From Escherichia coli (GTDB taxonomy: Bacteria; Pseudomonadota; Gammaproteobacteria; Enterobacterales; Enterobacteriaceae), in NCBI RefSeq assembly GCF_048403405.1, contig NZ_CP183129.1: a stretch of 64,000 nucleotides of DNA; one strand, given 5' to 3'. This document shows positions 1-64,000 of this stretch, one piece after another. The notes beneath the pieces are model-generated. The model saw nothing but the letters and a program-made list of their open reading frames with translations, did no database searches and was not told where the DNA came from. The translations under genes were made by a program, and so were the position numbers. Each line of letters opens with the position of its first letter. Position 1 is the stretch's first letter.

Positions 1-468
1 ATCTGCTCGGTGTACCGCGAAAGCGACATCGTACCGGGAGAGCAGACCGCCACCAGCATATTGAAACAACGCACAAAAAATCTTGCACCGTTGCCTTACG
101 CCCACCAGCAACAAAAACCACCACAGGAAAAGACGGTGGTAAGCATCAACGTTGATCCAGAGTCTCCGGAATCTTTCATGAAGCTGCCTAAACGTCGCCG
201 CTGGGTTAAGGAGAAATACACTCGTTGGGTTAAGACACAGCCGTGTGCTTGCTGCGGTATGCCAGCCGACGATCCGCATCATCTGATTGGTCACGGGCAG
301 GGCGGAATGGGAACAAAAGCACATGATCTCTTTGTGTTGCCTTTGTGCAGAAAGCATCACAACGAGCTGCATACGGATACAGTGGCATTTGAAGAGAAGT
401 ATGGCTCCCAACTGGAGCTGATATTTCGTTTTATCGATCGCGCGCTGGCAACTGGCGTACTGGCGTAA
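1..468 (+). CDS. ydfU: DUF968-family prophage protein (YdfU-like), C-terminal part; 5-prime end outside window
   Basis: Frame open from position 1; HNH-like Cys/His motifs (CACCGMPADDPHHLIGHGQGG, CRKHHNELH); sits directly upstream of Q as in K-12 Qin. Confidence 0.7.
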   Translation: MCSVYRESDIVPGEQTATSILKQRTKNLAPLPYAHQQQKPPQEKTVVSINVDPESPESFMKLPKRRRWVKEKYTRWVKTQPCACCGMPADDPHHLIGHGQGGMGTKAHDLFVLPLCRKHHNELHTDTVAFEEKYGSQLELIFRFIDRALATGVLA

Positions 469-481
469 GTGGAGAACGAGC

Positions 482-1234
482 ATGAACCTTGAAGCCTTAC
501 CAAAATATTACTCCCCAAAATCTCTAAAATTGAGCGATGACGCTCCAGCGACAGGCACCGGTTGTTTAACAATTACGGATGTAATGGCAGCGCAGGGGAT
601 GGTGCAGTCGAAAGCACCACTTGGGTTGGCCTTATTTCTGGCAAAAGTTGGTGTTCAGGACCCTCAGTTTGCGATTGAAGGCCTGCTAAATTACGCGATG
701 GCACTGGATAACCCGACATTGAACAAATTGAGTGAAGAAAGCCGGTTACAGATTATTCCTTACCTCGTGAATTTTGCCTTTGCTGATTACTCCAGGTCTG
801 CGGCAAGTAAGGCTCGCTGTGAGCATTGTTCAGGTACGGGATTTTATAATGTATTGCGCGAAGTGGTGAAACACTACAGACGCGGGGAATCTGTAATCAA
901 GGAAGAATGGGTAAAGGAACTATGTCAGCATTGCCATGGTAAGGGCGAAGTCAGCACAGCGTGCAGAGGGTGTAAGGGTAAAGGGATTGTTCTGGATGAA
1001 AAAAGAACCCGGTTTCATGGCGTACCGGTATATAAGATTTGTGGGCGTTGTAATGGAAACCGGTTTAGTCGTTTACCGACCACGCTGGCACGACGTCATG
1101 TCCAGAAGCTGGTACCAGACCTGACCGATTATCAGTGGTATAAGGGGTATGCGGACGTCATTGATAAACTGGTAACAAAGTGCTGGCAGGAAGAAGCATA
1201 CGCGGAAGCGCAATTGAGGAAGGTGACGAGATAA
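482..1234 (+). CDS. quuQ: late-gene antiterminator Q
   Basis: 250 aa, near-identical to recalled K-12 QuuQ ([14 protein letters not shown]...), with Cys-rich zinc-binding motifs. Confidence 0.85.
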
Positions 1235-1337
1235 ATGATTTTTGCTGAAGATGGCGACATGATGTTTGCATTTTTCAAAAAACATGGATAAGATTTTCTC
1301 AACGATGGGCTTTGTGTATCCGACGTTTAGAAAAAAG

Positions 1338-1367
1338 TAGAAAACCCGCTTATAAGCGGGTTTTTGT
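1338..1367. terminator. hairpin plus T-run between quuQ and the csp remnant
   Basis: aaaacccgcttataagcgggttttt: GC stem, loop, U-tract; readable on both strands. Confidence 0.5.
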
Positions 1368-1399
1368 GCTTTAAATGGGGCAATAGAGATATTGAATCT

Positions 1400-1611
1400 C
1401 ATCCCGGGATAAACATTGGCAGTTGAAGGTCCACGCGAACCATTTATCCGGCAAAATTCCACGCGTAATCCTGTGGTAATTTCTTCTGCATCTCGAAGAT
1501 TGAGAGCTGAAACGTGAAGCTGGGCATCGATACGCCATCGGATGGGAATATAAGACCTTTGCTGCTTTTGTAGTCAAAGTTTTTGACAATTCCTGTCATT
1601 TTAGGGGACAG
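1400..1611 (-). pseudogene. cspF/cspH-family cold-shock gene remnant (start codon lost, 1-bp deletion, stop lost)
   Basis: Minus-strand frame gives [22 protein letters not shown], then the next frame gives [42 protein letters not shown]; ancestral ATG position reads CTG; no stop after ANVY. Confidence 0.6.
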
Positions 1612-1909
1612 AAAAACTCCTTAATACTGATAACCTGGTGCACCATACACACGTTCCTGGAGAAAACTACTTTTTTGATAGGGTTGAAGGTGGCTGGATG
1701 TCTAAAATAAACATTGCTTCATATGTTCAACTATGAGTTAATGACTGCGTCGGTTTGAAGAACAGACGATATACGAAGTAGTTTACTAAAGCAGTTCTCA
1801 TTTCAGGTGTTATTCACTTATTCCTTCTTTGAGTCTCTCCAATTAAGTACGAAGTCGTTTCTGTTATGCAAACCATTTATGCCGAAAGGCTCAAGTTAAG
1901 GAATGTAGA

Positions 1910-2125
1910 ATGTCAAATAAAATGACTGGTTTAGTAAAATGGTTTAACGCTGATAAAGGTTTCGGCTTTATTTCTCCTGTTGATGGTAGTAAAGATGTGT
2001 TTGTGCATTTTTCTGCGATTCAGAATGATAATTATCGAACCTTATTTGAAGGTCAAAAGGTTACCTTCTCTATAGAGAGTGGTGCTAAAGGTCCTGCAGC
2101 AGCAAATGTCATCATTACTGATTAA
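1910..2125 (+). CDS. cspB: cold-shock protein, CspB-like
   Basis: 71 aa, [38 protein letters not shown]... with RNP motifs; long AT-rich 5-prime UTR; terminator downstream. Confidence 0.85.
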
Positions 2126-2405
2126 AATTCATCGCTCGTCTGTATACGATAACGAAGAAGGCTGATGCCTGAGTAGAGATACGGACAGAGTAGTGAATAT
2201 TGGATCTCTTTAATAAAAAGTAAGGAGGTCCAATACATGAAACAATGGCCAGCATATTTGGCAAAATCTTAATCAGGAAAAGTATGCTAACCATTGTGGT
2301 GAAGTGCAGGTTTGCTGCATGAATAGTTTCACAGCAGAAGCTAACTGCTGGCATCGCAAAACAAAGTGCGTAAGTGGATGACTCCCACAAAAAGCACCAC
2401 AATCT

Positions 2406-2429
2406 CAAACCCGCTCAGGCGGGTTTTTT
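2406..2429 (+). terminator. rho-independent terminator after cspB
   Basis: aaacccgctcaggcgggtttttt. Confidence 0.6.
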
Positions 2430-2488
2430 ATTATCTGCTTTAAATATATTATTAAAATATAAAAAATACTTGTTACTAATAAAATCAA

Positions 2489-2660
2489 TCAGGCTACAGC
2501 TTTAAGATTTGTCTGGAATACTTTGTTGCAATGAGGGCAGATCAAAAGGGCACCTTTTTGTACTCTTGAAAAACTGTGTTCTGACTCTTGGGTGCAGTTT
2601 GGGCAGGAACATTTAACGAGATAATTACGGCGTGATTTTGAGTCTTTACGTTCTGACATA
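2489..2660 (-). CDS. small zinc-ribbon protein (56 aa), probably the YnfU equivalent
   Basis: MSERKDSKSRRNYLVKCSCPNCTQESEHSFSRVQKGALLICPHCNKVF...; two CxxC pairs; AGGA about 8 nt upstream of the ATG. Confidence 0.5.
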
Positions 2661-2878
2661 GGCTTTTCCTGTATAAATGGCCGTATACAGTACACTAAAT
2701 ATGAAAACATTTCTCGTATTATTATTTTATATGTGACTTTCTTTCAAAATAATTACCCACATTTTTAATGTGTATGTTTTTTTAGCGCCGTTGAGAACAA
2801 CGTGTGCTGTCAAAACTACCCCGTAGACTCCGATCTTTTCAAACATATTGCACCATCCGTGTACATCGGGGTGAGGAT

Positions 2879-3094
2879 ATGAAATCAATGGATAAGTTAA
2901 CAACAGGTGTTGCCTATGGCACATCGGCGGGTAATGCTGGTTTCTGGGCATTGCAGTTACTCGATAAAGTAACTCCGTCACAGTGGGCTGCAATCGGTGT
3001 GCTGGGTAGCCTGGTTTTTGGCCTGCTGACGTATCTGACAAATCTTTATTTCAAGATTAAAGAAGACAGGCGTAAGGCTGCGAGAGGAGAGTAA
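2879..3094 (+). CDS. essQ: phage 21 S-type holin (pinholin) with dual-start motif
   Basis: 71 aa, [26 protein letters not shown]...[15 protein letters not shown], matches recalled S21; Met1 and Met4 give the holin/antiholin start pair. Confidence 0.85.
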
Positions 3095-3098
3095 TCCA

Positions 3099-3650
3099 AT
3101 GACTCAAGACTATGAACTGGTTGTGAAAGGAGTCCGTAATTTTGAGAATAAAGTTACGGTAACTGTAGCCTTACGGGACAAAAAACACTTTGACGGTGAA
3201 ATTTTTGACCTGGACATCTCGCTGGACCGTGTTGAAGGTGCCGCGCTGGAGTTTTATGAGGCAGCAGCCAGAAGGAGCATCAGACAGGTCTTCCTGGATG
3301 TTGCTGCCGGGTTATGTGAAGGGGATGAGCAGTCGCCGGAAAAGCGCCCCATAATTTTAGAGGCGCAGAATGTGTGGATAACCTACAAAGGAAAGCTACC
3401 GGGAAGAATTACTGGTTCTCTGAAGACGCCACCGACGGCATTGCGGTCAGAAAAAGATGATATTGAATCGCCCATTGAAAAACTGGAGGGCAGCGTCGCT
3501 GATCTGAATAAAAAATTGTCGGTGCTGATTCCTTCTGAAGATGAAAAAAAACGCCGCGATGAGCAGTTTGCGGCGTTTTACGATTATTGCATTGAAGTTA
3601 CTCGCAGGAATTTTGTGAAGATTTTTGAGGAGGGTAAATCTCTTCAGTAA
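3099..3650 (+). CDS. YdfR-like protein with divergent, extended C-terminus (183 aa)
   Basis: N-terminal ~75 aa match recalled K-12 YdfR (MTQDYELVVKGVRNFENKVTVTVAL...); remainder differs and is longer than the 103-aa K-12 protein; lies between holin and endolysin. Confidence 0.55.
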   Translation: MTQDYELVVKGVRNFENKVTVTVALRDKKHFDGEIFDLDISLDRVEGAALEFYEAAARRSIRQVFLDVAAGLCEGDEQSPEKRPIILEAQNVWITYKGKLPGRITGSLKTPPTALRSEKDDIESPIEKLEGSVADLNKKLSVLIPSEDEKKRRDEQFAAFYDYCIEVTRRNFVKIFEEGKSLQ

Positions 3651-3858
3651 GCTTATTGGCGGACGCTGCAATTAATTCAGGAAGGTCCGCAAGGTCATCT
3701 GTCAGTGGATATGATGAAAAATCGGCGGCAGTTCTGTTAAGAAGCGCTTTAACTAATTCCTTTTCCTTCTCCGGCAACAAGTTGATTAGAGCTACGACTG
3801 CTTGCCTGAGTGCGATTAAATCAGCAAAAGTTTGTTTAGGTAGATTTGTGTAATCCAT
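3598..3858 (-). CDS. hypothetical acidic 86-aa protein, convergent with and overlapping the 3-prime end of the YdfR-like ORF
   Basis: ATG with AGAGG about 7 nt upstream; predicted helical, acidic; no recognised family. Confidence 0.35.
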   Translation of the reverse strand: MDYTNLPKQTFADLIALRQAVVALINLLPEKEKELVKALLNRTAADFSSYPLTDDLADLPELIAASANKLTEEIYPPQKSSQNSCE

Positions 3859-3971
3859 AGTCGCCTCTGTGTTTATCAGATTGACATCCTCCTCCCGCCA
3901 GTGCCCATCACTGGTGAGGTAAGATTTAACATATCCGGGGATTTGAAGCCGATAAATCCTGATAAATATCC

Positions 3972-4999
<1,028 letters not shown>

Positions 5000-5362
5000 A
5001 TTAATATTAAATCGGATTATTTTTAGCGCTGAATGTGAAATTTAAATAAAAAGGACTCTTCCATGAGTCAAAATCCTTGAAATCTTAAGGGTAAGATAAA
5101 AGGTCATTAGACAGAATGACACGTTTTATTAATAAATAAAGCTATTGTTTCATTCGTGTGTTTTTCTTTACAAAAGTAATCCTTGCTATGGTTGGTTAAT
5201 CATGCGTTAATGGTGTTCTGGTTTGTTACAAAATTATCTGAAGCAGTCATTGTTATAATTTTATTATTTGTACCTCTTGAGATTTCCTTGTTGGTTTTTC
5301 TCTCTGATATTTTTTTTCGGACCATTCTGCCCAAGGGCTAACTTCTTCAAAAGGTAATAATG

Positions 5363-5575
5363 ATGTCTAACAAAATGACTGGTTTAGTGAAATGGTTTAA
5401 CCCTGAAAAAGGTTTTGGTTTCATCACGCCGAAAGATGGTAGCAAAGATGTGTTTGTCCATTTCTCAGCTATTCAGAGCAACGATTTCAAAACGTTAACT
5501 GAGAATCAGGAAGTCGAATTTGGTATTGAGAACGGACCTAAAGGCCCCGCGGCTGTTCATGTTGTGGCACTTTGA
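5363..5575 (+). CDS. cspI: cold-shock protein, CspI-like
   Basis: 70 aa, [43 protein letters not shown]...; long AT-rich leader. Confidence 0.85.
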
Positions 5576-5775
5576 GGTAGATAATATTACAAACCATATT
5601 CACTTTAGATGCCCGTGTTGCCATGGTTCTCAGTATAGAACATCATCTTTTGATGTTTCTGACAGGAATCCTTTCGGGGCAAAATGTATCTTTTGTAAAT
5701 CAATGATGATTACATTTGATAATATTTCACAATACTTAAATGTTAGCCGTCTATCGTTAGATTTAAGAAAGTGAA

Positions 5776-5801
5776 AATGAAGGCTCCTTCGGGAGCTTTT
5801 T
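5776..5801 (+). terminator. rho-independent terminator downstream of cspI
   Basis: gaaggctccttcgggagcttttttt. Confidence 0.55.
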
Positions 5802-5846
5802 TTCTTAGTGTCTAGTCGATGGATACTCACATAATACGGTAACATT

Positions 5847-6077
5847 ATGAAAAAAATAATAGTTTTTTTTAACTCTGAACCAGCAATGGTAGTGCCAGTG
5901 ATGACCGGAGTTAACACCATCATGCGTGAATATCCAAATGGCGAAACAACACACCTCACTGTAATGGCTGCAGGGTTTCCATCTCTGACCGGAGATCATA
6001 AAATCATTTATGTAGCAGCGGATCGACATGTAACTTCAGAAGAAATTCTGGAAGCAGCAATGAGACTCTTGAATTGA
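5847..6077 (+). CDS. hypothetical small protein (76 aa) between cspI and gnsB
   Basis: ORF with upstream purine-rich stretch; occupies the ynfN position of K-12 Qin; identity not confirmed. Confidence 0.45.
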   Translation: MKKIIVFFNSEPAMVVPVMTGVNTIMREYPNGETTHLTVMAAGFPSLTGDHKIIYVAADRHVTSEEILEAAMRLLN

Positions 6078-6249
6078 TTTGATTCTAATGCATTGATAAT
6101 AAATGATAATCATCTTTATCTGTTTGTGTGAAATTTAGACCGTCGTATGTTGATTATTGCGATGTTTCATCTTATCTTTTATACGTTTGCTCCATATAAT
6201 TGACACTACTGTGTACCAGGAAAGTCATAACAGACTAAAAGAGGAAATG

Positions 6250-6423
6250 ATGAACATTGAAGAGTTAAAAACAAAAACAGAAGCAGATATTTCTGAATAT
6301 ATAACAAAAAAAATCATTGAGCTTAAGAAAAAGACCGGGAAAGAAGTTACCAGTATCCAGTTTACTGCACGGGAAAAAATGACTGGTCTTGAAAGCTATG
6401 ATATCAAGATTGATTTAATCTAG
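6250..6423 (+). CDS. gnsB: GnsA/GnsB-family small protein
   Basis: 57 aa, MNIEELKTKTEADISEYITKKIIELKKKTGKEVTSIQFTAREKMTGLESYDIKIDLI; close to recalled GnsB. Confidence 0.8.
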   Translation: MNIEELKTKTEADISEYITKKIIELKKKTGKEVTSIQFTAREKMTGLESYDIKIDLI

Positions 6424-6716
6424 TCTGTTTAGTATTAGCATCAATTTCTCATCAGATGCTATTCAACAATACAAATTACCCATAAACCTCGTTTTTACGG
6501 GGTTTTGTTATATTTAAACATTACCGAATAGGTATAAATCTCGATTGTCGATGGTATTGGTTGTGTGACAATACCTAGTCTTTCCGGTATGCCTGATGAG
6601 AATACAAACGACAGATTATGTAAGGGAAACGCGCTGAATCTTTAACTCTTTCATGCTGAGTGATTTGACGTTATATTTTTAGCCGTAAGTGAAGAGCAAA
6701 CGCATGGAGCGACAAA

Positions 6717-6923
6717 ATGCATAAAGATCAATACACTGATGCCCCCTCCCAGGAGCAGGTTCGTGTAAAAACTATGCTTAATAGCACCATTTCGATGGGT
6801 TACCCGGATGTTGTAATTGCATGTATAGAACATCAAGTGTCTCTGGAAGCATTCAGGGCAATTGAGGCCGCGTTAGTAAAGCACGATAAGAATACGAAGG
6901 ATTATTCCCTGGTGGTTGACTGA
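6717..6923 (+). CDS. hypothetical protein (68 aa)
   Basis: ATG preceded by GGAG; no family recognised. Confidence 0.35.
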
Positions 6924-7286
6924 TCACCATAACTGCTAACCATTCTGACCATTTCACAAGTGACAGAGTCAATATCGTATTCTGTCACTGTCAGGCTAAT
7001 ACAGCAATGCAATTCAACTACAGCAATGCCTCGTATTTAGGTGAATTTACAATATCGTCCAGTTCGGATGCCGGCTGCATTTCTGAAGATAAGGCATTTC
7101 GGTTCTCGTATTTTCCCCTCATGCTCGTCAGTCCTGCGCGTAGTAAGAAACAGGACACTCACACTAATTTGTGTGGGCATGCTGTGATGTCCTTCTGAAT
7201 TATCCCCATGCCATTATGTAAAGCTCTGTTAAAGATGCTCGTCACGGTTGTCAGGCTGTCGGGTCCTCCCAGTGGGGGGCCCTGCC

Positions 7287-7306
7287 ACGGGGCGGGAGCG
7301 TCGCGG
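7287..7306. promoter_or_regulatory. cohesive-end site (cosN-like) for terminase
   Basis: ACGGGGCGGGAGCGTCGCGG closely parallels lambda cosN context ACGGGGCGGCGACCTCGCGG; lies ~185 bp upstream of the terminase small subunit start, as in lambda. Confidence 0.65.
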
Positions 7307-7473
7307 AAAAAGGCTAGTTTTTGCATTTCCATGGCGGCGGCAGCATGTTTGGTAATTTATTGATAATTAAAAGTTATTTCCCTTTTCACCTGTACAATAT
7401 TTTTTTCTTCCTGTCATTAGACCAGTTTGCAATTAATTGAAATATATAAATAAACCTGATTTTCACCTGCCAG

Positions 7474-8013
7474 ATGGAGTTGCTTATGTCAAATGTGAGC
7501 GGGATCGGTGATGCTTATTACTGGAGTGTTTTTAAAATCGCCGAGGCCTTTGGGCTTCACCGGGACACAGTAAAAAAACGGCTCCTCGCGGCCAACACTC
7601 CTGTGGCTGCGACTGTCAGGGGGAACCCCGTTTACGCCCTGCAGCATGTCGGGCCCGCCCTGTTTAGTGTGAAGCATGAGGCAGCAGACTCTGTTCATGA
7701 TCCATCCCGTATGGAGCCGAAAGAGAGAAAGGACTGGTACCAGTCTGAAAATGAAAGGATCAAGCTGGAAAAGGAGCAGCGAAAACTCATCCCAGTTGAT
7801 GAAGTAGTCATCGTCTATTCGTCCATGAGAAAGGCTGTCGTCCAGGTTCTGGAGACAATTCCGGATGTTCTTGAACGCGATTGCGCTCTGACTCCTCAGG
7901 CCGTCGGCGTTGTACAGCAGGCCATTGATGACCTGCGATACACTCTTCAGGAAAAATCCTACGAGGCTTGTGCTGCTGAATTAATTCCTGATGAGGAAGG
8001 AGAGAGTCTCTAG
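7474..8013 (+). CDS. terminase small subunit
   Basis: 179 aa; N-terminal helix-turn-helix (SVFKIAEAFGLHRDTVKKRL); immediately upstream of the large subunit and downstream of cos. Confidence 0.7.
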   Translation: MELLMSNVSGIGDAYYWSVFKIAEAFGLHRDTVKKRLLAANTPVAATVRGNPVYALQHVGPALFSVKHEAADSVHDPSRMEPKERKDWYQSENERIKLEKEQRKLIPVDEVVIVYSSMRKAVVQVLETIPDVLERDCALTPQAVGVVQQAIDDLRYTLQEKSYEACAAELIPDEEGESL

Positions 8014-8021
8014 GAGGAATA

Positions 8022-10121
8022 ATGGGTTTTTCATCAGCCCGAAATTTGGGAAGGGACATATCGGCAGGATTTTCCCCACCACGTCGCATGCCGATTTCGG
8101 AGGCTGTTAAAAAATTCATGCGTGTTCCCAAGGGGGCTGGTAACTCGGTGCCATGGGATCCTGAACTGACACCCTACATCATTGAGCCCATGAACTGCCT
8201 GGCATCGCGTGAATACGATGCGGTGATTTTTGTTGGTCCTGCGCGAACAGGGAAGACCATTGGTCTGATCGATGGATGGATTGTCTATACCATCGTTTGC
8301 GATCCTTCGGACATGCTCGTTGTGCAGATGACCGAAGATAAGGCCCGCGAGCATTCTAAAAAGCGCCTCGACAGAACGTTCAGAAGCAGTGCGGCGGTAA
8401 AGAAAAGAATGAGTCCACGTCGTAACGACAATAATGTCCATGATAAGACGTTCAGGGATGGCTCGTTCCTTAAAATTGGTTGGCCCTCGGTCAACATTAT
8501 GTCGTCGTCGGATTACCGGTTTGTCGCCTTAACCGATTACGACCGTTTTCCGGAGAATATCGACAGCGAGGGTGATGGTTTCTCCCTGGCCTCAAAACGT
8601 ACCACCACATTTATGTCCGCCGGGATGACTCTGGTGGAGAGCTCGCCGGGACGTGACATCTGCGACAGCAAATGGCGACGTAAGTCGCCTCATGAAGCGC
8701 CACCGACGACTGGTATTCTTTCCCTTTACAATCGTGGTGACCGCCGCCGCTGGTACTGGCCATGTCCGCACTGCGGTGAATATTTTCAGCCAGCTATGGA
8801 TGCCATGACCGGCTACCGTAATGAACCGGATCCCTTTAAAGCCAGTGAGGCGGCGTATCTACTTTGCCCGCACTGCAGCGGCATTATCACTGCGGAGAAA
8901 AAGCGTGAGCTCAATAGTGCAGGAGTCTGGTTGCGTGAAGGTCAGGTCATTGATCGTAACGGCAACGTTTCCGGTGAACCGCGCCGCTCCCGTATCGCCA
9001 GTTTCTGGATGGAAGGGCCAGCTGCTGCGTATCAGACCTGGGCGCAACTGGTTTACAAATTACTGACTGCAGAACAGGAGTATGAAGCGACAGGAAGCGA
9101 AGAAACACTCAGGGCGGTTATCAACACCGACTGGGGATTGCCTTATCTTCCTCGTGCCAGCATGGAGCAACGAAAAAGTGAACTGCTTGAGCAGCGGGCA
9201 GAGCCAGTTCCTTCCTGCAGTGTGCCGGATGGCGTTAATTTCCTTGTGGCGACAGTGGATGTGCAGGCGGGACGTCATCGCCGTTTTGTGGTTCAGGTAA
9301 CTGGCTATGGCAGTCGTGGCGAACGCTGGATTATTGATCGTTACAATATCACGCAGTCATTGCGCAGTGACTGCGACGGGGAGAGCCAGCGAATTGATCC
9401 GGCCAGCTATCCGGAAGACTGGGATGTCCTGCTGACGGATGTTTTTCATAAAAGCTGGCCGCTGGCCTCCGATCCTTCTCAACAAATGCGACTGATGGCA
9501 ATGGCGGTGGACTCCGGCGGTGAAGACGGGGTCACTGATAATGCCTATAAATTCTGGCGTCGTTGCCGTCGTGATGGCCTTGGTAAACGTATTTACCTGT
9601 TTAAGGGCGACAGCATCCGGCGCGCAAAACTGATCACCCGTACATTCCCTGATAACACCGGACGAACGGGCCGACGGGCGCAGGCCGCAGGTGATGTGCC
9701 GCTCTGGCTTCTTCAGACGGATGCACTGAAAGACCGGGTGAATAACGCGTTATGGCGTGACTCGCCAGGTCCCGGCTATGTGCATTTCCCTGACTGGCTG
9801 GGGAGCTGGTTTTACGACGAACTGACGTATGAAGAGCGGAGCAGTGACGGGAAATGGAGTAAGCCGGGTCGCGGTGCCAACGAAGCTTTTGACCTGATGG
9901 TGTATGCCGAGGCTCTGGTCATTCTGCATGGATACGAAAAGATCCGCTGGCCGGATGCACCGGAGTGGGCGAGCCGGGAAACCTGGCTGGAGTGTGTCCC
10001 GGACAGTACCGAACCGTCACCCTCACCGGAACCGGTATCCACGCCTGTTAAAAAACAAAAACGGAAGAAAACAGTAACTGACGATGTTAACCCCTGGCTG
10101 ACTTCCGGAGGATGGTTATGA
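8022..10121 (+). CDS. terminase large subunit (lambda GpA family)
   Basis: 699 aa; Walker A motif GPARTGKT; C-terminal nuclease-like region; gene order. Confidence 0.9.
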   Translation: MGFSSARNLGRDISAGFSPPRRMPISEAVKKFMRVPKGAGNSVPWDPELTPYIIEPMNCLASREYDAVIFVGPARTGKTIGLIDGWIVYTIVCDPSDMLVVQMTEDKAREHSKKRLDRTFRSSAAVKKRMSPRRNDNNVHDKTFRDGSFLKIGWPSVNIMSSSDYRFVALTDYDRFPENIDSEGDGFSLASKRTTTFMSAGMTLVESSPGRDICDSKWRRKSPHEAPPTTGILSLYNRGDRRRWYWPCPHCGEYFQPAMDAMTGYRNEPDPFKASEAAYLLCPHCSGIITAEKKRELNSAGVWLREGQVIDRNGNVSGEPRRSRIASFWMEGPAAAYQTWAQLVYKLLTAEQEYEATGSEETLRAVINTDWGLPYLPRASMEQRKSELLEQRAEPVPSCSVPDGVNFLVATVDVQAGRHRRFVVQVTGYGSRGERWIIDRYNITQSLRSDCDGESQRIDPASYPEDWDVLLTDVFHKSWPLASDPSQQMRLMAMAVDSGGEDGVTDNAYKFWRRCRRDGLGKRIYLFKGDSIRRAKLITRTFPDNTGRTGRRAQAAGDVPLWLLQTDALKDRVNNALWRDSPGPGYVHFPDWLGSWFYDELTYEERSSDGKWSKPGRGANEAFDLMVYAEALVILHGYEKIRWPDAPEWASRETWLECVPDSTEPSPSPEPVSTPVKKQKRKKTVTDDVNPWLTSGGWL

Positions 10122-10330
10122 ACCAGAATGATATCGAAGCCATGATTCAGCGTTATACGGAAGCTGAAATGGCGGTGCTGGACGGAAAATCCGTCACCTT
10201 TAATGGTCAGCAGATGACCATGGAAAACTTATCTGAGATCCGGCAGGGACGGCAGGAGTGGGAGCGCCGCCTTGCGGCTCTGATTACACGACGACGGGGG
10301 CATCCCGGGTACCGGCTGGCGAGGTTCTGA
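10112..10330 (+). CDS. head-tail joining protein (gpW-like)
   Basis: 72 aa; C-terminal RRRGHPGYRL resembles lambda gpW tail; position between terminase and portal. Confidence 0.7.
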   Translation: MVMNQNDIEAMIQRYTEAEMAVLDGKSVTFNGQQMTMENLSEIRQGRQEWERRLAALITRRRGHPGYRLARF

Positions 10331-11838
10331 TGGCAATTCTTGATGATGTGATTGGCGTTTTTTCACCAGGATGGAAAGCGGCAAGGCTGCGTTCCCGGGC
10401 GGTGATCCAGGCTTATGAGGCCGTAAAAACGACGCGGACACACAAAGCCCGGCGGGAAAACCGAACTGCCGACCAGTTAAGCCTCTACGGGGCCGTGTCG
10501 TTACGTGAGCAGGCCCGTTACCTTGATAACAACCACGATCTGGTCATTGGTGTATTTGACAAGCTGGAAGAACGGGTGGTGGGGAAAAACGGGATTATTG
10601 TCGAGCCACATCCGGTATTACGCAATGGGGCCATTGCCCGTGATCTGGCAGCGGAGATACGCACCCGATGGAGTGAATGGTCTGTCAGTCCGGAAGTTAC
10701 CGGGCAGTTTACCCGTCCGATGCTGGAACGTCTGATGCTGCGTACCTGGCTGCGCGATGGTGAGGTGTTTGCCCAGATGGTTTCCGGGCGCATAAACAGC
10801 CTGACGCCTTCTGCCGGTGTTCATTTCTGGCTGGAGGCACTCGAGCCAGACTTTATTCCCATGACCAGTGATGAGAGCAACAGGCTGAATCAGGGCGTGT
10901 TTGTTGATGACTGGGGGCGTCCCGAAAAATATCTGGTGTATAAAAGTCGTCCTGTATCCGGACGGCAGATGGAAACCAAAGAAGTGGATGCAGAGCGAAT
11001 GCTGCATCTTAAATTTGTTCGCCGTCTGCACCAGATGCGCGGGACGTCTTTATTGTCCGGTGTGCTGATCCGCCTCAGTGCCCTGAAAGAATATGAAGAT
11101 TCTGAGCTGACTGCAGCAAGGATCGCTGCTGCTCTGGGGATGTACATCCGCAAAGGCGACGGACAGAGCTATGAAACGGATGGTAATGACAGCAAGGAGA
11201 ATGAACGCGAGCTTACCATTCAGCCAGGCATTATTTACGACGATCTGAAACCCGGCGAAGAAATCGGAATGGTGAAGTCGGATCGCCCCAATCCTAACCT
11301 TGAAACTTTTCGTAATGGTCAGTTGCGTGCCGTGGCGGCGGGCAGTCGTCTGAGTTTTTCCAGTACAGCGCGCAACTATAACGGCACTTACAGCGCCCAG
11401 CGTCAGGAGCTGGTTGAATCCACTGATGGCTACCTGATCCTGCAGGACTGGTTTATTGGTGCCGTCACCCGCCCGATGTATCGTGCCTGGCTGAAACAGG
11501 CTGTGGCATCCGGTGTTATCAGGCTACCCCGCGATCTTGACCGTTCTTCACTGTATACCGCGGTGTATTCCGGACCGGTGATGCCGTGGATTGACCCTGT
11601 TAAGGAGGCTGAGGCCTGGAAAATTCAGATTCGTGGTGGAGCGGCGACAGAATCAGACTGGGTACGTGCAGGTGGTCGTAATCCGGATGATGTCAAACGT
11701 CGGCGCAAGGCAGAAATTGATGAAAACCGCAAGCTGGATCTGGTATTTGATACCGATCCGGCCAGTGATAAAGGAGGCAGCAGTGCCGCAACGAAACGAC
11801 AGGAGCCGCAGCACACCGACGACCAGTCCGAAGAATAA
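10330..11838 (+). CDS. portal protein (lambda gpB-like)
   Basis: 502 aa from MAILDD...; size and position; start chosen at first Met after the gpW-like stop. Confidence 0.85.
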   Translation: MAILDDVIGVFSPGWKAARLRSRAVIQAYEAVKTTRTHKARRENRTADQLSLYGAVSLREQARYLDNNHDLVIGVFDKLEERVVGKNGIIVEPHPVLRNGAIARDLAAEIRTRWSEWSVSPEVTGQFTRPMLERLMLRTWLRDGEVFAQMVSGRINSLTPSAGVHFWLEALEPDFIPMTSDESNRLNQGVFVDDWGRPEKYLVYKSRPVSGRQMETKEVDAERMLHLKFVRRLHQMRGTSLLSGVLIRLSALKEYEDSELTAARIAAALGMYIRKGDGQSYETDGNDSKENERELTIQPGIIYDDLKPGEEIGMVKSDRPNPNLETFRNGQLRAVAAGSRLSFSSTARNYNGTYSAQRQELVESTDGYLILQDWFIGAVTRPMYRAWLKQAVASGVIRLPRDLDRSSLYTAVYSGPVMPWIDPVKEAEAWKIQIRGGAATESDWVRAGGRNPDDVKRRRKAEIDENRKLDLVFDTDPASDKGGSSAATKRQEPQHTDDQSEE

Positions 11839-13810
11839 TTCCTGGTTCAGGATGCAGGCTGGTCACCAGAGTGACGCGGATATTTATATTTATGACGAGA
11901 TTGGTTTCTGGGGTGTTACAGCGAAGCAGTTTATCAGTGATCTGAATGCACTGGGCGATATCACCCACATTAATCTCCATATCAATTCACCGGGTGGCGA
12001 TGTCTTTGAAGGCATCGCCATTTTTAATGCGCTGAAAACACATGGTGCGTCCATTACCGTTTATGTCGACGGTGTGGCGGCGTCAATGGCGTCGGTCATT
12101 GCGATGGTGGGAAACCCGGTCATTATGCCGGAAAACACCTTCATGATGATTCATAAACCATTTGGCTTTACGGGCGGTGATGCGGAGGACATGCGCACCT
12201 ATGCCGACCTGCTCGATAAGGTTGAGGCGGTTCTGTTACCCGCTTATGCACAGAAAACCGGGAAAACCACCGATGAAATTGCTGCCATGCTGGCGGATGA
12301 GACCTGGATGTCCGGTGCCGAATGTCTGGCACATGGATTTGCTGATCAGGTGACGCCAGCCGTTAAGGCAATGGCATGTATTCAGTCAAAACGTACAGAG
12401 GAATTTAAAAAGATGCCGGAATCCATTCGAAACATGATTACTCCGCCACGCAACAGTGCTCCACGCGTACAGGATGATGAACCTGCAGCCTCCCGGACGC
12501 CAGTGCAGGCAGCAGCACCCGTGGTGGATGAAAACAGTATCCGTGCGCAGGTACTGGCAGAGCAAAAAGCGCGTGTAAACGGTATTAATGATCTGTTTGC
12601 CATGTTTGGCGGGCGTTATCAGACGCTGCAGGCTCAGTGTCTTGCCGATCCTGAGTGTTCGCTGGAGCAGGCCCGCGAAAAGCTGTTGAACGAGATGGGG
12701 CGCGAGTCCACGCCATCCAATAAAAATACACCGGCTCATATTTATGCTGGTAACGGTAATTTTGTGGGGGACGGGATCCGCCAGGCGCTGATGGCGCGTG
12801 CCGGATTTGAAAAAACCGAACGTGATAATGTCTACAACGGGATGACCCTGCGTGAATATGCCCGTATGTCACTGACTGAACGGGGTATTGGGGTTTCCGG
12901 TTATAACCCGATGCAGATGGTCGGTGCGGCGTTCACCCACAGTACGTCTGACTTCGGTAATATTCTGCTGGATGTTGCGAACAAAGCCATTCTGCAGGGC
13001 TGGGAAGATGCTCCTGAAACCTATGAACAATGGACGCGGAAAGGTCAGTTGTCTGATTTTAAAATTGCCCATCGTGTGGGTATGGGGGGCTTCAGTGCTC
13101 TGCGTCAGGTGCGTGAAGGGGCGGAATATAAATACGTCACCACCGGAGATAAACAGGCCACTATTGCACTGGCGACCTATGGCGAGCTGTTCAGTATCAC
13201 CCGTCAGGCCATTATCAATGATGATCTGAATATGCTGACCGATGTCCCGATGAAACTGGGCCGTGCGGCGAAATCCACTATTGCCGATCTGGTTTATGCC
13301 ATTCTGACGTCTAACCCGAAAATCTCCACAGATAATGTAAGTCTGTTCGATAAAGCGAAACATGCAAACGTACTGGAGAGCGCTGCAATGGACGTGGCAT
13401 CGCTGGATAAAGCCCGCCAGTTGATGCGCGTTCAGAAAGAGGGGGAGCGTCATCTGAATATTCGTCCTGCGTTCGTACTGGTACCGACGGCGATGGAGTC
13501 TGTTGCTAACCAGGTCATTCGCTCCTCAAGTGTCAAGGGGGCTGACATTAACGCCGGTATTATTAACCCGGTGAAAGATTTTGCGACCGTTATTGCAGAG
13601 CCTCGTCTTGATGATAACAGCCAGACCACCTTCTACCTGGCTGCGTCAAAAGGCTCCGATACGATTGAAGTGGCTTATCTCAACGGTGTGGATACGCCAT
13701 ATATTGATCAGATGGAGGGCTTCAGTGTGGATGGCGTGACAACGAAAGTGCGTATTGACGCCGGTGTCGCGCCAGTTGATCACCGCGGTCTGGTGAAATG
13801 TACGGCGTAA
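11783..13810 (+). CDS. prohead protease (ClpP/S49-like) fused in one frame to the major capsid protein
   Basis: GTG start after AAGGAGG; N-terminal ClpP-like region (IYIYDEIGFWG...HINSPGGDVFEG...); C-terminal ~330 aa capsid-like; no separate capsid gene downstream. Confidence 0.8.
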   Translation: MPQRNDRSRSTPTTSPKNNSWFRMQAGHQSDADIYIYDEIGFWGVTAKQFISDLNALGDITHINLHINSPGGDVFEGIAIFNALKTHGASITVYVDGVAASMASVIAMVGNPVIMPENTFMMIHKPFGFTGGDAEDMRTYADLLDKVEAVLLPAYAQKTGKTTDEIAAMLADETWMSGAECLAHGFADQVTPAVKAMACIQSKRTEEFKKMPESIRNMITPPRNSAPRVQDDEPAASRTPVQAAAPVVDENSIRAQVLAEQKARVNGINDLFAMFGGRYQTLQAQCLADPECSLEQAREKLLNEMGRESTPSNKNTPAHIYAGNGNFVGDGIRQALMARAGFEKTERDNVYNGMTLREYARMSLTERGIGVSGYNPMQMVGAAFTHSTSDFGNILLDVANKAILQGWEDAPETYEQWTRKGQLSDFKIAHRVGMGGFSALRQVREGAEYKYVTTGDKQATIALATYGELFSITRQAIINDDLNMLTDVPMKLGRAAKSTIADLVYAILTSNPKISTDNVSLFDKAKHANVLESAAMDVASLDKARQLMRVQKEGERHLNIRPAFVLVPTAMESVANQVIRSSSVKGADINAGIINPVKDFATVIAEPRLDDNSQTTFYLAASKGSDTIEVAYLNGVDTPYIDQMEGFSVDGVTTKVRIDAGVAPVDHRGLVKCTA

Positions 13811-13896
13811 ACGTCGCAGACAACAACTCTGATGGCCCGTAAGGGCTTTTTTTGTACCTGAAATCAGCCCCTGAACGGGGCTGTGCGGAGACAGTT

Positions 13897-14220
13897 ATGG
13901 CAAAGAATTTTGTAGAAGAAGGAAAAACGGTGGCGATTGTTGCCAGTGCAGCCATCAGCAGCGGAGAGCTGGTGCAGGTGGGTGATGTTTTTGCGGTGGC
14001 GCTGACCGATATTCCACAGGGTGAAACAGGCGACGGCATGACCGAAGGTGTGTTTATGCTGCCTAAGCTGAAAACGGATGACATGAAAACGGGTAAGAAG
14101 GTTTATCTGAAGTCCGGAAAAGTTCAGCTGACTAACAGCGGCTCTGATCCGCTGGTCGGGGTTGTCTGGGCAGATGCCGGAACCAGTGCAGAAGAAGTGC
14201 CGGTAAAACTCAATGTCTGA
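13897..14220 (+). CDS. small head-associated protein (possible decoration/completion protein)
   Basis: 107 aa from MAKNFVEEGK...; position right after the capsid gene. Confidence 0.5.
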   Translation: MAKNFVEEGKTVAIVASAAISSGELVQVGDVFAVALTDIPQGETGDGMTEGVFMLPKLKTDDMKTGKKVYLKSGKVQLTNSGSDPLVGVVWADAGTSAEEVPVKLNV

Positions 14221-14488
14221 TCCCTTTTCCCGGCTGGCAGCGCGTATGGATGCGATCACGGTCAGAAAGATGGGAAAGACAGCCTCGATTAATGATGTCG
14301 ATATGACTGTGATCCCGGGAGAAACACTGGCAGAGCTGAATGCTCTGTCCGGACCTGCGGTCTCTCTGGTGGTGTTTTCTTCGGGATACCGCCCACGGCG
14401 CGGGGATCGCGTTGTTTATGACGGACAACAATGGACGGTCACACGGCATGAACGCTTTAACGGTAAGCCAATGATCTTTATTGAGTAA
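14213..14488 (+). CDS. head-tail connector/head completion protein
   Basis: 91 aa; position between head and tail modules. Confidence 0.5.
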   Translation: MSDPFSRLAARMDAITVRKMGKTASINDVDMTVIPGETLAELNALSGPAVSLVVFSSGYRPRRGDRVVYDGQQWTVTRHERFNGKPMIFIE

Positions 14489-14499
14489 AGAGGTGTGGG

Positions 14500-15090
14500 A
14501 TGAAGGGGCTTGAGAATGCCATCCGCAATCTGAACAGCCTTGATACCCGTATGGTGCCACAGGCCAGCGCATGGGCGATAAACCGTGTGGCACAGAAAGC
14601 GGTCTCGGTTGCCACCCGGCAGGTTGCCGGGAATATCGTTGCGGGAGATAACCAGGTGAAAGGGATCCCCCTGAAACTGGTACGTCAGCGTGTCCGGGTG
14701 TTTAAAGCCAGTCCGTCAGGAAAAATGACGGCCAGGATCCGCGTTAACCGGGGCAATCTGCCCGCCATCAAACTGAACACAACACGGCGGCGTGCTGGTG
14801 AAGGACTGAGAGTGGGAAAATACTTTTTCCGGGGGGCATTTGTTCAGCAACTGGCGAATGGCCGCTGGCATGTTCTGAGGCGTCTTCCTGAAGCGCGTTT
14901 TGCAACAGGGCATGACCATCAGGGCAGGCCAAGAAAAAATCGTCTTCCTGTGGAGGTAGTGAAAATCCCGCTGTCCGGACCGCTGACACAGGCATTTGAA
15001 GATGCCCGCGACCACATCATTGCTGCGGAAATGCCGAAACAGCTGGGGTATGCACTGAAACAACAACTGAGGTTATGGCTGACCCGATGA
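14500..15090 (+). CDS. minor tail protein, gpZ-like
   Basis: 196 aa, basic; position corresponds to lambda Z. Confidence 0.55.
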   Translation: MKGLENAIRNLNSLDTRMVPQASAWAINRVAQKAVSVATRQVAGNIVAGDNQVKGIPLKLVRQRVRVFKASPSGKMTARIRVNRGNLPAIKLNTTRRRAGEGLRVGKYFFRGAFVQQLANGRWHVLRRLPEARFATGHDHQGRPRKNRLPVEVVKIPLSGPLTQAFEDARDHIIAAEMPKQLGYALKQQLRLWLTR

Positions 15091-15488
15091 ACCGACATAC
15101 ACAAATCCGCCAGGTCGTACTGGCACGCCTTCGGGAACAGTGTGGAGACAGCGCCACGTTTTTTGACGGGCTTCCGGCATTTATTGATGCGCAGGAACTG
15201 CCTGCCGTGGCGGTGTGGCTGAGTGATGCTCAGTACACCGGAAAAATGACGGATGAAGATGACTGGCAGGCTGTTCTGCATATTGCCGTCTTCATCCGGG
15301 CACAGGCACCGGATTCAGAGCTGGATATGTGGATGGAGAGCACCATTTTTCCGGCCCTGAATGATGTACCGGCACTTTCCGGACTCATCGACACCCTGAA
15401 CCCACTCGGTTTTAACTATCAACGTGATAATGAGATGGCCACCTGGGCGATGGCGGAAATCACGTACCAGATCACGTACACGAATTAA
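15075..15488 (+). CDS. tail terminator, gpU-like
   Basis: 137 aa; position immediately before the major tail gene. Confidence 0.55.
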   Translation: MADPMNRHTQIRQVVLARLREQCGDSATFFDGLPAFIDAQELPAVAVWLSDAQYTGKMTDEDDWQAVLHIAVFIRAQAPDSELDMWMESTIFPALNDVPALSGLIDTLNPLGFNYQRDNEMATWAMAEITYQITYTN

Positions 15489-15498
15489 GGAGGTGGTA

Positions 15499-16242
15499 AT
15501 GACCACACCAAATCCACTGGCAAAGACGAAAGGTGCGGGGACGACGTTCTGGATGTATACCGGCAACGGCGATGCGTTTGCGAACCCTTTGTCGGACACT
15601 GACTGGCTGCGTCTTGCGATGGTGAAGGATCTGCAACCTGGCGAAATGACCGCTGATGCAGAAGATGACACTTATCTCGATGATGAAGATGCAGACTGGA
15701 AAACGACAACCCAGGGGCAGAAATCCGTTGGTGATACTTCGGCGACGCTGGCCTGGCGTCCGGGTGACAGCGGGCAGAAAAAACTGGTTCAGTTGTTCGA
15801 CTCCGGTGAAGTCTGCGCGTTTCGTATCAAATATCCCAACGGCACTGTTGATGTTTTCCGTGGCTGGCTGAGCTCACTGGGTAAAACCATTGCCTCAAAA
15901 GACGTGATGACCCGCACTGTGAAAATCAGCGGTGTGGGGCGTCCGTATCTGGCAGAGGAAGGCACTGAAACCGTGAGCGTTACCGGGCTGACAGTATCAC
16001 CGGCGTCTGCCAGTGTAAAAGTGGGAGCAACCACCACGCTGACCTTTACAGTAAAACCTGACGGAGCCAGTGACAAAGCGATCAGTGTGCATTCGTCAGA
16101 TCCACAGACTGCCACGGTTACCCTGAACGGACTTGTGGCCACGGTAAAAGGCGTGAAGCAGGGCAGTGTCAGCATTGTGGGCATGACCGCTGACGGGAAT
16201 TTTGTGGCTGTGACTGCGGTGACTGTCAGCGCAGCAGGTTAA
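15499..16242 (+). CDS. major tail protein (gpV-like) with C-terminal Ig-like domain
   Basis: 247 aa after AAGGAGG; C-terminal Big_2-like repeat (VTGLTVSPASASVKVGATTTLTFTVKP...). Confidence 0.8.
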   Translation: MTTPNPLAKTKGAGTTFWMYTGNGDAFANPLSDTDWLRLAMVKDLQPGEMTADAEDDTYLDDEDADWKTTTQGQKSVGDTSATLAWRPGDSGQKKLVQLFDSGEVCAFRIKYPNGTVDVFRGWLSSLGKTIASKDVMTRTVKISGVGRPYLAEEGTETVSVTGLTVSPASASVKVGATTTLTFTVKPDGASDKAISVHSSDPQTATVTLNGLVATVKGVKQGSVSIVGMTADGNFVAVTAVTVSAAG

Positions 16243-16299
16243 CAGGACGATACTCATCATTTGCCCCGGTTATGCGGGGCTTTTTTGCAGGTGGAGAAC

Positions 16300-16689
16300 A
16301 TGATGTTTCTGAAACAGGACACGTTTAATTATGAAAAACAGTCCGTGGTGCTCAGTGAGCTGTCCGGGCTGCAGAGAATTGAATATCTGACGTTTGTTCA
16401 GCAGCGAACGGCAAAGTTTGATGCCGTGGAGGGAGAACTGCCGGAGGCTGAACGACAGATTGCTTTTCTGCGGATGGGGATGGATATCAATGCCTGGCTG
16501 GTTTCCCGCTCACTGTGGAATGCGGATCAGTCTAAGGATGTAGAGACGCTTTGCGCATCCGTTATTACAACATGGTCGTATGATGCCCTGGGTGCGGGGG
16601 CGGAGATGGTTCTGTCGCTGAGCGGTATGGGGGCCATTGATAATGCCGTGGATGATGAGCATGAGGCGCTGACGCCGGAAAAGTCCTGA
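16300..16689 (+). CDS. tail assembly chaperone gpG
   Basis: MFLKQDTF...SELSGLQRIEYL... parallels lambda gpG (MFLKTESF...SELSALQRIEHL). Confidence 0.75.
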   Translation: MMFLKQDTFNYEKQSVVLSELSGLQRIEYLTFVQQRTAKFDAVEGELPEAERQIAFLRMGMDINAWLVSRSLWNADQSKDVETLCASVITTWSYDALGAGAEMVLSLSGMGAIDNAVDDEHEALTPEKS

Positions 16690-17027
16690 CGCGGGAAATG
16701 CAGTTTGTCATGCGGCTTGCCCGGGAGTTCCGGCGGGCAGACTGGCGGCGGATGCTGTCGGAAATGTCGGCCACTGAGCTTGGTGAGTGGGGCGATTATT
16801 TCCGGATGCAGAGCTTCAGTGATGTGTGGATGGATGCGCAGTTTGCCTCGCTGAAGGCATTGATCGTGAGAATGGTGTCCGGCAGCAGTGATGCTGCGGT
16901 GGCTGATTTCAGCCTTTTACCGGAAGAGAACGGGATACCGGAGCGAACGGACGAAGAACTGATGCATCTTGGGGAAGGTATTTCCGGAGGTGTGCGTTAT
17001 GGACCAGATAGCCAACCTGGTCATTGA
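16665..17027 (+). CDS. gpT reading frame, expected to be expressed as a G-T fusion by -1 programmed frameshift
   Basis: Frame -1 relative to G is open from 16665 and overlaps the G 3-prime end; conserved lambdoid G/T arrangement. Confidence 0.6.
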   Translation, partial: GADAGKVLTREMQFVMRLAREFRRADWRRMLSEMSATELGEWGDYFRMQSFSDVWMDAQFASLKALIVRMVSGSSDAAVADFSLLPEENGIPERTDEELMHLGEGISGGVRYGPDSQPGH

Positions 17028-20000
17028 TTTGGGGATTGATGCGGCAGAGTTTAAAAATGAAATTCCCCGTATCAAAAACCTTCTGAATGGTGCAGCCAGC
17101 GATGCAGAACGGTCTTCTGCCCGTATGCAGCGTTTTATGGAGCGTCAGACTCAGGCCGCCCGGCAGACAACGCAGGCAGCTTCTTCGGCTGCAACAGCCG
17201 CATCCGTCCATGCGCAGACGGTGGAGAAGAACGCACAGGCTCATGAACGCATGGCCCGCGAGGTGGAGAAAACCCGCCAGCGCATGGAGGCACTGAGCCA
17301 GAAAATGCGCGAGGAACAGGCGCAGGCCATCGCTCTGGCGGAGGCTCAGGATAAAGCGGCTGCTGCGTTTTATCGTCAGATTGACAGTGTGAAACAGGCC
17401 AGTGCGGGGCTGCAGGAATTACAGCGTATTCAGCAGCAGATCCGACAGGCCAGAAACAGTGGCGGGATTGGTCAGCAGGATTATCTGGCGCTGATTTCTG
17501 AGGTTACGGCGAAAACCCGTGTTCTTACGCAGGCTGAGGCAGAGGCTACCCGACAGAAAGTGGCGTTTATCCGTCAGCTTAAAGAGCAGGCAACCCGCCA
17601 GAATCTTTCTTCTTCTGAGTTGCTTCGTGCCAGGGCTGCCCAGCTGGGGGTAAGCAGTGCTGCAGAAGTGTATATCCGCAAAATGGAGCGGGCAGGAAAA
17701 GCCACGCATTCGCTGGGTCTGAAAAGTGCAGCGGCCCGCCAGGAGATAGGCGTTCTGATAGGTGAACTGGCCCGCGGCAATTTAGGGGCGCTGAGGGGAT
17801 CCGGGATAACGCTGGCTAACCGTGCCGGATGGATAGACACACTGATGTCACCGAAAGGCATGATGCTGGGCGGGGTTATTGGCGGTATTACCGCGGCCGT
17901 CTATGGTCTGGGTAAAGCCTGGTATGACGGTCAGAAGGAGGGGGAAGAATTTAACCGCCAGCTGTCGCTGACGGGGCATTATGCCGGAGTCACTGCCGGG
18001 CAACTGTGGACGCTCAGTCGTGCTATTTCCGGGAATGGTATCACGCAACATGCTGCAGCCGGTGCGCTGGCTCAGGTGGTGGGGAGTGGTGCATTTCGTG
18101 GAAACGATATCGGTATGGTGGCGAGAGCTGCCGCACAGATGGAGCGATCGGTTGGCCAGTCGGTCAGCGATACCATAAATCAGTTTAAGCGGCTGAAGGA
18201 TGATCCTGTAAATGCCGCGAAGTCTCTGGACAATGAGCTGCATTTTCTTACTGCCACTCAGCTTGAGCAGATACGCGTCCTTGGAGAGCAGGGGCGGTCC
18301 AGTGATGCGGCACGGATAGCCATGTCTGCACTGGCAGAGGAAACCGGTCGGCGTACTGCGGATATTGATAATAACCTCAATGCGCTGGGCAGTACGCTGC
18401 AAACTTTGTCTGACTGGTGGAAGCAGTTCTGGGATGCGGCCATGAATATTGGTCGTGAAGATTCGCTGGATGCGCAGATTGCCACTTTGCAGGAGAAAGT
18501 GTCGCGGGCGAAAAGACTCCCCTGGACGGCATCATCTTCTCAGGTTGAATACGATCAGCAGCGTCTTAACGATCTTCAGGAGAAAAAACGCCAGAAGGAT
18601 TTGCAGGATGCAAAAGAGCAGGCAGAGCGGAATTATCAGGAGCAACAGAAACGCCGTAATGCTGAAAATGCTGCACTGAACCGGATGAATGAAACGGAAG
18701 CTGCACGACATCAGCGTGAAATTGCGCGTATTAATGCCATGCAGTACGCCGATCAGGCTGTCAGGGATGCGGCGATACAACGTGAAAATGAACGTTACGA
18801 GAAAGCCCTGGCATCCGGTAAGAAAAAAACACGCGAAACCCGTAATGATGAGGCCACCCGGTTATTGCTGCAGTACAGTCAGCAACAGGCACAGGTGGAA
18901 GGACAGATTGCTGCTGCCAGACAGTCAGCAGGCATTGCCACGGAAAGGATGACAGAAGCGCATAAACAGCTCCTGGCTCTGCAGCAGCGCATCAGCGACC
19001 TGGACGGGAAAAAACTGACGGCAGATGAAAAGAGTGTGCTGGCCCGTAAAGATGAACTGATTCAGGCACTGACGCTGCTGGATGTAAAACAGCAGGAGCT
19101 TCAGAAACAGACGGCACTCAACGAGCTGAAGAAAAAAACAATTCAGCTGACCAGTCAACTGGCTGAAGAAGAGCGCGCTCAGCGTCAGCAACATGACCTG
19201 GATATCGCCACGGTGGGTATGGGTGATCAGCAGCGACAGCGATATCAGGTACAACTGAGTCTTCGCCAGAAATACCAGCAACAGCTGGAGCAGTTGAGGC
19301 GGGATAGTGAGCAGAAAGGGACATATAACACGGATGACTACAGAAAGGCCGAGCAGGCGCTGACGGAGAGCCTGAACCGACAACTGAATGAGAATCGCCG
19401 TTACTGGCAACAGCTTGAAGTTGTGCAGGGTAACTGGAAAAACGGAGTCCTGCGTGCATTTCAGGATTTTACCGTGGATGCAGATAATACGGCAGAAACA
19501 GCAGAACAGGTGTTCTCGTCAGCCTTCAGCAACATGGGAAATGGCCTGGCAACTTTTGTCACTACCGGCAAACTCAATTTCAAATCCTTCACCTCTTCTG
19601 TGCTGTCAGATATGGCGAAAATCCTGGCGCAGGCAACCATGATGAAATCGATAAAAGGGATTGGCAGTGTACTGGGATTTGATCTCAGCAGCCTTTCCCT
19701 GAATGCCAATGGGGGGATTTATCAGTCTGCTGATTTGAGTCGTTACAGTGGCACGGTGGTTAACCGTCCGACGTTTTTTGCTTTTGCAAAAGGCGCGGGT
19801 GTGATGGGGGAAGCGGGACCTGAAGCCATTCTGCCATTGCGTCGTGGTGCTGACGGTAAGCTGGGGGTTGTGGCGGATATTGGGGGTTCAGGTATGGCGA
19901 TGTTTTCCCCGCAGTACAACATCGAGATCAATAACGATGGCACGAACGGGCAGATAGGTCCGGCTGCCCTGAAGGCGGTTTATGACCTCGGGAAAAAAGC

Positions 20001-20064
20001 GGCAGCGGACTTTATGCAACAGCAGGCCCGTGATGGTGGTCGGTTAAGTGGAGCATATCGGTAA
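16999..20064 (+). CDS. tail tape-measure protein (gpH-like)
   Basis: about 1020 aa, long coiled-coil Ala/Gln/Arg-rich middle; position. Confidence 0.9.
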   Translation: MDQIANLVIDLGIDAAEFKNEIPRIKNLLNGAASDAERSSARMQRFMERQTQAARQTTQAASSAATAASVHAQTVEKNAQAHERMAREVEKTRQRMEALSQKMREEQAQAIALAEAQDKAAAAFYRQIDSVKQASAGLQELQRIQQQIRQARNSGGIGQQDYLALISEVTAKTRVLTQAEAEATRQKVAFIRQLKEQATRQNLSSSELLRARAAQLGVSSAAEVYIRKMERAGKATHSLGLKSAAARQEIGVLIGELARGNLGALRGSGITLANRAGWIDTLMSPKGMMLGGVIGGITAAVYGLGKAWYDGQKEGEEFNRQLSLTGHYAGVTAGQLWTLSRAISGNGITQHAAAGALAQVVGSGAFRGNDIGMVARAAAQMERSVGQSVSDTINQFKRLKDDPVNAAKSLDNELHFLTATQLEQIRVLGEQGRSSDAARIAMSALAEETGRRTADIDNNLNALGSTLQTLSDWWKQFWDAAMNIGREDSLDAQIATLQEKVSRAKRLPWTASSSQVEYDQQRLNDLQEKKRQKDLQDAKEQAERNYQEQQKRRNAENAALNRMNETEAARHQREIARINAMQYADQAVRDAAIQRENERYEKALASGKKKTRETRNDEATRLLLQYSQQQAQVEGQIAAARQSAGIATERMTEAHKQLLALQQRISDLDGKKLTADEKSVLARKDELIQALTLLDVKQQELQKQTALNELKKKTIQLTSQLAEEERAQRQQHDLDIATVGMGDQQRQRYQVQLSLRQKYQQQLEQLRRDSEQKGTYNTDDYRKAEQALTESLNRQLNENRRYWQQLEVVQGNWKNGVLRAFQDFTVDADNTAETAEQVFSSAFSNMGNGLATFVTTGKLNFKSFTSSVLSDMAKILAQATMMKSIKGIGSVLGFDLSSLSLNANGGIYQSADLSRYSGTVVNRPTFFAFAKGAGVMGEAGPEAILPLRRGADGKLGVVADIGGSGMAMFSPQYNIEINNDGTNGQIGPAALKAVYDLGKKAAADFMQQQARDGGRLSGAYR

Positions 20065-20393
20065 TGGAGACGTTTCACTGGAAAGTGCGCCCGGATATGA
20101 ATGTGGTATCAGAGCCGAAAGTGGTGACAGTGAAGCTGGGCGATGGTTATGAACAGCGTCGTGCGGCGGGACTGAATAACCAGTTGTCGACTTACAGCGT
20201 GACGATACGTGTTCGTAAATGTGAACACCCATCTTTAAAAGCCTTTCTGGAACGGCACGGTGGCGTCCGTGCATTTCAGTGGACGCCACCTTATGACTGG
20301 AAACCGATCAGGGTGGTTTGTCGTAAATGGTCGGCAAGCGTGGGGGCGCTGTGGGTAACCATAACGGCAGATTTTGAACAGGTCGTGGCATAG
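20064..20393 (+). CDS. minor tail protein M
   Basis: 109 aa; size and position as lambda M. Confidence 0.85.
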   Translation: METFHWKVRPDMNVVSEPKVVTVKLGDGYEQRRAAGLNNQLSTYSVTIRVRKCEHPSLKAFLERHGGVRAFQWTPPYDWKPIRVVCRKWSASVGALWVTITADFEQVVA

Positions 20394-20402
20394 GAGGCTC
20401 TG

Positions 20403-21101
20403 ATGCAGGATATTCCACAGGAAACACATCATGAGACGACACGCCTCACTCAGTCAGCCCAGGTGGTGCTCTGGGAAATCGATCTGACAGAGGTCGGTGG
20501 TGAACGTTATTTTTTCTGTAATGAGCAGAACGAAAAAGGTGAGCCGGTTACCTGGCAGGGGCGGCAGTATCAGGCATACCCCATTCAGGGGACGGGATTT
20601 GAACTGAACGGCAAGGGCAGTGCTGCCCGTCCGACACTGACGGTTTCTAACCTGCACGGAATGGTCACCGGGATGGCGGAAGACCTGCAGAGTCTGGTCG
20701 GCGGAACGGTGGTCAGGCGTAAGGTTTACGCCCGTTTTCTGGATGCGGTGAACTTCGTCAACGGAAACAGTGACGCCGATCCGGAGCAGGAGGTGATCAG
20801 CCGCTGGCGCATCGAGCAGTGCAGCGAACTGAGCGCGGTCAGTGCCTCTTTTGTACTGTCCACGCCGACGGAAACGGACGGTGCTGTTTTTCCGGGGCGC
20901 ATCATGCTGGCTAATACCTGCACCTGGACCTATCGCGGTGATGAGTGCGGTTATCACGGTCCGGCGGTCGCGGATGAATATGACCAGCCGACGTCCGATA
21001 TCACGAAGGATAAATGCAGCAAATGCCTGAGTGGTTGTAAGTTTCGCAATAACGTCGGCAACTTTGGCGGCTTCCTTTCCATTAACAAACTTTCGCAGTG
21101 A
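20403..21101 (+). CDS. minor tail protein L
   Basis: 232 aa; C-terminal Cys cluster (CSKCLSGCKFRNN) as in lambda L. Confidence 0.85.
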   Translation: MQDIPQETHHETTRLTQSAQVVLWEIDLTEVGGERYFFCNEQNEKGEPVTWQGRQYQAYPIQGTGFELNGKGSAARPTLTVSNLHGMVTGMAEDLQSLVGGTVVRRKVYARFLDAVNFVNGNSDADPEQEVISRWRIEQCSELSAVSASFVLSTPTETDGAVFPGRIMLANTCTWTYRGDECGYHGPAVADEYDQPTSDITKDKCSKCLSGCKFRNNVGNFGGFLSINKLSQ

Positions 21102-21850
21102 ATCCCATGACAGAGACAGAATCAGCGATTCTGGCGCACGCCCGGCGATGTGCGCCAGCGGAGTCGTGCGGCTTCGTGGTGAGAACACCGGAGGGGGAAA
21201 GATATTTTCCCTGCGTGAATATCTCCGGTGAGCCGGAGGAGTATTTCCGGATGTCGCCGGAGGACTGGCTGCGGGCAGAGATGCAGGGTGAGATTGTGGC
21301 GCTGGTCCACAGCCACCCCGGTGGTATGCCCTGGCTGAGTGAGACCGACCGGCGGCTGCAGGTGCAGAGTGATTTGCCGTGGTGGCTGGTTTGCCGGGGA
21401 GCGATTCACAAGTTCCGCTGTGTGCCACATCTTTCCGGGCGGCGCTTTGAGCACGGGGTGACGGACTGTTACACGCTGTTCCGGGATGCTTACCATCTGG
21501 CGGGGATTGAGATGCCGGATTTTCATCGCGAGGATGACTGGTGGCGTAACGGTCAGAATCTCTATCTGGATAATCTGGAGGCCACAGGGCTGTATCAGGT
21601 GCCGTTGTCAGCGGCGCAGCCGGGCGATGTGCTGCTGTGCTGTTTTGGTTCATCGGTGCCGAATCATGCCGCCATTTACTGTGGTGACAGCGAGCTGCTG
21701 CACCATATTCCTGAACAACTGAGCAAACGAGAGAGGTACACCGACAAATGGCAGCGACGCACACACTCCCTCTGGCGTCACCGGGCATGGCACGCATCTG
21801 CCTTTACGGGGATTTACAACGATTTGGCCGTCGCATCGACCTTCGAGTGA
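21098..21850 (+). CDS. tail assembly protein K (JAB/MPN plus NlpC/P60-like)
   Basis: HSHPGG metal-binding motif; C-terminal Cys/His peptidase-like region; position. Confidence 0.85.
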   Translation: MNPMTETESAILAHARRCAPAESCGFVVRTPEGERYFPCVNISGEPEEYFRMSPEDWLRAEMQGEIVALVHSHPGGMPWLSETDRRLQVQSDLPWWLVCRGAIHKFRCVPHLSGRRFEHGVTDCYTLFRDAYHLAGIEMPDFHREDDWWRNGQNLYLDNLEATGLYQVPLSAAQPGDVLLCCFGSSVPNHAAIYCGDSELLHHIPEQLSKRERYTDKWQRRTHSLWRHRAWHASAFTGIYNDLAVASTFE

Positions 21851-22395
21851 AAACGGGGTCCGAAGCCATCCGGGCGCTGGCCATGCAGATCCCGGCGTTT
21901 CGTCAGAAACTGAGCGACGGCTGGTACCAGGTACGCATTGCCGGGCGTGATGCCGGTGAAACCGAATTGTCTGCCCGTCTTAATGAGCCGCTGGCAAATG
22001 GTGCCGTGATCCACATCGTGCCGCGTCTGGCGGGAGCTAAAAGTGGCGGTGTGTTTCAGGTGGTGCTGGGGGCGGCGCTGATTGCGGTGGCATGGTGGAA
22101 CCCTGTGGGCTGGCTGGGAGCCGCGGCTGTATCGGGTATGTATGCGGCAGGGGCCAGTATGATCCTGGGCGGAGTGGCGCAGATGCTGGCACCGAAAGCC
22201 AGGACGCCCACGGCAGCAAGTACAGATAACGGCAAACAGAACACCTATTTCTCCTCACTGGATAACATGGTTGCCCAGGGCAATGTTCTGCCCGTTCTGT
22301 ACGGTGAAATGCGCGTGGGGTCGCGGGTGGTCTCTCAGGAGATCAGCACGGCAGACGAAGGGGATGGTGGTCAGGTTGTGGTGATTGGTCGCTGA
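21748..22395 (+). CDS. tail assembly protein I
   Basis: MAATHTLPLASPGMARICLYGDLQRFGRRIDLRVKTG... matches recalled lambda gpI; start overlaps K in another frame. Confidence 0.8.
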   Translation: MAATHTLPLASPGMARICLYGDLQRFGRRIDLRVKTGSEAIRALAMQIPAFRQKLSDGWYQVRIAGRDAGETELSARLNEPLANGAVIHIVPRLAGAKSGGVFQVVLGAALIAVAWWNPVGWLGAAAVSGMYAAGASMILGGVAQMLAPKARTPTAASTDNGKQNTYFSSLDNMVAQGNVLPVLYGEMRVGSRVVSQEISTADEGDGGQVVVIGR

Positions 22396-22398
22396 TGA

Positions 22399-25850
<3,452 letters not shown>

Positions 25851-25917
25851 ATTTTATAACCCATATACGGGCGCCAGAAATGGCGCCTTTTTTATTGCAG
25901 AAAAGCGAGAGGTAATT

Positions 25918-26517
25918 ATGCGTAAAGTTTGTGCAGCCATTTTGTCCGCAGCCATCTGTCTGTCCGTATCCGGTGCGCCTGCATGGGCATCTGAACATCA
26001 GTCCACGCTGAGCGCGGGGTATCTTCATGCCTCGACGAACGTTCCCGGCAGCGATGATCTTAACGGGATTAACGTGAAATACCGTTATGAGTTTACGGAC
26101 ACACTGGGGCTGGTGACGTCATTCAGCTATGCAGGAGACAAGAATCGCCAGCTTACCCGTTACAGCAATACCCGCTGGCATGAAGATTCCGTGCGTAACC
26201 GCTGGTTCAGCGTGATGGTGGGGCCGTCTGTGCGCGTGAATGAATGGTTCAGCGCGTATGCGATGGCGGGTATGGCTTACAGCCGTGTGTCGACCTTCTC
26301 CGGGGATTATCTCCGCGTAACTGACAACAAGGGGAAAACGCACGATGTGCTGACCGGAAGTGATGACGGTCGCCACAGCAACACGTCTCTGGCGTGGGGG
26401 GCTGGCGTGCAGTTTAACCCGACCGAATCCGTGGCCATTGACCTTGCTTATGAAGGTTCCGGCAGTGGTGACTGGCGCACTGACGGTTTCATCGTGGGTG
26501 TCGGTTATAAATTCTGA
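25918..26517 (+). CDS. lom: Lom/Ail-family outer membrane protein
   Basis: 199 aa; signal peptide; beta-barrel C-terminal ...GVGYKF; own terminator; classic position after J. Confidence 0.85.
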
Positions 26518-26542
26518 TTAGCCAGGTAACACAGTGTTATGA

Positions 26543-26572
26543 CAGCCCGCCGGTTCAGGCGGGCTTTTTTGT
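26543..26572 (+). terminator. rho-independent terminator after lom
   Basis: cagcccgccggttcaggcgggctttttt. Confidence 0.6.
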
Positions 26573-26581
26573 GGAGTGGAT

Positions 26582-28987
26582 ATGGCAGCAGTAAAAATCT
26601 CAGGTGTGCTGAAAGATGGTGCGGGAAAACCAATACAGAACTGCACTATTCAACTGAAGGCAAAGCGTAACAGCACCACGGTACTGGTGAACACGGTGGC
26701 CTCTGAAAATCCGGATGAAGCCGGGCGTTACAGCATGGATGTTGAGTATGGCCAGTACAGCGTTATCCTGCTTGTTGAAGGTTTTCCGCCTTCACATGCC
26801 GGAACCATTACCGTCTATGAAGGTTCCAGACCAGGTACGCTGAATGATTTTCTCGGTGCCATGACGGAAGATGATGTCATGCCGGAGGCATTGCGTCGTT
26901 TTGAGGAAATGGTGGAAGAAGCGGCACGCAACGCCGAAGCCGCCTCTCAGAGCGCAGCGGCGGCAAAGAAATCCGAAACTGCAGCGGCATCATCAAAGAA
27001 CGCGGCGAAAACCTCAGAAACGAATGCAGCTAATAGTGCACAGGCGGCAGCGACCTCAAAGACTGCATCGGCAAACTCCGCGACAGCAGCCAAAAAATCA
27101 GAAACCAACGCGAAAAATAGCGAGACAGCCGCAAAGACGAGCGAAACCAACGCAAAGTCCAGCCAGACGGCAGCGAAAACCAGCGAAACGAATGCCAAAG
27201 CCAGTGAAACTGCGGCAAAAAACAGCCAGGTTGCAGCAGCCCAAAGCGAGAGCGCGGCAGCCGGTTCTGCGACTTCAGCAGCTGGATCAGCAACTGCTGC
27301 GGCTAACAGCCAGAAAGCTGCGAAGACGAGTGAAACTAACGCAAAGTCCAGCCAGACGGCAGCGAAGACCAGCGAAACGAATGCCAAAGCCAGTGAAACT
27401 GCGGCGAAAAGCAGTCAGGATGCAGCGGCCCAAAGCGAGAGTGCCGCAGCCAGTTCTGCAAGCGCGGCGGCTGCTTCTGCCACTGCATCAGCTAACAGTC
27501 AAAAAGCAGCAAAAACCAGTGAAACCAACGCAAAGGCGAGCGAGACTGCGGCGGCGAACTCGGCGCAAGCATCGGCAGCAAGCCAGACAGCAGCTAAAGC
27601 AAGTGAAGACGCAGCCAGAGAGTATGCAAGCCAGGCAGCGGAGCCGTATAAACAAGTTTTGCAGCCGTTGCCCGATGTGTGGATACCGTTTAATGATTCA
27701 CTGGATATGATTACGGGCTTTTCGCCATCATATAAAAAAATTGTTATTGGCGACGATGAAATAACAATGCCTGGCGACAAGATTGTAAAGTTTAAACGCG
27801 CATCGAAAGCAACTTACATTAATAAATCTGGTGTGCTGACAGAGGCTGCCATTGACGAGCCACGATTTGAACGTGATGGCCTGCTTATTGAGGGGCAAAG
27901 AACTAACCTGCTAATCAATTCAACAAATCCGACTAAATGGAACAAGTCGTCAAATATGATCTTAAGTGCATCAGGTGTAGATGATTTCGGATTCCAGTAC
28001 GCAAAATTTACATTAAAACCAGAAATGGTAGGGCAAATTTCAGCGATTAACATAGTAACCGTTTCCGGCAGTAAAGGTTTTGATGTAACAGGCGGAGAAA
28101 AGTATGTAACCATATCATGCAGGGTGCAAAGTGGCACTCCAAATTTAAGATGCCGATTACGATTTGAAAACTATGATGGTTCTACCTACACATTCTTAGG
28201 TGACGCTTACTTAAATACGACAGATTTATCTATTGATAAGACGGGTGGTGCCGCTAATCGCATTACTGCAAGGGCTGTTAAAGATGAAGCAAGCAAATGG
28301 ATCTTTTTTGAGGCGACAATTAAGGCACTTGATACAGAAAATATGATAGGTGGAATGGTTCAGTATGCCCCGGCAAAAGGAGTGGGCACTGGCGCGGATG
28401 ATTATATTTATATTGCGACCCCTCAAGTTGAAGGTGGGGCGTGCGCTTCATCGTTTATTATAACAGGCGCATCCCCTGTAACACGCGCCAGCGATATTGT
28501 AACGGTCCCCATTTCTCTAAATTGGTGCAATCCCGCTATTAGTTCATTAGCAGAAGTTAATACCAATTGGGATGAATCGCCAAACAAAGAAGGTAGCGCA
28601 CGTATTCTTAATATTTCCACTACGGGAGATACAACTGAAATTGCAGATGAAAGTTATATGTATTTGGGGTATACATCTTTGGGAGCACGCGCAATCATTA
28701 CAAATGGTAAAGGCACTAAAATAGAATATAAAAGCGTTATAGAACGACCAGAGAGAAAAAGCATTATCGGCTTTAGATTCACAGAAAGTCGAGAATTGTG
28801 TGTTGTGGTTAACGGTAATATTGGTGCTAAGGTAGTTTCTCCTTATAAAAAACACAAATATACAGGAGGCTTCATTAATATTGGTGGTCAATCATCATCC
28901 GGCAACCGTCACCTATTTGGACACGTTCGAAATCTGCGTATTTGGCACAAGGCATTGACTGATGCTCAGATGGGGGAGTCAATCTAA
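26582..28987 (+). CDS. stf: side tail fibre protein Stf with a replaced, low-GC C-terminal receptor-binding module
   Basis: N-terminus MAAVKISGVLKDGAGKPIQNCTIQLKAKRNSTT... matches recalled lambda Stf; Ala/Ser/Thr-rich repeats; C-terminal ~440 aa of lower GC with a possible lectin-like motif. Confidence 0.85.
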   Translation: MAAVKISGVLKDGAGKPIQNCTIQLKAKRNSTTVLVNTVASENPDEAGRYSMDVEYGQYSVILLVEGFPPSHAGTITVYEGSRPGTLNDFLGAMTEDDVMPEALRRFEEMVEEAARNAEAASQSAAAAKKSETAAASSKNAAKTSETNAANSAQAAATSKTASANSATAAKKSETNAKNSETAAKTSETNAKSSQTAAKTSETNAKASETAAKNSQVAAAQSESAAAGSATSAAGSATAAANSQKAAKTSETNAKSSQTAAKTSETNAKASETAAKSSQDAAAQSESAAASSASAAAASATASANSQKAAKTSETNAKASETAAANSAQASAASQTAAKASEDAAREYASQAAEPYKQVLQPLPDVWIPFNDSLDMITGFSPSYKKIVIGDDEITMPGDKIVKFKRASKATYINKSGVLTEAAIDEPRFERDGLLIEGQRTNLLINSTNPTKWNKSSNMILSASGVDDFGFQYAKFTLKPEMVGQISAINIVTVSGSKGFDVTGGEKYVTISCRVQSGTPNLRCRLRFENYDGSTYTFLGDAYLNTTDLSIDKTGGAANRITARAVKDEASKWIFFEATIKALDTENMIGGMVQYAPAKGVGTGADDYIYIATPQVEGGACASSFIITGASPVTRASDIVTVPISLNWCNPAISSLAEVNTNWDESPNKEGSARILNISTTGDTTEIADESYMYLGYTSLGARAIITNGKGTKIEYKSVIERPERKSIIGFRFTESRELCVVVNGNIGAKVVSPYKKHKYTGGFINIGGQSSSGNRHLFGHVRNLRIWHKALTDAQMGESI
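27100..27560. repeat. about 2.4 tandem copies of a 189-bp (63-codon) in-frame repeat inside stf
   Basis: cgcaaagtccagccagacggcagcgaa(a/g)accagcgaaacgaatgccaaagccagtgaaactgcggc recurs at 27151 and 27340. Confidence 0.7.
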
Positions 28988-29268
28988 TGAAAGATTTAAC
29001 ACTCAAATTTGCCGACAGGGCCGACTTTTCGGCCTTTATGGGAAGTATTGGCTATTATAATGACGAGTCGATGCAGGATGATATTCTGATTGATGTGATA
29101 GGTAACGTGTACAAAGAAACCGGAGAGCTGACTGAAGATGGCGAACCGGTATGTGTTAAGGAAGATGGATATTTTGTAAACGTGCGCATCATTAAGGATA
29201 CGCAAATATCGTCATTATTCGATGAATACGTGGTTGCTGTTGAGCATCAACTTCGTGGCTGGATGTGA
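28987..29268 (+). CDS. ORF-A: small acidic protein (93 aa), function unknown
   Basis: ATG overlaps the stf stop (TAATG); about 19 Asp/Glu versus 8 Lys/Arg; no family recognised. Confidence 0.5.
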   Translation: MKDLTLKFADRADFSAFMGSIGYYNDESMQDDILIDVIGNVYKETGELTEDGEPVCVKEDGYFVNVRIIKDTQISSLFDEYVVAVEHQLRGWM

Positions 29269-29277
29269 GGAAGAAAA

Positions 29278-30318
29278 ATGGCTACATCGACAGTAATTCC
29301 TGATGACATCAAAACGCTAAAATCCGACGTTAGCAAATTAAAAAACGATCAAGGAAGCTACGCAACAAAATTATATGTAGACAGCAAAGATGAAATCGTT
29401 GGTGACTGGTCTGCTTCATGGTATCAGCAGGTATTGCCAACTAGCGGAGCTATATTTGGGAGAAAACTCCGCTCAACTCACAGGACGGCAGGTGTTGAGG
29501 ATGCGTATTGCGAACTATACCTCAAAAAATGGATAGACAGTCCAGGTAACGCAATGGCGCGCCTTAACCTGAACGATAACGGGACAAACATTTGCTGGGA
29601 CTTTACCAACCTTTATGGCGGTACGATGATTTTTCCCGGTGACAGCGGATACCTCAAAATGGGTAACTGCCTTATGTCATACAGCAAGCGTGGAAGTAAC
29701 GCGCTTATTAAATTTGATTACACCGACACATTACAGATCAAATATGCCAATCATGGGTCAACCATGACATTAAACACACAGGGAACCGCTTATGCTGGTG
29801 TTACTGCTCAATTGTGGGGCAACTCCAGCCGTCCTGTTGTTTATGAAGTCGGTGTTGATGGTGGCGCTTATATGTTCTATGCGCAAAAAAATACCGATAA
29901 CACCTATATGTTAAGCGTTAATGGTGCATGTCATGCCACCGCATTTAACCAGCATTCCGACCGGGATCTGAAAGACAACATTCAGGTGATCGATAATGCA
30001 ACCGACCGCATCCGTAAAATGAACGGCTATACATACACGCTTAAAGAAAACGGTATGCCCTATGCTGGTGTCATTGCACAGGAAGCTCTGGAAGCAATCC
30101 CAGAAGTTGTAGGTTCCGCAATGAAATATCAGGACGGCGCAAGCGGATCGGAAGGTGAAGAAGGTGAACGTTATTACACAGTAGATTATTCTGGTGTTAC
30201 TGGCTTGCTTGTTCAGGTAGCCAGAGAGTCAGACGACAGAATAACAGCACTGGAAGAAGAAAACGCAGAATTAAGACAAAGATTATCTGCAATTGAGGCG
30301 GCGCTTGCGTCTAAATAA
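29278..30318 (+). CDS. ORF-B: fibre/tailspike-like protein (346 aa) with C-terminal intramolecular-chaperone (peptidase S74-like) domain
   Basis: RBS GGAAG; C-terminal SDRDLKDNIQ...YTYTLKENGMPYAGVIAQEALEAIPEVV...coiled-coil ITALEEENAELRQRLSAIEAAL, the pattern of autoproteolytic fibre chaperone domains; hairpin aggggccgagcgcccc after the stop. Confidence 0.6.
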   Translation: MATSTVIPDDIKTLKSDVSKLKNDQGSYATKLYVDSKDEIVGDWSASWYQQVLPTSGAIFGRKLRSTHRTAGVEDAYCELYLKKWIDSPGNAMARLNLNDNGTNICWDFTNLYGGTMIFPGDSGYLKMGNCLMSYSKRGSNALIKFDYTDTLQIKYANHGSTMTLNTQGTAYAGVTAQLWGNSSRPVVYEVGVDGGAYMFYAQKNTDNTYMLSVNGACHATAFNQHSDRDLKDNIQVIDNATDRIRKMNGYTYTLKENGMPYAGVIAQEALEAIPEVVGSAMKYQDGASGSEGEEGERYYTVDYSGVTGLLVQVARESDDRITALEEENAELRQRLSAIEAALASK

Positions 30319-30360
30319 TATCAAGGGGCCGAGCGCCCCGTTTTATTGGGTAGGATGAAA

Positions 30361-30654
30361 ATGGATATAACACCTTTCCTTCATGCGCTTTGTGCTGTGG
30401 CTGCGCAGCTACTGGTTGGTCTTTTTACCGGGAACTGGGCTTACGGGGCGATAGCCGGTTGTACGTTCTTCATTGCGCGTGAACACACCCAGGCGGAATA
30501 TCGCTGGATTGAAATGTTTGGGCATGGCAAGAGGATTAACATGCCGTGGTGGGGCGGTTTTGATCCGCGCGTGTGGGATGTGGCAAGCCTGATGGATTTT
30601 GCTGTGCCGGTGGTGGCGTGTCTGCTGGTCTGGCTGTTGGTTAATCGTGGGTGA
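30361..30654 (+). CDS. ORF-C: small membrane protein (97 aa; 2-3 predicted transmembrane segments)
   Basis: Hydrophobic stretches ALCAVAAQLLVGLF, GAIAGCTFFIA, VPVVACLLVWLLV; AGGA 5 nt upstream of ATG; start could also be 30346 or 30355. Confidence 0.5.
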   Translation: MDITPFLHALCAVAAQLLVGLFTGNWAYGAIAGCTFFIAREHTQAEYRWIEMFGHGKRINMPWWGGFDPRVWDVASLMDFAVPVVACLLVWLLVNRG

Positions 30655-30664
30655 AAAAAGGTGA

Positions 30665-30784
30665 GCTGTATATGCAACGGAGGAAGAAACCCCGTTGCTG
30701 GAAGCCTGGAAAAAGTATCGGGTGTTGCTGAACCGTGTTGATACGTCAACTGCACAGGATATTGAATGGCCAGCACTGCCGTAG
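30665..30784 (+). pseudogene. tfa: 3-prime remnant of tail-fibre assembly gene tfa (last ~36 codons only)
   Basis: Frame opening right after the ORF-C stop reads [39 protein letters not shown], matching the recalled lambda Tfa C-terminus; no start codon or N-terminal domain. Confidence 0.7.
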
Positions 30785-30881
30785 GGTAAAACATATAAAT
30801 TCTATAATTAGATGTATCTTTCCATTTACGGCAAGGAAGGGGGCTTGGAAGACGTAAAGCATCTCACACCGAGATTATTTT

Positions 30882-31472
30882 TTATATGTCAGGTGTCTGA
30901 AGTTTTGCTTTGGCTCTTAAAATGGTTTGCCGCGAGGTTTTGAATTCCCGGGCAATGGCACTTATACTTACACCTGACTTAATTCGTTCGAATACCACCT
31001 GTTTCTGTTCTTCATTTAACACAGGTGGTCGACCAAAACGTTTCCCTGCGCCCCGGGCTCTTACTATCCCGGAATGAGTGCGTTCAAGTAAAAGGTCTCG
31101 TTCAAATTCAGCGACTGCTGAAATTACTTGCATCATCATTTTTCCTGTTGGACTGGTCAGGTCAATGCCCCCCAATGCTAAGCAATGCACTCTGATACCT
31201 GTTTCGGTCAGTTGTTCCACTGTTTTCCTGATATCCATTGCATTACAACCAAGGCGATCCAGTTTTGTCACAATCAATTGATCACCACATTTCAGGCGAG
31301 CAAGCAACCGGTTAAAACCAGGACGCTCACTGGTTGCTGCTGAGCCGCTAATGTGTTCTTCGATTATTTGCTGAGGTTTGATTTTAAAACCTGCACTTTC
31401 GATTTCCCGGCGTTGATTTTCGGTGGTCTGATCCAGCGTTGATATCCGACAGTAAGCAAAAATTCGAGACAT
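30882..31472 (-). CDS. pinQ: serine recombinase (invertase/resolvase family), PinQ/PinR-like
   Basis: 196 aa; catalytic-region motif YCRISTLDQ; C-terminal helix-turn-helix; same position as pinQ next to tfa and ydfK in K-12 Qin. Confidence 0.75.
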
Positions 31473-31788
31473 AGTGAGACTCTATACGAAATTGGTGTTC
31501 ATATCATAATGCATCTCAGAAAATAATTTTGATTATTTTTGTGCATGTTTGTATGTACACGTTCGAAAATAAACGAATGCGTATGCAACCCCGTAATTTT
31601 GGTGAGACCCAAAATCGATTTTGTGAAAAATGGCTTTAACTCGGTTTGTTTTTCGAGTTCCGGGCGGACTCAAGGAAGAAGAATAGTGTTGCGTGTTATT
31701 TTAACCAGATTTCAAGTTGTTTGGTCGTGGAAAAGTGGAGCAAAATGTTGTTAAAGTGGAAAAATGATAAAAAAGTAAGTTTATTATA

Positions 31789-32022
31789 TTACATTTTACC
31801 ATTTAAATTTTGGTTGTCTTTAAGAACTGATATCGCTGTTTGTAATAATTCTTTGTTATCCAGCCATGACTTTTTCTTTATGTTTCCTTCAATGTAATCA
31901 AGCAATGTTCTGGTATTGATAGGTCTTCCCTGTTTTGCCACTTCCACGACAGCATCTCCCAGGATAATTCTGACTTCAGGAAGCTGCGCAGGGAACCACT
32001 TTAGGGTGTCTTTTGATTTCAT
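31789..32022 (-). CDS. ydfK: YdfK/YnaE-family cold-shock-inducible prophage protein
   Basis: 77 aa from MKSKDTLKWFPAQLPEVRIILGDAVVEVAKQGRP...; AT-rich leader upstream (higher coordinates). Confidence 0.75.
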   Translation of the reverse strand: MKSKDTLKWFPAQLPEVRIILGDAVVEVAKQGRPINTRTLLDYIEGNIKKKSWLDNKELLQTAISVLKDNQNLNGKM

Positions 32023-32807
32023 GAATATATTCCTTAAAATATTATTGATTTTCATTGCGATATTGTATGTCTGATTCAGGATATGTTGACTTATACATCG
32101 GTTTTGTCTGGGTTATTGGATATGCCAATCCCTAATTTTATTAGAGCATGACTAAAAATGCTGAATATGATAAGGAGCGAAGTGATTATCAGTATGCTGT
32201 TCATATAGCCTCGAATTAGTAATGTGTTATATATGATATAGTTGACAATTTTTATCCTGGGTGTTCTTAAAGTTCGTAGATAAACATTGTCGTTTCAGGT
32301 ATACAGGAATGCTAACAGATGGCGGCAAAAATCAGGCGGTTTATGGCGCAAGCTGAAGTGGCAACTGCAAACTATCTTATGCAGAGACTCTACACGGATT
32401 GGGTTTAAAAGTATACATAGATAACAGTTTTTATCTGAAGAAGAAAAATATCAAGGTGATATAGCCTATATGCCTTTGATGCGGAGGAATGAATGTGATG
32501 GGAGTGATGTATCTGAATAGTTGAAAAACCGCAGACACGCCTTATGCAAGAACGTGCTGCGGTTGGCTGGTAAATTTTTCGATAGTGCGAGTATTGAATG
32601 ATTTCCAGCCGTTATTGATTTTACGCGTAACTCCATGAAAAAACTACTTATCTGTTGAGGAGTTTTTTTGGGGCATATATGGGACAGAAATAGGCCCCAG
32701 ATAGACACTGAGATCGAACTTAGGATGCTTTTTAAAAAATGCAACTATCTGAAAAAACCTAGAAAACGCCAAGGAAACCACAGGATGGGAAAAAACACCT
32801 GTGAATT

Positions 32808-34091
32808 ATGGATTTCCAGTTATATTCGCTCGGCGCAGCGTTAGTGTTTCATGAAATATTTTTTCCTGAATCATCAACGGCAATGGCGTTAATTCTGGCA
32901 ATGGGAACCTACGGTGCAGGTTATGTGGCGCGTATTGTCGGAGCATTTATTTTCGGCAAAATGGGCGACAGAATCGGGCGTAAAAAAGTACTCTTTATTA
33001 CCATCACCATGATGGGGATCTGTACCACCTTAATTGGTGTGTTACCGACCTATGCACAGATTGGTGTTTTTGCACCCATCTTGCTGGTGACGCTGCGTAT
33101 TATTCAGGGATTGGGTGCAGGTGCGGAAATTTCCGGTGCCGGTACGATGCTGGCGGAATATGCGCCAAAAGGTAAGCGCGGAATTATCTCCTCATTTGTG
33201 GCTATGGGGACTAACTGCGGAACCTTGAGCGCAACGGCAATCTGGGCCTTTATGTTCTTCATTCTCAGTAAAGAGGAACTGCTTGCGTGGGGATGGCGTA
33301 TACCGTTCCTGGCGAGCGTTGTCGTGATGGTCTTTGCTATCTGGTTGCGTATGAATCTGAAAGAAAGCCCGGTCTTTGAGAAGGTTAACGACAGCAACCA
33401 ACCGACAGCAAAACCTGCACCTGCTGGTAGCATGTTCCAGAGCAAATCCTTCTGGCTGGCAACAGGGCTGCGTTTTGGTCAGGCTGGTAACTCCGGTTTA
33501 ATTCAGACTTTCCTTGCAGGCTATTTAGTGCAGACGTTATTGTTTAACAAAGCAATTCCAACAGATGCATTGATGATCAGTTCGATTCTCGGCTTTATGA
33601 CCATTCCGTTCCTTGGTTGGTTATCCGATAAAATTGGTCGCCGGATCCCGTATATTATTATGAATACCTCTGCGATTGTGCTGGCGTGGCCAATGCTTTC
33701 TATCATCGTAGATAAAAGCTATGCCCCGAGCACCATTATGGTTGCACTGATTGTGATTCATAACTGTGCGGTGCTGGGATTATTTGCTCTGGAAAACATT
33801 ACCATGGCAGAAATGTTCGGCTGTAAAAACCGCTTTACCCGGATGGCTATTTCTAAAGAAATTGGTGGTCTTATCGCTTCCGGTTTTGGTCCTATCCTGG
33901 CGGGTATTTTCTGCACCATGACGGAATCCTGGTATCCGATCGCCATTATGATCATGGCATATTCAGTGATTGGTTTAATCTCTGCGCTGAAAATGCCAGA
34001 AGTGAAAGACCGTGATTTAAGTGCACTGGAAGATGCCGCGGAAGATCAACCGCGTGTTGTAACAGCTGCGCAACCTTCAAGAAGTCTGTAA
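32808..34091 (+). CDS. ydfJ: MFS metabolite transporter YdfJ, N-terminally truncated at the prophage junction
   Basis: 427-aa ORF; MFS motif GKMGDRIGRKK at residue ~50 means the first transmembrane helix is largely missing; AT-rich prophage DNA directly upstream. Confidence 0.8.
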   Translation: MDFQLYSLGAALVFHEIFFPESSTAMALILAMGTYGAGYVARIVGAFIFGKMGDRIGRKKVLFITITMMGICTTLIGVLPTYAQIGVFAPILLVTLRIIQGLGAGAEISGAGTMLAEYAPKGKRGIISSFVAMGTNCGTLSATAIWAFMFFILSKEELLAWGWRIPFLASVVVMVFAIWLRMNLKESPVFEKVNDSNQPTAKPAPAGSMFQSKSFWLATGLRFGQAGNSGLIQTFLAGYLVQTLLFNKAIPTDALMISSILGFMTIPFLGWLSDKIGRRIPYIIMNTSAIVLAWPMLSIIVDKSYAPSTIMVALIVIHNCAVLGLFALENITMAEMFGCKNRFTRMAISKEIGGLIASGFGPILAGIFCTMTESWYPIAIMIMAYSVIGLISALKMPEVKDRDLSALEDAAEDQPRVVTAAQPSRSL

Positions 34092-34097
34092 ATCCTC

Positions 34098-34130
34098 CAT
34101 CCCTTCTCTTACCGGAGAGGGGATTTTTTA
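34098..34130 (+). terminator. terminator after ydfJ
   Basis: cccttctcttaccggagaggggattttttatt: imperfect stem plus T-run. Confidence 0.5.
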
Positions 34131-34180
34131 TTCATATAACAAAACATGCAGCTTGCCATATTTAAATTTAAGGAATTGTT

Positions 34181-35641
34181 ATGGGAAATAATTTGTTATC
34201 AGCAAAAGCGACACTCCCTGTTTATGATCGTAATAACCTGGCCCCAAGAATTGTTCATTTAGGCTTTGGTGCATTTCACCGTGCGCATCAGGGCGTGTAT
34301 GCCGATATTCTTGCTACAAAACATTTCAGTGATTGGGGATATTATGAGGTCAATTTAATCGGCGGCGAACAGCAAATTGCCGATTTACAACAGCAAGATA
34401 ATCTTTATACCGTTGCGGAAATGTCGGCCGATGCGTGGACGGCTCGCGTCGTTGGCGTCGTTAAAAAAGCCTTGCACGTACAGATTGATGGCTTAGAAAC
34501 CGTGTTGGCTGCGATGTGTGAACCGCAAATCGCGATTGTCTCTCTGACAATCACCGAAAAAGGGTATTTCCACTCTCCGGCGACCGGACAGTTAATGCTC
34601 GATCACCCGATGGTCGTTGCCGACGTACAAAATCCCCACCAGCCGAAAACTGCAACAGGGGTGATTGTCGAGGCGCTGGCTCGCCGTAAAGCGGCAGGAC
34701 TTCCCGCATTTACCGTCATGTCATGTGACAACATGCCAGAAAACGGTCATGTTATGCGTGACGTTGTCACTTCCTACGCGCAAGCTGTTGATGTAAAACT
34801 GGCACAATGGATCGAAGAAAACGTGACTTTCCCATCAACAATGGTGGACCGTATTGTGCCCGCAGTGACGGAGGATACGCTGGCGAAAATCGAACAACTT
34901 ACCGGTGTGCGCGATCCTGCTGGCGTTGCCTGTGAACCTTTCCGCCAGTGGGTAATAGAAGATAACTTTGTTGCCGGACGTCCGGAATGGGAAAAAGCGG
35001 GAGCCGAACTGGTTAGTGATGTGCTGCCTTATGAAGAGATGAAGTTGCGCATGCTCAACGGCAGTCATTCATTCCTGGCGTATCTGGGGTATCTTGCCGG
35101 ATATCAGCACATTAATGACTGCATGGAAGATGAACATTATCATCATGCAGCGTATGCCTTGATGTTGCAGGAACAAGCGCCGACGTTGAAAGTGCAGGGC
35201 GTTGATTTGCAAGATTACGCTAACCGATTGATTGAACGCTATAGCAACCCGGCGCTACGTCATCGAACCTGGCAGATTGCGATGGATGGCAGCCAGAAAT
35301 TGCCACAGCGGATGTTAGATTCTGTTCGCTGGCATCTGGCGCATGACAGCAAGTTCGATCTGCTGGCGCTGGGCGTCGCAGGTTGGATGCGTTATGTGGG
35401 TGGTGTTGATGAACAGGGAAATCCGATAGAAATCAGTGACCCACTGTTACCTGTTATTCAGAAGGCTGTACAAAGTAGTGCCGAAGGGAAAGCGCGCGTC
35501 CAGTCATTGCTGGCGATTAAGGCGATCTTTGGTGATGATTTGCCAGACAATAGCTTGTTTACTGCAAAAGTGACGGAAGCGTACTTGTCTTTATTAGCGC
35601 ATGGTGCAAAAGCGACCGTGGCGAAATATTCCGTGAAGTAA
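34181..35641 (+). CDS. ydfI: mannitol-dehydrogenase-family oxidoreductase YdfI
   Basis: 486 aa; N-terminal Rossmann motif [10 protein letters not shown]. Confidence 0.85.
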
Positions 35642-35644
35642 AAA

Positions 35645-35672
35645 AAGCAATGCCGCCATCGGCGGCATTCAC
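35645..35672. terminator. bidirectional hairpin between ydfI and ydfZ
   Basis: gcaatgccgccatcggcggcattc. Confidence 0.6.
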
Positions 35673-35676
35673 ACGC

Positions 35677-35880
35677 TTAGTTCATGCCGAGACGAATCAG
35701 GTCCAGAGGTGCCAGTTTCTCTTCACAACCTTCAACAACTACGGTTTTTCCGCGGCGGATTTGCTCAGCGGTCAGACCTTCAGTATCAATCGACAGGATC
35801 TTGCCAGTGTGACCGGTGCCGCTAACCATAACACGGCTGCCAGTGGTGATTGCGTTACGGTTACGATCGTAGGTCGTCAT
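35677..35880 (-). CDS. ydfZ: small protein YdfZ (67 aa)
   Basis: [31 protein letters not shown]...; matches recalled K-12 YdfZ and its position. Confidence 0.8.
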
Positions 35881-36056
35881 AGGTGTTTTCTCCTTTCTGA
35901 TTTACAGTCGAAGCCCACGTAACGGGCGCAATATAAATACTCCTGTCGAGTGAAATATTTTTTGTTTTTGATCAAGCTCACATCTTTTTTGATGCATGCA
36001 TGAGCCATATGACGGAGGGAAAAACTCTCATCCCGGATGGGATGAGAGGAAATGAA

Positions 36057-36743
36057 TTACTCTTCGCTAAACCAGTCGCTGTTTTCCTGACGGATCTGGC
36101 GCACGGATTCGCTGATTTCCTGCAAATGTTGCGTCATTGCACGTTCTACCGCATCGCCATCACGTTTTTGCAGGGCAGAGAAAATCTCAAGATGCTGGCG
36201 TAACAGCATTTCTGGTGGAGAAACGTGGTCGAAACTCATATAGCGCACGCGATCAACGGTCGCTTTCAGGTTCTCAATGGTATCCCACGCCAGTTGACAG
36301 TCGGCAATCTGGGTCAGGAGTTGATGGAAGTTGTCATCAAGTTCAAAAAAATCATCCAGTTGCTTGCGCTCAATGGCAATGCGTTGCTGGTGAAGATTTT
36401 GTTCCAGTTGGTAGCACTGGCTTTCGGTAATCATGCTCGCCGCCCGACGCGCCACCGCGCACTCAATGGCCTGACGGATAAAACTGCCGTTGCGCACCTG
36501 GGCCATGGAAATTTTGTTGACGTAGCTGCCACGCTGCGGACGAATTTGGATCAGGCCGTTTTCCGCCAGTTTAATAAAGGCTTCACGAACCGGCTGGCGT
36601 GACACATTGAAACGAACAGAAACTTCTTTTTCCGACAACGGTGTGCCTGGTGCAATCAGGCAATGGACAATGTCGCGACGAAGGATACGATAAATTTGCT
36701 GATTGACAGGCTGTGTGGGATTAAGTTGCGTTTCGACGGTCAT
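36057..36743 (-). CDS. ydfH: GntR/FadR-family transcriptional regulator YdfH (RspR)
   Basis: 228 aa; N-terminal winged helix-turn-helix, FCD-type C-terminal domain. Confidence 0.85.
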
Positions 36744-36831
36744 TCGTTCTTGCTTGTGAGTGAGTTAACTGCATGAGTCTACCACTTTTTTGTGACAAGC
36801 AATAACCCGGCAGTTACGCCGGGTATAAAAA

Positions 36832-37578
36832 TTACTGACGGTGGACATTCAGTCCGGCATAGCTTTGGGTAACCGGCATCATTTCCAGGGTATTGATATT
36901 AACGTGAGCAGGCAGCGTTGACACCCACCAGACGGCTTCGCTGACATCTTCTGGCGTCAATGCAACGGTATTTTGATAGGTTTTTTCCGCTTTACCGTCA
37001 TCGCCTTTAAAGCGGACATTGGAAAACTCGGTGCCACCCACCAGACCCGGTTCGATGTCGGTGACGCGCACCGCCGTACCATGCAGGTCCGTACGCAGAT
37101 TCAGGCTAAACTGACGAACAAACGCTTTCGTCGCACCGTAAACGTTACCACCGGCATACGGCCAGCTGCCTGCCGTTGAGCCAATGTTAATAATATGACC
37201 ATGATTACGTTCAACCATACCCGGTAAGACGGCGCGCGTCATATATACCAGGCCTTTGTTGTTGGTATCAATCATCGTTTCCCAGTCTTCAACGCTGGCT
37301 TTATGCGCAGGCTCCATGCCCAACGCCAGACCGGCATTATTTACCAGGATATCAATATTGCACCACTCGGCAGGAAGCGATGCCAGCATCTCTTCAATAG
37401 CGGCGCGGTTGCGAACGTCCAGTTGGGCGATATAAAGATTATCTCCCAGTTCGTCTTTTAACTCCTGCAACCGCTCCTGGCGACGGCCAGTGGCGATAAC
37501 TTTATGCCCTTGTTGAATAAAACGACGAGTAATGCATTCACCAAAACCTGCCGTTGCTCCAGTTACTAAAACGATCAT
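36832..37578 (-). CDS. ydfG: NADP-dependent 3-hydroxy acid dehydrogenase (short-chain dehydrogenase family)
   Basis: 248 aa from MIVLVTGATAGFG (GxxxGxG); catalytic YxxxK. Confidence 0.85.
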   Translation of the reverse strand: MIVLVTGATAGFGECITRRFIQQGHKVIATGRRQERLQELKDELGDNLYIAQLDVRNRAAIEEMLASLPAEWCNIDILVNNAGLALGMEPAHKASVEDWETMIDTNNKGLVYMTRAVLPGMVERNHGHIINIGSTAGSWPYAGGNVYGATKAFVRQFSLNLRTDLHGTAVRVTDIEPGLVGGTEFSNVRFKGDDGKAEKTYQNTVALTPEDVSEAVWWVSTLPAHVNINTLEMMPVTQSYAGLNVHRQ

Positions 37579-37714
37579 CTCACTGTTCCTCAACGCTTTT
37601 GTGTGTCAATAACATAGCACGGGATGCTTAAGAGCGGGTAATACTGGTTTGCAAGATTGCACTCCGTTATCAGTAAGCCTACGCTATGGAACACCTCGCG
37701 TTCAGGAGAAGAAA

Positions 37715-39760
37715 ATGACAACAATGAATCCTTTCCTTGTGCAAAGCACACTGCCGTATCTGGCTCCCCATTTTGATCAAATTGCCAATCATCACTATCG
37801 CCCGGCATTCGATGAGGGAATGCTGCAAAAGCGGGCAGAAATTGCTGCCATCGCGCTTAACCCGCAAACGCCTGATTTCAACAATACTATTCTGGCACTG
37901 GAACAAAGCGGAGAATTACTTACCCGCGTTACCAGCGTCTTTTTTGCGATGACTGCGGCGCATACCAATGATGAATTACAGCGTCTTGATGAACAGTTTT
38001 CCGCTGAACTGGCGGAACTGGCTAATGATATCTATCTGAACGGTGAATTATTCGCGCGGGTAGATGCTGTCTGGCAGCGCCGAGAATCCCTGGGGCTTGA
38101 TAGTGAATCCATCCGCCTGGTGGAGGTGATTCATCAACGTTTTGTCCTTGCCGGAGCCAAACTTGCGCAAGCTGATAAAGCAAAATTAAAAGTACTGAAT
38201 ACAGAAGCTGCGACCCTGACCAGCCAGTATAACCAGCGGTTACTGGCAGCAAATAAATCCGGCGGTCTGGTTGTGAACGATTTCGCGCAGCTGGCAGGAA
38301 TGAGTGAGCAAGAGATTGCTCTGGCGGCAGAGGCGGCTCGCGAGAAAGGTCTGGATAACAAATGGCTGATTCCGTTGCTGAATACCACCCAACAACCGGC
38401 GCTTGCCGAAATGCGCGATCGTGCGACGCGTGAAAAACTGTTTATTGCGGGCTGGACGCGAGCGGAAAAAAATGATGCCAATGATACCCGCGCTATCATT
38501 CAACGTCTGGTGGAGATCCGTGCGCAGCAGGCGAAACTGCTTGGTTTCCCTCATTATGCCGCATGGAAAATCGCCGATCAGATGGCAAAAACGCCAGAAG
38601 CAGCACTCAACTTTATGCGGGAAATTGTTCCAGCGGCGCGTCAACGTGCGAGCGATGAATTAGCCTCCATACAGGCGGTTATTGATAAGCAGCAGGGCGG
38701 GTTTAGCGCGCAGCCGTGGGACTGGGCATTTTATGCCGAACAGGTACGGCGGGAGAAATTTGATCTTGATGAGGCGCAGCTCAAGCCATATTTTGAATTA
38801 AACACGGTGTTGAATGAAGGTGTATTCTGGACCGCGAATCAGCTCTTCGGTATTAAGTTTGTCGAACGTTTTGATATTCCTGTCTACCATCCTGACGTTC
38901 GGGTGTGGGAAATTTTTGATCATAATGGCGTGGGGCTGGCGTTATTTTACGGTGATTTCTTCGCCCGTGATTCAAAAAGCGGCGGTGCATGGATGGGCAA
39001 TTTTGTTGAGCAATCAACGCTTAATGAAACGCACCCGGTAATTTATAACGTTTGCAATTATCAGAAACCCGCTGCCGGTGAGCCTGCGTTGTTACTCTGG
39101 GATGATGTAATAACCTTATTCCATGAATTTGGTCATACGCTGCACGGCCTTTTTGCCCGCCAGCGTTATGCCACGCTTTCCGGCACCAACACGCCGCGTG
39201 ATTTTGTCGAATTTCCGTCGCAAATCAATGAACACTGGGCAACGCATCCGCAGGTATTCGCTCGCTACGCCCGGCATTATCAGAGCGGGGCAGCAATGCC
39301 TGACGAACTGCAACAGAAAATGCGTAATGCCAGCCTGTTCAACAAAGGGTATGAGATGAGCGAACTGCTTAGCGCCGCACTTCTCGATATGCGCTGGCAT
39401 TGCCTGGAAGAAAACGAAGCAATGCAGGATGTCGATGATTTTGAATTGCGGGCGCTGGTGGCGGAAAATATGGATCTTCCTGCTATACCGCCACGCTATC
39501 GCAGCAGTTATTTCGCCCATATTTTTGGTGGCGGATATGCCGCGGGTTATTACGCTTATCTGTGGACGCAAATGTTGGCCGATGATGGTTATCAGTGGTT
39601 TGTTGAGCAGGGCGGATTAACGCGTGAAAATGGGCTGCGTTTTCGCGAGGCGATCCTTTCCAGAGGTAACAGCGAAGATCTGGAACGCCTTTATCGACAA
39701 TGGCGCGGTAAGGCACCTCAGATTATGCCAATGCTGCAACATCGTGGCTTGAACGTATAA
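37715..39760 (+). CDS. dcp: dipeptidyl carboxypeptidase II (M3 metallopeptidase)
   Basis: 681 aa from MTTMNPFLVQSTLPYL; HEFGH zinc motif. Confidence 0.9.
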   Translation: MTTMNPFLVQSTLPYLAPHFDQIANHHYRPAFDEGMLQKRAEIAAIALNPQTPDFNNTILALEQSGELLTRVTSVFFAMTAAHTNDELQRLDEQFSAELAELANDIYLNGELFARVDAVWQRRESLGLDSESIRLVEVIHQRFVLAGAKLAQADKAKLKVLNTEAATLTSQYNQRLLAANKSGGLVVNDFAQLAGMSEQEIALAAEAAREKGLDNKWLIPLLNTTQQPALAEMRDRATREKLFIAGWTRAEKNDANDTRAIIQRLVEIRAQQAKLLGFPHYAAWKIADQMAKTPEAALNFMREIVPAARQRASDELASIQAVIDKQQGGFSAQPWDWAFYAEQVRREKFDLDEAQLKPYFELNTVLNEGVFWTANQLFGIKFVERFDIPVYHPDVRVWEIFDHNGVGLALFYGDFFARDSKSGGAWMGNFVEQSTLNETHPVIYNVCNYQKPAAGEPALLLWDDVITLFHEFGHTLHGLFARQRYATLSGTNTPRDFVEFPSQINEHWATHPQVFARYARHYQSGAAMPDELQQKMRNASLFNKGYEMSELLSAALLDMRWHCLEENEAMQDVDDFELRALVAENMDLPAIPPRYRSSYFAHIFGGGYAAGYYAYLWTQMLADDGYQWFVEQGGLTRENGLRFREAILSRGNSEDLERLYRQWRGKAPQIMPMLQHRGLNV

Positions 39761-40124
39761 ACACCACCAGTGGCTGGCCTGGAGAAATCGCCAGGCCAGC
39801 CTGGTTAGAGTAGTAATTGCAGCAGCTGGGCGAGGGCAAACCTCACCGCTAATGCTAATACCGTTTCGCAGTCGCCAGCAAAATTACTTTTTTTGTATAC
39901 CCTTCCGTTATAATAATTTTCAAATTTATAAATCTGATTGTTCTGAAATATGTTTAAGACTCTTTAATCTTCTTCTTACTTTAGTGAGTAAAACTCTCTG
40001 AATATTTGACAGCTAGTTGCCTGATTTTAAATGCCTTATAACAATTGGCAGTATTCTTATTTGTCAATTATAAAAATAGCAACCAGACTTAATAAGTCAA
40101 ACCAAACGCAATTAAGGAGTCAGT

Positions 40125-40517
40125 ATGAAATTTCAGGCCATTGTATTAGCAAGTTTTCTTGTCATGCCTTATGCGTTGGCAGATGACCAGGGCGGATTAA
40201 AACAGGATGCAGCGCCACCGCCGCCTCATGCAATAGAAGATGGCTATCGCGGAACCGATGATGCAAAAAAAATGACCGTTGATTTCGCAAAAACCATGCA
40301 TGATGGCGCTTCGGTTTCACTACGCGGTAATTTGATTTCTCACAAAGGAGAGGACCGTTACGTTTTTCGCGATAAGAGCGGTGAAATTAATGTTGTTATT
40401 CCTGCGGCAGTCTTTGATGGACGAGAAGTTCAGCCGGACCAGATGATCAACATTAGCGGCAGTCTGGATAAGAAAAGCGCGCCGGCCGTCGTTCGGGTCA
40501 CTCATTTGCAGAAATAA
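40125..40517 (+). CDS. ydeI: periplasmic YgiW/BOF-family stress protein
   Basis: 130 aa; signal peptide; matches K-12 order. Confidence 0.8.
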
Positions 40518-40771
40518 AAATAAATTAGCCTGATGGCCTGAACTACTGGGCCATTAGGGTATTGGGTTATGCTATTTGTCATCCTTTTAATTGCGATAAT
40601 GCAGGCTTAATTTACAGAATTAAACACTTTTTTATCTGCTGATTTTGTTTCAAATCACAATGTTATCTCAGAGATGACTCATAACTTCGGATTTCTATGA
40701 AAATATTGACGTAATTTTGCTTTTCTCCCGTTAGAATAGCGCGCACAAGGAACTGTGAAAAAGGAGTGGCA

Positions 40772-41683
40772 ATGATCAAGAAGACAACGGAAATTGATGC
40801 CATCTTGTTAAATCTCAATAAGGCTATCGATGCCCACTACCAGTGGCTGGTAAGTATGTTTCACAGCGTGGTCGCGAGAGATGCCAGTAAGCCAGAAATA
40901 ACGGATAACCATTCTTATGGACTGTGCCAGTTTGGTCGGTGGATTGATCATCTGGGGCCACTCGATAACGATGAATTACCTTATGTTCGGCTAATGGATT
41001 CTGCCCATCAACATATGCATAACTGTGGTCGGGAATTAATGTTGGCTATTGTTGAAAATCACTGGCAGGACGCGCATTTCGACGCCTTTCAGGAAGGGTT
41101 GCTTTCTTTTACTGCGGCATTAACCGATTACAAAATTTATTTGCTGACGATCCGTAGCAATATGGATGTTTTGACGGGATTGCCGGGTCGTCGGGTTCTT
41201 GATGAATCCTTTGATCATCAGTTACGCAACGCTGAGCCTCTGAATCTTTATTTAATGTTGTTGGATATTGACCGATTTAAATTGGTTAATGATACCTACG
41301 GGCATTTAATCGGCGATGTAGTATTACGCACCCTGGCAACTTACTTAGCCAGTTGGACGCGCGATTACGAAACGGTTTATCGCTACGGTGGCGAAGAATT
41401 TATCATTATTGTCAAAGCGGCTAATGATGAAGAAGCATGTCGTGCAGGTATCAGAATTTGCCAGTTAGTCGATAACCATGCCATCACACATTCTGAAGGG
41501 CATATCAACATTACCGTGACAGCAGGTGTCAGTCGCGCATTTCCTGAAGAGCCTCTGGATGTGGTCATTGGAAGAGCAGACCGGGCAATGTATGAGGGTA
41601 AGCAAACCGGAAGAAATCGCTGCATGTTTATTGACGAACAAAATGTGATTAACCGAGTTTCAGCTCCGTTTAACATTCATTGA
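40772..41683 (+). CDS. dgcZ: zinc-sensing diguanylate cyclase
   Basis: MIKKTTEIDAILLNLNKA...; GGEEF motif (RYGGEEF); start codon choice uncertain by a few codons. Confidence 0.85.
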   Translation: MIKKTTEIDAILLNLNKAIDAHYQWLVSMFHSVVARDASKPEITDNHSYGLCQFGRWIDHLGPLDNDELPYVRLMDSAHQHMHNCGRELMLAIVENHWQDAHFDAFQEGLLSFTAALTDYKIYLLTIRSNMDVLTGLPGRRVLDESFDHQLRNAEPLNLYLMLLDIDRFKLVNDTYGHLIGDVVLRTLATYLASWTRDYETVYRYGGEEFIIIVKAANDEEACRAGIRICQLVDNHAITHSEGHINITVTAGVSRAFPEEPLDVVIGRADRAMYEGKQTGRNRCMFIDEQNVINRVSAPFNIH

Positions 41684-41777
41684 GAAAACTGATGCTACTG
41701 TGTCAACGATCCGTTATCAGTGCAGGAAAATGCCTGTTAGCGTAAAAGCAAAACACAAATCTATCCATGCAAGCATT

Positions 41778-41806
41778 CACCGCCGGTTTACTGGCGGTTT
41801 TTTTTC
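41778..41806 (+). terminator. strong rho-independent terminator about 95 nt downstream of dgcZ
   Basis: ccgccggtttactggcgg followed by eight T. Confidence 0.55.
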
Positions 41807-41880
41807 GCCGTCATAAAAATCAGGCCCCTTGTACACAACTGTAACAAGGGGCCGGTTAGGTGAGGGATTATCTCCGTTCA

Positions 41881-41976
41881 TTAGTCATCCCATTTGTGGC
41901 TGAAATACGCGGCCAGAAAACCAGAAAATAAAATTATTCCCAGTACGGCCATAAAAACATTCATATTACCCAGCAT
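41881..41976 (-). CDS. mgtS: 31-aa membrane protein MgtS (YneM)
   Basis: Minus-strand translation MLGNMNVFMAVLGIILFSGFLAAYFSHKWDD; minus-strand hairpin plus U-tract just downstream. Confidence 0.8.
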   Translation of the reverse strand: MLGNMNVFMAVLGIILFSGFLAAYFSHKWDD

Positions 41977-42102
41977 TATTTCCCTCCGTTTATGGTGTGG
42001 TGTGTTTCCTCGCTTACCTTAATTTTCATCTCAATGAGAAAGATATTAGCAGAGGTAACCTAAACGAAGGATGAATTAAATCTTTATTGTGTTCGACTTA
42101 AA

Positions 42103-43290
42103 TCAACAAAGCGCGGGCTGCCCCCACGGTCTTGCACGAATTCCTTTTAACATCAGCACCCACGCAGCAATGATCACCAACGCTAAGATGATAAACAGCG
42201 AGAAAGGCGGCAGACTGGTAAGCACTATGCCACTCACTAATGGGTTAATCGCCGCACCAAGCCAGCCTAAAGACTGAGCGGAAAAATAGCTGGCTTTCAT
42301 TCCTGGCGGCGCAATATGGTCAATCAACATATACTCGCCCGGCGCATAAATGATTTCTCCGACAGTAAATACCGCAGCTGACATACCCCACAATAGCAGG
42401 CTGTTGCCGGAAAAAATAAAACCAACCAGACCGATGACGAAACAGAGGGTGCCTGCTGTCATCAGCGCGCGGATGTTAGCCGGGTTAAGTCGGCGTCCCA
42501 CGGAATATTGCAACGTAACTACCATGGCAGCATTAACCGGAAGAACAACCGCAACCACCTTTTCGGCAAAATCACCATCAGCAATCACCATCACATATTG
42601 TGAAATGCATGAAGCAAATGCGCCGCTAACAAAGGAAGCCAGAAAACCAGAGCAGGTAAACCACAACAGTGCTTTATCTTGTAATAAAACTTTCGGCGAC
42701 CAGACACTGCCTGTTTCCGTGGCGATGATTTTCTCGCTGCGCTTTACCCAAATTTGAATGAAAAGCATGGGAAACGCGGAACAGATAGCTGCCAGCCAGA
42801 AGGGCAGATTGATGCTCTGCATCACCAACAGCGTGCCGAGCGGCGGACCGATGGTCCAGCCAATGTTTAGCATGGTGTAGTTGATTGAGAAGATTTTCGT
42901 TTTGCTGGTGGACGAAAGATTGTCGGCAAACCAGGCTTTCAACACGGTAGCAAAAACGGAATAGGCGCAGTTAATAAGGGCAAAAAAGAGCACCACCAGC
43001 GTCACGTTATTCACTAAAGGAATGGCAATAAAACCACTGGCGAAGGCGGTAATTGCCAGTAACATATAGCGTTTCTTGTCGAACTTATCCGCCAGGATAC
43101 CAAAACCGAGGCTAAAAACGACGCCAATAGTGAGCGCAATTGTCATCGCATAACCGATTAGATCGACACTCAGGTTGTACTGGCGACTCAAGTAAATGGT
43201 CATAAACGGCAGCGTAGCGCCGCGTCCGATGGTTAATAACAACGACGAGGTAAGAAGGGCGCTGGTAGAGCGTCGTAGGGATAAGTTCAT
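42103..43290 (-). CDS. ydeE: MFS efflux transporter YdeE
   Basis: 395 aa, 12 predicted transmembrane segments; K-12 order. Confidence 0.85.
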   Translation of the reverse strand: MNLSLRRSTSALLTSSLLLTIGRGATLPFMTIYLSRQYNLSVDLIGYAMTIALTIGVVFSLGFGILADKFDKKRYMLLAITAFASGFIAIPLVNNVTLVVLFFALINCAYSVFATVLKAWFADNLSSTSKTKIFSINYTMLNIGWTIGPPLGTLLVMQSINLPFWLAAICSAFPMLFIQIWVKRSEKIIATETGSVWSPKVLLQDKALLWFTCSGFLASFVSGAFASCISQYVMVIADGDFAEKVVAVVLPVNAAMVVTLQYSVGRRLNPANIRALMTAGTLCFVIGLVGFIFSGNSLLLWGMSAAVFTVGEIIYAPGEYMLIDHIAPPGMKASYFSAQSLGWLGAAINPLVSGIVLTSLPPFSLFIILALVIIAAWVLMLKGIRARPWGQPALC

Positions 43291-43484
43291 TTGTCTGTCC
43301 GGCAGTGCGTTTCGTTATGTTTTGTTTTAGAGATGTAAAGAAATAGCATGGCAAAAATCCGAAGTATAGCGACTTATTTGCGCATTAATGCCGTCGTAAT
43401 CGGCGACTAACGAATCAACTGTTAAAGAAAAGTAAATTCAGCTAAGTTGATTGCTTACAAAAGATGAAATTCAGAGGCGGTAGA

Positions 43485-44384
43485 ATGTCGCGAAAAGATG
43501 GGGTGTTGGCGCTACTGGTAGTGGTCGTATGGGGGCTAAATTTTGTGGTCATCAAAGTGGGGCTTCATAACATGCCACCGCTGATGTTGGCCGGTTTGCG
43601 CTTTATGCTGGTTGCTTTTCCGGCTATCTTTTTTGTCGCACGACCGAAAGTACCACTGAATTTGCTGCTGGGGTATGGATTAACCATCAGTTTTGCGCAG
43701 TTTGCTTTTCTTTTTTGTGCCATTAACTTCGGTATGCCTGCTGGACTGGCTTCGCTGGTGTTACAGGCACAGGCGTTTTTTACTATCGTGCTTGGCGCGT
43801 TTACTTTCGGTGAGCGACTGCATGGCAAACAATTGGCGGGGATCGCCTTAGCGATTTTTGGCGTACTGGTGTTAATCGAAGATAGTCTGAACGGTCAGCA
43901 TGTGGCGATGCTCGGCTTTATGTTGACCCTGGCGGCAGCATTTAGTTGGGCGTGTGGCAACATCTTCAATAAAAAGATCATGTCGCACTCAACGCGTCCG
44001 GCGGTGATGTCGCTGGTAATCTGGAGCGCTTTAATCCCAATCATTCCCTTCTTTGTTGCCTCGCTGATTCTCGATGGTTCCGCAACCATGATTCACAGTC
44101 TGGTTACTATCGATATGACCACCATCTTGTCTCTGATGTATCTGGCGTTTGTGGCGACAATTGTTGGTTATGGGATCTGGGGGACGTTACTGGGACGCTA
44201 TGAAACCTGGCGGGTTGCACCGTTATCGTTACTGGTGCCCGTAGTAGGACTGGCAAGTGCGGCACTATTGTTGGATGAACGCTTAACGGGTCTACAATTT
44301 TTCGGGGCGGTGCTCATTATGACCGGGCTGTATATCAATGTATTTGGCTTGCGGTGGCGTAAAGCGGTAAAGGTTAGAGGCTAA
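43485..44384 (+). CDS. eamA: cysteine/O-acetylserine exporter (DMT family)
   Basis: 299 aa from MSRKDGVLALLVVVVWGLNFVVIK. Confidence 0.85.
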   Translation: MSRKDGVLALLVVVVWGLNFVVIKVGLHNMPPLMLAGLRFMLVAFPAIFFVARPKVPLNLLLGYGLTISFAQFAFLFCAINFGMPAGLASLVLQAQAFFTIVLGAFTFGERLHGKQLAGIALAIFGVLVLIEDSLNGQHVAMLGFMLTLAAAFSWACGNIFNKKIMSHSTRPAVMSLVIWSALIPIIPFFVASLILDGSATMIHSLVTIDMTTILSLMYLAFVATIVGYGIWGTLLGRYETWRVAPLSLLVPVVGLASAALLLDERLTGLQFFGAVLIMTGLYINVFGLRWRKAVKVRG

Positions 44385-44428
44385 ACCATACGCACAGAAT
44401 GTGATGTCAGCACTCTGTGCGTCTGCTT

Positions 44429-45127
44429 TTATCGCGGGAAAAAGTACTTTACCTGGAACTCGAAAATATTGCTGTAAAGTAACGAATAATCCAGCGGAAT
44501 AGAGTTACTGTCCACAGCCTGGGTCTGAATTTTAAGTATGGGATCCCGTGGGCTGATCCGTAAAATACTGGCGATTTCTGGGGTAGGAAAAGTAGGGGAG
44601 AAAGTTTCAAAGGTGCCAATGATTTTGATCCCGCATTCGTTCTCAATATACGAAAATTTGGATTTTTGCATATGTGCTACGGTTAAATCAGGAAAACGTG
44701 CCACTGACATCCACGTTTCTTCTAATTGTGCTGCATTATCCTCAATGAATCGCAGTCTCTTTATGTAATAAACCTGCTCACCAGTCACTAAATTCAGCTC
44801 AGTCGCAATAGGGGGAGAAGCATCCTGCACTTCAAATTTCATAATCTGACTTCCTGCCTCCTTGCCGCTTTTATGCGCAATTTCACTGAAGCTGTTCATG
44901 TGATCAATGTGTGCAACAAAATTCTTTTTTTGAATATATGTTCCTGAACCATGCTTTCTATGAATAATTCCTTCGCCTTCCAGCAAGGATAATGCCTTAC
45001 GCAGGGTATTACGCGAAACATTATAACGAACAGCGAGTTCAGCTTCTGACGGCAACAAATCACCAACATGCCATGAATAGCCATTGATCTCGGATTTAAG
45101 TAAGCGGGCAATCTTTTGAAAAATCAC
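44429..45127 (-). CDS. GntR/HutC-family transcriptional regulator of the adjacent PTS operon
   Basis: 232 aa; N-terminal helix-turn-helix (ELAVRYNVSRNTLRKAL); UTRA-like C-terminus; divergent from the PTS genes. Confidence 0.75.
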   Translation of the reverse strand: MIFQKIARLLKSEINGYSWHVGDLLPSEAELAVRYNVSRNTLRKALSLLEGEGIIHRKHGSGTYIQKKNFVAHIDHMNSFSEIAHKSGKEAGSQIMKFEVQDASPPIATELNLVTGEQVYYIKRLRFIEDNAAQLEETWMSVARFPDLTVAHMQKSKFSYIENECGIKIIGTFETFSPTFPTPEIASILRISPRDPILKIQTQAVDSNSIPLDYSLLYSNIFEFQVKYFFPR

Positions 45128-45325
45128 TTTTGCACCTTTTAAGAGCCATTGAAAACAAGGAGTTGAGTCCTGATTGGTTTATCGTATGGTCGAGTCGTTT
45201 AATTATCACCCTGATGTTGAACAACTTTAGTGCTGTATTACTGTGATCAATGTACCAGGACGTATAGCTACTGCGGGATATGATATTTACACAATGTAAT
45301 CTGTTATATACCAGTAAGGAAAAAT

Positions 45326-45637
45326 ATGAAAAAGATATTGTTAGTTTGCGCTGCGGGCATGTCAACCAGTATGCTGGTTAAACGTATGATTGATCATGCT
45401 AACGCTATTTCACTTGAAGTTAATATTTCCGCATTGGCGATTGCAGAGGCTAAAGGGAAAATTAAAAATAACGAAGTTGACGTTGTTTTACTTGGCCCGC
45501 AAGTTCGCTTTCAGAAACCAGAGATTGAAGCTGTTGCACAGGGGAAAATGCCTGTAGCTGTTATCGAGATGAAAGACTATGGCACCATGAACGGACAGGC
45601 AGTTCTTGAATTTGCGATGAAACTACTGCAAGAGTAA
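45326..45637 (+). CDS. PTS lactose/cellobiose-family EIIB
   Basis: 103 aa; phospho-Cys motif LLVCAAGMSTS. Confidence 0.8.
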   Translation: MKKILLVCAAGMSTSMLVKRMIDHANAISLEVNISALAIAEAKGKIKNNEVDVVLLGPQVRFQKPEIEAVAQGKMPVAVIEMKDYGTMNGQAVLEFAMKLLQE

Positions 45638-45750
45638 GAATCTAATATTATTAAACTATTACCTGAACTAACTTTTCACACATCATAAAATGGATATGGC
45701 ATACATGCTTTATTGGGATGTATAAATATCCAGAACAACAGGTATAAAAA

Positions 45751-47073
45751 ATGGGATTAATGACCTCATTCGAACGTGGAATTGAACGTTTTCTTGTTCC
45801 AGTTGCTATCAAGTTAAACTCACAAAAACATGTTGCAGCGGTGAGAGATGGATTCGTTTTTACGTTTCCAATTATCATGGCAAGCTCATTAATTATATTA
45901 ATTAACTTTGCCATATTATCGCCCGACGGCTTTATTGCCGGGCTGCTGCATCTGAACCGCGTTTTCCCCAACCTTGAAAAAGCACAAGCTATTTTTACTC
46001 CGGTAATGAATGGCTCTGTAAATATCATGTCAATTATGATTGCTTTCCTGGTCGCCAGAAATATGGCGATTAGCTATGAGCAAGATGATCTTTTATGCGG
46101 ATTAACGGCAATAGGAGCATTTTTTATTGTTTATACGCCATATCAGATGATAGATGGGCAAGCATTCCTGACGACCAAATATCTCGGCGCACAGGGGTTG
46201 TTTGTTGCTGTTATCGTTGCATTAATCACCAGTGAAATATTTTGTCGCTTAGCTCGAAACCCAAAAATCACCATAACGATGCCGGCAGCTGTACCTCCTG
46301 CGGTATCGCGTTCATTTAAAGTTTTATTGCCAATATTTTTTGTCATGGTGTTCTTTTCCGCACTTAATTATTGCCTGACACTGATATCCCCGGCAGGATT
46401 AAACGATCTCATTTACACATTAATCCAGACGCCGCTCAAACACATGGGAACGAATATCTTTGCGGTAATTATCCTGGGGGCTGTGGGTAATTTCCTGTGG
46501 GTGCTGGGGATCCACGGACCTAATACCACCTCGGCAATTCGAGAAACTGTTTTTTCTGAGGCTAATCTGGAGAATCTCTCCTGGGCCGCTCAACACGGCA
46601 CTACCTGGGGCGCGCCATATCCGATTACCTGGACTTCTATTAATGATGCATTCGCCAACTGCGGCGGTTCAGGTATGACGTTGGGGTTATTGTTGGCTAT
46701 TTTTATCGCGTCTAAGCGTGCGGAATACCGTGATCTGGCAAAAATGTCGTTTATCCCCGGTATTTTCAATATCAATGAACCGATAATGTTCGGCCTTCCT
46801 ATTGTACTTAACCCCATCATGATGGTGCCGTTTATTCTGGTTCCCATTGTTAACTGTGCCATTGGTTACTTCTTTGTTTCGATGGAAATTATTCCACCGG
46901 TTGCTTATGCCGTGCCCTGGACTACGCCCGGACCTTTAATTGCTTTCCTCGGAACCGGGGGAAACTGGTTGGCGTTACTGGTGGGTTTTTTATGTTTAGG
47001 TGTGGCGACAATGATCTATTTACCTTTTGTTATTGCCGCCAACAAGGTCAATAACATGACAACTAACGGATAA
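45751..47073 (+). CDS. PTS lactose/cellobiose-family EIIC permease
   Basis: 440 aa polytopic membrane protein between EIIB and EIIA. Confidence 0.8.
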   Translation: MGLMTSFERGIERFLVPVAIKLNSQKHVAAVRDGFVFTFPIIMASSLIILINFAILSPDGFIAGLLHLNRVFPNLEKAQAIFTPVMNGSVNIMSIMIAFLVARNMAISYEQDDLLCGLTAIGAFFIVYTPYQMIDGQAFLTTKYLGAQGLFVAVIVALITSEIFCRLARNPKITITMPAAVPPAVSRSFKVLLPIFFVMVFFSALNYCLTLISPAGLNDLIYTLIQTPLKHMGTNIFAVIILGAVGNFLWVLGIHGPNTTSAIRETVFSEANLENLSWAAQHGTTWGAPYPITWTSINDAFANCGGSGMTLGLLLAIFIASKRAEYRDLAKMSFIPGIFNINEPIMFGLPIVLNPIMMVPFILVPIVNCAIGYFFVSMEIIPPVAYAVPWTTPGPLIAFLGTGGNWLALLVGFLCLGVATMIYLPFVIAANKVNNMTTNG

Positions 47074-47094
47074 TCCCATTTACACAGGAAGGAG

Positions 47095-47412
47095 ATGTTG
47101 ATGTTTGCAGATGAAGAACTTGTTATGGAGTTACTGATCAACGCGGGACAGGCACGTTCTGATGCGATGGAAGCCATACGTTGTGCCGGGCAAAAAGACT
47201 GGCAGGGCGCAACTCAGCTAATGGCCAGTTCGGAATTAGCCTGTCTTCAGGCACATAAGATTCAGACCGCGTTAATTAGTCAGGATGAAGGTTGTGGCAA
47301 AATAGAAGTTAATTTAATTCTGGTTCATGCACAGGATCATTTGATGAATGCAATATTATGCCAGGATTTAGCCAGGGAAATTATTTCATTAAGAAAAGAG
47401 CTCCATGCCTGA
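47095..47412 (+). CDS. PTS lactose/cellobiose-family EIIA
   Basis: 105 aa helical protein in the operon; conserved His in HAQDHLM. Confidence 0.75.
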   Translation: MLMFADEELVMELLINAGQARSDAMEAIRCAGQKDWQGATQLMASSELACLQAHKIQTALISQDEGCGKIEVNLILVHAQDHLMNAILCQDLAREIISLRKELHA

Positions 47413-47464
47413 TTTTTTCCTCCAGTGCGATAGCTGGAGGAAATTATTACACTCTTAAGGATAA

Positions 47465-50605
<3,141 letters not shown>

Positions 50606-50661
50606 GACTTCAGGAAGATATTACGGAGATATCAGGCTCTGTGATCAGAGCCTGACAATAA

Positions 50662-50880
50662 CTACATAGCGTGTTGATTATAATAGGGCACGCCGAGCGC
50701 ATCCGACTTATCACTGCCAGTACCCATGTGATTTAAATCAAACGGTGGTTGTTCCTGCGATGGGGGAACAACCACGACATTGGCACAGGAAGTAACAACC
50801 GGCTGCGTGGTTTGTTCCGCAATGCCCTGCGTGGAAAAGAGAATAAACGCAGCTGCTATTGCGGATAAAAGTGGTTTCAT
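50662..50880 (-). CDS. marB: periplasmic protein MarB
   Basis: 72 aa, MKPLLSAIAAAFILFSTQGIAEQTTQPVVTSCANVVVVPPSQE... Confidence 0.85.
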   Translation of the reverse strand: MKPLLSAIAAAFILFSTQGIAEQTTQPVVTSCANVVVVPPSQEQPPFDLNHMGTGSDKSDALGVPYYNQHAM

Positions 50881-50911
50881 GATTGCCTCAGTGACGTTGT
50901 CACGTTATCAA

Positions 50912-51295
50912 CTAGCTGTTGTAATGATTTAATGGATGTAAAAAGCGCGATTCGCCCTGCATATTGGTCATCCGGTATTTATGTGGCGGAACATCAAAGT
51001 AATTTTTGAAGGTTCGGGTCAGAGTTTGTTGCGACTCGAAGCCATATCGTTCTGCCAGATAGAGTATCGGCTCGTTACTTTCCTTCAGCTTTTGCGCGAT
51101 TTCCGTCATCTTACGGCTGCGGATGTATTGGCCTAATGAATGACCGGTTTCTTTTTTAAACATCCGTTGCAGGTGCCATTTAGAGTAACCCGAACGCTCT
51201 GACACTTTCTCCAGTGACAGTGGCGATTCCAGGTTGTCCTCGATCCAGTCCAAAATGCTATGAATGGTAATAGCGTCAGTATTGCGTCTGGACAT
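50912..51295 (-). CDS. marA: AraC-family multiple-antibiotic-resistance activator MarA
   Basis: 127 aa from [48 protein letters not shown]. Confidence 0.9.
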
Positions 51296-51315
51296 CGTCA
51301 TACCTCTTTTTTTGT

Positions 51316-51750
51316 TTACGGCAGGACTTTCTTAAGCAAATGCTCAAGTGTTGCCACTTCGTCCGCCGTCAGGTTTTTTGTTAATTCTTGATGCAGGTCC
51401 TGGCCAACTAATTGATGGCATTGTTCACATATTGCCGCGCCGCTGGTGGTAAGTTTTACCAGTACGCCGCGCTTGTCATTCGGGTTCGGCAACCTTTCCA
51501 CCCAGCCTTTACAGACCAGGCGATCCAGCATACGGGTCAGCGCCCCCAGGTCGACCGATAACACTCTTTTCAGTTCAACCGGAGTAATACACGCCGCGCA
51601 GCGGATAGAGCAGAGCACCTTAAACTGTGCCGCGGTAATATCCAGCGGAGACAGATACTCGTTAAGCAGGCGATCTTTCTTCTGATTAACCATATGGATT
51701 AAGCGACCCAATGGAATAATTTCATTGAACAGATCGCTGGTACTTTTCAC
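51316..51750 (-). CDS. marR: repressor MarR
   Basis: 144 aa, [46 protein letters not shown]... Confidence 0.9.
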
Positions 51751-51961
51751 ATTAGTTGCCCTGGCAAGTAATTAGTTGCAGGGGATAATATTGCCCAGGC
51801 AAGTATAAGTCAAATGAATGAATTGACCGATGCCACGTTTTGCTAAATCGGTTCAAGTTTTGGTCAGTGCGATGCAAGGCTAGCTAAAGAGTGACACTTT
51901 ATCGTTGTTTACCCCTTATACTTTTCGCTGATAACCCAGATACACAGGATAACAACCACCA
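51751..51961. promoter_or_regulatory. marO operator/promoter region between divergent marRAB and marC
   Basis: Intergenic position between the divergent operons; individual MarR sites and marbox not mapped here. Confidence 0.6.
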
Positions 51962-52627
51962 ATGTTAGATTTATTTAAAGCAATTGGCCTGGGGCTGGTG
52001 GTGTTACTACCGTTAGCTAACCCATTAACAACTGTCGCGTTATTTCTTGGCCTGGCAGGCAACATGAACAGTGCCGAACGTAATCGTCAGTCGTTGATGG
52101 CCTCGGTGTACGTCTTTGCCATCATGATGGTGGCGTATTACGCCGGGCAACTGGTGATGGATACATTTGGCATTTCGATTCCCGGTCTGCGAATTGCAGG
52201 CGGCTTAATCGTCGCGTTTATCGGTTTTCGGATGCTCTTTCCGCAACAGAAAGCAATTGATTCACCGGAAGCGAAAAGCAAGTCGGAAGAGCTGGAAGAT
52301 GAACCCAGCGCCAATATTGCTTTTGTACCACTGGCAATGCCAAGTACCGCCGGTCCGGGAACCATAGCGATGATTATTAGCTCGGCGTCCACAGTGCGTC
52401 AGAGTTCAACCTTTGCTGATTGGGTACTGATGGTTGCGCCGCCGCTGATCTTTTTCCTGGTGGCGGTTATTTTGTGGGGAAGTCTACGCAGCTCTGGCGC
52501 AATTATGCGGCTGGTGGGTAAGGGGGGCATTGAAGCGATCTCCCGTCTGATGGGATTCCTGCTGGTATGTATGGGGGTGCAGTTTATTATTAACGGCATC
52601 CTGGAAATCATTAAAACGTACCACTAA
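51962..52627 (+). CDS. marC: inner membrane protein MarC
   Basis: 221 aa polytopic membrane protein; K-12 order. Confidence 0.9.
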
Positions 52628-52650
52628 AAAAGGCCCGAATGGGCCTTTCA
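52626..52650. terminator. bidirectional hairpin between marC and sotB
   Basis: aaaaaaggcccgaatgggccttt. Confidence 0.55.
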
Positions 52651-52651
52651 A

Positions 52652-53842
52652 CTATTGCGTCTGTTCTTCGAGTGTCACTGGCCAGCGGCGGAAAATGATG
52701 ATTGACCATATTAACGCGGCAAAAGCAGGCACCGCGCCCACATAACCAATCATCGACATTGACCAGTGCAGACTGACCTGATTACCTACCAACGCACCCG
52801 CGCCGATTCCAATATTAAATATCCCGGAGAATAGCGCCATCGCGACGTCGGTAGCATCTGGTGCCAGCGCCAGCACTTTAACCTGCATACCAAGCCCGAT
52901 GATCATCATCGCTATCCCCCAGAAAATACTCAGCACCCCGAGGTGTATTTCACTGTTCGCCGCAGGTAGCAGCAGTGCCAGGCACACCAGCAACAGCGCA
53001 ATCGCCGTACTTACCAACGCAGACGCATACTGATTACCCAGTTTACCGAAAATCACGCTGCCAATAATGCCCGCACCACCGAGTAATAACAGTAATGCCG
53101 TGGCAAAGTTGGCGCTGAATCCCGCAATGTTTTGCACAAAAGGCTCGATATAGCTGTATGCCGTGTAATGGGCGGTGACAACCACCACAGTTAACAAATA
53201 AATGCTCATCAATGCCGGGCGGCGGAATAATAGCGGGAGGCTTTTCAGCGAACCGGAATGCTCACTGGGCAGTAAGGGAAGTAACTTAATCAGGCACAAA
53301 AGGGTGATAAGCGCCCCGATACCAATCGCGAAGAAGGTCATTCGCCAACCGAAATACTGCCCCACAATGCGCCCGAGAGGTAAACCTAAGACCATCGCCA
53401 GTGCAGTACCGGTGGCAATTAAACTCAATGCCTGTGCTCGCTTCCCGGCCGGAGCCATACGGATCGCCAAAGACGCCGTAATCGACCAGAAAATCGCATG
53501 TGCAAAAGCCACACCAATGCGACTGATCACCAGAACGGTAAAACTCCACGATAAAAACGACAGTACGTGGCTGGCAATAAACACCACAAACAGGCAGATC
53601 AGTAATTTGCGCCGTTCAACCTGGCTGGTCATTAACATAAAAGGCAATGACATTAGCGCTACTACCCATGCGTAAATGGTCAACATAATGCCGACCTGAG
53701 CGGTTTGCATGTGAAAACTTTGCGCAATGTCAGAGAGCAGGCCAACTGGGACAAATTCGGTGGTGTTGAAGATGAAGGCGGCGACTGCCAGCGTAACGAC
53801 CCGTAGCCACGCCACTTTGCGGGAAACAGTGTTTGTTGTCAT
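52652..53842 (-). CDS. sotB: MFS sugar efflux transporter SotB (YdeA)
   Basis: 396 aa, 12 predicted transmembrane segments. Confidence 0.85.
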
Positions 53843-53991
53843 AACAGATTATCGGGTGAGTTGCGAAAAAGTGATGAAATGATCTTAAAACGGTTAATGA
53901 TGTGAATACAATGCATTTGTGATCTGGATCGCGTTTTCCGTTTCTCTGACGCTGATTCTTTCACGCGTCAGAGAGTCGGTCACATCACGGT

Positions 53992-55107
53992 TTAATAACG
54001 TTCAGGGAGGTCTGGCGTTTTGGAGGTTGCGGGTATAGGTGGTCTGACAGGGGAGCGAGGCCTGTTTTTCACCAGGTCTTCATGAGTAACTTTTGGCGGC
54101 GTTTCATTTTTTACAAAAAGTTTGAGGGTCTTGCACGCCATATGTTTGATAATTTTATCATCACTTAATGATGCTGGCATCAACACGTCAATCAAATCAC
54201 TTTCATTGGGATTCATAAATTGGTGATAGTGCAATAACATATTGGCGAAAAATAAAAATAAGTCCTGAAAATGTGGAAAATCTTGTTCTGCTAAAATGGA
54301 TAAAAAGCAGATGCAGACTTCGGGTAGTACATGTTTGTTAGAACCTAGTGAATCCATCAGGCTTTGCAATAAATCCTCTTTTAATTCGCTGTCCGTTATG
54401 TCGAGAATAGCGGTGAGCAAGTTAGGTTCTTTATTCCCGAACCATCTGTGAACCTCAGAGTTATTCCATAATCGGGGGAGTATGACAAAATTACCGCGAG
54501 AGATAAAATTCAGGACAAGCAAATCAAACTGGCGTAAGTAATCTGCAGCGGTATGGTGATCCGGATGCAGGGGTTCAATATGTGGCGTATGCGCTCTTTT
54601 GATAGGAACGCCAGGGTTGATCATTGGAAATTGTTCAATAAAATCATTCAGAAACAGAAAGAGTACACGCTCGACGCCGGTCTGAAATACGCGCCCCATA
54701 GTGACAGGCTTTGGGTTGGGAGCGCAAAAAATATTAATTTCCCCATCATGGCGGAAATTATCTAAATAAATAGGGCTTAAATTTATTACTACCTGAAATT
54801 CAATATTTTCTTTGTGTCTTCCATTCCTGGCAGGATAAGTGAGTTTAAATTGAACTTTTTCATTGTATAGCGTGTCGTTACCCCGGAAAGAGGTTCTCTG
54901 AATATATGATAAGTTATCAAGGTTATTAAATATCTTTTTTGTGGCTGAGCTGATGTTTAAAGACGTACGCCACTCTTCATCACATATTATTGTACTTAGC
55001 GCATCAATAAAATCCTTTAAAACTTCTTTTACCTGAGGTGCAATATTACGAACGGGAAAATCATCAGGAAGAGATATGTAATTGCTGATGCTTACTGGCG
55101 TAACCAT
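53992..55107 (-). CDS. yneK: uncharacterised protein YneK
   Basis: 371 aa; position between sotB and yneJ. Confidence 0.75.
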   Translation of the reverse strand: MVTPVSISNYISLPDDFPVRNIAPQVKEVLKDFIDALSTIICDEEWRTSLNISSATKKIFNNLDNLSYIQRTSFRGNDTLYNEKVQFKLTYPARNGRHKENIEFQVVINLSPIYLDNFRHDGEINIFCAPNPKPVTMGRVFQTGVERVLFLFLNDFIEQFPMINPGVPIKRAHTPHIEPLHPDHHTAADYLRQFDLLVLNFISRGNFVILPRLWNNSEVHRWFGNKEPNLLTAILDITDSELKEDLLQSLMDSLGSNKHVLPEVCICFLSILAEQDFPHFQDLFLFFANMLLHYHQFMNPNESDLIDVLMPASLSDDKIIKHMACKTLKLFVKNETPPKVTHEDLVKNRPRSPVRPPIPATSKTPDLPERY

Positions 55108-55190
55108 ATTTGCCCCATATAGTCATAAGTCATCGGAGCATCACTATATAGAGCATATTAGCCGCAAGAACTATCAAAAATAGCTCATTG

Positions 55191-56066
55191 CTAACTCTGT
55201 TTTGCCGAGTCAGACACATCCAGTAGTTGAATAAATGCCTCAAGCGGACGCGTTTTTGCACCGCGACGCCAGACCAGCCATGTTGTTAACCAACGCCATT
55301 GCTCAGCTAACGGCCACGCCTCAACCTGGTGATGCCCCGGCATACTTTCCAGCATAGAGCGCGGAATAAGCGCAATACCTGCTCCTGCGACCACACAGGC
55401 CAACATTCCGTGATAAGACTCCATCTCATGGATAGTTCCCGGAGCGGCACCGTCAGCATGAAACCAGCTCTCGAAGTGGCGACGATACGAACAATTGGCG
55501 CGGAAGGCATAAATGTTACTGCCATTAACCTGACTGGCGCGGGTTACTGGCGCATGTCCTTGTGGCGTGACGATCATCAGCTCCTCGCGGTACACCGGTA
55601 TCCCGTCAATGGCAGTATGGTTAATGGGCCCATCAATAAACGCTGCATTCAGTTTTCCCTCCAGCACACCTTCCAGCATAGTGCCGGAAGGGCCGGTGGA
55701 AAGTGAAAACTGAATTTTGGGATAACGACGGTTAAATTCCGCCAGCGTGGCCGGAATGCGCACTGCAGCGGTGCTTTCCAGCGAACCAAGAGAAAATAAA
55801 CCTTGCGGCTCATCGCCAGCGACAACGCTCCGCGCTTCATCCACTAACGCGAGAATTTGTTGGCTATAGCGTAAAAAGTTATGCCCGGCAGGCGAGAGAC
55901 GTAAACGCTGATTCTCGCGAATAAACAGATCAACCCCCAGTTCTGTTTCCAGCTGGCGTAGACGGGTAGTGAGATTCGACGGCACGCGATGCACTTTTGC
56001 TGCAGCCTGGGTAATGCTGCCAGCTTCGGCAACCGCGTTGAACATCTCCAGTTGGGTCAGATCCAT
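55191..56066 (-). CDS. yneJ: LysR-family transcriptional regulator YneJ
   Basis: N-terminal helix-turn-helix ([32 protein letters not shown]); divergent from sad. Confidence 0.8.
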
Positions 56067-56166
56067 GGCATTCTCAATTCGTGAATAAGTGGCTTAATAT
56101 TATTCATTTTCAAGCAAGAGTAAATCTGCGTATCTTTTTACCATAACCCATAAAGGAGATACCCCG

Positions 56167-57555
56167 ATGACCATTACTCCGGCAACCCATGCAATTTCGA
56201 TAAATCCTGCCACTGGTGAACAACTTTCTGTGCTGCCGTGGGCTGGCGCTGACGATATAGAAAACGCACTTCAACTGGCGGCAGCAGGCTTTCGCGACTG
56301 GCGCGAGACAAATATAGATTATCGTGCTGAAAAACTGCGTGATATCGGTAAGGCTCTGCGTGTCCGTAGCGAAGAAATGGCGCAAATGATCACCCGTGAA
56401 ATGGGCAAACCAATCAACCAGGCGCGCGCTGAAGTGGCGAAATCGGCGAATTTGTGTGACTGGTATGCAGAACATGGTCCGGCAATGCTGAAGGCGGAAC
56501 CTACGCTGGTGGAAAATCAGCAGGCAGTTATTGAGTATCGACCGTTGGGGACAATTCTGGCGATTATGCCGTGGAATTTTCCGTTATGGCAGGTGATGCG
56601 TGGCGCGGTTCCCATCATTCTTGCAGGTAACGGCTACTTACTTAAACATGCGCCGAATGTGATGGGCTGTGCACAGCTCATTGCCCAGGTGTTTAAAGAT
56701 GCGGGTATCCCACAAGGCGTATATGGCTGGCTGAATGCCGACAACGACGGCGTCAGTCAGATGATTAAAGACTCGCGCATTGCTGCTGTCACGGTGACCG
56801 GAAGTGTTCGTGCGGGAGCGGCTATTGGCGCACAGGCTGGAGCGGCACTGAAAAAATGCGTACTGGAACTGGGCGGTTCGGATCCATTTATTGTGCTTAA
56901 CGATGCCGATCTGGAACTGGCGGTTAAAGCGGCGGTAGCCGGACGTTATCAGAATACCGGACAGGTTTGTGCAGCGGCAAAACGCTTTATCATCGAAGAG
57001 GGAATTGCTTCGGCATTTACCGAACGTTTTGTGGCAGCTGCGGCAGCCTTGAAAATGGGCGATCCCCGTGACGAAGAGAACACTCTCGGACCAATGGCTC
57101 GTTTTGATTTACGTGATGAGCTGCATCATCAGGTGGAGAAAACCCTGGCGCAGGGTGCGCGTTTGTTACTGGGCGGGGAAAAGATGGCTGGGGCAGGTAA
57201 CTACTATCCGCCAACGGTTCTGGCGAATGTTACCCCAGAAATGACCGCGTTTCGGGAAGAAATGTTTGGCCCCGTTGCGGCAATCACCATTGCGAAAGAT
57301 CCAGAACATGCACTGGAACTGGCTAATGATAGCGAGTTCGGCCTTTCAGCGACCATTTTTACCACTGACGAAACACAGGCCGGACAGATGGCGGCACGTC
57401 TGGAATGCGGTGGGGTGTTTATCAATGGTTATTGTGCCAGCGACGCGCGAGTGGCCTTTGGTGGCGTGAAAAAGAGTGGCTTTGGTCGTGAGCTTTCCCA
57501 TTTCGGCTTACACGAATTCTGTAATATCCAGACGGTGTGGAAAGACCGGATCTGA
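56167..57555 (+). CDS. sad: NAD(P)-dependent succinate-semialdehyde dehydrogenase
   Basis: 462 aa aldehyde dehydrogenase; motifs VLELGGSDP and catalytic Cys (QVCAAAKRF). Confidence 0.9.
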
Positions 57556-57618
57556 CGCTACATATTCAGCTCTGATATACTCGCAGGTCTTTTCAGACCT
57601 GCGGTCCAGGAGTAGAAA

Positions 57619-58545
57619 GTGGCAGTCGCCATGGATAATGCAATTTTAGAAAACATCTTGCGGCAAGTGCGGCCGCTCATTGGTCAGGGTAAAGTCGCGG
57701 ATTATATTCCGGCGCTGGCTACGGTAGACGGTTCCCGATTGGGCATTGCTATCTGTACCGTTGACGGACAGCTTTTTCAGGCCGGAGACGCGCAAGAACG
57801 TTTTTCCATTCAGTCTATTTCCAAAGTGCTGAGTCTCGTTGTCGCCATGCGTCATTACTCCGAAGAGGAAATCTGGCAACGCGTCGGCAAAGATCCGTCT
57901 GGATCACCGTTCAATTCTTTAGTGCAACTGGAAATGGAGCAGGGTATTCCGCGTAATCCGTTTATTAATGCCGGTGCGCTGGTGGTCTGCGATATGTTGC
58001 AAGGGCGATTAAGCGCTCCTCGGCAACGTATGCTGGAAGTCGTGCGCGGCTTAAGCGGTGTGTCTGATATTTCCTACGATACAGTGGTAGCGCGTTCCGA
58101 ATTTGAACACTCCGCGCGAAATGCGGCTATCGCCTGGCTGATGAAGTCGTTTGGCAATTTCCATCATGACGTGACAACCGTTCTGCAAAACTACTTTCAT
58201 TACTGCGCTCTGAAAATGAGCTGTGTAGAGCTGGCCCGGACGTTTGTCTTTCTGGCTAATCAGGGGAAAGCTATTCATATTGATGAACCTGTGGTGACGC
58301 CAATGCAGGCGCGGCAAATTAACGCACTGATGGCGACCAGTGGTATGTACCAGAACGCGGGGGAGTTTGCCTGGCGGGTGGGACTACCGGCGAAATCTGG
58401 CGTTGGTGGCGGTATTGTGGCGATTGTTCCGCATGAAATGGCCATCGCAGTCTGGAGCCCGGAACTGGATGATGCCGGTAACTCGCTTGCGGGCATTGCT
58501 GTCCTTGAACAATTGACGAAACAATTAGGGCGTTCGGTTTATTAA
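57619..58545 (+). CDS. glsB: glutaminase 2
   Basis: 308 aa serine-dependent glutaminase; catalytic SxxK (SISKVLS). Confidence 0.9.
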
Positions 58546-58904
58546 TGCAGTCTCTCGATCCACTCTTCGCGCGTTTATCCCGTTCAAAATTTCGCTCTCG
58601 CTTTCGTTTGGGGGTGAAAGAGCGTCAGTATTGTCTGGAGAAAGGCGCGCCAGTCATCGAACAACATGCGGCGGATTTTGTCGCTAAACGTCTTGCTCCG
58701 GCATTACCGGCTAACGACGGTAAGCAAACCCCCATGCGCGGGCATCCGGTGTTTATCGCTCAGCACGCCACTGCAACCTGTTGTCGCGGTTGTCTGGCTA
58801 AGTGGCATAACATTCCGCAGGGTGTTTCGTTAAGCGAGGAACAACAACGTTATATCGTGGCGGTAATCTATCACTGGTTGGTTATACAGATGAATCAGCC
58901 ATGA
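58545..58904 (+). CDS. yneG: uncharacterised protein YneG
   Basis: 119 aa; start overlaps glsB stop; four Cys (CCRGC). Confidence 0.75.
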   Translation: MQSLDPLFARLSRSKFRSRFRLGVKERQYCLEKGAPVIEQHAADFVAKRLAPALPANDGKQTPMRGHPVFIAQHATATCCRGCLAKWHNIPQGVSLSEEQQRYIVAVIYHWLVIQMNQP

Positions 58905-59042
58905 TAATCGCGGAAAACGATAAAATAGCATTCCCAGGATATCTTTATTTGCCGCCGCTGTCAGCGAACATGCTATCCTTTATAAGAATTTACTTATTAC
59001 GTTGAGATAATTGCCACCCGCAATTGTATGGACAGATAATTA

Positions 59043-60461
59043 ATGCATGTACAGCCCATTTCAACTTTCCGTTTGTTCCAGGAAGGTCATCTGCTACGTA
59101 ATAGCATCGCTATTTTTGCGCTAACCACGCTGTTCTATTTTATTGGTGCAGAGTTACGGCTGGTTCACGAACTTTCTCTTTTCTGGCCGCTGAATGGCGT
59201 AATGGCGGGGGTGTTTGCCCGCTATGTCTGGCTTAATCGACTGCATTACTATGCGATCAGTTATGTGGCAATGCTGGTTTATGATGCCATAACCACCGAA
59301 TGGGGGCTGGTTTCACTGGCTATCAATTTCTCCAATATGATGTTTATTGTTACCGTCGCCTTACTGGTCGCGCGGGATAAGCGTCTGGGGAAAAATAAGT
59401 ATGAGCCAGTAAGTGCCTTACGGCTATTTAATTACTGTCTGATTGCCGCATTATTATGCGCTATTGTCGGGGCGATTGGTTCGGTCAGTATTGATAGTCT
59501 GGATTTCTGGCCTTTGCTTGCCGACTGGTTCAGTGAGCAATTCTCAACGGGCGTGTTGATCGTGCCTTGTATGCTGACGTTGGCAATTCCTGGAGTGCTG
59601 CCGCGCTTTAAAGCAGAACAGATGATGCCCGCTATCGCGCTTATTGTGTCGGTTATTGCCTCGGTAGTCATTGGCGGAGCGGGGAGTCTGGCGTTCCCAC
59701 TGCCTGCATTAATCTGGTGTGCAGTGCGCTATACGCCGCAGGTAACATGTCTGTTGACCTTTGTCACCGGTGCGGTGGAAATCGTACTGGTGGCAAATTC
59801 GGTGATTGATATCTCGGTCGGTTCGCCATTCTCCATTCCGGAAATGTTCTCCGCACGTCTCGGTATTGCCACGATGGCGATATGCCCAATTATGGTTTCT
59901 TTTAGCGTGGCAGCGATCAATTCGCTAATGAAGCAAGTTGCGCTGCGAGCCGACTTTGATTTTCTGACTCAGGTTTACTCACGGTCCGGTCTTTATGAGG
60001 CGCTGAAAAGTCCATCGCTGAAACAGACACAACATCTGACTGTCATGCTGCTTGATATCGACTATTTCAAAAGTATTAACGATAACTATGGACATGAATG
60101 TGGCGATAAAGTGTTAAGCGTGTTTGCAAGGCATATTCAGAAGATTGTCGGTGATAAGGGGCTGGTGGCACGAATGGGCGGCGAAGAATTTGCTGTTGCA
60201 GTGCCGTCGGTGAATCCTGTCGATGGTCTGCTAATGGCGGAAAAAATCCGTAAAGGCGTTGAACTGCAACCATTCACCTGGCAACAAAAAACGCTTTATC
60301 TCACGGTAAGTATTGGCGTCGGTAGTGGTCGCGCATCGTACCGAACGCTGACCGATGACTTTAATAAATTGATGGTCGAAGCCGATACGTGTCTGTATCG
60401 CTCGAAGAAAGATGGGCGCAACCGTACCAGCACTATGCGTTACGGTGAGGAAGTTGTCTGA
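59043..60461 (+). CDS. dgcF: membrane-anchored diguanylate cyclase DgcF (YneF)
   Basis: N-terminal polytopic membrane domain plus GGDEF domain (ARMGGEEF); true start may be downstream of 59043. Confidence 0.8.
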   Translation: MHVQPISTFRLFQEGHLLRNSIAIFALTTLFYFIGAELRLVHELSLFWPLNGVMAGVFARYVWLNRLHYYAISYVAMLVYDAITTEWGLVSLAINFSNMMFIVTVALLVARDKRLGKNKYEPVSALRLFNYCLIAALLCAIVGAIGSVSIDSLDFWPLLADWFSEQFSTGVLIVPCMLTLAIPGVLPRFKAEQMMPAIALIVSVIASVVIGGAGSLAFPLPALIWCAVRYTPQVTCLLTFVTGAVEIVLVANSVIDISVGSPFSIPEMFSARLGIATMAICPIMVSFSVAAINSLMKQVALRADFDFLTQVYSRSGLYEALKSPSLKQTQHLTVMLLDIDYFKSINDNYGHECGDKVLSVFARHIQKIVGDKGLVARMGGEEFAVAVPSVNPVDGLLMAEKIRKGVELQPFTWQQKTLYLTVSIGVGSGRASYRTLTDDFNKLMVEADTCLYRSKKDGRNRTSTMRYGEEVV

Positions 60462-60688
60462 CATCTTTATTCATTCACAGCGATTTTAACGGAATGTGTT
60501 CTACCACTTTATTGAGCGAATAAAAGGCGTAGTTCCTCGATTAAACCATGATCCGCGCCACACTTTTCTCATAAAACTGCTCATTAATCATCAGGAGTTG
60601 ATCAAAACAGGGGTTCGGTGTATTAAAGTTTGCTAACCTGTCGTACCAATTCAAACAGGTTGTATGACTAATCAGAAGGGAACCCATT

Positions 60689-62140
60689 GTGAAAACACTA
60701 AATCGTCGCGATTTTCCCGGTGCACAGTATCCAGAACGTATCATTCAGTTTGGTGAAGGTAACTTCCTGCGCGCCTTTGTTGACTGGCAAATCGATCTCC
60801 TGAATGAGCACACCGATCTGAATTCTGGCGTGGTCGTTGTTCGTCCGATTGAAACTTCATTCCCACCGTCACTGAGCACACAGGATGGTCTGTACACCAC
60901 CATTATCCGTGGCCTGAATGAGAAGGGTGAAGCGGTCAGCGACGCGCGTCTGATTCGCTCGGTTAATCGTGAAATCAGCGTCTACAGTGAATTCGATGAA
61001 TTCCTGAAACTGGCGCACAATCCGGAAATGCGCTTTGTTTTCTCTAACACCACCGAAGCGGGTATCAGCTACCATGCGGGCGATAAATTCGATGACGCGC
61101 CGGCTGTAAGTTATCCGGCAAAACTGACCCGTCTGCTGTTCGAACGTTTTAGCCATTTCAACGGTGCGCTGGATAAAGGTTGGATCATCATCCCGTGTGA
61201 GTTGATCGACTACAATGGCGACGCGTTGCGTGAACTTGTGCTGCGCTATGCGCAAGAGTGGGCACTACCAGAAGCATTTATTCAATGGCTGGATCAGGCT
61301 AACAGCTTCTGTTCTACGCTGGTGGACCGTATCGTTACCGGCTATCCGCGTGATGAAGTGGCTAAACTGGAAGAAGAACTGGGTTATCACGATGGTTTCC
61401 TCGACACCGCTGAACACTTTTACCTGTTTGTGATTCAGGGGCCGAAATCCTTAGCGACTGAACTGCGTCTGGACAAATATCCGCTCAACGTGCTGATTGT
61501 TGACGATATTAAACCGTATAAAGAACGCAAAGTGGCAATACTCAACGGTGCGCACACCGCGCTGGTGCCGGTGGCGTTCCAGGCAGGGCTGGATACCGTA
61601 GGTGAAGCGATGAACGATGCTGAAATTTGCGCATTCGTTGAAAAAGCCATCTACGAAGAGATTATTCCGGTACTGGATTTGCCTCGTGATGAACTGGAAT
61701 CTTTCGCCAGTGCAGTCACCGGACGTTTCCGTAATCCGTACATCAAGCATCAGCTGCTGTCTATCGCGCTTAACGGTATGACCAAGTTCCGCACCCGTAT
61801 CCTGCCGCAGCTGCTGGCAGGGCAGAAGGCAAACGGCACACTTCCGGCGCGCCTTACTTTCGCATTAGCGGCATTGATTGCGTTTTATCGCGGTGAGCGT
61901 AATGGAGAAACATATCCGGTACAGGACGATGCCCACTGGCTGGAACGTTATCAGCAACTCTGGAGCCAGCATCGTGACCGTGTTATCGGCACCCAGGAGT
62001 TGGTAGCGATTGTGTTGGCAGAAAAAGACCACTGGGAGCAGGACCTGACGCAAGTGCCTGGTCTGGTCGAGCAGGTGGCTAATGACCTGGATGTGATTCT
62101 CGAAAAAGGAATGCGCGAAGCTGTACGTCCGTTGTGCTAA
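60689..62140 (+). CDS. uxaB: altronate oxidoreductase (tagaturonate reductase)
   Basis: 483 aa; N-terminal Rossmann fold ([13 protein letters not shown]). Confidence 0.9.
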
Positions 62141-62145
62141 TACTC

Positions 62146-62176
62146 TGAACCCGGTTTCGACCGGGTTTCTTATTTC
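62146..62176 (+). terminator. rho-independent terminator after uxaB
   Basis: aacccggtttcgaccgggtt followed by a T-rich run. Confidence 0.6.
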
Positions 62177-62336
62177 ACTATATTAGTTACAACATTCTAT
62201 GTACCTTTATCATTAACGGGTGCCATATGCCACACCTGTAAATGTTGTAAGCTTGTAGGTAATTTGTACGTAGCGTCTTGAGAATGTGATCGTAATCACG
62301 TTTAATAGGGCGACTTTTCCACGCCTGAAGATAACC

Positions 62337-63251
62337 ATGATTGTTCGTCCACAACAACACTGGCTGCGCCGTATTTTTGTCTGGCATGGCTCAGTATTAT
62401 CCAAGATGTCCTCGCGCTTACTACTCAATTTTCTCTTTTCTATCGCTGTTATTTTCATGCTGCCCTGGTACACGCATCTGGGCATCAAATTCACCCTCGC
62501 ACCGTTCAGCATTCTCGGTGTCGCCATCGCCATTTTTCTTGGTTTTCGTAATAATGCCGGGTACGCCCGTTACGTTGAAGCGCGAAAACTTTGGGGGCAG
62601 TTGATGATTGCCTCACGGTCGTTACTGCGGGAGGTAAAAACGACATTGCCGGATTCGGCAAGTGTAAGGGAGTTTGCCCGGCTGCAAATTGCCTTCGCCC
62701 ATTGTTTACGCATGACATTACGCAAACAACCACAGGCGGAAGTACTGGCTCAATATCTCAAGACGGAAGATCTTCAGCGAGTACTGGCTTCGAACTCTCC
62801 AGCTAACCGTATCTTGTTAATAATGGGGGAGTGGTTGGCGGTTCAGCGCCGCAATGGACAGCTTTCAGATATCCTGTTTATTAGCCTCAACGATCGGCTT
62901 AACGATATTTCAGCGGTTCTGGCAGGCTGCGAGCGCATTGCCTATACGCCAATTCCCTTTGCCTACACCCTGATTTTGCATCGTACCGTTTATCTGTTTT
63001 GTATCATGCTGCCGTTCGCGCTGGTCGTGGACCTGCATTACATGACGCCTTTTATCTCTGTGCTGATTTCCTACACTTTTATTTCGCTGGATTGTCTGGC
63101 GGAAGAACTGGAAGATCCCTTCGGTACTGAAAACAATGATTTACCGCTGGATGCCATCTGCAACGCTATTGAAATTGACCTGTTACAGATGAACGATGAA
63201 GCAGAAATTCCAGCAAAAATTCTTCCCGATCGTCATTACCAGCTGACGTAA
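62337..63251 (+). CDS. yneE: bestrophin-family membrane protein YneE
   Basis: 304 aa from MIVRPQQHWLRRIFVW; hydrophobic segments. Confidence 0.8.
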   Translation: MIVRPQQHWLRRIFVWHGSVLSKMSSRLLLNFLFSIAVIFMLPWYTHLGIKFTLAPFSILGVAIAIFLGFRNNAGYARYVEARKLWGQLMIASRSLLREVKTTLPDSASVREFARLQIAFAHCLRMTLRKQPQAEVLAQYLKTEDLQRVLASNSPANRILLIMGEWLAVQRRNGQLSDILFISLNDRLNDISAVLAGCERIAYTPIPFAYTLILHRTVYLFCIMLPFALVVDLHYMTPFISVLISYTFISLDCLAEELEDPFGTENNDLPLDAICNAIEIDLLQMNDEAEIPAKILPDRHYQLT

Positions 63252-63254
63252 GAT

Positions 63255-64000
63255 TTACTCCGTACGCCGGGCAACAATAAACAGACGCGGAAATGCCAGC
63301 AGTATCTCTCCGTTCTCTTGCAGTGGATACTGCTCTTCCAGCATCTGATGGTAGCGCGTAAGAAAATGCTGCTGTTCGCTCTCGGTCAGATCCTGTAACC
63401 ACGGACGTAATCCAGTGGCGGTCACCCAATCGATAATCGCCTGGTGCGACGGCATCTGGTGATAGTAGGTGGTTCGCCAGATATCGACCTCACATCCGGC
63501 TTCGCTCAAAATATCGTAGTAAGCATGAACGCCAGCCAGCGGCTCACGCCCGCGATCCGGGTAGTTTTGTTCCCAGGCAACTTCGCGCATGAGCACATGG
63601 GTCGGCTCCAGCCAGTTATCTGGCATCTGTACTGCCAGCACGCCCTGCGGATTAAGTAAAGAAACCAGATGAGGGAACAATTCGTAGTGGTCGGGCAGCC
63701 ATTGCAGTGAGGCATTAGCAAAAATCAGATCGAGTGCCTGTTCCGGTTGCCAGTTGCGGATGTCTGCTTCCACGAACTGGCAGTCTGGCAAAGCACTGCG
63801 CGCTTCAGCAATCATCGCCGGAGACGAGTCGATGCCTGTTATCCTGGCCGCAGGCCAACGTTGATGCAGCAGGGCGGTGCTGTTACCTGGGCCACAGCCA
63901 AGATCGGCAACGTATTCGATATTCTCCAGCGGCACTCTGGCAAGTAGCTCCACCGCCGGACGCGATCGTTCAGCGGCAAAGTGCAGATATAAAGAGGGGT
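63255..64000 (-). CDS. tam: trans-aconitate 2-methyltransferase, 3-prime part; start lies beyond the window end
   Basis: SAM-binding motif [10 protein letters not shown]; minus-strand frame still open at position 64000. Confidence 0.85.

Follow-up and report, generated by a model that had tools for sequence, protein, structure and literature searches.

Several phages and prophages closely related to the locus analysed here have already been described. Tritos (Escherichia phage OV696610), prophage 3 of the AIEC strain LF82, produces virions that have been seen in electron micrographs and plaques on MG1655 hsdR- (PMC9928086), and mEp460_ev081 is a functional Qin-like temperate phage with homologues of dicB, dicF, dicAC and rem (bioRxiv 10.1101/2023.04.14.536235). 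mEp460 itself is placed in the genus Limmatquaivirus of the Zimmerviridae.

We analysed a stretch of 64,000 nucleotides of an Escherichia coli chromosome (NZ_CP183129.1), here called the window. As judged from its sequence, positions 1-32816 form the right part, ~33 kb long, of a lambdoid prophage in ydfJ. The prophage as a whole is estimated at ~45 kb, and the window, whose left edge cuts it inside ydfU, holds the late-gene part, about two-thirds to 70%. The genes follow the order Q antiterminator, holin, endolysin and spanins, cos, terminase subunits, portal and ClpP-capsid fusion, tail genes Z-U-V-G/T-H-M-L-K-I-J, lom, side-fibre module, pinQ, ydfK and ynfT. Lambda-like E. coli prophages of this kind are ordinary, well known and already described, and this one is the full-length counterpart to the Qin remnant of K-12; of 5426 complete genomes of E. 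coli, 477 contain at least 80% of its first 16 kb. The locus as a whole is very probably best explained as a temperate lambdoid prophage of the Qin/Tritos/mEp460 type that shares its att core with K-12 Qin and in which a 1-base deletion in J appears to be the only visible defect within the window. The initial annotation had called it a near-complete relative of Qin at the same site, and the K-12 alignment, the gene-by-gene comparison with Tritos and the Pfam results all agree with this.

Integration site and right arm

Positions 1625212-1634421 of K-12 MG1655 aligned with window positions 39884-30673 without a break over 9.2 kb at 98.2% identity, taking in dcp, ydfG, rspR, ydfZ, ydfI, ydfJ', the Qin right junction, ynfT, ydfK, pinQ and the last 111 bp of tfaQ. 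The features at this end are:

30882-31472, minus strand: pinQ, serine recombinase (99-100% aa identity to K-12, as for the next two; Pfam Resolvase and HTH_7)
31789-32022, minus strand: ydfK
32091-32204, minus strand: ynfT
32802-32816, no strand: attR core GAATTATGGATTTC, inside the 5' end of ydfJ

The 14-nt att core was determined by visual inspection of the attL, attR and attP alignment and has one variable position; the longest perfect match to attL in strains MS 69-1 and UID2309220033 is the 11-nt TTATGGATTTC (window 32806-32816). Homology to Tritos attP stops at 32816-32819, the boundary of K-12 Qin falls near 32818, and the truncated ydfJ reading frame occupies 32808-34091. The integration site is thus that of K-12 Qin, as first annotated, but the end coordinate given then, 32807, falls inside the core because the core spans 32802-32816.

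Cargo, packaging, head and tail genes

The left part of the window carries the antiterminator, cold-shock and lysis genes:

1-468, plus strand: 3' part of ydfU, cut by the window edge (97-98% aa identity to K-12 YdfU and Tritos)
482-1234, plus strand: late antiterminator quuQ/ydfT (97-98% aa identity to K-12 YdfT and Tritos; Pfam Antiterm PF03589, E 1e-54)
1412-1611, minus strand: cspF pseudogene, frameshifted and 3'-truncated (split HSPs for CspF)
1749-2125, plus strand: cspB with cspA-type 5'UTR (Rfam RF01766, 158.8 bits)
2489-2659, minus strand: ynfU, from the K-12 comparison, closing the cold-shock block 1412-2662
2879-3094, plus strand: holin essQ (100% identical, full length; Pfam P21 holin)
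3099-3650, plus strand: ydfR, long allele of 183 aa (phrog_2091 over 183/183 positions)
3598-3858, minus strand: 86-aa ORF (phrog_2572 over 86/86)
3972-4505, plus strand: endolysin rrrQ (93% identical, full length; Pfam Phage_lysozyme)
4502-4999, plus strand: spanin rzpQ (Rz; 90% identical, full length)
4695-4949, plus strand: spanin rzoQ (Rz1; 95% identical, full length)
5205-5575, plus strand: cspI with thermoregulator UTR (K-12/Tritos protein and Rfam comparison)
within 5205-6923, plus strand: ynfQ, ynfR, ynfN, then gnsB at 6250-6423 (K-12/Tritos comparison)
6717-6923, plus strand: YbcW-like 68-aa ORF (phrog_657)

The cargo had been matched to that of Qin, and this was borne out for quuQ/ydfT, cspB, ynfU, essQ, rrrQ, rzpQ/rzoQ, cspI, ynfQ, ynfR, ynfN, gnsB, pinQ, ydfK and ynfT (81-100% aa identity to K-12), with the frameshifted and truncated cspF and the deleted ynfS as exceptions. 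A 258-bp deletion at 1409/1410, also present in Tritos and MS 69-1, shortens the 3' end of cspF and removes ynfS. The ~650-bp segment with the 86-aa ORF occurs in neither K-12 nor Tritos.

Downstream of the cargo lie the packaging site and the structural genes, all on the plus strand, with identities given relative to Tritos:

7281-7301, plus strand: cos, with a putative 12-nt cohesive end GGGCGGGAGCGT at 7290-7301, preceded by ...CCTGCCACG
7486-8013, plus strand: TerS, DUF1441 type (98-100%, full length)
8022/8088-10121, plus strand: TerL (98-100%; Pfam GpA_ATPase/GpA_nuclease)
10118-10330, plus strand: W-like protein (98-100%, full length)
10330-11838, plus strand: portal (98-100%; Pfam Phage_portal_2)
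11687-13810, plus strand: ClpP protease/major capsid fusion (98-100%; Pfam CLP_protease and Phage_capsid_4)
13852-14220, plus strand: cement protein (98-100%; Pfam Phage_cement_2)
14213-14488, plus strand: head-tail protein (98-100%, full length)
14500-15090, 15087-15488 and 15499-16242, plus strand: tail Z, U and V (94-100%, full length; lambda-family Pfam)
16300-16689 and 16698-17027, plus strand: tail G and T, the latter in the -1 frame relative to G (94-100%; lambda-family Pfam)
16999-20064 and 20064-20393, plus strand: tape measure H and tail M (94-100%, full length; lambda-family Pfam)
20403-21101, 21107-21850 and 21748-22395, plus strand: tail L, K and I (94-100%, full length; lambda-family Pfam)

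Window positions 7290-7349 are 100% identical to bases 1-60 of Tritos, the left end of its linear genome, the right end of which reads ...CCTGCCACG; the sequence of phage cdtI likewise begins at window position 7290. The succession ACG/GGGCGGGAGCGT/CGCGG resembles lambda cosN, with GGGCGG....T followed by CGCGG in common. Each gene from TerS through I gave one full-length single HSP with 94-100% protein identity to Tritos, and the G/T junction sequence is identical to that of Tritos. More generally, all genes with a Tritos homologue apart from J have their full length and differ very little from their Tritos counterparts; the sole exception is the non-structural ydfR, present as a different, longer allele.

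The side-fibre region beyond J contains:

25918-26517, plus strand: lom, Ail/Lom outer-membrane protein, a moron (Pfam Ail_Lom, E 2e-120)
26588-28987, plus strand: stf (Pfam phage_tail_N)
28987-29268, plus strand: 93-aa ORF of the side-fibre region
29278-30318, plus strand: 346-aa fibre protein with intramolecular chaperone (Pfam Peptidase_S74), terminator downstream
30361-30654, plus strand: 97-aa membrane ORF of the side-fibre region
30673-30783, plus strand: tfa 3' remnant of 111 bp (tfaQ match at 30674-30781)

Four families (phrog_1419, phrog_1361, phrog_4563 and phrog_1443) were matched over their full length in this region, and the 93-aa, 346-aa and 97-aa ORFs keep the Tritos order at 95-99.7% identity. 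The lom gene is found in neither Tritos nor K-12 Qin, and the Tritos alignment is broken between 25472 and 26565. The replacement of tfa, listed in the initial annotation among possible impairments, is real in that only codons 156-191 of tfaQ are left. It does not amount to a lesion, because plaque-forming Tritos has the same layout of stf, 93-aa ORF, 346-aa S74 fibre, 97-aa ORF, tfa remnant and pin.

J frameshift, induction and infectivity

The frameshift noted earlier in J was confirmed:

22456-25850, plus strand: J, tail-tip/central fibre protein (ATG at 22456; 1-nt deletion in a C run)

The run reads CCCC at 25470-25473, where strain Ecol_316, with an intact allele, has CCCCC, and the shifted frame ends at 25632. 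The out-of-frame stretch 25473-25850 encodes PF12421 (Ig_GpJ_C, the J C-terminal receptor-binding domain; E 1.2e-37); in this frame, phage PhiR55_1 and many Stx phages have J proteins with 98-99% identity. NCBIfam lambda_TipJ was matched over model positions 1-1036 of 1163 only. The deletion is therefore predicted to swap the C-terminal Ig-like receptor-binding domain for 54 aberrant codons. This domain of gpJ recognises the receptor, and its binding to LamB has been proposed as the trigger for opening of the tail and ejection of the DNA (PMC11101478).

Among complete genomes, 39 unrelated ones, including O157:H7 86-24, ST131, ETEC and Ch1, have exactly this C4 allele of J, versus 1681 that have exactly the C5 allele. 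The C4 allele is found on J backbones 69-108 SNPs apart and in different chromosomal backgrounds, a sporadic pattern that fits recurrent slippage and systematic homopolymer sequencing error equally well. Such scatter over unrelated assemblies is typical of recurrent technical error, as is the Ch1 J, which differs from the intact Ecol_316 J by one SNP and the C-run gap; together with a window otherwise entirely in frame, this would suit a fully intact, functional Tritos-like phage with an assembly error or a minority variant in J. We regard that as unlikely: the C5 run is short for systematic error, the other phage genes show no frameshift, and the 31.8-kb flank has 0 gaps and 4 SNPs relative to the independent assembly of MS 69-1. 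Because no gap occurs there across 156 homopolymer runs of at least 5 (C/G runs of at least 4 number 97), the assembly looks accurate for indels. Recurrence of the identical deletion on different backbones and in different chromosomes might also point to an on/off switch under selection or to a preferred site of inactivation, by which the host keeps the cargo and disarms infectivity. This is highly improbable, since only 39 records have the deletion as against 1681 in which the allele is intact, contingency loci would be expected to have a tract longer than 5 nt, there is no evident regulatory context, and the pattern is accounted for equally well by neutral slippage or by sequencing error.

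If the deletion in J is genuine, it would stand in the way of infection rather than of induction. The potential inducibility suggested in the initial annotation depends on genes beyond the left edge of the window, namely integrase, excisionase, repressor, cro, replication genes and rem. If this left arm is intact, as in close relatives, derepression should lead to excision, replication and Q-dependent late transcription, followed by cos packaging, assembly of particles (predicted to proceed with J cut at residue ~1005) and lysis. These particles would be non-infectious or nearly so because the receptor-binding tip of J is missing; infectivity might be restored by reversion from C4 to C5, by recombination or by complementation with J from another lambdoid prophage in the same cell. 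Expression of the cargo (cold-shock proteins, GnsB, Lom and PinQ) from the lysogen would meanwhile continue.

Lesions outside the window, in integrase, excisionase, immunity or replication genes, could instead have rendered the prophage cryptic. K-12 Qin offers a precedent with its pseudogenised intQ, IS2 remnant and truncated ydfE, the left arm of KK19-02 is complete except that its DUF977 gene is frameshifted and its ydfB is partial, and decay is already visible here in cspF and J. We nevertheless consider this improbable: the left arm is complete in UID2309220033 and, free of pseudogene flags, in the clonally related MS 69-1, which has a near-identical chromosomal flank and is 99.1% identical over the first 3.3 kb of the window.

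In K-12 Qin, the promoter dicBp, which DicA represses, was not induced by mitomycin C (bioRxiv 10.1101/2023.04.14.536235). Production of Tritos was spontaneous, and the prophages that ciprofloxacin or trimethoprim induced did not include it (PMC9928086). Mitomycin C would therefore probably be a poor assay for induction here, because Qin-type phages were not SOS-inducible in these published tests.

Comparison with Qin, lambda, mEp460 and Tritos

Alignment of the window with K-12 Qin, a check proposed in the initial annotation, showed that both have one and the same attR junction within ydfJ, the right arm ynfT, ydfK, pinQ and tfa 3' end at 98.2%, and the block ydfU-quuQ-cspF/cspB-ynfU-essQ-rrrQ-rzpQ-cspI-ynfQ/R/N-gnsB at 91-98%. 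K-12 Qin differs in lacking cos, the large terminase subunit, all head and tail genes and lom, and in keeping intact cspF and ynfS as well as fragments of other modules (nohA, stfQ, full tfaQ, ynfO and ydfO) without a homologue in the window. Since the blocks flanking the missing region are common to both at 91-98%, K-12 Qin might be a simple internal-deletion derivative of this architecture that lost everything from cos to stf. This is very unlikely, however: K-12 nohA, stfQ, ynfO and ydfO gave no match in the window (tblastn, E<=1e-3), tfaQ matched in its last 36 codons only, and the window TerS is of the DUF1441 type, which K-12 NohA, annotated as a Nu1 homologue, does not match. The four unmatched genes suggest that the K-12 Qin ancestor had different packaging and fibre modules, which in turn would make the relation mosaic rather than one of ancestor and deletion derivative. 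K-12 Qin thus reads as a decayed, mosaic relative and not as a direct deletion derivative of the window architecture. The cos site, terminase, portal, capsid and all tail genes that the prophage was said to retain are indeed present, Tritos-like and with the expected Pfam families; "retains" is loose wording for a mosaic relation.

Lambda has its genes from cos to the J-lom-stf region in the same order, and it shares the cosN-like sequence and the Pfam families of TerL, portal, Z, U, V, G, T, H, M, L, K, I, J and Lom. It differs in its TerS (Nu1 instead of DUF1441 type), in its head (C/Nu3/D/E instead of a ClpP-protease/capsid fusion with cement protein), in side-fibre tip and chaperone, in integration site, and with respect to the Pin recombinase of the window prophage. 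mEp460/mEp460_ev081 and cdtI have structural modules with 95-97% DNA identity over 77-79% of window 7000-30800 but differ in early regions and cargo, and cdtI has cdt genes.

Tritos matches from cos to J residue ~1005 (98.0% over 18.1 kb) and again in the right arm of stf, 93-aa ORF, S74 fibre, 97-aa ORF, tfa remnant, pin and ydfK with attP (98.7%). It shares the Qin-type cargo of Q, cspB, holin, endolysin, Rz, cspI, ynfN and gnsB, and carries dicB, DicF, hokD and ydfU in its left arm. It differs in an intact J with another C-terminal receptor-binding allele (37% aa identity over the last ~130 residues), in having ybcV and no lom, in a short ydfR allele without the 86-aa ORF insert, and in a divergent mid-stf (74% aa identity overall).

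Extent, integration site and cargo of the prophage

By ORF listing, composition and BLAST searches against 5426 complete E. coli genomes, positions 1 to ~32.8 kb of the window were assigned to a lambdoid prophage, which is followed by ordinary chromosome containing ydfJ', ydfI, ydfZ, rspR, ydfG, dcp and further ordinary genes. Because the left window edge lies inside ydfU, the prophage extends further left. This left arm measures 12–19 kb in relatives, where it carries int, xis, exo, ydfD, dicB, a gene for a DicA/CI-type repressor, cro, ydaT, replication genes, a variable defence-like gene, hokD and rem. A dicAC-type immunity region, the dicBF operon, the rem antirepressor and hokD were found in the E. 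coli relatives MS 69-1, KK19-02 and UID2309220033 and in Tritos, a plaque-forming phage known as prophage 3 of the AIEC strain LF82; in the prophage described here, they would belong to the part left of the window. No tRNA genes were found in the window, neither as integration target nor as phage cargo.

The initial annotation described the prophage as a near-complete relative of Qin, the cryptic prophage of K-12 MG1655 at ydfJ, and proposed a whole-prophage alignment as a check. We aligned positions 1625001–1658000 of K-12 MG1655 to the window and obtained four blocks in common.

Blocks shared between the window and the Qin region of K-12
1–1409: ydfU' to quuQ, 98.2% identity to K-12
1410–3304: cspF to the start of ydfR, 97.1% identity to K-12
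3962–6558: rrrQ to gnsB, 91.1% identity to K-12
30673–39884: single unbroken block with the last 111 bp of tfaQ, pinQ, ydfK, ynfT, the prophage/chromosome junction and ydfJ to dcp, 98.2% identity to K-12

Because the alignment to K-12 continues unbroken across the junction, the integration site is the Qin site, as initially claimed, namely the 5' end of ydfJ, and the 98.2% alignment includes the attR junction of Qin. The att core GAATTATGGATTTC is located at 32802–32816. Two relatives have an 11-nt part of it, TTATGGATTTC, unchanged in their attL, and the 14-nt core equals the Tritos attP save for one position. The claimed agreement of the cargo was also borne out: the quuQ-cspB-essQ-rrrQ-rzpQ-cspI-gnsB block and the pinQ-ydfK-ynfT arm are present, and all Qin cargo genes of the shared blocks except cspF and ynfS are retained with 81–100% protein identity to K-12. 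The cspF gene is a pseudogene (1412–1611, minus strand), which is frameshifted and has lost its 3' end; a 258-bp deletion relative to K-12 at 1409/1410, which is also present in Tritos and MS 69-1, takes out ynfS together with the 3' end of cspF. Searching the window against Rfam yielded only the csp 5'UTRs and STnc560. Thermoregulator 5'UTRs of the cspA type (RF01766) precede cspB (1749–2141, 158.8 bits) and cspI (5205–5621, 112.8 bits), and the Hfq-binding sRNA STnc560 (41674–41887, 281.9 bits) is chromosomal, in the dgcZ-mgtS region.

No homologue of the K-12 genes nohA, stfQ, ynfO and ydfO was detected in the window, and the match to tfaQ is confined to residues 156–191. This indicates that K-12 Qin is, on sequence grounds, a mosaic cousin carrying scraps of other packaging and fibre modules. 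The simpler idea that K-12 Qin represents the present prophage minus a deletion was rejected, because the packaging and fibre remnants of K-12 differ.

Qin-type prophages at ydfJ are common, as 477 of the 5426 complete genomes contain at least 80% of positions 1–16000 in one place; at least 80% of positions 16001–36000 is found in one place in 109 genomes of the same set. The exact genome of the window is absent from this set. The chromosomal flank is essentially identical to those of MS 69-1 and five other genomes (99.99% to MS 69-1 and strains of its clone), with 4 SNPs and no indels to MS 69-1 in the 31.8 kb of positions 32183–64000. MS 69-1 carries a prophage at the same site, in which only cspF and the tfa remnant are annotated as pseudogenes and J is intact. 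Compared to this prophage, positions 1–32182 contain patches of 89–99% identity (the 5' end of the TerL gene, the lysis genes, the 3' end of J with lom, and stf). Such patches next to a near-identical flank indicate that the prophage has recently recombined internally within a single clonal background, and this kind of patchy divergence is the usual sign of recombination among lambdoid prophages.

Further along the chromosome, the K-12 alignment ends at 39884, and ydeJ is missing downstream of dcp (~39800–39890), where the clonal relative has just a remnant, with the annotation 2-oxo-tetronate isomerase. The eamA-marB interval (~44430–50610), whose bordering genes are adjacent in K-12, contains genes annotated in MS 69-1 as a GntR regulator, PTS IIB, IIC and IIA components, a carbohydrate porin and a 6-phospho-beta-glucosidase. 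The PTS IIA gene (47101–47412) is flagged with an internal stop in MS 69-1 and has no internal stop in the window.

Structural genes and the J frameshift

The structural region matches the isolated phages Tritos, PhiR47_1, PhiR55_1, HannyBb, cdtI and mEp460. Because the Tritos genome contains dicB, DicF, hokD, ydfU, Q, cspB, cspI, gnsB, Pin and a ydfK-like gene, it represents a full-length Qin-type phage. Window positions 7290–25401 are 98.0% identical to Tritos 1–18111. The linear Tritos genome starts at window position 7290 with GGGCGGGAGCGT, followed by CGCGG, its first 60 bases being identical to the window, and it ends with CCTGCCACG, which equals positions 7281–7289; lambda cosN aligns in register. 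The proteins TerS, TerL, W-like, portal, ClpP-capsid, cement, head-tail, Z, U, V, G, T, H, M, L, K and I each gave a single full-length HSP at 94–100% against Tritos, and Pfam independently assigned the expected family to each head and tail gene from TerS to I. The prophage carries cos, terminase, portal, capsid and tail genes as proposed, the latter from Z through I at full length and J in frameshifted form. The lysis genes, too, are of full length, and a search for additional lesions by tblastn with every Tritos and K-12 protein brought up only J, cspF and the missing ynfS.

The short ydfR of K-12 and Tritos is replaced, in the interval from holin to endolysin (3099–3961), by a long ydfR/DUF1327 allele coding for 183 aa together with an antisense 86-aa ORF (3598–3858); segment 3305–3961 is unlike both Tritos and K-12. 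The two products are full-length members of phrog_2091 and phrog_2572, respectively. PGAP labelled ydfR as incomplete in a relative, but because of its full-length match to the longer PHROG family it was not regarded as a lesion.

The reported frameshift in J, the gene for the tail tip and central fibre, was confirmed in the sequence. With the intact J of strain Ecol_316 as reference, the sole indel is one C missing from a run of five (C5), leaving CCCC (C4) at 25470–25473. In the J gene starting at 22456, the shifted frame adds 54 aberrant codons up to a stop at 25632, and the correct continuation (25473–25850), which codes for the C-terminal receptor-binding domain (PF12421, E 1.2e-37), is out of frame; the match to NCBIfam lambda_TipJ stops at position 1036 of 1163. 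The displaced stretch shares 98–99% identity with J of phage PhiR55_1 and of many Stx phages with long tails. The Ig-like J domain of lambda binds the receptor, and it has been proposed that this binding sets off the opening of the tail and DNA ejection (PMC11101478). A true J lesion should abolish infectivity, but not induction.

A genuine mutation is suggested by the flank, which aligns to the independent MS 69-1 assembly with no gaps and 4 mismatches in 31.8 kb containing 156 homopolymer runs of 5 or more, and by the fact that no other phage gene in the window is out of frame. The distribution of the allele suggests either a hot spot for slippage or a systematic error in sequencing. Of the complete E. 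coli records, 39 match exact C4 best and 1681 match exact C5 best; the 39 come from unrelated backgrounds that include O157:H7 86-24, ST131, ETEC and avian strains. The J backbones of C4 carriers are 69–108 SNPs apart, and the J of strain Ch1 is 1 SNP from an intact J. C4 on such divergent backbones in unrelated genomes argues for recurrence, by slippage or by systematic error, and the deletion was rejected as a marker of one clone because both the J backbones and the chromosomal backgrounds of its carriers diverge. We consider the J lesion in this prophage to be real with good confidence; the reads at the homopolymer are worth checking before the prophage is labelled defective. It seems very improbable that the C5 tract at the boundary of central fibre and receptor-binding domain acts as a site of repeated and possibly selected inactivation, at which resident lambdoid prophages of unrelated E. 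coli lineages repeatedly lose infectivity while keeping cargo and particle genes.

Fibre region and PinQ

Downstream of stf, which codes for a side fibre with a PF08400 N-terminal domain, we found a 93-aa ORF, a fibre gene whose 346-aa product contains a Peptidase_S74 intramolecular-chaperone domain, a terminator accompanied by a 97-aa membrane ORF, and a 3' remnant of the fibre chaperone gene tfa. The ORFs after stf are each full-length members of PHROG families, and NCBIfam provided no names for the small ones. Tritos shows the identical order of features at 95–99.7% identity. The replacement of tfa is thus confirmed by sequence, whereas its initial listing as damage does not hold, since a plaque-forming phage has the same order. 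A fibre with its own chaperone domain plausibly has no need for Tfa, and a fibre module lacking tfa is not to be counted as damage. A strong terminator-like hairpin is located 3' of the 346-aa fibre gene (30316–30654 region), and the 97-aa ORF behind it (to 30654) has hydrophobic segments, belongs to phrog_1443, is conserved in Tritos and represents a candidate moron. Nested 21-nt and 189-nt tandem repeats occur in stf (27074–27553), in its part most divergent from Tritos.

The adjoining pinQ gene codes for a Pin/Gin-type serine invertase with Resolvase and HTH_7 domains, 99% identical to K-12 PinQ. An invertase next to fibre genes is also found at the invertible Mu G, P1 C and e14 P segments. 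We rejected the fibre region as a PinQ-invertible segment, because it has no flanking inverted crossover sites and no opposed fibre-tip or chaperone genes: all fibre ORFs are on one strand, and a search around them for pix/gix-like inverted sites found none convincing, the best candidate being 17 nt at 88%. There is thus no evident local PinQ substrate. K-12 PinQ acts in trans, inverting the P segment of e14 (PMC12529663).

Inducibility and relation to known phages

Strain LF82 spontaneously releases Tritos at ~2.8e6 genomes/mL, and its virions have been imaged, with one plaque obtained on MG1655 hsdR- (PMC9928086). Ciprofloxacin strongly induced only Gally and Cyrano in LF82, Tritos not being among the induced phages, and trimethoprim slightly lowered Tritos production without inducing it (PMC9928086). 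These published data argue against an SOS response of Qin/Tritos-type elements, and SOS inducers should not be relied on in induction assays for Qin-type prophages.

The initial interpretation as a near-complete Qin relative was essentially right, as borne out by the K-12 alignment, the Tritos protein matches and the Pfam families. Compared with a viable cos-packaging siphovirus of the Tritos/mEp460 morphogenesis type, the prophage has cos and intact head and packaging genes, but lacks a complete in-frame tail including J with its receptor-binding domain. The window shows how the well-studied Qin remnant of K-12 looks with a late half that is still whole, which has little importance beyond annotation; functional representatives of the type are already published with Tritos and mEp460_ev081.

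The prophage differs from K-12 Qin by the presence of lom, the long ydfR allele and the absence of ydfO, and from Tritos by another J receptor-binding allele plus lom (25473–26564), a divergent middle section of stf and the lack of ybcV. Lambda proper (Lambdavirus) has a Nu1-type small terminase and C/Nu3/D/E head genes; the present prophage has neither, but a TerS of the DUF1441/phrog_141 type and a head based on a CLP_protease+Phage_capsid_4 fusion with Phage_cement_2. Its structural module matches that of mEp460, a member of Limmatquaivirus, Zimmerviridae, in the NCBI taxonomy, and the element is of an ordinary, already described kind, a lambdoid prophage of the Qin/Tritos type.

Follow-up and report, generated by a model that had tools for sequence, protein, structure and literature searches.

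The beginning of a 64,000-nt stretch of Escherichia coli DNA (hereafter the window) raises the question of how one member of a divergent pair of cold-shock genes came to be dead beside an intact partner, and whether what is left of it still serves any purpose. This part of the window belongs to a lambdoid prophage of the Qin type and forms its late-control region. A preliminary description, made from the sequence alone, had placed a decayed gene of the cspF/cspH kind at 1400-1611, adjoining the antiterminator gene Q and next to an intact cspB, and had read the situation as selective decay of one of the pair. The locus is laid out as follows.

Before ydfT: 3' end of ydfU, the first gene in the order of the window (annotation of matching loci).
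482-1234, plus strand: ydfT (quuQ), Q antiterminator of the Qin-type prophage (Pfam PF03589, E 1.1e-54; annotation of identical loci).
1341-1364, strand not given: GC-rich hairpin terminator between ydfT and the cspF remnant (terminator scan).
1410-1611, minus strand: probable cspF pseudogene remnant, corresponding to codons 1-68 of K-12 cspF less one base.
1749-2141: cspA-type 5' UTR thermoregulator of cspB (Rfam RF01766, 158.8 bits).
1910-2125, plus strand: cspB, intact, the divergent partner of cspF (Pfam CSD, E 9.8e-32).
3' of cspB: ynfU, followed by holin and endolysin genes.

This is the gene order of K-12 Qin, except that K-12 has ynfS (29 codons) between cspF and ydfT. In that cryptic prophage cspF (b1558) occupies the same position, in the series ydfU, ydfT (Q), cspF (convergent), cspB (divergent), ynfU and holin. 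The hairpin at 1341-1364 has homologous sequence labelled "terminator" in the records of phages SfV and Ayreon. An Rfam search gave zero matches within 1410-1611, the nearest being the cspB thermoregulator, and when the plus strand was scanned for the late promoter PR' 3' of Q, 1150-2500 had no consensus sigma-70 site. The two neighbours that had been named are as described: Q is ydfT, and cspB, besides its cold-shock domain match, has 0 substitutions relative to K-12 when these are counted along the alignment.

The identity of the remnant was established by aligning the minus strand of 1235-1910 with the DNA of K-12 cspF and cspH. Relative to cspF, 1410-1611 is ~90% identical over 201 nt, and this homology is flanked by ydfT (Q) and cspB, as in K-12, and runs on the other strand from cspB, as orthology by descent would have it. 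The remnant is thus within the interval first given for it, though homology stops at 1410 and not at 1400. K-12 cspH (b0989) is a chromosomal paralogue of cspF from the same clade, paired with cspG; it has a TTG start, an N-terminus reading MSRKMTGIVK and a C-terminus reading ANVYLS. Like cspF it diverges from a cspA-type gene, but unlike the remnant it is intact and sits at another locus, and its role here is that of an outgroup only. Most of the aromatic residues with which other cold-shock proteins bind RNA are absent from CspF and CspH (PMC6719143). Conceptually repaired, the product of the window has about 89% amino-acid identity to K-12 CspF, with eight differences. The alignments confirm the two lesions first noticed and add a third, which had been missed.

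1611-1609, minus strand: CTG in place of the annotated TTG start of K-12 cspF and cspH (alignments).
Between 1535 and 1534, minus strand: 1-bp deletion of the third base of codon 26 (alignment to K-12).
1410/1409, minus strand: junction of a 258-bp deletion, equivalent to NC_000913.3 1,642,058-1,642,315.

In K-12 cspF and cspH the annotated start is TTG; the remnant keeps a Shine-Dalgarno-like AAGGAG at 1617-1622, 5 nt upstream, and has CTG where the start should be. The ancestral codon at 1611-1609 is therefore TTG, not ATG, and its change to CTG would be one of three inactivating lesions. At the site of the single-base deletion, GATGGTCGT in K-12 has become GATGGCGT in the window, which shifts the start frame into a TGA at 1446-1444. 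The 258-bp deletion starts after the second base of codon 68 and takes with it the last base of that codon, codons 69-70, the stop, the spacer between cspF and ynfS, all of ynfS and sequence downstream of ynfS, so that cspF homology now ends 46 nt short of the terminator at 1341-1364. It would thus strip both the C-terminal end with its stop and a neighbouring gene whose product, YnfS, is a small protein of K-12 confirmed by epitope tagging (PMC6001520). The ending ANVYLS plus stop that marks the C-terminus in this family is accordingly absent from the remnant.

Translation of the three minus-strand frames, with a Pfam scan of the resulting ORFs, indicates what these lesions leave. The frame from the start runs for 26 residues and then through out-of-frame residues to the TGA, and the C-terminal half of the domain (42 residues) is in a different frame from the N-terminal half. 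This C-terminal frame reads on, antisense into ydfT, as far as 1075-1073, and it does so because the 258-bp deletion removed its stop. The preliminary description had found no in-frame stop; that holds for the C-terminal frame, but the start frame does stop. Neither the 51-aa ORF from an internal ATG (1599-1597; ORF 1599-1444) nor the 129-aa ORF that contains the C-terminal part has any Pfam match, and an intact product from an alternative start or frame was ruled out on these translations. There is no uninterrupted ORF with a cold-shock domain of ~65 residues; only the conceptual repair, with one base restored and the K-12 end added, matches CSD (PF00313, E 3.4e-17, positions 1-65 of 66). Any translation would provide about 22 native residues after Met5, followed by out-of-frame sequence to the TGA. 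Taken together, these features make it very probable that 1410-1611 is a non-functional relic of a prophage cspF gene of the CspF/CspH clade, carrying three inactivating lesions.

This pseudogene is an ordinary one and is already annotated in RefSeq. At identical or near-identical loci PGAP applies the label "cspF, frameshifted; incomplete; missing C-terminus", for example to DUT84_RS24560 of E. coli AMSCJX02, which is 100% identical over window positions 1300-1900, and to QUD66_RS08290 of JNE181771, which is 98.7% identical over the same positions; both are the allele of the window, and their differences from it are not of substance. The label agrees with the earlier view that one member of the cspF/cspB pair is dead and the other intact. 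As expected of a pseudogene, the break in the frame and the loss of the end that set it apart from intact homologues recur across independent assemblies. Of 5426 complete E. coli genomes, 215 are hit by a 71-base probe placed over the 1-bp deletion, 208 of these with an exact match; a second probe, placed over the 258-bp junction, aligns along its full length in 214. The dead haplotype, with its three lesions linked, is therefore present in ~4% of complete E. coli genomes (about 215/5426) and its decay is not specific to one strain. Among the carriers are ATCC 25922, strains of the Shiga-toxin-producing and avian pathogenic types, and isolates from a wide range of hosts and countries. Of the seven carriers that do not match exactly, two were looked at: MSI001 and FCI56 both keep the three lesions, the former with an additional +1 insertion and the latter with additional substitutions.

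Such numbers leave a practically negligible chance that the frameshift, the absent 3' end or both are errors of sequencing or assembly in a cspF that is truly intact. Against this stand the 208 independent complete genomes that are exact over the 71 bases around the 1-bp deletion, the 214 in which the 258-bp junction is spanned, and phage Tritos, which carries both lesions. What can be said for an error is that one record, CP123276.1, encodes an intact CspF of the window type, P0001, the only such protein found in a database protein search. The genome in question is 4,641,690 bp long, at most 38 bp off MG1655, and around cspF (1638755-1644967) it differs from MG1655 by 399 substitutions and a single 1-bp gap over 6 kb. 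It is K-12-like at every indel state, and its 258-bp segment covering the cspF 3' end and ynfS is 100% K-12, whereas the rest of the locus is 6.7% diverged. The combination of K-12 indel states, non-K-12 substitutions and MG1655-like length is the pattern of a reference-guided consensus. CP123276.1, which is not in the RefSeq collection, is probably such a consensus on MG1655 and would in that way have produced a spurious intact CspF entry; P0001 was set aside as evidence for an intact allele.

A further question is whether the gene died where it now lies. Counts of substitutions per 100 bp reveal a sharply bounded island of divergence.

1283-1745 (~460 bp): divergence island centred on the remnant, with 43 substitutions relative to K-12 (about 9%).

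On its flanks divergence from K-12 is about 1% (1-1200) and 0.4% (1801-3100); non-coding 1750-1910 together with cspB has 0-2 differences, and ydfT about 1%. Between the window and K-12 cspF, dS is 0.20. A tenfold excess over adjacent non-coding sites is more than neutral decay would yield, which argues that the island is an old divergent haplotype placed by recombination. As read from this distribution of substitutions, the dead allele is an old haplotype brought in by recombination or phage transfer and not the outcome of recent decay in this strain. Gene conversion from cspH was considered as a source and rejected, the differences between window and K-12 agreeing with cspH at only four scattered sites.

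It is unlikely, by comparison, that all lesions and substitutions arose in place, through neutral decay in the strain's own Qin lineage and without import. Lesions such as pseudogenes commonly show, and a concentration of amino-acid changes on the window branch, would both suit decay in place; confinement of the ~9% divergence to 1283-1745, between neighbours with 0-2 differences or about 1%, would not. The same is true of mosaic alleles with a crossover inside cspF (PEC408, for example), of the spread of carriers over many hosts and countries, and of the presence of the haplotype in an active phage. Two artificial chimeras were used as queries in the search for mosaics, one joining the window 5' half to the K-12 3' half and the other the reverse. 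Among the matches listed, all carriers of the deletion junction have a window-type 5' half, at 92.0-92.9% identity to the K-12/window chimera, and the search with the reverse chimera found no match listed in which the deletion accompanies a K-12-like allele. The dead allele thus seems to spread in one piece, through homologous recombination or through phage transfer, and not to decay separately in each strain.

The edge of the island near 1745 coincides with the start, at 1749, of the Rfam match to the cspA-type 5' UTR of cspB. The transcribed region of cspB is identical to K-12, but the expected place of its promoter, just upstream of 1749, falls within the divergent haplotype.

Changes along each branch, counted by eye from the alignment with cspH as outgroup, bear on the history of selection. 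Amino-acid changes are distributed 6:0 between the window and K-12 branches (R3P, T11N, G17S, V30A, L58S, A63T) and synonymous changes 3:4, with two further sites differing among all three sequences. A Tajima-type test on the 6:0 amino-acid counts, done by hand on these small numbers, gives a chi-square of 6 and p about 0.014. The dN/dS ratio is 0.37 between the window and K-12 cspF and 0.14 between cspF and cspH; the former is still below 1, which was counted against the reading as a dead gene. The pattern fits a relaxation of constraint on the branch of window-type sequences. Some of these substitutions are shared with apparently functional alleles (V30A also occurs in a K-12-like CspF, P0003, and Y14 and S17 in CspF of E. 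albertii), and the divergence therefore cannot all be decay that followed inactivation.

The order of the lesions is illuminated by mosaic alleles that have the CTG start and an intact ORF, found with the chimera of window 5' half and K-12 3' half. E. coli PEC408 (WP_094323086.1) provides the example, and the identity band expected of such alleles contains roughly 43 genomes. Like the window, this type has the promoter side, the AAGGAG, the CTG start and R3P, T11N and G17S; unlike the window, it has a K-12-like 3' part, an intact ORF and ynfS. Its differences from K-12 are four nonsynonymous changes (R3P, T11N, G17S, C53Y) and no synonymous ones. Related database alleles include one with a 2-residue deletion in the N-terminal MTGIVK segment (P0010) and one with T22P (P0004). 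PGAP calls the PEC408-type cspF functional with a CTG start (PEC408 coordinates 1640-1852); mosaic alleles of this kind may nevertheless be non-functional already. Since alleles exist that have the CTG start, show no other break in the ORF and yet already carry damaging changes, the comparison suggests that the start-codon change would have come first and relaxed selection, with the 1-bp and 258-bp deletions following later.

The element that houses the remnant is full length, unlike the cryptic Qin of K-12, and is a lambdoid prophage related to phage Tritos. Window positions 7290-25000 are 98.1% identical to the structural module of Tritos and 97.4% identical to phage cdtI, and Tritos has the same cspF remnant bar one substitution, unannotated in its record. 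In the adherent-invasive strain LF82 Tritos is prophage 3, and it makes both virions and plaques (PMC9928086). Expression in the LF82 lysogen is 59-fold above local background for its cspB and 93-fold for its cspI, and these two genes are counted among its lysogen-expressed accessory genes (morons), a list from which cspF is absent (PMC9928086). Other active phages differ from it: the related 2H10 has an intact cspF identical to that of K-12, and PhiR42_1 and HannyBb match over the length of the K-12-type undeleted locus. Given active phages with either state, cspF is dispensable for the phage, and its loss is not required for activity.

Two further readings would give the remnant, or its making, a purpose. 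It is highly doubtful that a shortened product still functions, whether as the 51-aa ORF, as a CspF restored by frameshifting or as an RNA antisense to the Q-dependent late leader. In older records the 51-aa ORF is found on 115 contigs under the names "hypothetical protein" or "cold-shock protein"; the AAGGAG upstream of the CTG is a good Shine-Dalgarno-like sequence; and the remnant is convergent to the late transcription unit. Yet the ATG of this ORF is ~17 nt from the AAGGAG, its product would preserve no more than about 22 residues of the domain and finds no match in Pfam, and no slippery motif can be read at the site of the shift. The extra indel and substitutions of MSI001 and FCI56 lie inside the ORF, and with 2H10 intact and PhiR42_1 and HannyBb matching over the undeleted length neither state of the locus is required. 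Selection for the loss of cspF and ynfS, for instance through an end to convergent transcription in the late-operon leader of an active phage, has somewhat more in its favor and is still quite unlikely. Both genes lie antisense in the stretch that leads from Q to cspB and the lysis genes, the haplotype is found in the active phage Tritos, and the deletion cleanly removes the 3' parts of both as far as the terminator. The intact cspF of active 2H10 and the undeleted length matched by PhiR42_1 and HannyBb speak against it, however, as does the frequency of the K-12-type intact allele, present in about 1330 genomes against about 215, or ~six times as many; three independent lesions, with private ones added in some carriers, resemble drift and not a single selected event.

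A relic that has lost its function thus remains the preferred reading. The remnant would have no role as a protein gene and would persist as passenger DNA in the leader that separates Q from cspB and the lysis genes. A related idea, that the antisense cspF-ynfS module is a dispensable cassette whose loss or remnant transcript tunes expression of late genes or of cspB in Tritos-like phages, is very unlikely; if it were true, the remnant would be a selected regulatory state and not neutral debris. In itself the case matters little. It is a clean and well-documented instance of a moron turned pseudogene in a lambdoid prophage. At this locus about 4% of complete E. coli genomes have neither a functional CspF nor a functional YnfS, which fits the two proteins being dispensable. 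The lessons concern annotation: the CTG start that PGAP accepts for intact mosaic alleles may belong to genes that are already dead; an absent stop was the trace of a 258-bp deletion that also took ynfS; and an apparent reference-guided consensus, CP123276.1, appears to have yielded a spurious intact CspF entry.

Several other features of the window were observed in passing. A second cspA-type thermoregulator (Rfam, 112.8 bits) is found at 5205-5621 on the plus strand, where related loci annotate cspI, and the Hfq-binding sRNA STnc560 (Rfam, 281.9 bits) at 41674-41887 on the same strand. K-12 homology is interrupted from ~3304 to ~3962. An ORF of 183 aa at 3099-3650 (plus strand) occupies the slot of the 103-aa ydfR of K-12 and phage Tritos, with an 86-aa ORF at 3598-3858 on the opposite, minus strand; in phage 2H10 an equally large ORF, of 552 bp, takes the position of the 183-aa ORF, after the holin gene.

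What the first reader, a model, noticed from the sequence alone, without database searches (positions are those of the whole stretch)
3099..3858. Variable insert inside the lysis cassette between holin and endolysin
Phage 21-type cassettes are normally S-R-Rz/Rz1 with little between S and R. Here the YdfR-like ORF shares only its N-terminal ~75 aa with recalled K-12 YdfR and extends to 183 aa with a different C-terminus, and a convergent 86-aa acidic ORF with a good RBS overlaps its 3-prime end. The spot may hold a lysis modulator or another small moron.
Basis: partly seen in the sequence, partly recalled or inferred. Interest (0 to 1): 0.5.

Follow-up and report, generated by a model that had tools for sequence, protein, structure and literature searches.

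The report
Convergent accessory gene pair in lysis cassette
Between the hole-forming and wall-degrading lysis genes of this E. coli prophage lie two real but uncharacterised genes, a YdfR-family late protein whose conserved head probably binds RNase E and a backward-facing small acidic-protein gene with its own terminator; the two travel together as a unit in other phages, but nothing shows that they control lysis.

Summary
ORF 3099-3650 (+, 183 aa) and ORF 3598-3858 (-, 86 aa, pI 4.6, GAGG 5 nt before the ATG) lie between an S21-type pinholin gene and a SAR-endolysin gene and overlap by 53 nt.

The 183-aa protein is a Pfam DUF1327/YdfR protein. Its first 74 aa are 85% identical to K-12 YdfR, the part reported in 2026 to bind the RNase E catalytic half. 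Residues ~115-183 form a separate helical module.

The 86-aa ORF is a real gene. Relatives at 38-55% identity exist in Salmonella-type and other lambdoid phages. It is the only frame open in all clades.

In 53 of 57 viral loci it converges on a partner ORF with a 53- or 59-nt 3' overlap, and that partner carries the same helical module. In one clade the partner is a free-standing 73-aa gene after Rz.

A conserved hairpin, followed by U8 in this window, sits 18 nt past the stop, inside the partner's codons. It looks like the gene's own terminator.

An ORF between S and R is the rule in E. coli: the insert query (mostly its DUF1327 part) matches 4276 of 5426 genomes. This pair is in 313.

Function is unknown, and there is no evidence for lysis control. 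I rate it a moron-like accessory module of moderate interest.

The parts
2879..3094 (+). essQ, an S21-type class II holin (pinholin, 71 aa, MKSMDK dual-start motif). Upstream flank; not part of the insert.
   Evidence: ORF, taken from the internal ATG. (annotated essQ, class II holin, in CFT073 and KK19-02). PF04971 on homologues.
3099..3650 (+). 183-aa YdfR-family ORF. It starts 4 nt after the holin stop, and GGAGAG lies inside the holin's last codons.
   Evidence: phrog_2091 matched full length, E 5.8e-112. The ORF is intact in CFT073, PhiR63_1 and L010, although PGAP labels it a pseudogene.
3099..3434 (+). DUF1327 domain (aa 1-112). The family-wide conserved core is aa 1-~72 (3099-3314), predicted beta-beta-beta-alpha.
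   Evidence: Pfam PF07041, E 7.8e-43, aa 1-112. 85% identity to K-12 YdfR over aa 1-74. AF2 gives E5-14, E18-27, E34-43, H50-73 with block pLDDT 59-83. K-12 YdfR 1-72 binds the RNase E N-terminal half (PMC13232886). The whole-insert query, mostly through this part, matches 4276 of 5426 genomes.
3435..3650 (+). C-terminal helical module (aa 113-183), fused here to DUF1327. It is homologous to a free-standing 73-aa gene in Salmonella-type phages and to the C-terminus of a 243-aa DUF1327 protein.
   Evidence: 25-33% identity between clades, shared KRRDE..AA..RN(F/L).K..KS.Q pattern. AF2 predicts helices 123-143 and 147-182 at low confidence. phrog_36381 and phrog_15975 hits on aa 121-176.
3598..3858 (-). 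86-aa acidic protein gene (phrog_2572), convergent with the late operon. Predicted three-helix bundle.
   Evidence: phrog_2572 matched full length, E 4.4e-53. Relatives at 38-55% identity. It is the only frame with no stops in all clades, with the highest identity and the mildest substitutions. Third-position excess. pN/pS 0.31-0.63. 47 of 47 loci intact. AF2 pLDDT 71.4, helices H8-26, H30-48, H56-74.
3598..3650 (.). 53-nt 3' overlap of the two genes (the last 17 codons of each).
   Evidence: The overlap is 53 nt in every E. coli-clade locus and 59 nt in both remote clades. There is no substitution in the overlap between the window and L010 alleles.
3544..3579 (-). Hairpin plus U-run, read as an intrinsic terminator of the 86-aa gene. 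Stem 3579-3570 pairs with 3557-3548, the loop is 3569-3558, and the 8-A run at 3544-3551 on the + strand reads as U8 on the minus strand. It is written into the partner's codons KKRRDEQFAAF.
   Evidence: Read. RNAfold in seven loci of three clades. The 8-bp core is paired in 100% of cells, with one G-C to A-U compensatory pair in the L073 clade. The general scan missed it because its loop limit is 8 nt.
3859..3869 (-). Ribosome-binding region of the 86-aa gene (CAGAGGCGACT before the ATG; GAGG at 3867-3864).
   Evidence: Read. The AAACA(G/C).(A/G)AGG motif before the start is kept in all three clades.
3928..3956 (-). Candidate weak sigma-70 promoter for the reverse gene: -35 TTTATC (3956-3951), 17-nt spacer, -10 TATGTT (3933-3928). 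This is inferred only.
   Evidence: The same arrangement lies upstream of the acidic gene in L010, PhiR5_1 and L073. L067 has TTTATC-17-TATTGT. It also lies upstream of the unrelated CP53 reverse ORF. It is absent in K-12, ST131, KKo003 and 100416, and present in O157 PA20, which has no reverse ORF. It falls below the threshold of the consensus scan.
3590..3927 (.). Extent of the cargo segment specific to this insert type, lying between sequence shared with other cassette types.
   Evidence: blastn: similarity to the 296-aa long form ends at window ~3589. Similarity to other cassettes resumes at 3928.
3972..4505 (+). rrrQ, a lysozyme with a SAR-like N-terminal segment. Downstream flank; not part of the insert.
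   Evidence: PF00959 on homologues. Hydrophobic N-terminus.

Best explanation
The S-R interval carries two genuine accessory genes that are not core lysis genes.

(1) 3099-3650 is a late-operon YdfR/DUF1327 gene. Its conserved N-terminal beta-beta-beta-alpha core (aa 1-~72) is the part that, in K-12 YdfR, binds the catalytic half of RNase E and co-purifies with RNA. I infer that the protein is made together with S and R, docks on RNase E, and alters RNA decay late in the cycle.

(2) 3858-3598 is an autonomous, backward-facing small gene of the moron type. It has an SD, an 86-codon ORF for an acidic three-helix protein, and a hairpin+U8 terminator. The terminator and the last 17 codons are overprinted on the 3' end of the YdfR gene.

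(3) The helical C-module of the 183-aa protein and the acidic gene form one conserved convergent unit. That unit exists fused to DUF1327 between S and R, or free-standing after Rz.

Inferred mode of action: the acidic gene is transcribed against the late operon from a weak promoter at the R-proximal boundary, so it does not depend on Q. It would be on in the lysogen or early in infection, and overridden when antiterminated late transcription sweeps through. Its product most likely acts on its partner's helical module as an antagonist or regulator.

Shown here: gene reality, domain limits, the pairing, the hairpin, and the distribution.
Inferred: RNase E binding by this allele, the promoter, the timing, and the protein-protein link.
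For: Gene reality.

Domain limits and mosaicism.

Pairing: 53 of 57 viral loci have a partner ORF overlapping by 53 or 59 nt. The unit is seen in three clades and two genomic contexts. The partner modules are homologous. The free-standing 73-aa partner has its own AGAGG RBS and more synonymous change in its own frame than in the others (7:11 against 3:13-14).

Terminator.

Promoter-like element shared with an unrelated reverse cargo.

Accessory status: 313 of 5426 genomes, lower G+C, and presence in isolated, annotated complete phage genomes.
Against: No consensus sigma-70 promoter was found. The candidate matches 7 of 12 positions and overlaps the R upstream region, so its conservation may serve R instead.

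Hairpin covariation rests on one pair and one event (81 of 500 shuffles reach it). The stem also encodes a conserved peptide.

In the cited study, overexpressed K-12 YdfR changed few transcripts.

The helical module also occurs without the acidic gene, in 296-aa long forms.

One lineage (8 of 56 loci) has lost the ATG of the acidic gene, so the gene is dispensable.

The AF2 model of the C-module is low confidence. No interaction between the two proteins was or could be computed.

There are no structural neighbours for the acidic protein.
Confidence: 0.45

Rival explanations
1. Lysis-timing modulator. One or both products act on the pinholin or the SAR endolysin, for example as an antiholin-like or endolysin-release regulator.
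For: Every member of both families found here lies inside a lysis cassette. Helix 1 of the 86-aa protein is borderline hydrophobic (19-residue Kyte-Doolittle mean 1.62, against 1.72 for the pinholin TMD). The cited study mentions a screen that linked K-12 ydfR to envelope integrity.
Against: The 183-aa protein has no hydrophobic segment (maximum 0.69). Helix 1 of the 86-aa protein carries conserved D13, R18 and Q19 and is modelled inside a soluble three-helix bundle. The 86-aa gene is antisense to the late operon, so it is not co-expressed with S and R. The pair also sits after Rz/Rz1 in a cassette with a different (205-aa) endolysin, which I judge GH19-like from its sequence, untested. Only 313 of 5426 genomes carry the pair, and several cassette types lack it. 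No family hits to known lysis regulators.
Confidence: 0.12
2. RNA-level element. What is selected is an antisense transcript and/or a two-way terminator between S and R. It would limit leaky, non-antiterminated read-through into R, for example from the cold-shock gene cspB upstream. The 86-codon ORF would be secondary.
For: The hairpin stem is the best-conserved nucleotide element of the unit and keeps pairing through a compensatory change. The convergent 3' overlap is fixed at 53 or 59 nt. cspA-type leaders flank the cassette. The promoter-like element also occurs upstream of an unrelated reverse ORF and in an O157 cassette with no reverse ORF.
Against: Conservation at the protein level is clear. 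There are 23 invariant residues across clades at 41-50% identity, the frame is open in all clades, substitutions are milder than in any other frame, and there is an SD and an ATG or GTG start in every clade. On the + strand the hairpin lacks a U-run beyond the stem. The pair also occurs after Rz, where it cannot shield R.
Confidence: 0.15
3. Two unrelated hitch-hikers, or decaying remnants. The 183-aa ORF would be a long-form DUF1327 gene truncated by insertion of a moron. The pairing would reflect only physical overlap, and neither product would work with the other, or at all.
For: Similarity to the 296-aa long form stops 8 nt from the acidic gene's stop. PGAP calls the 183-aa ORF a C-terminally truncated pseudogene. 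K-12 ydfR is itself a truncated remnant. The L067-type unit carries a relic of the R-upstream sequence, which suggests transplantation of a fragment. One lineage has lost the start codon. pN/pS is only moderately below 1 (0.31-0.63).
Against: Both ORFs stay open in three clades down to 25-50% identity. The transplanted fragment acquired or kept its own start and RBS. All 47 loci that cover the acidic ORF fully have it intact. The arrangement is present in isolated, annotated complete phage genomes.
Confidence: 0.25

Closest known systems
E. coli K-12 YdfR (P76160, Qin prophage) and Pfam DUF1327 (PF07041)
   Same: Same position between essQ and rrrQ. aa 1-74 are 85% identical. The Pfam match is E 7.8e-43. 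The shared part is the fragment shown to bind the RNase E N-terminal half and to co-purify with RNA (PMC13232886).
   Different: K-12 YdfR is 103 aa. Its tail is unrelated to this protein and is the truncated start of an L073-type 243-aa form. Its stop overlaps the rrrQ start, and there is no reverse gene. The window protein has a different aa 72-112 segment and a 70-aa helical module.
Morons of lambdoid phages, such as lambda bor and lom (concept of Hendrix and colleagues; from my own knowledge)
   Same: An extra gene present in some but not all otherwise similar cassettes. It has its own SD and a factor-independent terminator, lower G+C than its neighbours, and lies within the late region.
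   Different: Its terminator and 3' end are overprinted on the preceding late gene. It always travels with that gene's C-module. The promoter is unverified. The product has no recognisable family or fold neighbour.
Phage-encoded RNase E modulators: T4 Srd, phiKZ Dip, T7 gp0.7 (PMC4980113)
   Same: A phage or prophage protein that contacts RNase E. Srd, like YdfR, binds the catalytic N-terminal half.
   Different: There is no sequence relation (the PDB sequence search found nothing). YdfR is encoded in the late lysis cassette. An effect on RNase E activity has not been shown, and overexpression changed few transcripts.
Lysis regulators encoded in lysis cassettes (S21-71 antiholin, T4 RI, P1 LydB; from my own knowledge)
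   Same: Location inside a lysis cassette.
   Different: The 183-aa protein has no membrane or periplasmic targeting signal, and the 86-aa protein has only a borderline hydrophobic helix. The 86-aa gene is on the opposite strand. The pair is absent from most cassettes.
CP53-type reverse 90-aa ORF (phrog_2411) in the same slot
   Same: Same slot and orientation, a similar size and acidity (pI 4.3), overlap with the 3' end of the DUF1327 gene, and the same TTTATC-17-TATGTT element upstream. It is found in at least 1051 genomes.
   Different: No detectable homology (BLASTP found nothing; hhalign probability 0.5%). Its DUF1327 partner is the short 114-aa form, which lacks the helical module.

Membership tests
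Pfam DUF1327 / YdfR family | Significant match to the PF07041 profile | tested here: met
   E 7.8e-43, aa 1-112 against model positions 1-92 of 93. phrog_2091, phrog_406 and phrog_2735 also match.
Pfam DUF1327 / YdfR family | Encoded directly after a class II holin and before the endolysin of a lambdoid cassette | tested here: met
Pfam DUF1327 / YdfR family | The N-terminal ~72 aa bind the RNase E catalytic half (shown for K-12 YdfR only) | not testable with these tools
   85% identity over aa 1-74. Experimental data for K-12 are in PMC13232886.
Moron (autonomous extra gene in a phage operon) | Present in some and absent from other closely related cassettes at the same position | tested here: met
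   The insert query (mostly its DUF1327 part) matches 4276 genomes and the 86-aa segment 313. Alternative layouts.
Moron (autonomous extra gene in a phage operon) | Own factor-independent terminator | tested here: met
   A 10-bp G+C-rich stem followed by U8, 18 nt after the stop. The hairpin core is conserved in three clades with one compensatory pair. This is in silico only.
Moron (autonomous extra gene in a phage operon) | Own promoter | tested here: inconclusive
   No consensus hit. The conserved weak candidate is TTTATC-17-TATGTT.
Moron (autonomous extra gene in a phage operon) | Base composition differs from the neighbours | tested here: met
   G+C is 0.414 for the ORF, against 0.463-0.519 for essQ, the DUF1327 domain, rrrQ and rzpQ. 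The difference is modest.
Moron (autonomous extra gene in a phage operon) | Expressed from the repressed prophage | not testable with these tools
   No transcript data were found.
Antiholin / lysis-inhibition proteins | Transmembrane or periplasmic segment allowing contact with the holin | tested here: inconclusive
   183 aa: maximum hydropathy 0.69, so none. 86 aa: helix 1 scores 1.62, which is borderline, but it contains conserved D, R and Q and is modelled in a soluble bundle.
Antiholin / lysis-inhibition proteins | Co-transcription with the holin and endolysin | tested here: not met
   This applies to the 86-aa gene, which lies on the opposite strand. The 183-aa gene is co-directional.
Pfam DUF1823 (the label given to the 86-aa homologue in the PhiR5_1 record) | Significant match to the PF08853 profile | tested here: not met
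   E 0.18, covering 39 residues only.
Known anti-phage defence or toxin-antitoxin components | Match to PADLOC or NCBIfam models | tested here: not met
   No hits for either protein or for their remote relatives.
Phage RNase E modulators (Dip, Srd) | Sequence or fold relationship to Dip or Srd | tested here: not met

The most novel reading that the evidence does not exclude
The helical module and the acidic three-helix protein are a previously unrecognised two-component switch. The prophage-made acidic protein holds in check a late, RNase E-docking effector, and late transcription silences the acidic gene through convergent transcription and the 3' overlap. Prophage state would then be coupled to host RNA decay. 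Alternatively, the pair could be a new prophage defence or counter-defence module.
Probability: 0.15. Interest if true: 0.7.

Novelty: new member of a known kind. Interest (0 to 1): 0.4.

Why it matters
DUF1327/YdfR genes sit in the lysis cassettes of prophages in about four of every five complete E. coli genomes, yet they have no assigned role. The only functional lead is the 2026 report that the K-12 protein binds RNase E.

This locus shows that the family is modular: a conserved RNase E-binding head plus exchangeable tails. One tail belongs to a conserved convergent pair with a small acidic protein gene that carries its own terminator.

That gives concrete, cheap experiments in the isolated phages 2H10 and PhiR63_1 and in CFT073. 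The questions are what a late RNase E-binding protein does, and whether the S-R slot is a general landing site for backward-facing cargo. At least two unrelated cargo families use it, and together they are in roughly a quarter of E. coli genomes.

It also corrects an annotation error, because an intact ORF is being labelled a pseudogene.

If the pair is only a passenger, the finding is ordinary prophage mosaicism.

Tried and rejected
- dN/dS alone could not tell the 86-aa ORF from the + strand 65-aa ORF (3656-3853), because the two frames share wobble positions. Stop-codon counts, identity and substitution quality across clades settled it in favour of the 86-aa frame.
- DUF1823 membership was rejected (E 0.18).
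- Homology between the 86-aa protein and the CP53-type 90-aa reverse ORF was rejected.
- A 975-aa repeat protein (P0141) hit by phmmer was dismissed as a repeat-helix artefact.
- PADLOC, NCBIfam and Pfam gave nothing for the partners, the long forms or the 210-aa reverse ORF of L078.
- The leader palindrome at 3898-3914 was considered as a conserved RNA structure. It folds better than shuffles in the window (z -2.2), but the flanking stem is not kept in other alleles and the L067 leader is not significant (z -0.5). It was dropped.
- I tested the idea that the terminator hairpin is absent wherever the acidic gene is absent. L078 keeps the same peptide with only one synonymous stem-breaking change, which is too weak to use.
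- Rfam found nothing within 2600-4600.
- Literature searches for protein accessions, PHROG ids and DUF1327 found no study of this pair.
Full report
WHAT IS THERE

The window carries a nearly full-length prophage at the Qin locus. A 99.5%-identical genome (KK19-02) shows the order dicB ... ydfT (antiterminator), cspF, cspB, ynfU, essQ, a "YdfR family" gene, a hypothetical gene, rrrQ, rzpQ, cspI ... terminase, head and tail genes, pinQ, ydfK, then ydfJ.

In the window, essQ (2879-3094) encodes a 71-aa S21-type pinholin. rrrQ (3972-4505) encodes a lysozyme with a SAR-like N-terminus. rzpQ follows at 4502-4999.

They are 3099..3650 + (183 aa) and 3598..3858 - (86 aa), and they overlap by 53 nt. 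The stated properties hold:
- BLASTP aligns only aa 1-74 to K-12 YdfR, at 85% identity.
- The 86-aa product has pI 4.57.
- GAGG lies 5 nt before its ATG.

HOW COMMON IS IT

The premise that S21-type cassettes have little between S and R does not hold for E. coli prophages. The S..R block matches 10,699 places in 4596 of 5426 complete genomes. The insert query, mostly through its DUF1327 part, matches 8,426 places in 4276 genomes.

The layout varies, and DNA matches to the insert stop at about nt 200, 252, 337 and 449. The layouts seen were:
- K-12 ydfR: 103 aa, with its stop overlapping the rrrQ start.
- Short forms of 104-116 aa (ST131, O157, strain 100416).
- A 114-aa form plus an unrelated backward 90-aa ORF (CP53 type).
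- 183-aa or 211-aa forms plus the 86-aa ORF (this window, CFT073, PhiR5_1).
- A 296-aa long form with no reverse ORF (KKo003).

The segment specific to this type (3651-3927) is in 313 genomes, always chromosomal. The CP53-type segment is in at least 1051 genomes.

The exact arrangement also occurs in the isolated phages PhiR63_1 and 2H10, and a 211-aa variant occurs in PhiR5_1 and the PhiR12 phages. PGAP labels the intact 183-aa ORF "pseudo, missing C-terminus" in CFT073 and KK19-02. The ORF is uninterrupted there, so this looks like an annotation artefact of comparing it with longer family members.

THE 183-AA PROTEIN IS MODULAR

Pfam places DUF1327 on aa 1-112 (E 7.8e-43). A 27-sequence family alignment shows that the invariant columns lie within aa 5-69. 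After about aa 72 two alternative continuations exist, the K-12/L073 type and the window type. Tails diverge after "GSLKTPP" at aa 112.

The one functional study I found is Gopel et al., RNA Biol 2026 (PMC13232886). It isolated YdfR codons 1-72 in a two-hybrid screen and reported an interaction with the RNase E N-terminal half. It confirmed the interaction by co-purification of Rne(1-598) with Strep-YdfR. It also found RNA co-purifying with YdfR, and few transcriptome changes on overexpression. The fragment used there is the conserved core shared by the window protein.

THE 86-AA ORF IS A REAL GENE

Close relatives are confined to Escherichia. An exhaustive phmmer search and a profile search then found 89-93-aa relatives at 38-55% identity, some of them from Salmonella enterica. 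Twelve sequences align with 23 invariant residues in a helical pattern.

Within the E. coli clade, pN/pS is 0.31-0.63. The + strand 65-aa ORF (3656-3853) shares wobble positions and scores similarly. I therefore compared all six frames across clades. The 86-aa frame is the only one without stops. It has the highest identity (41-52%) and the mildest substitutions (mean BLOSUM62 of mismatches -0.53 to +0.02, against -0.60 to -1.42 for the shadow frame, which has 3-5 stop-containing columns). Third positions change most (for example 29/24/41 for window against L016).

All 47 related loci that cover the ORF fully have it intact, in 14 nucleotide alleles. One lineage (8 of 56 loci, the one with a 176-aa partner) has ATG changed to ACG. 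The gene is therefore dispensable.

AlphaFold2 gives a three-helix bundle with pLDDT 71.4. Foldseek found no neighbour in the PDB or in the BFVD library of predicted viral protein structures. Pfam DUF1823, the label used in one phage record, is not supported (E 0.18).

A CONSERVED CONVERGENT PAIR

In 53 of 57 IMG/VR loci that encode a relative, the acidic ORF converges on a partner ORF. The 3' overlap is 53 nt in the E. coli clade and 59 nt in both remote clades.

In L073 and L019 the layout is: an S21-type pinholin; a 243-aa DUF1327 protein whose middle is the K-12-type tail; the convergent 93-aa (L073) or 89-aa (L019) gene; then a SAR lysozyme. This shows that K-12 ydfR is a truncated remnant of that form.

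In L067 and L016-L018 the layout is: endolysin; Rz(DUF2514)/Rz1; a free-standing 73-aa gene; the convergent 93-aa gene; then a gap of about 415 nt, the DUF1441 small terminase and TerL.

The 73-aa protein and the C-termini of the 183-aa and 243-aa proteins are homologous (25-33% identity, shared pattern KRRDE..AA..RN(F/L).K..KS.Q). The 73-aa gene has its own AGAGG RBS. It has more synonymous change in its own frame than in the others (7:11 against 3:13-14).

That unit is either fused to DUF1327 or free-standing. Similarity of the window to the 296-aa long form ends at about 3589, 8 nt from the acidic gene's stop. Similarity to all cassette types resumes at 3928. The helical module also occurs in the long forms without the acidic gene.

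TRANSCRIPTION SIGNALS

Eighteen nucleotides past the acidic gene's stop, on its strand, lies AAAACGCCGC-(12 nt)-GCGGCGUUUU followed by four more U (window + coordinates 3579-3544). The general scan missed it because its loop limit is 8 nt.

A hairpin with the same 8-bp core lies at the same place in all three clades. Every cell is paired. The L073 clade has one G-C to A-U compensatory pair, while the encoded peptide changes from RRDEQFAA to RHHENGVA. The statistical support is thin, because there is one covarying pair and 81 of 500 shuffles reach it. The U-run is strong only in the window clade. I read this as the gene's intrinsic terminator, written into the partner's codons.

No consensus sigma-70 promoter precedes the gene. 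A weak candidate, TTTATC-17 nt-TATGTT (3956-3928, minus strand), is kept upstream of the acidic gene in four lineages. It is also found upstream of the unrelated CP53 reverse ORF. It is missing in four of five cassettes without reverse cargo. It overlaps the R upstream region, so its conservation is ambiguous.

G+C of the acidic ORF is 0.414, against 0.463-0.519 for its neighbours.

INTERPRETATION

Shown here:
- Both ORFs are real genes.
- The 183-aa protein is DUF1327 plus a separable helical module.
- The helical module and the acidic gene form a conserved convergent unit with an embedded hairpin.
- The S-R slot accepts at least two unrelated backward-facing small acidic ORFs.

Inferred:
- The N-domain binds RNase E, as in K-12.
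- The acidic gene is transcribed independently of Q and is opposed by late transcription.
- The two products act on each other.

I put 0.45 on this composite.

Rivals:
- Hitch-hikers or remnants with no joint function: 0.25.
- An RNA-level role, as an antisense RNA or a two-way terminator: 0.15.
It is kept alive only by the location and by a borderline hydrophobic helix 1 (1.62).

Known analogues are morons such as bor (from my own knowledge) and phage RNase E modulators such as T4 Srd, which also binds the catalytic half (PMC4980113). No homology to any of these was found.

VERDICT

This is a real, conserved but uncharacterised accessory module, and I found no published description of the pair. 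Interest is moderate at 0.4. It is a new member of the moron/accessory-gene kind, attached to a very widespread family for which an RNase E link has only just appeared.

Noticed in passing
window 3656-3853 (+): A 65-aa ORF lies antisense to the 86-aa gene. It starts with TTG here and with ATG in CFT073, L010 and PhiR5_1. It shares wobble positions with the 86-aa frame and so mimics purifying selection. Comparable antisense ORFs are also open in L067 and L073.
   Followed up: yes
L001 3300-3635 (CFT073); L077 11828-12163 (KK19-02): PGAP annotates the intact 183-codon YdfR-family ORF as a pseudogene, 'missing C-terminus'. The frame is uninterrupted to the same stop as in the window.
   Followed up: yes
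L005 1811-2083 (CP53), the equivalent slot: An unrelated backward 90-aa acidic ORF (phrog_2411, pI 4.3) occupies the same S-R slot in at least 1051 E. coli genomes. It overlaps the short YdfR gene by 35 nt and sits behind the same TTTATC-17-TATGTT element.
   Followed up: partly
L078 959-1591 (-): In another S-R variant a 210-aa backward ORF overlaps the last 252 nt of a 305-aa DUF1327 ORF. It has no Pfam, PHROG or PADLOC match. It is unclear which strand is the coding one.
   Followed up: partly
L004 1501-1812 (K-12 ydfR) against L073 4224-4955: The K-12 YdfR tail (EKLSEKVESYLQHQYSFKIEN...) matches the middle of a 243-aa DUF1327 protein that ends in the helical module and faces a 93-aa acidic gene. 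K-12 ydfR therefore looks like a deletion remnant of that form.
   Followed up: yes
L036-L042, L065: In the lineage with a 176-aa partner (many Shigella records) the acidic gene's start codon is ACG instead of ATG. The rest of the ORF is intact, except in L065, which is frameshifted.
   Followed up: yes
window 3898-3914: The palindrome CCAGTG-N5-CACTGG lies in the putative leader of the 86-aa gene. An extended hairpin pairs a GGGAGGAGG run with CCUC (z -2.2). The inner stem is kept in L010 and PhiR5_1 and is partly similar in L067, but the outer stem is not kept.
   Followed up: partly
window 1749-2141 and 5205-5621 (+): Two Rfam cspA-thermoregulator leaders (for cspB and cspI) bracket the lysis cassette. 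Cold-induced transcription could therefore read into, or end next to, the lysis genes.
   Followed up: no
window 41674-41887 (+): A full-length Rfam match to the Hfq-binding sRNA STnc560 (282 bits).
   Followed up: no
window 4653-4949 (+): A 98-aa ORF is embedded in rzpQ in another frame and contains a lipobox-like LTSC. It is probably the Rz1-type outer-membrane spanin and is not annotated in the reference records shown.
   Followed up: no
L067 3860-3880 and L016, upstream of the 93-aa gene: The Salmonella-type unit, although placed after Rz and far from any endolysin start, keeps a relic of the R-upstream sequence (ATATTTATCAGGCTTTATC). This suggests that the unit was transplanted from an S-R interval.
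   Followed up: partly
window 3829-3775 (helix 1 of the 86-aa protein): Residues 10-28 reach a 19-residue Kyte-Doolittle mean of 1.62, close to the pinholin TMD value of 1.72, despite conserved D13, R18 and Q19. Membrane association is not excluded.
   Followed up: partly
L077 4560-6197 (KK19-02, just upstream of the window's start): The same prophage carries an annotated anti-phage dCTP deaminase between the replication genes and hokD.
   Followed up: no
K-12 ydfR region (literature): In an in vitro sigma-S run-off/microarray study, a probe annotated as CFT073 c1434 (ydfR) was among the sigma-S-preferred signals, with a ratio of 3.45 (PMC3141248).
   Followed up: no

Follow-up and report, generated by a model that had tools for sequence, protein, structure and literature searches.

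A ybcW homologue ahead of a predicted lambda-type cos site at the right end of an Escherichia coli prophage

Genes and reading frames between gnsB and cos

We examined positions 6430-7250 of a 64,000-nucleotide stretch of Escherichia coli DNA, the whole of which we call the window. This interval lies between gnsB on its left (6250..6423, + strand; Pfam GnsAB_toxin, E 2.2e-33; annotated gnsB by RefSeq in the identical locus L001) and, on its right, a gene for a DUF1441-type small terminase subunit (7486..8013, + strand; Pfam DUF1441, E 1.7e-44, and RefSeq annotation), whose homologue in phage Tritos is annotated as terminase small subunit. The open reading frame listing and Pfam matches place a large terminase gene downstream of the interval as well. 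The initial annotation had described two short ORFs of 68 and 63 aa followed by a GC-rich cos region, and both ORFs are present, at 6717-6923 and 7007-7198 on the + strand, each beginning with ATG. The cos region was likewise borne out: GC content rises from about 0.3-0.45 to 0.60-0.65 at 7200-7349, this peak being cos, and the ends of the Tritos genome map there. Our listing of all ORFs of at least 30 aa in the region added several shorter frames and an antisense 61-aa ORF (6651-6836) within the interval, and no family was found for any of them.

A profile search of the 68-aa ORF, which the initial annotation had proposed as a check, returned a full-length match to PHROG 657 (E 4.6e-48), with residues 1-68 aligned to profile positions 1-68. 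Along its full 68 residues the product shares 79% identity with K-12 YbcW (E 3e-40), encoded in the cryptic prophage DLP12 (b0559, UniProt YBCW_ECOLI), and it is also 79% identical to the product of the lambda gene lambdap79 (NP_597782); at the DNA level the ybcW region is 83% identical to lambda 47,629-48,090, which contains lambdap79. RefSeq lists the protein as WP_000548593.1, a "hypothetical protein", and the exact 68-aa sequence is present on at least 1000 public contigs. Searches of the PDB by sequence gave 0 matches at E up to 10, and against PADLOC anti-phage defence profiles the window YbcW had no match while the K-12 allele had one insignificant match (E 0.017). At least 80% of window positions 6100-7500, with the gnsB-ybcW-cos arrangement, is carried by 717 of 5426 complete E. 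coli genomes, and the complete 821-bp interval is found, 98% identical, in the phages HannyBb (PP925841) and mEp460_ev081 (LR597641).

The reading frame at 6717-6923 bears the marks of selection on a protein. We extracted ybcW from 85 loci, which yielded 16 alleles, and the full frame is kept in 14 of these. When the window allele was compared with the lambda or Tritos alleles, codons 18-68, which form the core, gave a dN/dS of 0.15-0.17, and the N-terminal tail (codons 2-17) gave a dN/dS of about 1-1.5. The ORF is also intact in the distant relatives P0146 (56% identity) and P0208 (42%), with a pS of 0.76-0.78 and a pN of 0.30-0.36, synonymous sites being saturated between these two and the window allele. 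Together, these findings demonstrate that ybcW is a real gene and encodes a protein whose helical core is under purifying selection, and it is the sole real gene of the interval; such selection implies that either the phage or the lysogen benefits from keeping YbcW. Two rare damaged or extended ybcW alleles were seen among the 85 loci, both in IMG/VR sequences, one with a 3' frameshift (L020) and one in which the stop codon is changed to TGG (L044).

The 63-aa ORF (7007..7198, + strand) is spurious and not a gene. It has no Pfam or NCBIfam match and only a partial, weak match to a PHROG (E 0.0019). In loci 99.5% identical to the window its ATG reads CTG, and in Tritos-type loci of 93% identity the frame is destroyed by a +1 indel and several stops; because neither start codon nor frame is conserved in close relatives, we regard it as a chance ORF. 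Separately, we noted an exact 11-nt direct repeat, TACAGCAATGC, present in two copies with 19-nt spacing at window positions 7000-7029; the first copy holds the ATG of the 63-aa ORF, and relatives read CTGCAAT at that place.

These results bear on the reading offered in the initial annotation, namely that the interval contains novel morons of unrecognised families that replace the cargo of the K-12 prophage Qin. Two of its premises hold. Neither ORF matches a Pfam or NCBIfam model, and gene content does differ from that of Qin, which carries ydfO and ynfO and no ybcW, whereas the window has ybcW and no DUF1398 or DUF3950 gene. The statement that the ORFs belong to no recognised family nevertheless fails for the 68-aa ORF once PHROG 657, K-12 YbcW and lambdap79 are considered, and the 63-aa ORF has no conserved frame. 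The arrangement, moreover, is common in E. coli and found in isolated phages, and with its 68-aa ORF identified as a YbcW homologue the interval can no longer be called unassigned. The initial annotation had also named homology to known small Qin proteins as the result that would speak against novelty, and what was found is essentially of that kind: a known K-12 prophage protein, but the YbcW of DLP12 and not one of Qin. The YbcW homology essentially refutes the novel-moron explanation, which we consider scarcely credible. A named, if uncharacterised, gene thus replaces the unassigned interval, and a false ORF is removed from the annotation.

Hairpins, spacer and the cos site

The ybcW gene is preceded by a leader homologous to that of lambda (6559..6716, + strand, defined by alignment). 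Its Shine-Dalgarno GGAG (6706-6709) sits 7 nt from the ATG and shows no variation among the aligned sequences. A scan of the + strand found no consensus sigma-70 promoter for ybcW. Further upstream, a terminator scan identified a hairpin with a T-run after gnsB (6484..6505), terminator-like on both strands, with a fold of -11 kcal/mol (z -2.4); it aligns with Tritos, and in Tritos and Qin the same hairpin sits between the convergent gnsB and ybcV/ydfO.

Downstream of the gene, 36 nt after the ybcW stop, lies an inverted repeat, AGTGACAGA-N13-TCTGTCACT (6959..6989, + strand), with a 9-bp perfect stem. Of 12 sequence variants compared, 11 have the same stem while loop and flanks vary, and the twelfth (L080) has an A-to-G change in the stem that remains pairable as G-U. 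In the ybcW mRNA the repeat would probably form a 3' hairpin. We considered it by eye as a CRP, LexA or IHF site and rejected all three, the spacing and sequence not fitting.

A different explanation is that one of the non-coding parts, 6430-6716 or 6924-7260, specifies an RNA, either a small RNA of the prophage or a cis-regulatory element, that includes the 6959-6989 hairpin. The conserved stem amid varying flanks and loop, the retained pairing in L080 and a stable local fold (-14.9 kcal/mol, z -3.7) would fit such an RNA, and sRNAs are known in prophage accessory regions (PMC4104026; Pas sRNA preprint). However, in lambda the hairpin has no unusual stability (z -0.33), the fold of the spacer as a whole is no better than shuffles (z -0.85), and the + strand offers neither a promoter-like site nor a T-run after the hairpin. 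No compensatory changes occur across the 12 variants; because the stem does not vary, covariation lends no support to an RNA role. An Rfam cmscan covering 5000-8000, with matches accepted up to E 1, gave none within 6430-7250, and a tRNA scan of the region placed none in the interval. AgvB and the Pas sRNAs were considered as matches for the interval and rejected: the genes that flank these loci, which for the Pas sRNAs are Q antiterminator, RusA and holin/lysozyme, put them in the early-to-lysis part of a prophage, which is not the part found here. We therefore judge an RNA gene or element in the interval to be unlikely, and retain the 3' hairpin of the ybcW mRNA as the probable reading of the repeat. 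Outside the interval, the same cmscan reported a cspA thermoregulator at 5205-5621 (112.8 bits, E 2.2e-29), which spans both the leader and the coding sequence of cspI in the prophage, and one chance match at 5702-5814.

The spacer from ybcW to cos (6924..7260) is non-coding, mosaic and prone to recombination, and some 300 bp of it follow the hairpin and lead into cosQ and cosN. The ends of blastn segments place breakpoints at about 7068 against lambda/DLP12 and at about 7140 against the Nu1-type locus L017. Relative to Tritos, the spacer contains indels of +1, +1 and +8, which break every ORF in 6924-7289 on both strands, and since these indels are not divisible by three we take the spacer to be non-coding. 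Two minus-strand candidates with partial PHROG matches were rejected on this ground, one at 7018-7158 (phrog_4035) and one at 7159-7332 (phrog_35283) that spans cosN; we attribute both to automatic annotation of conserved DNA. In the HannyBb spacer, automatic annotation places several small ORFs, which lack conservation.

The cos site could be placed to the base. The linear record of Tritos ends ...CCCTGCCACG, corresponding to window 7280-7289, and starts GGGCGGGAGCGTCGCGG, identical to the window from 7290 onward; the right end of lambda, ...CAGGTTACG, aligns to the same place as the Tritos end. Because the Tritos genome ends align to 7289/7290, we assign the 12-nt cohesive-end sequence of cosN, GGGCGGGAGCGT, to 7290..7301 (+ strand); its lambda counterpart is GGGCGGCGACCT. 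A GGGTCCT heptamer at 7261..7267 (+ strand) precedes cosN by 22 nt, matching the place of cosQ in lambda, and is presumably cosQ itself. The right edge set by the initial annotation (7250) fell about 10 bp short of it. The heptamer occurs 23 nt before the right end of lambda and 20-23 nt from cosN in Tritos and the satellite-like locus L007, and 32 related loci have it at a distance of 20-22 nt ahead of cosN. Among lambda-like phages a 7-bp cosQ is highly conserved (PMC4669245).

Compared with lambda cos, the left half of the 12-nt overhang is identical, CG dinucleotides are present at both nick sites, and the heptamer spacing is 22 nt in the window versus 23 nt in lambda. The window overhang differs at positions 7, 8, 9 and 11, within the tolerant right half; the Gifsy-1 overhang differs at positions 8, 9 and 11, also in that half (PMC4669245). 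On the cosB side the window is unrelated to lambda, as expected with a DUF1441 small terminase. The window cos is thus a predicted lambda-type site, a Gifsy-1-like variant, and the placement of cosQ and cosN to the base aids the definition of prophage ends and packaging units. Collectively, these data make it very probable that 6430-7250 is the final stretch of a lambdoid prophage genome ahead of its packaging site.

Expression and possible role of YbcW

Upstream of ybcW, blastn segment ends define a junction at 6551..6558 at which the ybcV/ydfO (DUF1398) cassette is absent: Qin/Tritos-like homology stops at 6558 and lambda/DLP12-like homology begins at 6551. A 588-bp piece of Tritos (L003 2606-3193), containing ybcV, is missing from the window, and the flanks of the cassette show imperfect short microhomology (GATGGT versus AATAGT). 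Consistent with this, tblastn with K-12 YbcV found no match in the window and matches in 70 of the 85 ybcW loci; tblastn with YlcI (DUF3950) also found none in the window, and among the 85 loci ylcI is present only in those of Nu1 type.

In K-12, an FNR site and a PdhR site are located in the ybcV/ybcW intergenic region, ybcW mRNA drops 8.9-fold in a pdhR mutant and is induced by Hha, and ybcW and the convergent ylcI have been reported as an overlapping-transcript pair. By alignment, the missing 588-bp piece includes both reported sites, so any lysogenic control that they give in DLP12 is unavailable to the window copy, whose expression in the lysogen would probably be weaker or differently controlled. 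If the DLP12 FNR site is a class II activator site of ybcW, its -10 element, TAGTAT, would fall exactly on the deletion junction, which in the window has TGGTAT (6551-6580 versus L006 5690-5760); the window copy may have lost that FNR-linked -10 promoter element. The gene shares the orientation of the late operon and lies just upstream of cos and the terminase genes, a position that would expose it to antiterminated late transcription reading through the gnsB terminator.

The literature assigns no function to any member of the YbcW family. An AF2 model comprises three helices with a pLDDT of 78.7 and a core above 90, from a shallow alignment of 15 sequences, and searches with this model returned no informative structural relative. 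With a pI of 4.7-5.5, YbcW would be a small acidic cytoplasmic three-helix bundle, most plausibly one that binds another protein. In lambda, dCas12a knock-down of lambdap79 lowered plating about 10^4-fold, though the gene is reported non-essential, and the authors explain mismatches of this sort by polar effects on essential genes further downstream (PMC10695390). Applied to lambdap79, this general explanation suits a gene that the late transcript carries immediately before Nu1 and A. YbcW would be an accessory function, dispensable for lambda plaque formation, and we propose with low confidence that it may be a small accessory protein, produced late in infection, that acts by binding other proteins.

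The place of ybcW directly ahead of cos raised the question of whether YbcW is linked to packaging, acting at cos or on terminase, for example in cosQ termination. Such a role would explain the site of the gene, which is the last late-orientation gene before cos in every locus that reaches cos, Nu1-type and DUF1441-type alike, and in a satellite-like element of Salmonella a 42%-identical homologue lies 48 bp upstream of a GGGTCCT-cosN arrangement and a Nu1-like gene. Against this, YbcW occurs in only 40 of 50,697 phage records, all Escherichia lambdoid or lambda-derived, far below what would be expected if all lambda-type cos phages carried it, and K-12 Qin has a Nu1-type terminase gene without ybcW. 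The lambda literature, moreover, reports lambdap79 as non-essential (cited in PMC10695390), and the satellite homologue, P0208, proved to be a singleton cluster. Species-representative genomes, scanned with alignment A3, held no YbcW relative, and the linkage to cos could be simple hitch-hiking. We accordingly rate a packaging role as very unlikely, and the linkage of ybcW to cos is more simply explained by its position in a recombining module.

A further idea is that YbcW, instead of being passive cargo, is a small late protein tied to cos or to the switch from lysis-gene to head-gene expression, or else a protein-binding inhibitor of a host factor such as a defence or stress protein. This is suggested because purifying selection acts on a gene beside cosQ that is found with two unrelated small-terminase types, and because one satellite-like Salmonella element also keeps the gene despite having little genome space to spare. 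We think an active role of this kind improbable, and continue to favour the late-made accessory factor.

P0146 and P0208 were the sole true distant relatives in a search of 1.84 billion representative proteins, and the matches listed by a profile search from YbcW alignment A2 were close relatives only. Most other apparently divergent matches (P0129-P0236) were rejected as they come from error-ridden contigs of about 3.5 kb that look like nanopore lambda control DNA, and one 92-aa match (P0042) labelled as the plant Dovyalis caffra presumably reflects lambda contamination of the assembly. The record MW057783.1, "Campylobacter phage CJLB-4" (48,361 bp), matches at the identity and relative position of lambda, has YbcW annotated, and looks like lambda. 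The 42%-identical ybcW-like gene is carried on a contig of Salmonella enterica serovar Glostrup (L007/L008, 5001-5480) by a satellite-like element ordered DUF4222, DUF927 primase, PerC, a lambda E-like capsid gene, a D-like decoration gene and then the ybcW-like gene, which is followed after 48 bp by GGGTCCT and then by a cosN-like site and the Nu1-like gene. The gene for P0146 (L009/L010, 273-464) adjoins a block of AlpA, Zn-ribbon and replication-protein-like genes with the look of a second integrative satellite, and lies 272 bp from the contig end.

Comparison with Qin, DLP12, lambda and Tritos

Across the 85 loci, ybcW is the constant element, always in late-operon orientation between the lysis/cargo genes and cos. 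To its left stands bor or gnsB, ybcV and ylcI are each present or absent, and on the right the small terminase is of either the Nu1 or the DUF1441 type. The window combines these parts as gnsB, ybcW, cos and the DUF1441 small terminase. Both the content and the gene order of the interval are already known, and it is an ordinary lambda-like prophage right end that has a ybcW homologue, lacks the DUF1398 cassette and continues into a cos/terminase module of Gifsy-like type.

K-12 Qin, the prophage with which the interval had been compared, reads in the orientation of gnsB as gnsB, ydfO (DUF1398, opposite strand), ynfO (DUF3950, opposite strand) and nohA; ybcW is absent. Its left part, comprising ynfN, gnsB and the terminator, is shared with the window at 87% identity as far as 6558, and the overall place in the prophage is alike, but the terminase type differs. 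Phage Tritos (OV696610), with the order gnsB, ybcV (opposite strand), ybcW and genome end, has ybcW, spacer and cos in common with the window, yet retains the ybcV cassette.

DLP12 and lambda share the order bor, ybcV (opposite strand), ybcW, ylcI (opposite strand) and a Nu1-type small terminase. In the lambda reference NC_001416, we observed at about 48,112-48,306 on the minus strand an ORF whose product matches K-12 YlcI (DUF3950) at 100% identity across 64 aa; it is convergent with lambdap79 (L002 ~2713-2907) and unannotated in the RefSeq lambda record. The window gene agrees with DLP12 YbcW and lambdap79 in its length of 68 aa, its strand relative to the late operon, its site between the lysis/cargo genes and cos, and its conserved leader, Shine-Dalgarno sequence and downstream hairpin. 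It differs from them in its diverged N-terminal 17 residues, for which dN/dS is about 1-1.5, and in its surroundings: the divergent partner ybcV, the FNR and PdhR sites and the convergent ylcI are all absent from the window, and the cos and terminase downstream of its ybcW are of the DUF1441/Gifsy-like type and not the Nu1 type.

Follow-up and report, generated by a model that had tools for sequence, protein, structure and literature searches.

A lambda-like cos site with a predicted variant cohesive end in an Escherichia coli prophage of the Tritos/cdtI type

Our analysis indicates, with a probability that we put at roughly 0.9, that positions 7261-7473 of the window (the whole 64-kb stretch of E. 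coli DNA analyzed here) are the cos of a lambdoid prophage of the Tritos/cdtI type residing at the Qin locus, where lambda-style cleavage would leave GGGCGGGAGCGT 5' overhangs. The site is real but ordinary, being of an already-known kind whose divergence from lambda is the published pattern. It adds one more natural cosN variant to those that fit the published rule that cohesive-end bases 7-12 are free to vary. Although of little importance beyond annotation, it would mark the ends of the virion chromosome in a very common type of E. coli prophage, which is of use when prophage maps are oriented or read pile-ups in viromes are interpreted.

The cosN core and its conservation

The original prediction had placed a lambda-like cos with a variant cohesive end at 7287-7306. 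The window reads ACGGGGCGGGAGCGTCGCGG there, exactly as predicted, and the sequence-level hallmarks of a lambda-like cos surround it. Alignment with the lambda 20-mer ACGGGGCGGCGACCTCGCGG showed 16 of 20 bases to be identical. Also as predicted, the site departs from lambda only centrally: the four mismatches are bases 7, 8, 9 and 11 of the 12-nt cohesive end and thus all fall within bases 7-12, and lambda has the same left half, GGGCGG, and the same CG on either flank. When both strands of the 64-kb window were searched, this was the only site with up to four, or up to five, mismatches to the lambda 20-mer, against a chance expectation of 0.036 from base composition; none with three or fewer was found. 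The lambda junction (from NC_001416) reads ...GGGTCCTTTCCGGTGATCCGACAGGTTACG / GGGCGGCGACCT / CGCGGGTTTTCGC and that of the window ...GGGTCCTCCCAGTGGGGGGCCCTGCCACG / GGGCGGGAGCGT / CGCGGAAAAAGGC.

We delimit cosN, the nicking site, to 7285-7306 (no strand assigned) from the lambda match, its symmetry, the near-invariant flanks and the ends of published phage records. Two-fold rotational symmetry extends over 12 of its 22 bp, compared with 10 of 22 in lambda counted in the same way. By comparison with lambda, Gifsy-1 and related IMG/VR loci, the top strand would be nicked between 7289 and 7290 and the bottom strand between 7301 and 7302, with a CG dinucleotide present at both places. The predicted product is a 12-nt 5' cohesive end, GGGCGGGAGCGT, at 7290-7301 on the plus strand, with the complement, ACGCTCCCGCCC, expected at the right-hand terminus of the virion DNA; the length and polarity of the overhang are likewise predicted from these comparisons.

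Lambda-like phages have been defined by 12-base 5' extensions with identity to that of lambda, with CG pairs at the nicks and a 7-bp cosQ conserved among them, and differences at bases 7-12 are common, N15 differing at 9 and 12 and Gifsy-1 at 8, 9 and 11 (Feiss et al. 2015). The end of the Gifsy-1 record, GGGCGGCAGCGT, confirms that description and differs from the window's cohesive end at position 7 alone (C7G). Since Gifsy-1 is listed as lambda-like, the window's end lies one substitution from a listed lambda-like end. The two phages also share the cosQ heptamer GGGTCCT; unlike the window, Gifsy-1 has a Nu1-type small terminase, a head module of the lambda/21 type, and CGCAGG rather than CGCGG to the right of the overhang. 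We had considered Gifsy-1 as a phage with a DUF1441 small terminase, the family found in the window; this was rejected on account of its Nu1-type protein, the DUF1441 phage being Gifsy-2.

With the small terminase (TerS) as query we gathered 80 IMG/VR loci, the proteins being 53-100% identical, and examined 78 of them. This comparison with the cos sites of related prophages bears the prediction out: 67 of the 78 loci have the frame ACG-N12-CGCGG, at 183-186 nt ahead of the small-terminase gene, and within the same frame the inner 12-mer takes 11 forms. The window's own GGGCGGGAGCGT was present in 45 of the 78, and the other forms include GGGCGGCGGACT, AGGCGGCGGCCC, GGGCGGCAGCGG and lambda's GGGCGGCGACCT. 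The variation falls mainly in overhang bases 7-12, in agreement with the published lambda-like pattern; a site cut by staggered nicks would be expected to keep its frame in this way while the bases inside it change. When conservation was profiled over 17 diverse representatives, CCACG and CGCGG proved near-invariant, CCACGGGGCGG (7285-7296) was conserved, and conservation was low at 7297-7301. Among 120 matching IMG/VR stretches, mostly prophages in isolate genomes, none starts at the cos site.

Single-strand folding of 7255-7330 was no better than that of shuffled sequence (z 0.33), and a hairpin role at cos was therefore dropped. No Rfam family matched at cos, and a scan of 6700-7700 for promoters and terminators found none. 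Across 7070-7363, database records annotate short hypothetical ORFs that span cosN (among them mEp460_059 and a PhiR40_1 CDS). The ORFs of the window are instead 7007-7198 and 7208-7363. Since the frames are not conserved, such calls over a conserved non-coding flank are probably spurious.

Flanking elements and the predicted course of packaging

Positions below are counted from the left end, with 7290 as +1. The heptamer GGGTCCT at 7261-7267 (plus strand) is identical in the right end of lambda and in Gifsy-1, and we take it to be lambda's cosQ, the packaging-termination element. It spans -28 to -22 in the window and -29 to -23 in lambda, so that cosQ starts 29 nt before the top-strand nick, 1 bp nearer than the 30 nt of lambda and Gifsy-1. 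A block GGT[C/A]CT[C/T]C is kept across loci whose TerS proteins are 53-100% identical, and the profile showed GGTCCTCC (7262-7271) to be conserved. Within 7261-7284, a partly complementary G-rich stretch lies 4-5 bp past the heptamer (GGGTCCTCC..GGGGGGCCC); in the more distant relatives GGTACTCC frequently occurs together with GGGGTACC, a combination that could point to an inverted repeat whose arms co-vary.

To the right of cosN, at the position of lambda's I2, lies the segment CGCGGAAAAAGGCTAGTTTTTGCATTTCCATGG (7302-7334, plus strand), made up of CGCGG and an A-tract/T-tract and separating cosN from cosB. It is highly conserved in the 17 representatives and is also found in mEp460, mEp460_ev081 and PhiR40_1, despite their different TerS/cosB cassette. 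In lambda, I2 is needed for termination (Feiss et al. 2015).

The cosB region is AT-rich (22-33% G+C), in contrast to the cosQ-cosN core (72%), and a GC-rich core followed by an AT-rich cosB is also the arrangement of lambda. Its first conserved block, GGCGGCAGCATGT at 7336-7348 (+47 to +59, plus strand), has the form GCAGCAGGTG in relatives and, judging from conservation and position (lambda R3 is at +53), may be an R3-equivalent TerS site. An IHF consensus site, TATCAATAAATTA, follows on the minus strand at 7353-7365 (+64 to +76) as a candidate equivalent of I1, which in lambda lies between R3 and R2. The consensus WATCAANNNNTTR has only four matches in the 64 kb, of which this is one; TAA-N4-TTGAT (7353-7366) is conserved in relatives, and strict matches occur at +64 in PSTCR8lys and +59 in mEp460_4F5. 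These observations suggest that IHF would be used here.

A k-mer count brought out the direct repeat TTTTCACCTG, which has exactly two copies in the 64-kb window, both on the plus strand and both in cosB. Copy 1, at 7383-7392 (+94 to +103), is a candidate R2 equivalent; its position is kept as TTCA(CC/GG)TG in relatives, and 7385-7397 forms a block in the profile. Copy 2, at 7460-7469 (+171 to +180), is a candidate R1 equivalent lying directly upstream of the TerS ribosome-binding site. It is kept as TTCACCTG[C/A]CAG in all relatives with the same TerS recognition-helix sequence, PSTCR8lys for example, and 7461-7472 is again a profile block. Between the two copies, CTGTCATTAGACCAGTTT (7411-7428, plus strand) is conserved across loci with 53-100% identical TerS.

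We infer from this pattern which cosB blocks the small terminase would bind. Two exact TTTTCACCTG copies in direct orientation and a loose R3-like block, all candidate TerS sites, are collinear with lambda R3-I1-R2-R1, with an IHF site between candidate TerS sites as in lambda. In lambda, the R sites are of the CGTTTCC type, with an inverted R2 at +114 and R1 at +155. That the candidate sites are direct repeats, unlike lambda's inverted R3/R2, and that the R3-like block is a loose match count against a lambda layout.

In the course of events that we propose, the small terminase would bind cosB (about 7336-7470) with the aid of a bend that IHF induces at 7353-7365, and the cosB-bound complex would position the gpA-family large terminase on cosN. 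The nuclease would then introduce the two staggered nicks, and strand separation would leave the two ends with complementary 12-nt 5' overhangs. Packaging would run rightward from the cosB-bearing end until the next cos was recognized via cosQ, cosN and the adjacent conserved segment, where a cut would finish the chromosome.

Terminase genes and an exchangeable cassette

As a lambda-like cos should, the site falls where the late/lysis region meets the head genes, directly in front of TerS. Upstream are lysozyme, Rz, cspI with a cspA-type thermoregulator, ynfN, gnsB and a small hypothetical gene; downstream, in order, are TerS, the large terminase (TerL), a small adaptor-like ORF, a lambda-family portal, a ClpP-capsid fusion and lambda-like tail genes. 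The thermoregulator ahead of cspI (5205-5621) gave a strong Rfam match (112.8 bits, E 2.3e-29), as expected for that gene family.

TerS (7474-8013, plus strand, 179 aa) belongs to Pfam family DUF1441 (E 1.7e-44). The cdtI record starts the protein at ATG 7474, and PGAP and the Tritos record start it at ATG 7486. The predicted distance of about 185 bp to the small terminase agrees with the first of these, 7290 being 184 nt before ATG 7474 and 196 nt upstream of ATG 7486 (ATG at +185 or +197; +191 in lambda, so that both phages have the start some 190 nt from the left end). A GGAG at 7476-7479 and the MSN... start of a Providencia homologue favour 7486 as the likely true start.

TerL (8022-10121, plus strand, 699 aa) is of the lambda gpA family, the cos-type family according to the cited link between terminase family and end type. 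It has both the ATPase and the cos-cutting endonuclease domains of a gpA-type large subunit (GpA_ATPase, PF05876, E 5e-81; GpA_nuclease, PF20454, E 2.3e-86), although its identity to lambda gpA is no more than 24% across 627 aa (BLASTP, E 7e-22).

The small subunit was a different matter. It had been predicted not to be Nu1-like, and at the level of the family this stands: the protein belongs to DUF1441, does not match Phage_Nu1 (PF07471) even at E <=10, and gave E 4.6 in a pairwise BLASTP with Nu1, so that the small subunit, unlike lambda's, is not of the Nu1 family. The claim goes too far where more distant likeness is concerned. Comparison of nine DUF1441 terminases with 11 Nu1 proteins by hhalign (E 2.5e-4, probability 43%, both from shallow alignments) gave a collinear alignment of residues 16-132 with Nu1 2-139, and several Nu1-family proteins carry precomputed matches to both DUF1441 and Phage_Nu1. 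An AlphaFold model of TerS (pLDDT 75) predicts an N-terminal domain of the order strand-helix-helix-strand-strand-helix, after which come three long helices. Foldseek placed that domain with MerR-like winged-helix binders and a viral small-terminase DNA-binding domain, with target-normalised TM-scores of 0.57-0.72 over ~48 residues and weak E values (0.07-1.7). Since gpNu1 binds DNA through a MerR-like winged helix-turn-helix, the predicted fold would have the same architecture. No gpNu1 entry was among the 50 Foldseek matches listed, and a search of PDB sequences with TerS gave no meaningful match. Distant homology of TerS and Nu1 is thus plausible but unproven.

Breaks in identity with mEp460_ev081 and PhiR40_1 delimit a cassette at 7330-8117 (plus strand) that holds cosB and TerS together with the opening ~32 codons of TerL. 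The mEp460_ev081 genome is 97% identical to the window over 7000-7329, and 96% identical from 8118 through the head and tail genes; between 7330 and 8117 it has a different cosB and a TerS that is 41.7% identical as protein. PhiR40_1 likewise has the same cosQ, cosN and right-flanking segment with another cosB and TerS. Its TerL is 87% identical overall, with the first 19 residues unalignable and ~99% identity from about residue 380 on, which covers most of the nuclease domain. Across mEp460_ev081 and PhiR-type phages, identity with the window was 95-97% in the flanks and about 41-42% in TerS. This pattern of swaps indicates that cosQ and cosN travel with the nuclease, and cosB with TerS and the very N terminus of TerL. 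Such an arrangement is expected from the lambda/21 specificity work (summarised in Feiss et al. 2015), of which the cassette exchange is a natural, and expected, parallel.

The mEp213/LLS and mEp460-type phages share with the window the terminase families, the ClpP-capsid head type and the segment to the right of cosN, and have a 12-nt 5' site in the same frame, GGGCGGCGCGCT in LLS and GGGCGGGAGCGG in mEp460. They differ in TerS, which is ~41% identical, and in cosB, which is unrelated and carries CATCATCAT / GATGTCGAA-type motifs; together these differences imply a different specificity of packaging initiation. One could speculate that DUF1441 small terminases form an initiation class of their own, using direct TTTTCACCTG repeats 77 bp apart and an IHF bend in place of inverted R3/R2, and that near-identical phages exchange the 7330-8117 cassette to change specificity, with no change in cosQ, cosN or the nuclease; we hold this extension to be tentative and rather doubtful.

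A separate feature of mEp460_ev081 (LR597641) is a ~96-bp tandem duplication of the cosB segment immediately right of cosN, at ~703-893 of that locus, in which GGCTAGTTTTTGAAATTTCATCCGTC...TTGTTTTTTGT occurs twice.

Published relatives, state of the prophage and cut geometry

A megablast of 7000-8100 against a phage collection showed that two published records, deposited independently of each other, cdtI (AB285204 / NC_009514) and Tritos (OV696610), start at query base 291. Both thus begin at window position 7290, the first G of GGGCGGGAGCGT, and both end ...CCTGCCACG (...CCACG). The two records may have been opened at this base by analogy with lambda rather than from data. In both phages cosQ and cosN are identical to those of the window and TerS is 100% identical; cosB is 97.4% identical in cdtI and 99.5% in Tritos, and the only differences are scattered substitutions in the left flank and cosB. 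The cdt toxin cargo of cdtI lies elsewhere in its genome. Tritos, prophage 3 of E. coli LF82, makes virions, and a plaque-forming isolate has been imaged as a siphovirus (Tritos paper, which does not deal with cos). Since the cos region of Tritos is 99.8% identical to that of the window, a near-identical cos region serves a viable phage.

The 281-bp cos region is 100% identical in E. coli strain Ecol_316, where the prophage also occupies the Qin locus. Among 5426 complete E. coli genomes, 661 carry the full region and 2110 a part of it. PGAP leaves the site unannotated, and a literature search for the exact 12-mer returned only unrelated eukaryotic or other-virus papers.

Whether this particular copy still yields infectious particles is a separate matter. 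The cos could be an intact-looking relic in a prophage that no longer produces them, a reading compatible with the main one and one to which we give a minor but appreciable chance. At ~25919-31002 the lom gene is split by the IS21-family element ISEc10 (istA/istB, about 26146-28397), and its neighbour, the side-tail-fibre gene, carries an annotation as a pseudogene truncated at the C terminus, so the copy may be partly defective and its cos site may be idle. The Qin locus, moreover, holds a cryptic remnant in K-12. Against this, lom and stf are dispensable in lambda, and the genes for TerS, TerL, portal and capsid, and the tail genes as far as J, have their full length and share 97-98% identity with those of the plaque-forming Tritos, besides the near-identity of the cos region itself.

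For the site as such, the exact cut geometry is the main residual uncertainty. A true cos could be cut to give an overhang shorter or longer than 12 nt, or one shifted by a base or two, and relatives with the same terminase families give some reason to consider this. Between ACG and CGCGG there are 11 nt in VT1-Sakai and 14 nt in Gifsy-2 instead of 12, which reflects either different overhang lengths or decayed sites. For Cr-LKS3, which also has a DUF1441 TerS, 5'-extended cohesive ends of 9 nt have been reported at the equivalent CG/GGGC. Together, these spacings and the Cr-LKS3 overhang indicate that overhang length is not fixed in the clade. The mEp460_4F5 record (LR595868) is broken 5 nt left of the predicted nick, and its cosN is without 3 nt of the right half (GGGCGGGAGCG-CGG). 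That break, however, is probably an artefact of assembly where the physical cohesive ends lie. In the window phage the spacing is exactly 12, as in the 67 loci noted above; a CG stands at each nick, GGGCGG and its flanks are the same as in lambda and Gifsy-1, and both published records open exactly at 7290. We therefore consider a different cut geometry improbable and retain the 12-nt staggered cut.

That the site is a chance GC-rich likeness to lambda cosN, with headful (pac) packaging or a cos elsewhere, is effectively excluded: a 16/20 match alone (~0.04 expected per window) could be fortuitous, but loci with 53-100% identical TerS keep the position, the flanking cosQ and the CG-N12-CG frame, TerL belongs to the cos-type gpA family, and homologous sites have been annotated or reported as 5' cohesive ends in LLS and Cr-LKS3. 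At the corresponding position, the LLS record labels GGGCGGCGCGCT a 5' extended single-strand cohesive site, which its authors deduced by analogy with a putative mEp213 site (LLS paper).

Two of the IMG/VR entries carry the site twice. In IMGVR_UViG_2541047735_000008, two exact copies of a 24-nt sequence comprising cosN and its right flank lie at 6242 and 9561, 3.3 kb apart, and a second contig, IMGVR_UViG_3300045988_166115, also has two copies of the 24-nt sequence.

Follow-up and report, generated by a model that had tools for sequence, protein, structure and literature searches.

Effantin et al. are said to have described, in 2010 (Virology 402:355), a 'tripartite capsid gene' (STM1034.3n) in the Salmonella phage Gifsy-2. 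The mature capsid protein of this phage is reported to be released by proteolysis. The Gifsy-2 capsid has T=7 geometry (PMC8814770) and bears a trimeric cement protein at its threefold axes (PMC8538268), and at least one capsid-prediction pipeline missed the Gifsy-2 capsid protein (PMC8814770). The architecture, published for Gifsy-2, was taken up again in 2021 for the Pseudomonas phage MD8 and MD8-like phages, for which it was proposed that protease, scaffold and capsid protein are one gene (PMC8508860). It is now covered by two curated NCBIfam models, NF045540 ('ClpP-like prohead protease/major capsid protein fusion protein') and NF045541 ('prohead protease/major capsid protein fusion protein', e.g., in Ralstonia phage YO135_4), and by automatic annotation in thousands of genomes, while a literature search by family name found nothing relevant. 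The fused architecture is thus already known and ordinary, and meeting it again is not a new discovery. What we describe here is how one E. coli locus compares with these systems.

The window (the whole 64,000-nucleotide stretch of E. coli DNA that was analysed) contains at 11783-13810 what is, with little doubt, a tripartite capsid gene of the Gifsy-2 type, belonging to a lambdoid prophage and translated as one polyprotein. All features given below are on the plus strand. The initial annotation had read this region as a single ORF of ~675 aa, and inspection agrees: there is one unbroken frame of 675 codons with a 73.5 kDa product, free of internal stops and frameshifts. The ORF itself, the NF045540 match, the identity to Gifsy-2 and a RefSeq CDS at identical coordinates, named as in NF045540, all identify it as a fused gene for prohead protease, scaffold-like segment and major capsid protein. 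Its translation signals (11772-11785), found by reading the sequence and by a start/Shine-Dalgarno scan, are a strong ribosome-binding site, AGGAGG, at 11772-11777 and, 5 bases 3' of it, a GTG start at 11783-11785. This start lies within the 3' end of the portal gene, which the fusion gene overlaps by 56 nt in a different frame. In the same scan an alternative ATG at 11852 had no Shine-Dalgarno motif, and Gifsy-2 has no Met at the matching position, so it is the upstream start that is conserved. A promoter scan within the fusion gene found no sites.

The N-terminal half had been annotated as a protease, which domain searches and the predicted fold narrow to the ClpP type. Residues from about 18 to 222 (11834-12448) form a ClpP-family (S14-like) prohead serine protease domain, backed by Pfam, NCBIfam and the predicted fold. 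When the whole protein was searched against the PDB with phmmer, it matched ClpP only, and the SppA domain model gave 22.3 bits against a cut-off of 155, with ClpP models scoring far higher. The candidate catalytic residues are Ser101 (12083-12085), His124 (12152-12154) and Glu173 (12299-12301). Close relatives show no substitution of Ser101 or His124. As in a Gifsy-2-type gene, the protease domain is of the ClpP family and keeps its catalytic Ser and His. Glu173 occupies the position of the ClpP catalytic Asp, making the third catalytic position Glu, unlike in ClpP.

Between protease and capsid domain lie two linkers and a small helical segment, as seen in an AlphaFold2 model built from a 126-sequence alignment of 50%-identity representatives (mean pLDDT 89.6); a model from 25 close relatives reached a mean pLDDT of only 47 and was discarded. 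Linker 1 (residues 223-249, 12449-12529) is Pro/Ala-rich and disordered (pLDDT <50 at 223-245), and in both sequence and length it varies more than any other part of the alignments. Residues 250-306 (12530-12700) fold with high confidence (pLDDT >90) into three helices at 250-273, 280-288 and 294-306, which are conserved in both fusion families and matched no family in a Pfam search. This segment is a presumed scaffolding or delta-like domain, judging from its position and from the literature on Gifsy-2 and MD8. Linker 2 (residues 307-326, 12701-12760; pLDDT <50 at 317-324), which has a 7-residue insertion in Gifsy-2, is the likely region of the presumed maturation cleavage that would free the capsid protein.

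The remaining residues, 327-675 (12761-13807, 38.0 kDa), are an HK97-fold major capsid protein domain in the same frame as the protease, again backed by Pfam, NCBIfam and the predicted fold; a phmmer search of the C-terminal part alone against the PDB gave only weak matches to the Mu-GpT capsid protein. The initial annotation's capsid-like C-terminal half is thereby made more specific by sequence family and fold. Its further claim, that no separate capsid gene follows, also holds, as the next gene encodes a decoration protein and is followed by head-tail and tail genes. All genes of the head module, from terminase to tail tube, could be typed, and no second capsid, scaffold or protease gene is among them.

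On NF045540 the protein scores 985.7 bits (cut-off 475), with residues 32-674 covering profile positions 2-651 of 652, and it matches PHROG 133 over its full length. The Gifsy-2 gene is likewise above the NF045540 cut-off and shares 69% protein identity over the full length. Both have protease, middle segment and capsid domain in that order in one frame, and the agreement extends to the neighbouring genes. Upstream there is a gpA-type terminase, a small DUF6148 protein and a portal of lambda type, whose gene runs into the start of the fusion gene; downstream, the decoration protein (60% identity) comes first, then a head-tail protein and the tail genes Z/U/V. The differences are at the sequence level only: the N-terminal 17-27 residues and linker 1 are unalignable, and Gifsy-2 has the linker 2 insertion mentioned above. 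MD8 gp5 is 56-58% identical to the present protein and reaches 1,012 bits on NF045540, but it comes from another host genus and its linkers have diverged.

Within E. coli, the gene is present in 1,799 of 5,426 complete genomes (about a third). Its DNA is 98.3-99.8% identical in the phages mEp460, cdtI, Tritos, Ayreon, HannyBb and phi458 and in related prophages. It is the same gene in isolated phages, and the first five of those named, which are viable carriers, have DNA identity >99%. One practical value of the comparison is in naming, since E. coli phage records label the gene inconsistently, as 'protease/scaffold protein', 'head maturation protease', 'Major Capsid Protein' or 'Nu3'. More widely, the scaffold-capsid module occurs in proteins of 600-800 aa in 112 of 148 diverse representatives, and typing of the N-terminal domains by local phmmer found a recognisable protease-like domain in all but two of these (110/112). 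Proteins of the second family, NF045541, share a homologous scaffold-plus-capsid module from Met211-Pro212 onwards. The present protein is nevertheless not a member, since it falls below the cut-off (401.9 bits versus 525), with a match limited to residues 220-672. The N-terminal protease of NF045541 proteins is not ClpP-like and has a weak, sub-threshold match to Peptidase_S78, the HK97 gp4 family (E = 0.013).

The initial annotation also contrasted the fusion with the separate C, Nu3 and E genes of lambda. That contrast is right in substance, but Nu3 is nested in frame within C, which means that protease and scaffold are fused in lambda too (PMC8508860). The two systems would work alike, with a clan-related serine protease in frame with a scaffold (here a presumed one) and a small cement protein that stabilises the expanded head; the terminase, portal and tail genes are of lambda type. 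However, lambda gpC is an S49/SppA-type protease rather than S14/ClpP-type, the lambda capsid protein E has its own gene whereas the capsid domain here is continuous with the protease frame, and the decoration protein belongs to Phage_cement_2, not to the gpD family of lambda. HK97 offers a different parallel: in gp5, a scaffold function sits at the N-terminus of the HK97-fold capsid protein and is removed by the prohead protease. Here the helical segment 250-306 and its linker directly precede the HK97-fold domain, a likeness of working and not of membership. In HK97 the protease belongs to the S78 family and has a gene to itself, unlike the fused ClpP-type protease here, and the HK97 head is stabilised by covalent cross-links without a cement protein, for which there is a gene at this locus.

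Self-cleavage, a scaffold role and the capsid geometry are what we infer from homology and the literature, and they suggest the following assembly pathway. The polyprotein begins with a ClpP-like serine protease, which a flexible linker joins to a small, scaffold-like helical domain; another linker then leads to the HK97-fold capsid domain. The capsid domains would build the procapsid shell on the portal with the N-terminal parts facing inwards, where these would act as a scaffold from within, in the manner of the HK97 delta domain, and each subunit would carry a protease in with it. After the shell has closed, the protease would cut off and digest some 310-330 N-terminal residues, so that a capsid protein of about 38 kDa remains. 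Expansion of the shell would follow as DNA is packaged, and the protein encoded by the next gene would bind as a cement protein.

Three other accounts of the locus bear on how the frame is read. The fusion could be an artefact, i.e., protease and capsid genes joined by a sequencing or assembly frameshift or by decay in a dead prophage. Such a reading might draw on the location at the Qin locus, which in E. coli K-12 is occupied by a cryptic prophage remnant, and on single-member database entries, some of which do contain spurious joins of portal and fusion protein (1,159 aa) or spurious splits (L089). However, the identical frame is found in the 1,799 complete E. coli genomes, in isolated infectious phages and in phages of Salmonella, Pseudomonas and Ralstonia. 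Of the 79 IMG/VR loci that allowed the frame to be followed, 78 have it, and a curated family (NF045540) exists for the fusion. Its conservation rules the artefact out for practical purposes. Alternatively, the long frame could be an overlap of two genes, with the capsid protein made separately from an internal start just 5' of the capsid domain. In-frame ATGs do occur at residues 305, 337, 354, 362, 377 and 379, and Met354 is invariant among close relatives, but none of the six has an upstream Shine-Dalgarno match. When the start of the capsid domain was inspected for an internal start, as a check on the initial annotation, no in-frame start with such a motif was seen nearby, and the capsid domain's lack of a preceding RBS makes a separately translated capsid product unlikely. 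Moreover, most of the capsid-region ATGs fall within capsid-domain helices that the AlphaFold2 model predicts with confidence, and the strongest dip in synonymous variation lies elsewhere in the gene. We therefore consider this overlap of two genes very improbable.

At Met211, near the end of the protease domain, a candidate internal initiation site (12398-12415) consists of GAGGA at 12398-12402, a 10-nt spacer and an in-frame ATG at 12413-12415. The remaining account holds that there are two primary products: a minor full-length one that delivers the protease, and a protease-free one of 465 residues (50.7 kDa) from Met211 that forms the bulk of the shell. A 1:1 ratio of protease to capsid subunits is unusual, which leaves room for such a second product. 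Its counterpart in lambda would be Nu3, nested in C, and in make-up it would be similar to HK97 gp5, which combines a delta domain with the capsid protein. Among close relatives (76 distinct gene sequences, 58-100% identity) Met211 is invariant, and it sits at the module junction, where a Ralstonia NF045541-type protein likewise has Met-Pro at the point where homology begins, with AGGA 7 nt upstream of the Met. A Shine-Dalgarno-like purine run ~9-10 nt upstream is kept while the encoded residues change (Glu-Glu, Glu-Asp, Gln-Glu, Lys-Asp, Arg-Glu, Leu-Glu), and Glu206 is the sole invariant codon among 22 conserved Glu columns (GAG in 75/75, versus 38% GAG overall). Among 9-codon stretches of the gene, synonymous variation is lowest at residues 198-208, and gene callers pick the Met211 ATG on 5'-truncated contigs. 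Set against this, the dip is marginal (permutation p = 0.08, from phylogenetically related sequences), the 10-nt spacing is above the optimum, and only 7% of diverse family representatives have Met at column 211, where Ala, Val or Ile is often seen. The Met thus varies while Pro212 and Phe/Tyr208 are kept, which indicates a motif at the protein level rather than a start codon. A search for genuine stand-alone scaffold-capsid genes that begin at Met211 found none: the apparent cases P0136 and P0150 are cut off by contig ends, and P0130, from a draft genome, is a copy with a frameshift. RNA structure around Met211 did not exceed that of shuffled controls (z = 0.15). On balance we think two primary products unlikely; the sequence features point weakly to a protease-free scaffold-capsid product that could be made from Met211 in the present lineage. 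A broader version is similarly doubtful, and we offer it tentatively. In the enterobacterial/Pseudomonas/Ralstonia branch, the frame might be read from two starts (full-length, and Met211 behind the conserved GAGGA), and this would fix how many protease subunits there are per shell subunit, as C and Nu3 do in lambda. In that case the Met-Pro junction might preserve the start codon of an ancestral HK97-gp5-like gene to which two unrelated protease genes were joined independently. How a 1:1 fusion sets the protease stoichiometry is the question that the locus raises, and it is a modest and testable one. The single polyprotein remains our preferred reading, and none of the findings contradicts it.

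The fusion gene is embedded in a head module of the prophage, which is located at the Qin locus, the site of the cryptic prophage remnant in E. coli K-12. A close relative carries an IS element, its fibre genes are truncated and its tape-measure gene is frameshifted. The present prophage may itself be defective, so expression of the fusion gene in the present strain is not assured. Directly upstream is the lambda-family portal protein gene (10330-11838; Pfam Phage_portal_2, E = 9.5e-82; also in RefSeq). Downstream, the head decoration (cement) protein gene (13897-14220, 107 aa) matches Phage_cement_2 (E = 1.5e-20) and PHROG 122, 'head decoration' (E = 4.6e-47), and it is this gene that corresponds in position to the Gifsy-2 decoration gene. 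Terminator-like sites, as found by a consensus scan, were no more numerous than in shuffled controls; one of them, seen in that scan only, is a hairpin GGCCCGTAAGGGCT followed by a T run (13834-13857), which sits in the 86-nt gap 5' of the decoration gene.

The plus strand of the window carries the head-and-tail module of a lambdoid prophage, in which one gene (the fusion gene) begins with a GTG at 11783 and ends with the stop codon at 13808-13810. Its 675 codons contain no internal stop, which bears out the single ORF of about 675 aa reported in the initial annotation. A ribosome-binding site (AGGAGG, 11772-11777, plus strand) ends 5 bases before the GTG, and the gene begins inside the portal gene (10330-11838), whose final 56 bases it overlaps in a different frame. 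A mechanical ORF call reaches farther upstream, to a TTG at 11591; genomes with 100% identity to window positions 8000-16300 have the RefSeq CDS at precisely 11783-13810. The alternative start at ATG 11852 has no Shine-Dalgarno motif in a start scan, and the Salmonella phage Gifsy-2 has no aligned Met there, so the upstream start is the conserved solution. The precise start is of little consequence, because residues 1-17 are variable among relatives and predicted to be disordered. Public databases also contain several single-member entries of 1,159 aa that join portal, ClpP and capsid; single-base indels or assembly errors in the 11783-11838 overlap are the simplest explanation.

In Pfam, residues 31-191 match CLP_protease (E = 2.8e-36) and residues 375-672 match Phage_capsid_4 (E = 1.1e-54), with a partial match to Mu-like gpT, so the C-terminal domain is capsid-like, as initially proposed. 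The NCBIfam family NF045540 ('ClpP-like prohead protease/major capsid protein fusion protein') matches over its full length (profile positions 2-651 of 652) at 985.7 bits, the curated cut-off being 475 bits. NF045542 ('head maturation protease, ClpP-related') also matches, as does PHROG 133, end to end. The protease had been called ClpP/S49-like, and only the first part of that label holds: the S49/SppA model reaches just 22 bits, its cut-off being 155, so the domain is ClpP-like (S14), whereas lambda gpC has an S49-like protease. Aligned to solved ClpP structures, Ser101 (AASM motif) and His124 (MIH motif) occupy catalytic positions and Glu173 stands where ClpP has its catalytic Asp; none of the three varies among close relatives.

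AlphaFold2 gave a poor model with 25 close relatives (pLDDT 47), but with 126 sequences, some of them representatives of 50%-identity clusters, mean pLDDT was 89.6 and the domain layout was distinct. After the disordered residues 1-17, the prediction has a ClpP fold (18-222), a Pro/Ala-rich disordered linker (223-245), three confident helices (250-306), a second linker (about 307-326, with low confidence at 317-324) and a large alpha/beta domain (327-675) with a long spine helix (483-510).

We typed the neighbouring genes. Upstream, in order, are genes for a DUF1441 protein, a gpA-type large terminase (8022-10121), a DUF6148 protein and the overlapping lambda-type portal. The next gene downstream encodes a head decoration protein (13897-14220; Phage_cement_2, PHROG 122) and is followed by a Gifsy-2/Phage_attach head-tail gene, homologues of Z, U and the tail-tube gene, and the remaining lambda-like tail. 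None of these typed neighbours is a separate gene for a protease, scaffold or capsid protein, in agreement with the earlier statement that no capsid gene follows. The 86-nt gap between the fusion and decoration genes holds a GC-rich hairpin, GGCCCGTAAGGGCT, with a T run (13834-13857); this consensus match could mark a terminator or attenuator, or could stabilise the mRNA.

That the fusion is an artefact is ruled out by its spread across genomes, isolated phages, tblastn records and IMG/VR loci. The 8.3-kb head module occurs at a coverage of at least 80% in 1,799 of 5,426 complete E. coli genomes, with the fusion name annotated every time, and the exact protein heads a 357-member cluster bearing that name. 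Isolated phages (mEp460, cdtI, Tritos, Ayreon, HannyBb, phi458 and others) carry the gene with DNA identities of 98.3-99.8%. A tblastn search found 80 phage records at a minimum of 80% coverage; one of them is Pseudomonas phage MD8, where the annotation reads "protease and major capsid protein". When 80 IMG/VR loci were taken from more than 555 relatives, the ORF was traceable in 79, and protease and capsid motifs share one frame in 78 of these. One IMG/VR locus (L014:2558-4729, UViG_2703718852_000003) has a longer variant (724 aa), 99% identical at residues 1-539 and then divergent, a pattern suggestive of a recombination junction within the capsid domain. In a further homologue (L089:2357-4332, GCA_000755365.1), a frameshift directly after the GFAD motif leaves a ClpP ORF of 201 aa and a scaffold-capsid ORF of 443 aa, reflecting either a pseudogene or an error in the draft assembly; the surrounding prophage appears rearranged.

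Residues 211-675, searched against 1.84 billion cluster representatives, gave 10,642 matches at E ≤ 0.001 and 8,033 at ≤ 1e-10. Among the matches listed and not retrieved before, 112 of 148 representatives are 600-800 residues long; local phmmer typing of their N-termini gave 81 ClpP-like, 29 like that of the Ralstonia phage YO135_4 protein and 2 neither. The YO135_4 protein belongs to NF045541, a second fusion family (744 bits), and its N-terminus weakly matches Peptidase_S78 (HK97 gp4 family), below threshold. Two different proteases are thus fused to one scaffold-capsid module.

The initial annotation proposed a check for an internal start that would give a separate capsid protein. In-frame ATG codons do occur around residues 305-379, but none has a Shine-Dalgarno match in the start scan, making a separately translated capsid protein unlikely. 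Worth noting apart from these is Met211 (ATG 12413, plus strand), just past the protease domain, with GAGGA 10 bases upstream. Both are invariant across 76 distinct sequences, and the Shine-Dalgarno-like run persists between lineages while the residues it encodes change (Glu-Glu, Glu-Asp, Gln-Glu, Lys-Asp, Arg-Glu, Leu-Glu). Glu206 alone among 22 conserved Glu columns has an invariant codon (GAG, 75/75), the 9-codon stretch with the least synonymous variation in the gene is at residues 198-208, and the Ralstonia protein likewise has Met-Pro at this junction, AGGA lying 7 bases upstream. However, the synonymous dip is marginal (permutation p = 0.08), the spacing is long, and Met occurs at position 211 in only 7% of diverse representatives although Pro212 and Phe/Tyr208 are retained, a pattern that suggests a protein-level motif. 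We consider a functional start at Met211 in this lineage rather doubtful, and favour the single polyprotein. Apparent stand-alone genes starting at Met211 turned out to be cut off at contig ends or, in a draft genome, to be a frameshifted copy. The gene's second-lowest synonymous-site variation among 76 homologues lies in the protease domain at residues 69-84 (11987-12034, SPGGDVFEGIAIFNAL), where no overlapping element was recognised.

The initial observation is thus confirmed and its interpretation supported, and the gene is unremarkable: it belongs to a family already published and curated. Gifsy-2 STM1034.3n is 69% identical over the full length, and the Gifsy-2 gene at the decoration position encodes a protein 60% identical to that of the window. 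STM1034.3n is the gene treated by Effantin et al., reportedly with an N-terminal ClpP-like protease, a C-terminal capsid protein and, between them, some 200 residues with a possible scaffolding role. Papers citing that work describe a trimeric Gifsy-2 protein at every threefold axis (PMC8538268) and a T=7 capsid (PMC8814770), and an identical three-in-one arrangement is argued for in MD8-like Pseudomonas phages (PMC8508860).

To the observed architecture, intact frame, catalytic residues, family membership, adjacent cement gene and conservation, homology to Gifsy-2 and established knowledge of HK97 and lambda heads add a probable assembly route. The polyprotein would assemble on the portal with its N-terminal parts within the shell, and the helical segment, perhaps with the protease domain, would serve as scaffold. 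The protease would then cut away roughly the first 310-330 residues, probably in the second linker, and digest them. DNA packaging would expand the shell, to which the decoration protein would bind as cement.

The prophage lies at the E. coli Qin locus. On one side are cspI and the lysis genes essQ/rrrQ/rzpQ, and on the other pinQ, ydfK and a truncated ydfJ; these names follow homologues in an annotated, closely related genome. The sharp G+C step near 8000, from 0.42-0.45 (1-8000, lysis/cold-shock genes) to 0.52-0.58 (8000-28000, head-tail module), fits a mosaic prophage there. Window bases 1-2,850 have no match in the closest annotated genome. The related genome (NZ_CM148325, 99.4% identical) shows signs of decay: it has an IS element, its fibre genes are truncated and its tape-measure gene is frameshifted. 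Its IS200/IS605 transposase insertion (about 700 bp, between lom-like and side tail fibre genes) is absent from the window (site about 26565-26573), and the tape-measure ORF (16969-20064) is intact here, at 1,031 aa from a TTG. Conversely, about 6.2 kb between the eamA and marB regions (44385-50657) is missing from NZ_CM148325; it encodes a GntR/UTRA regulator, PTS EIIC and IIA, a LamB-type porin and a family-1 glycoside hydrolase, and has the appearance of an island for beta-glucoside or cellobiose-type utilisation.
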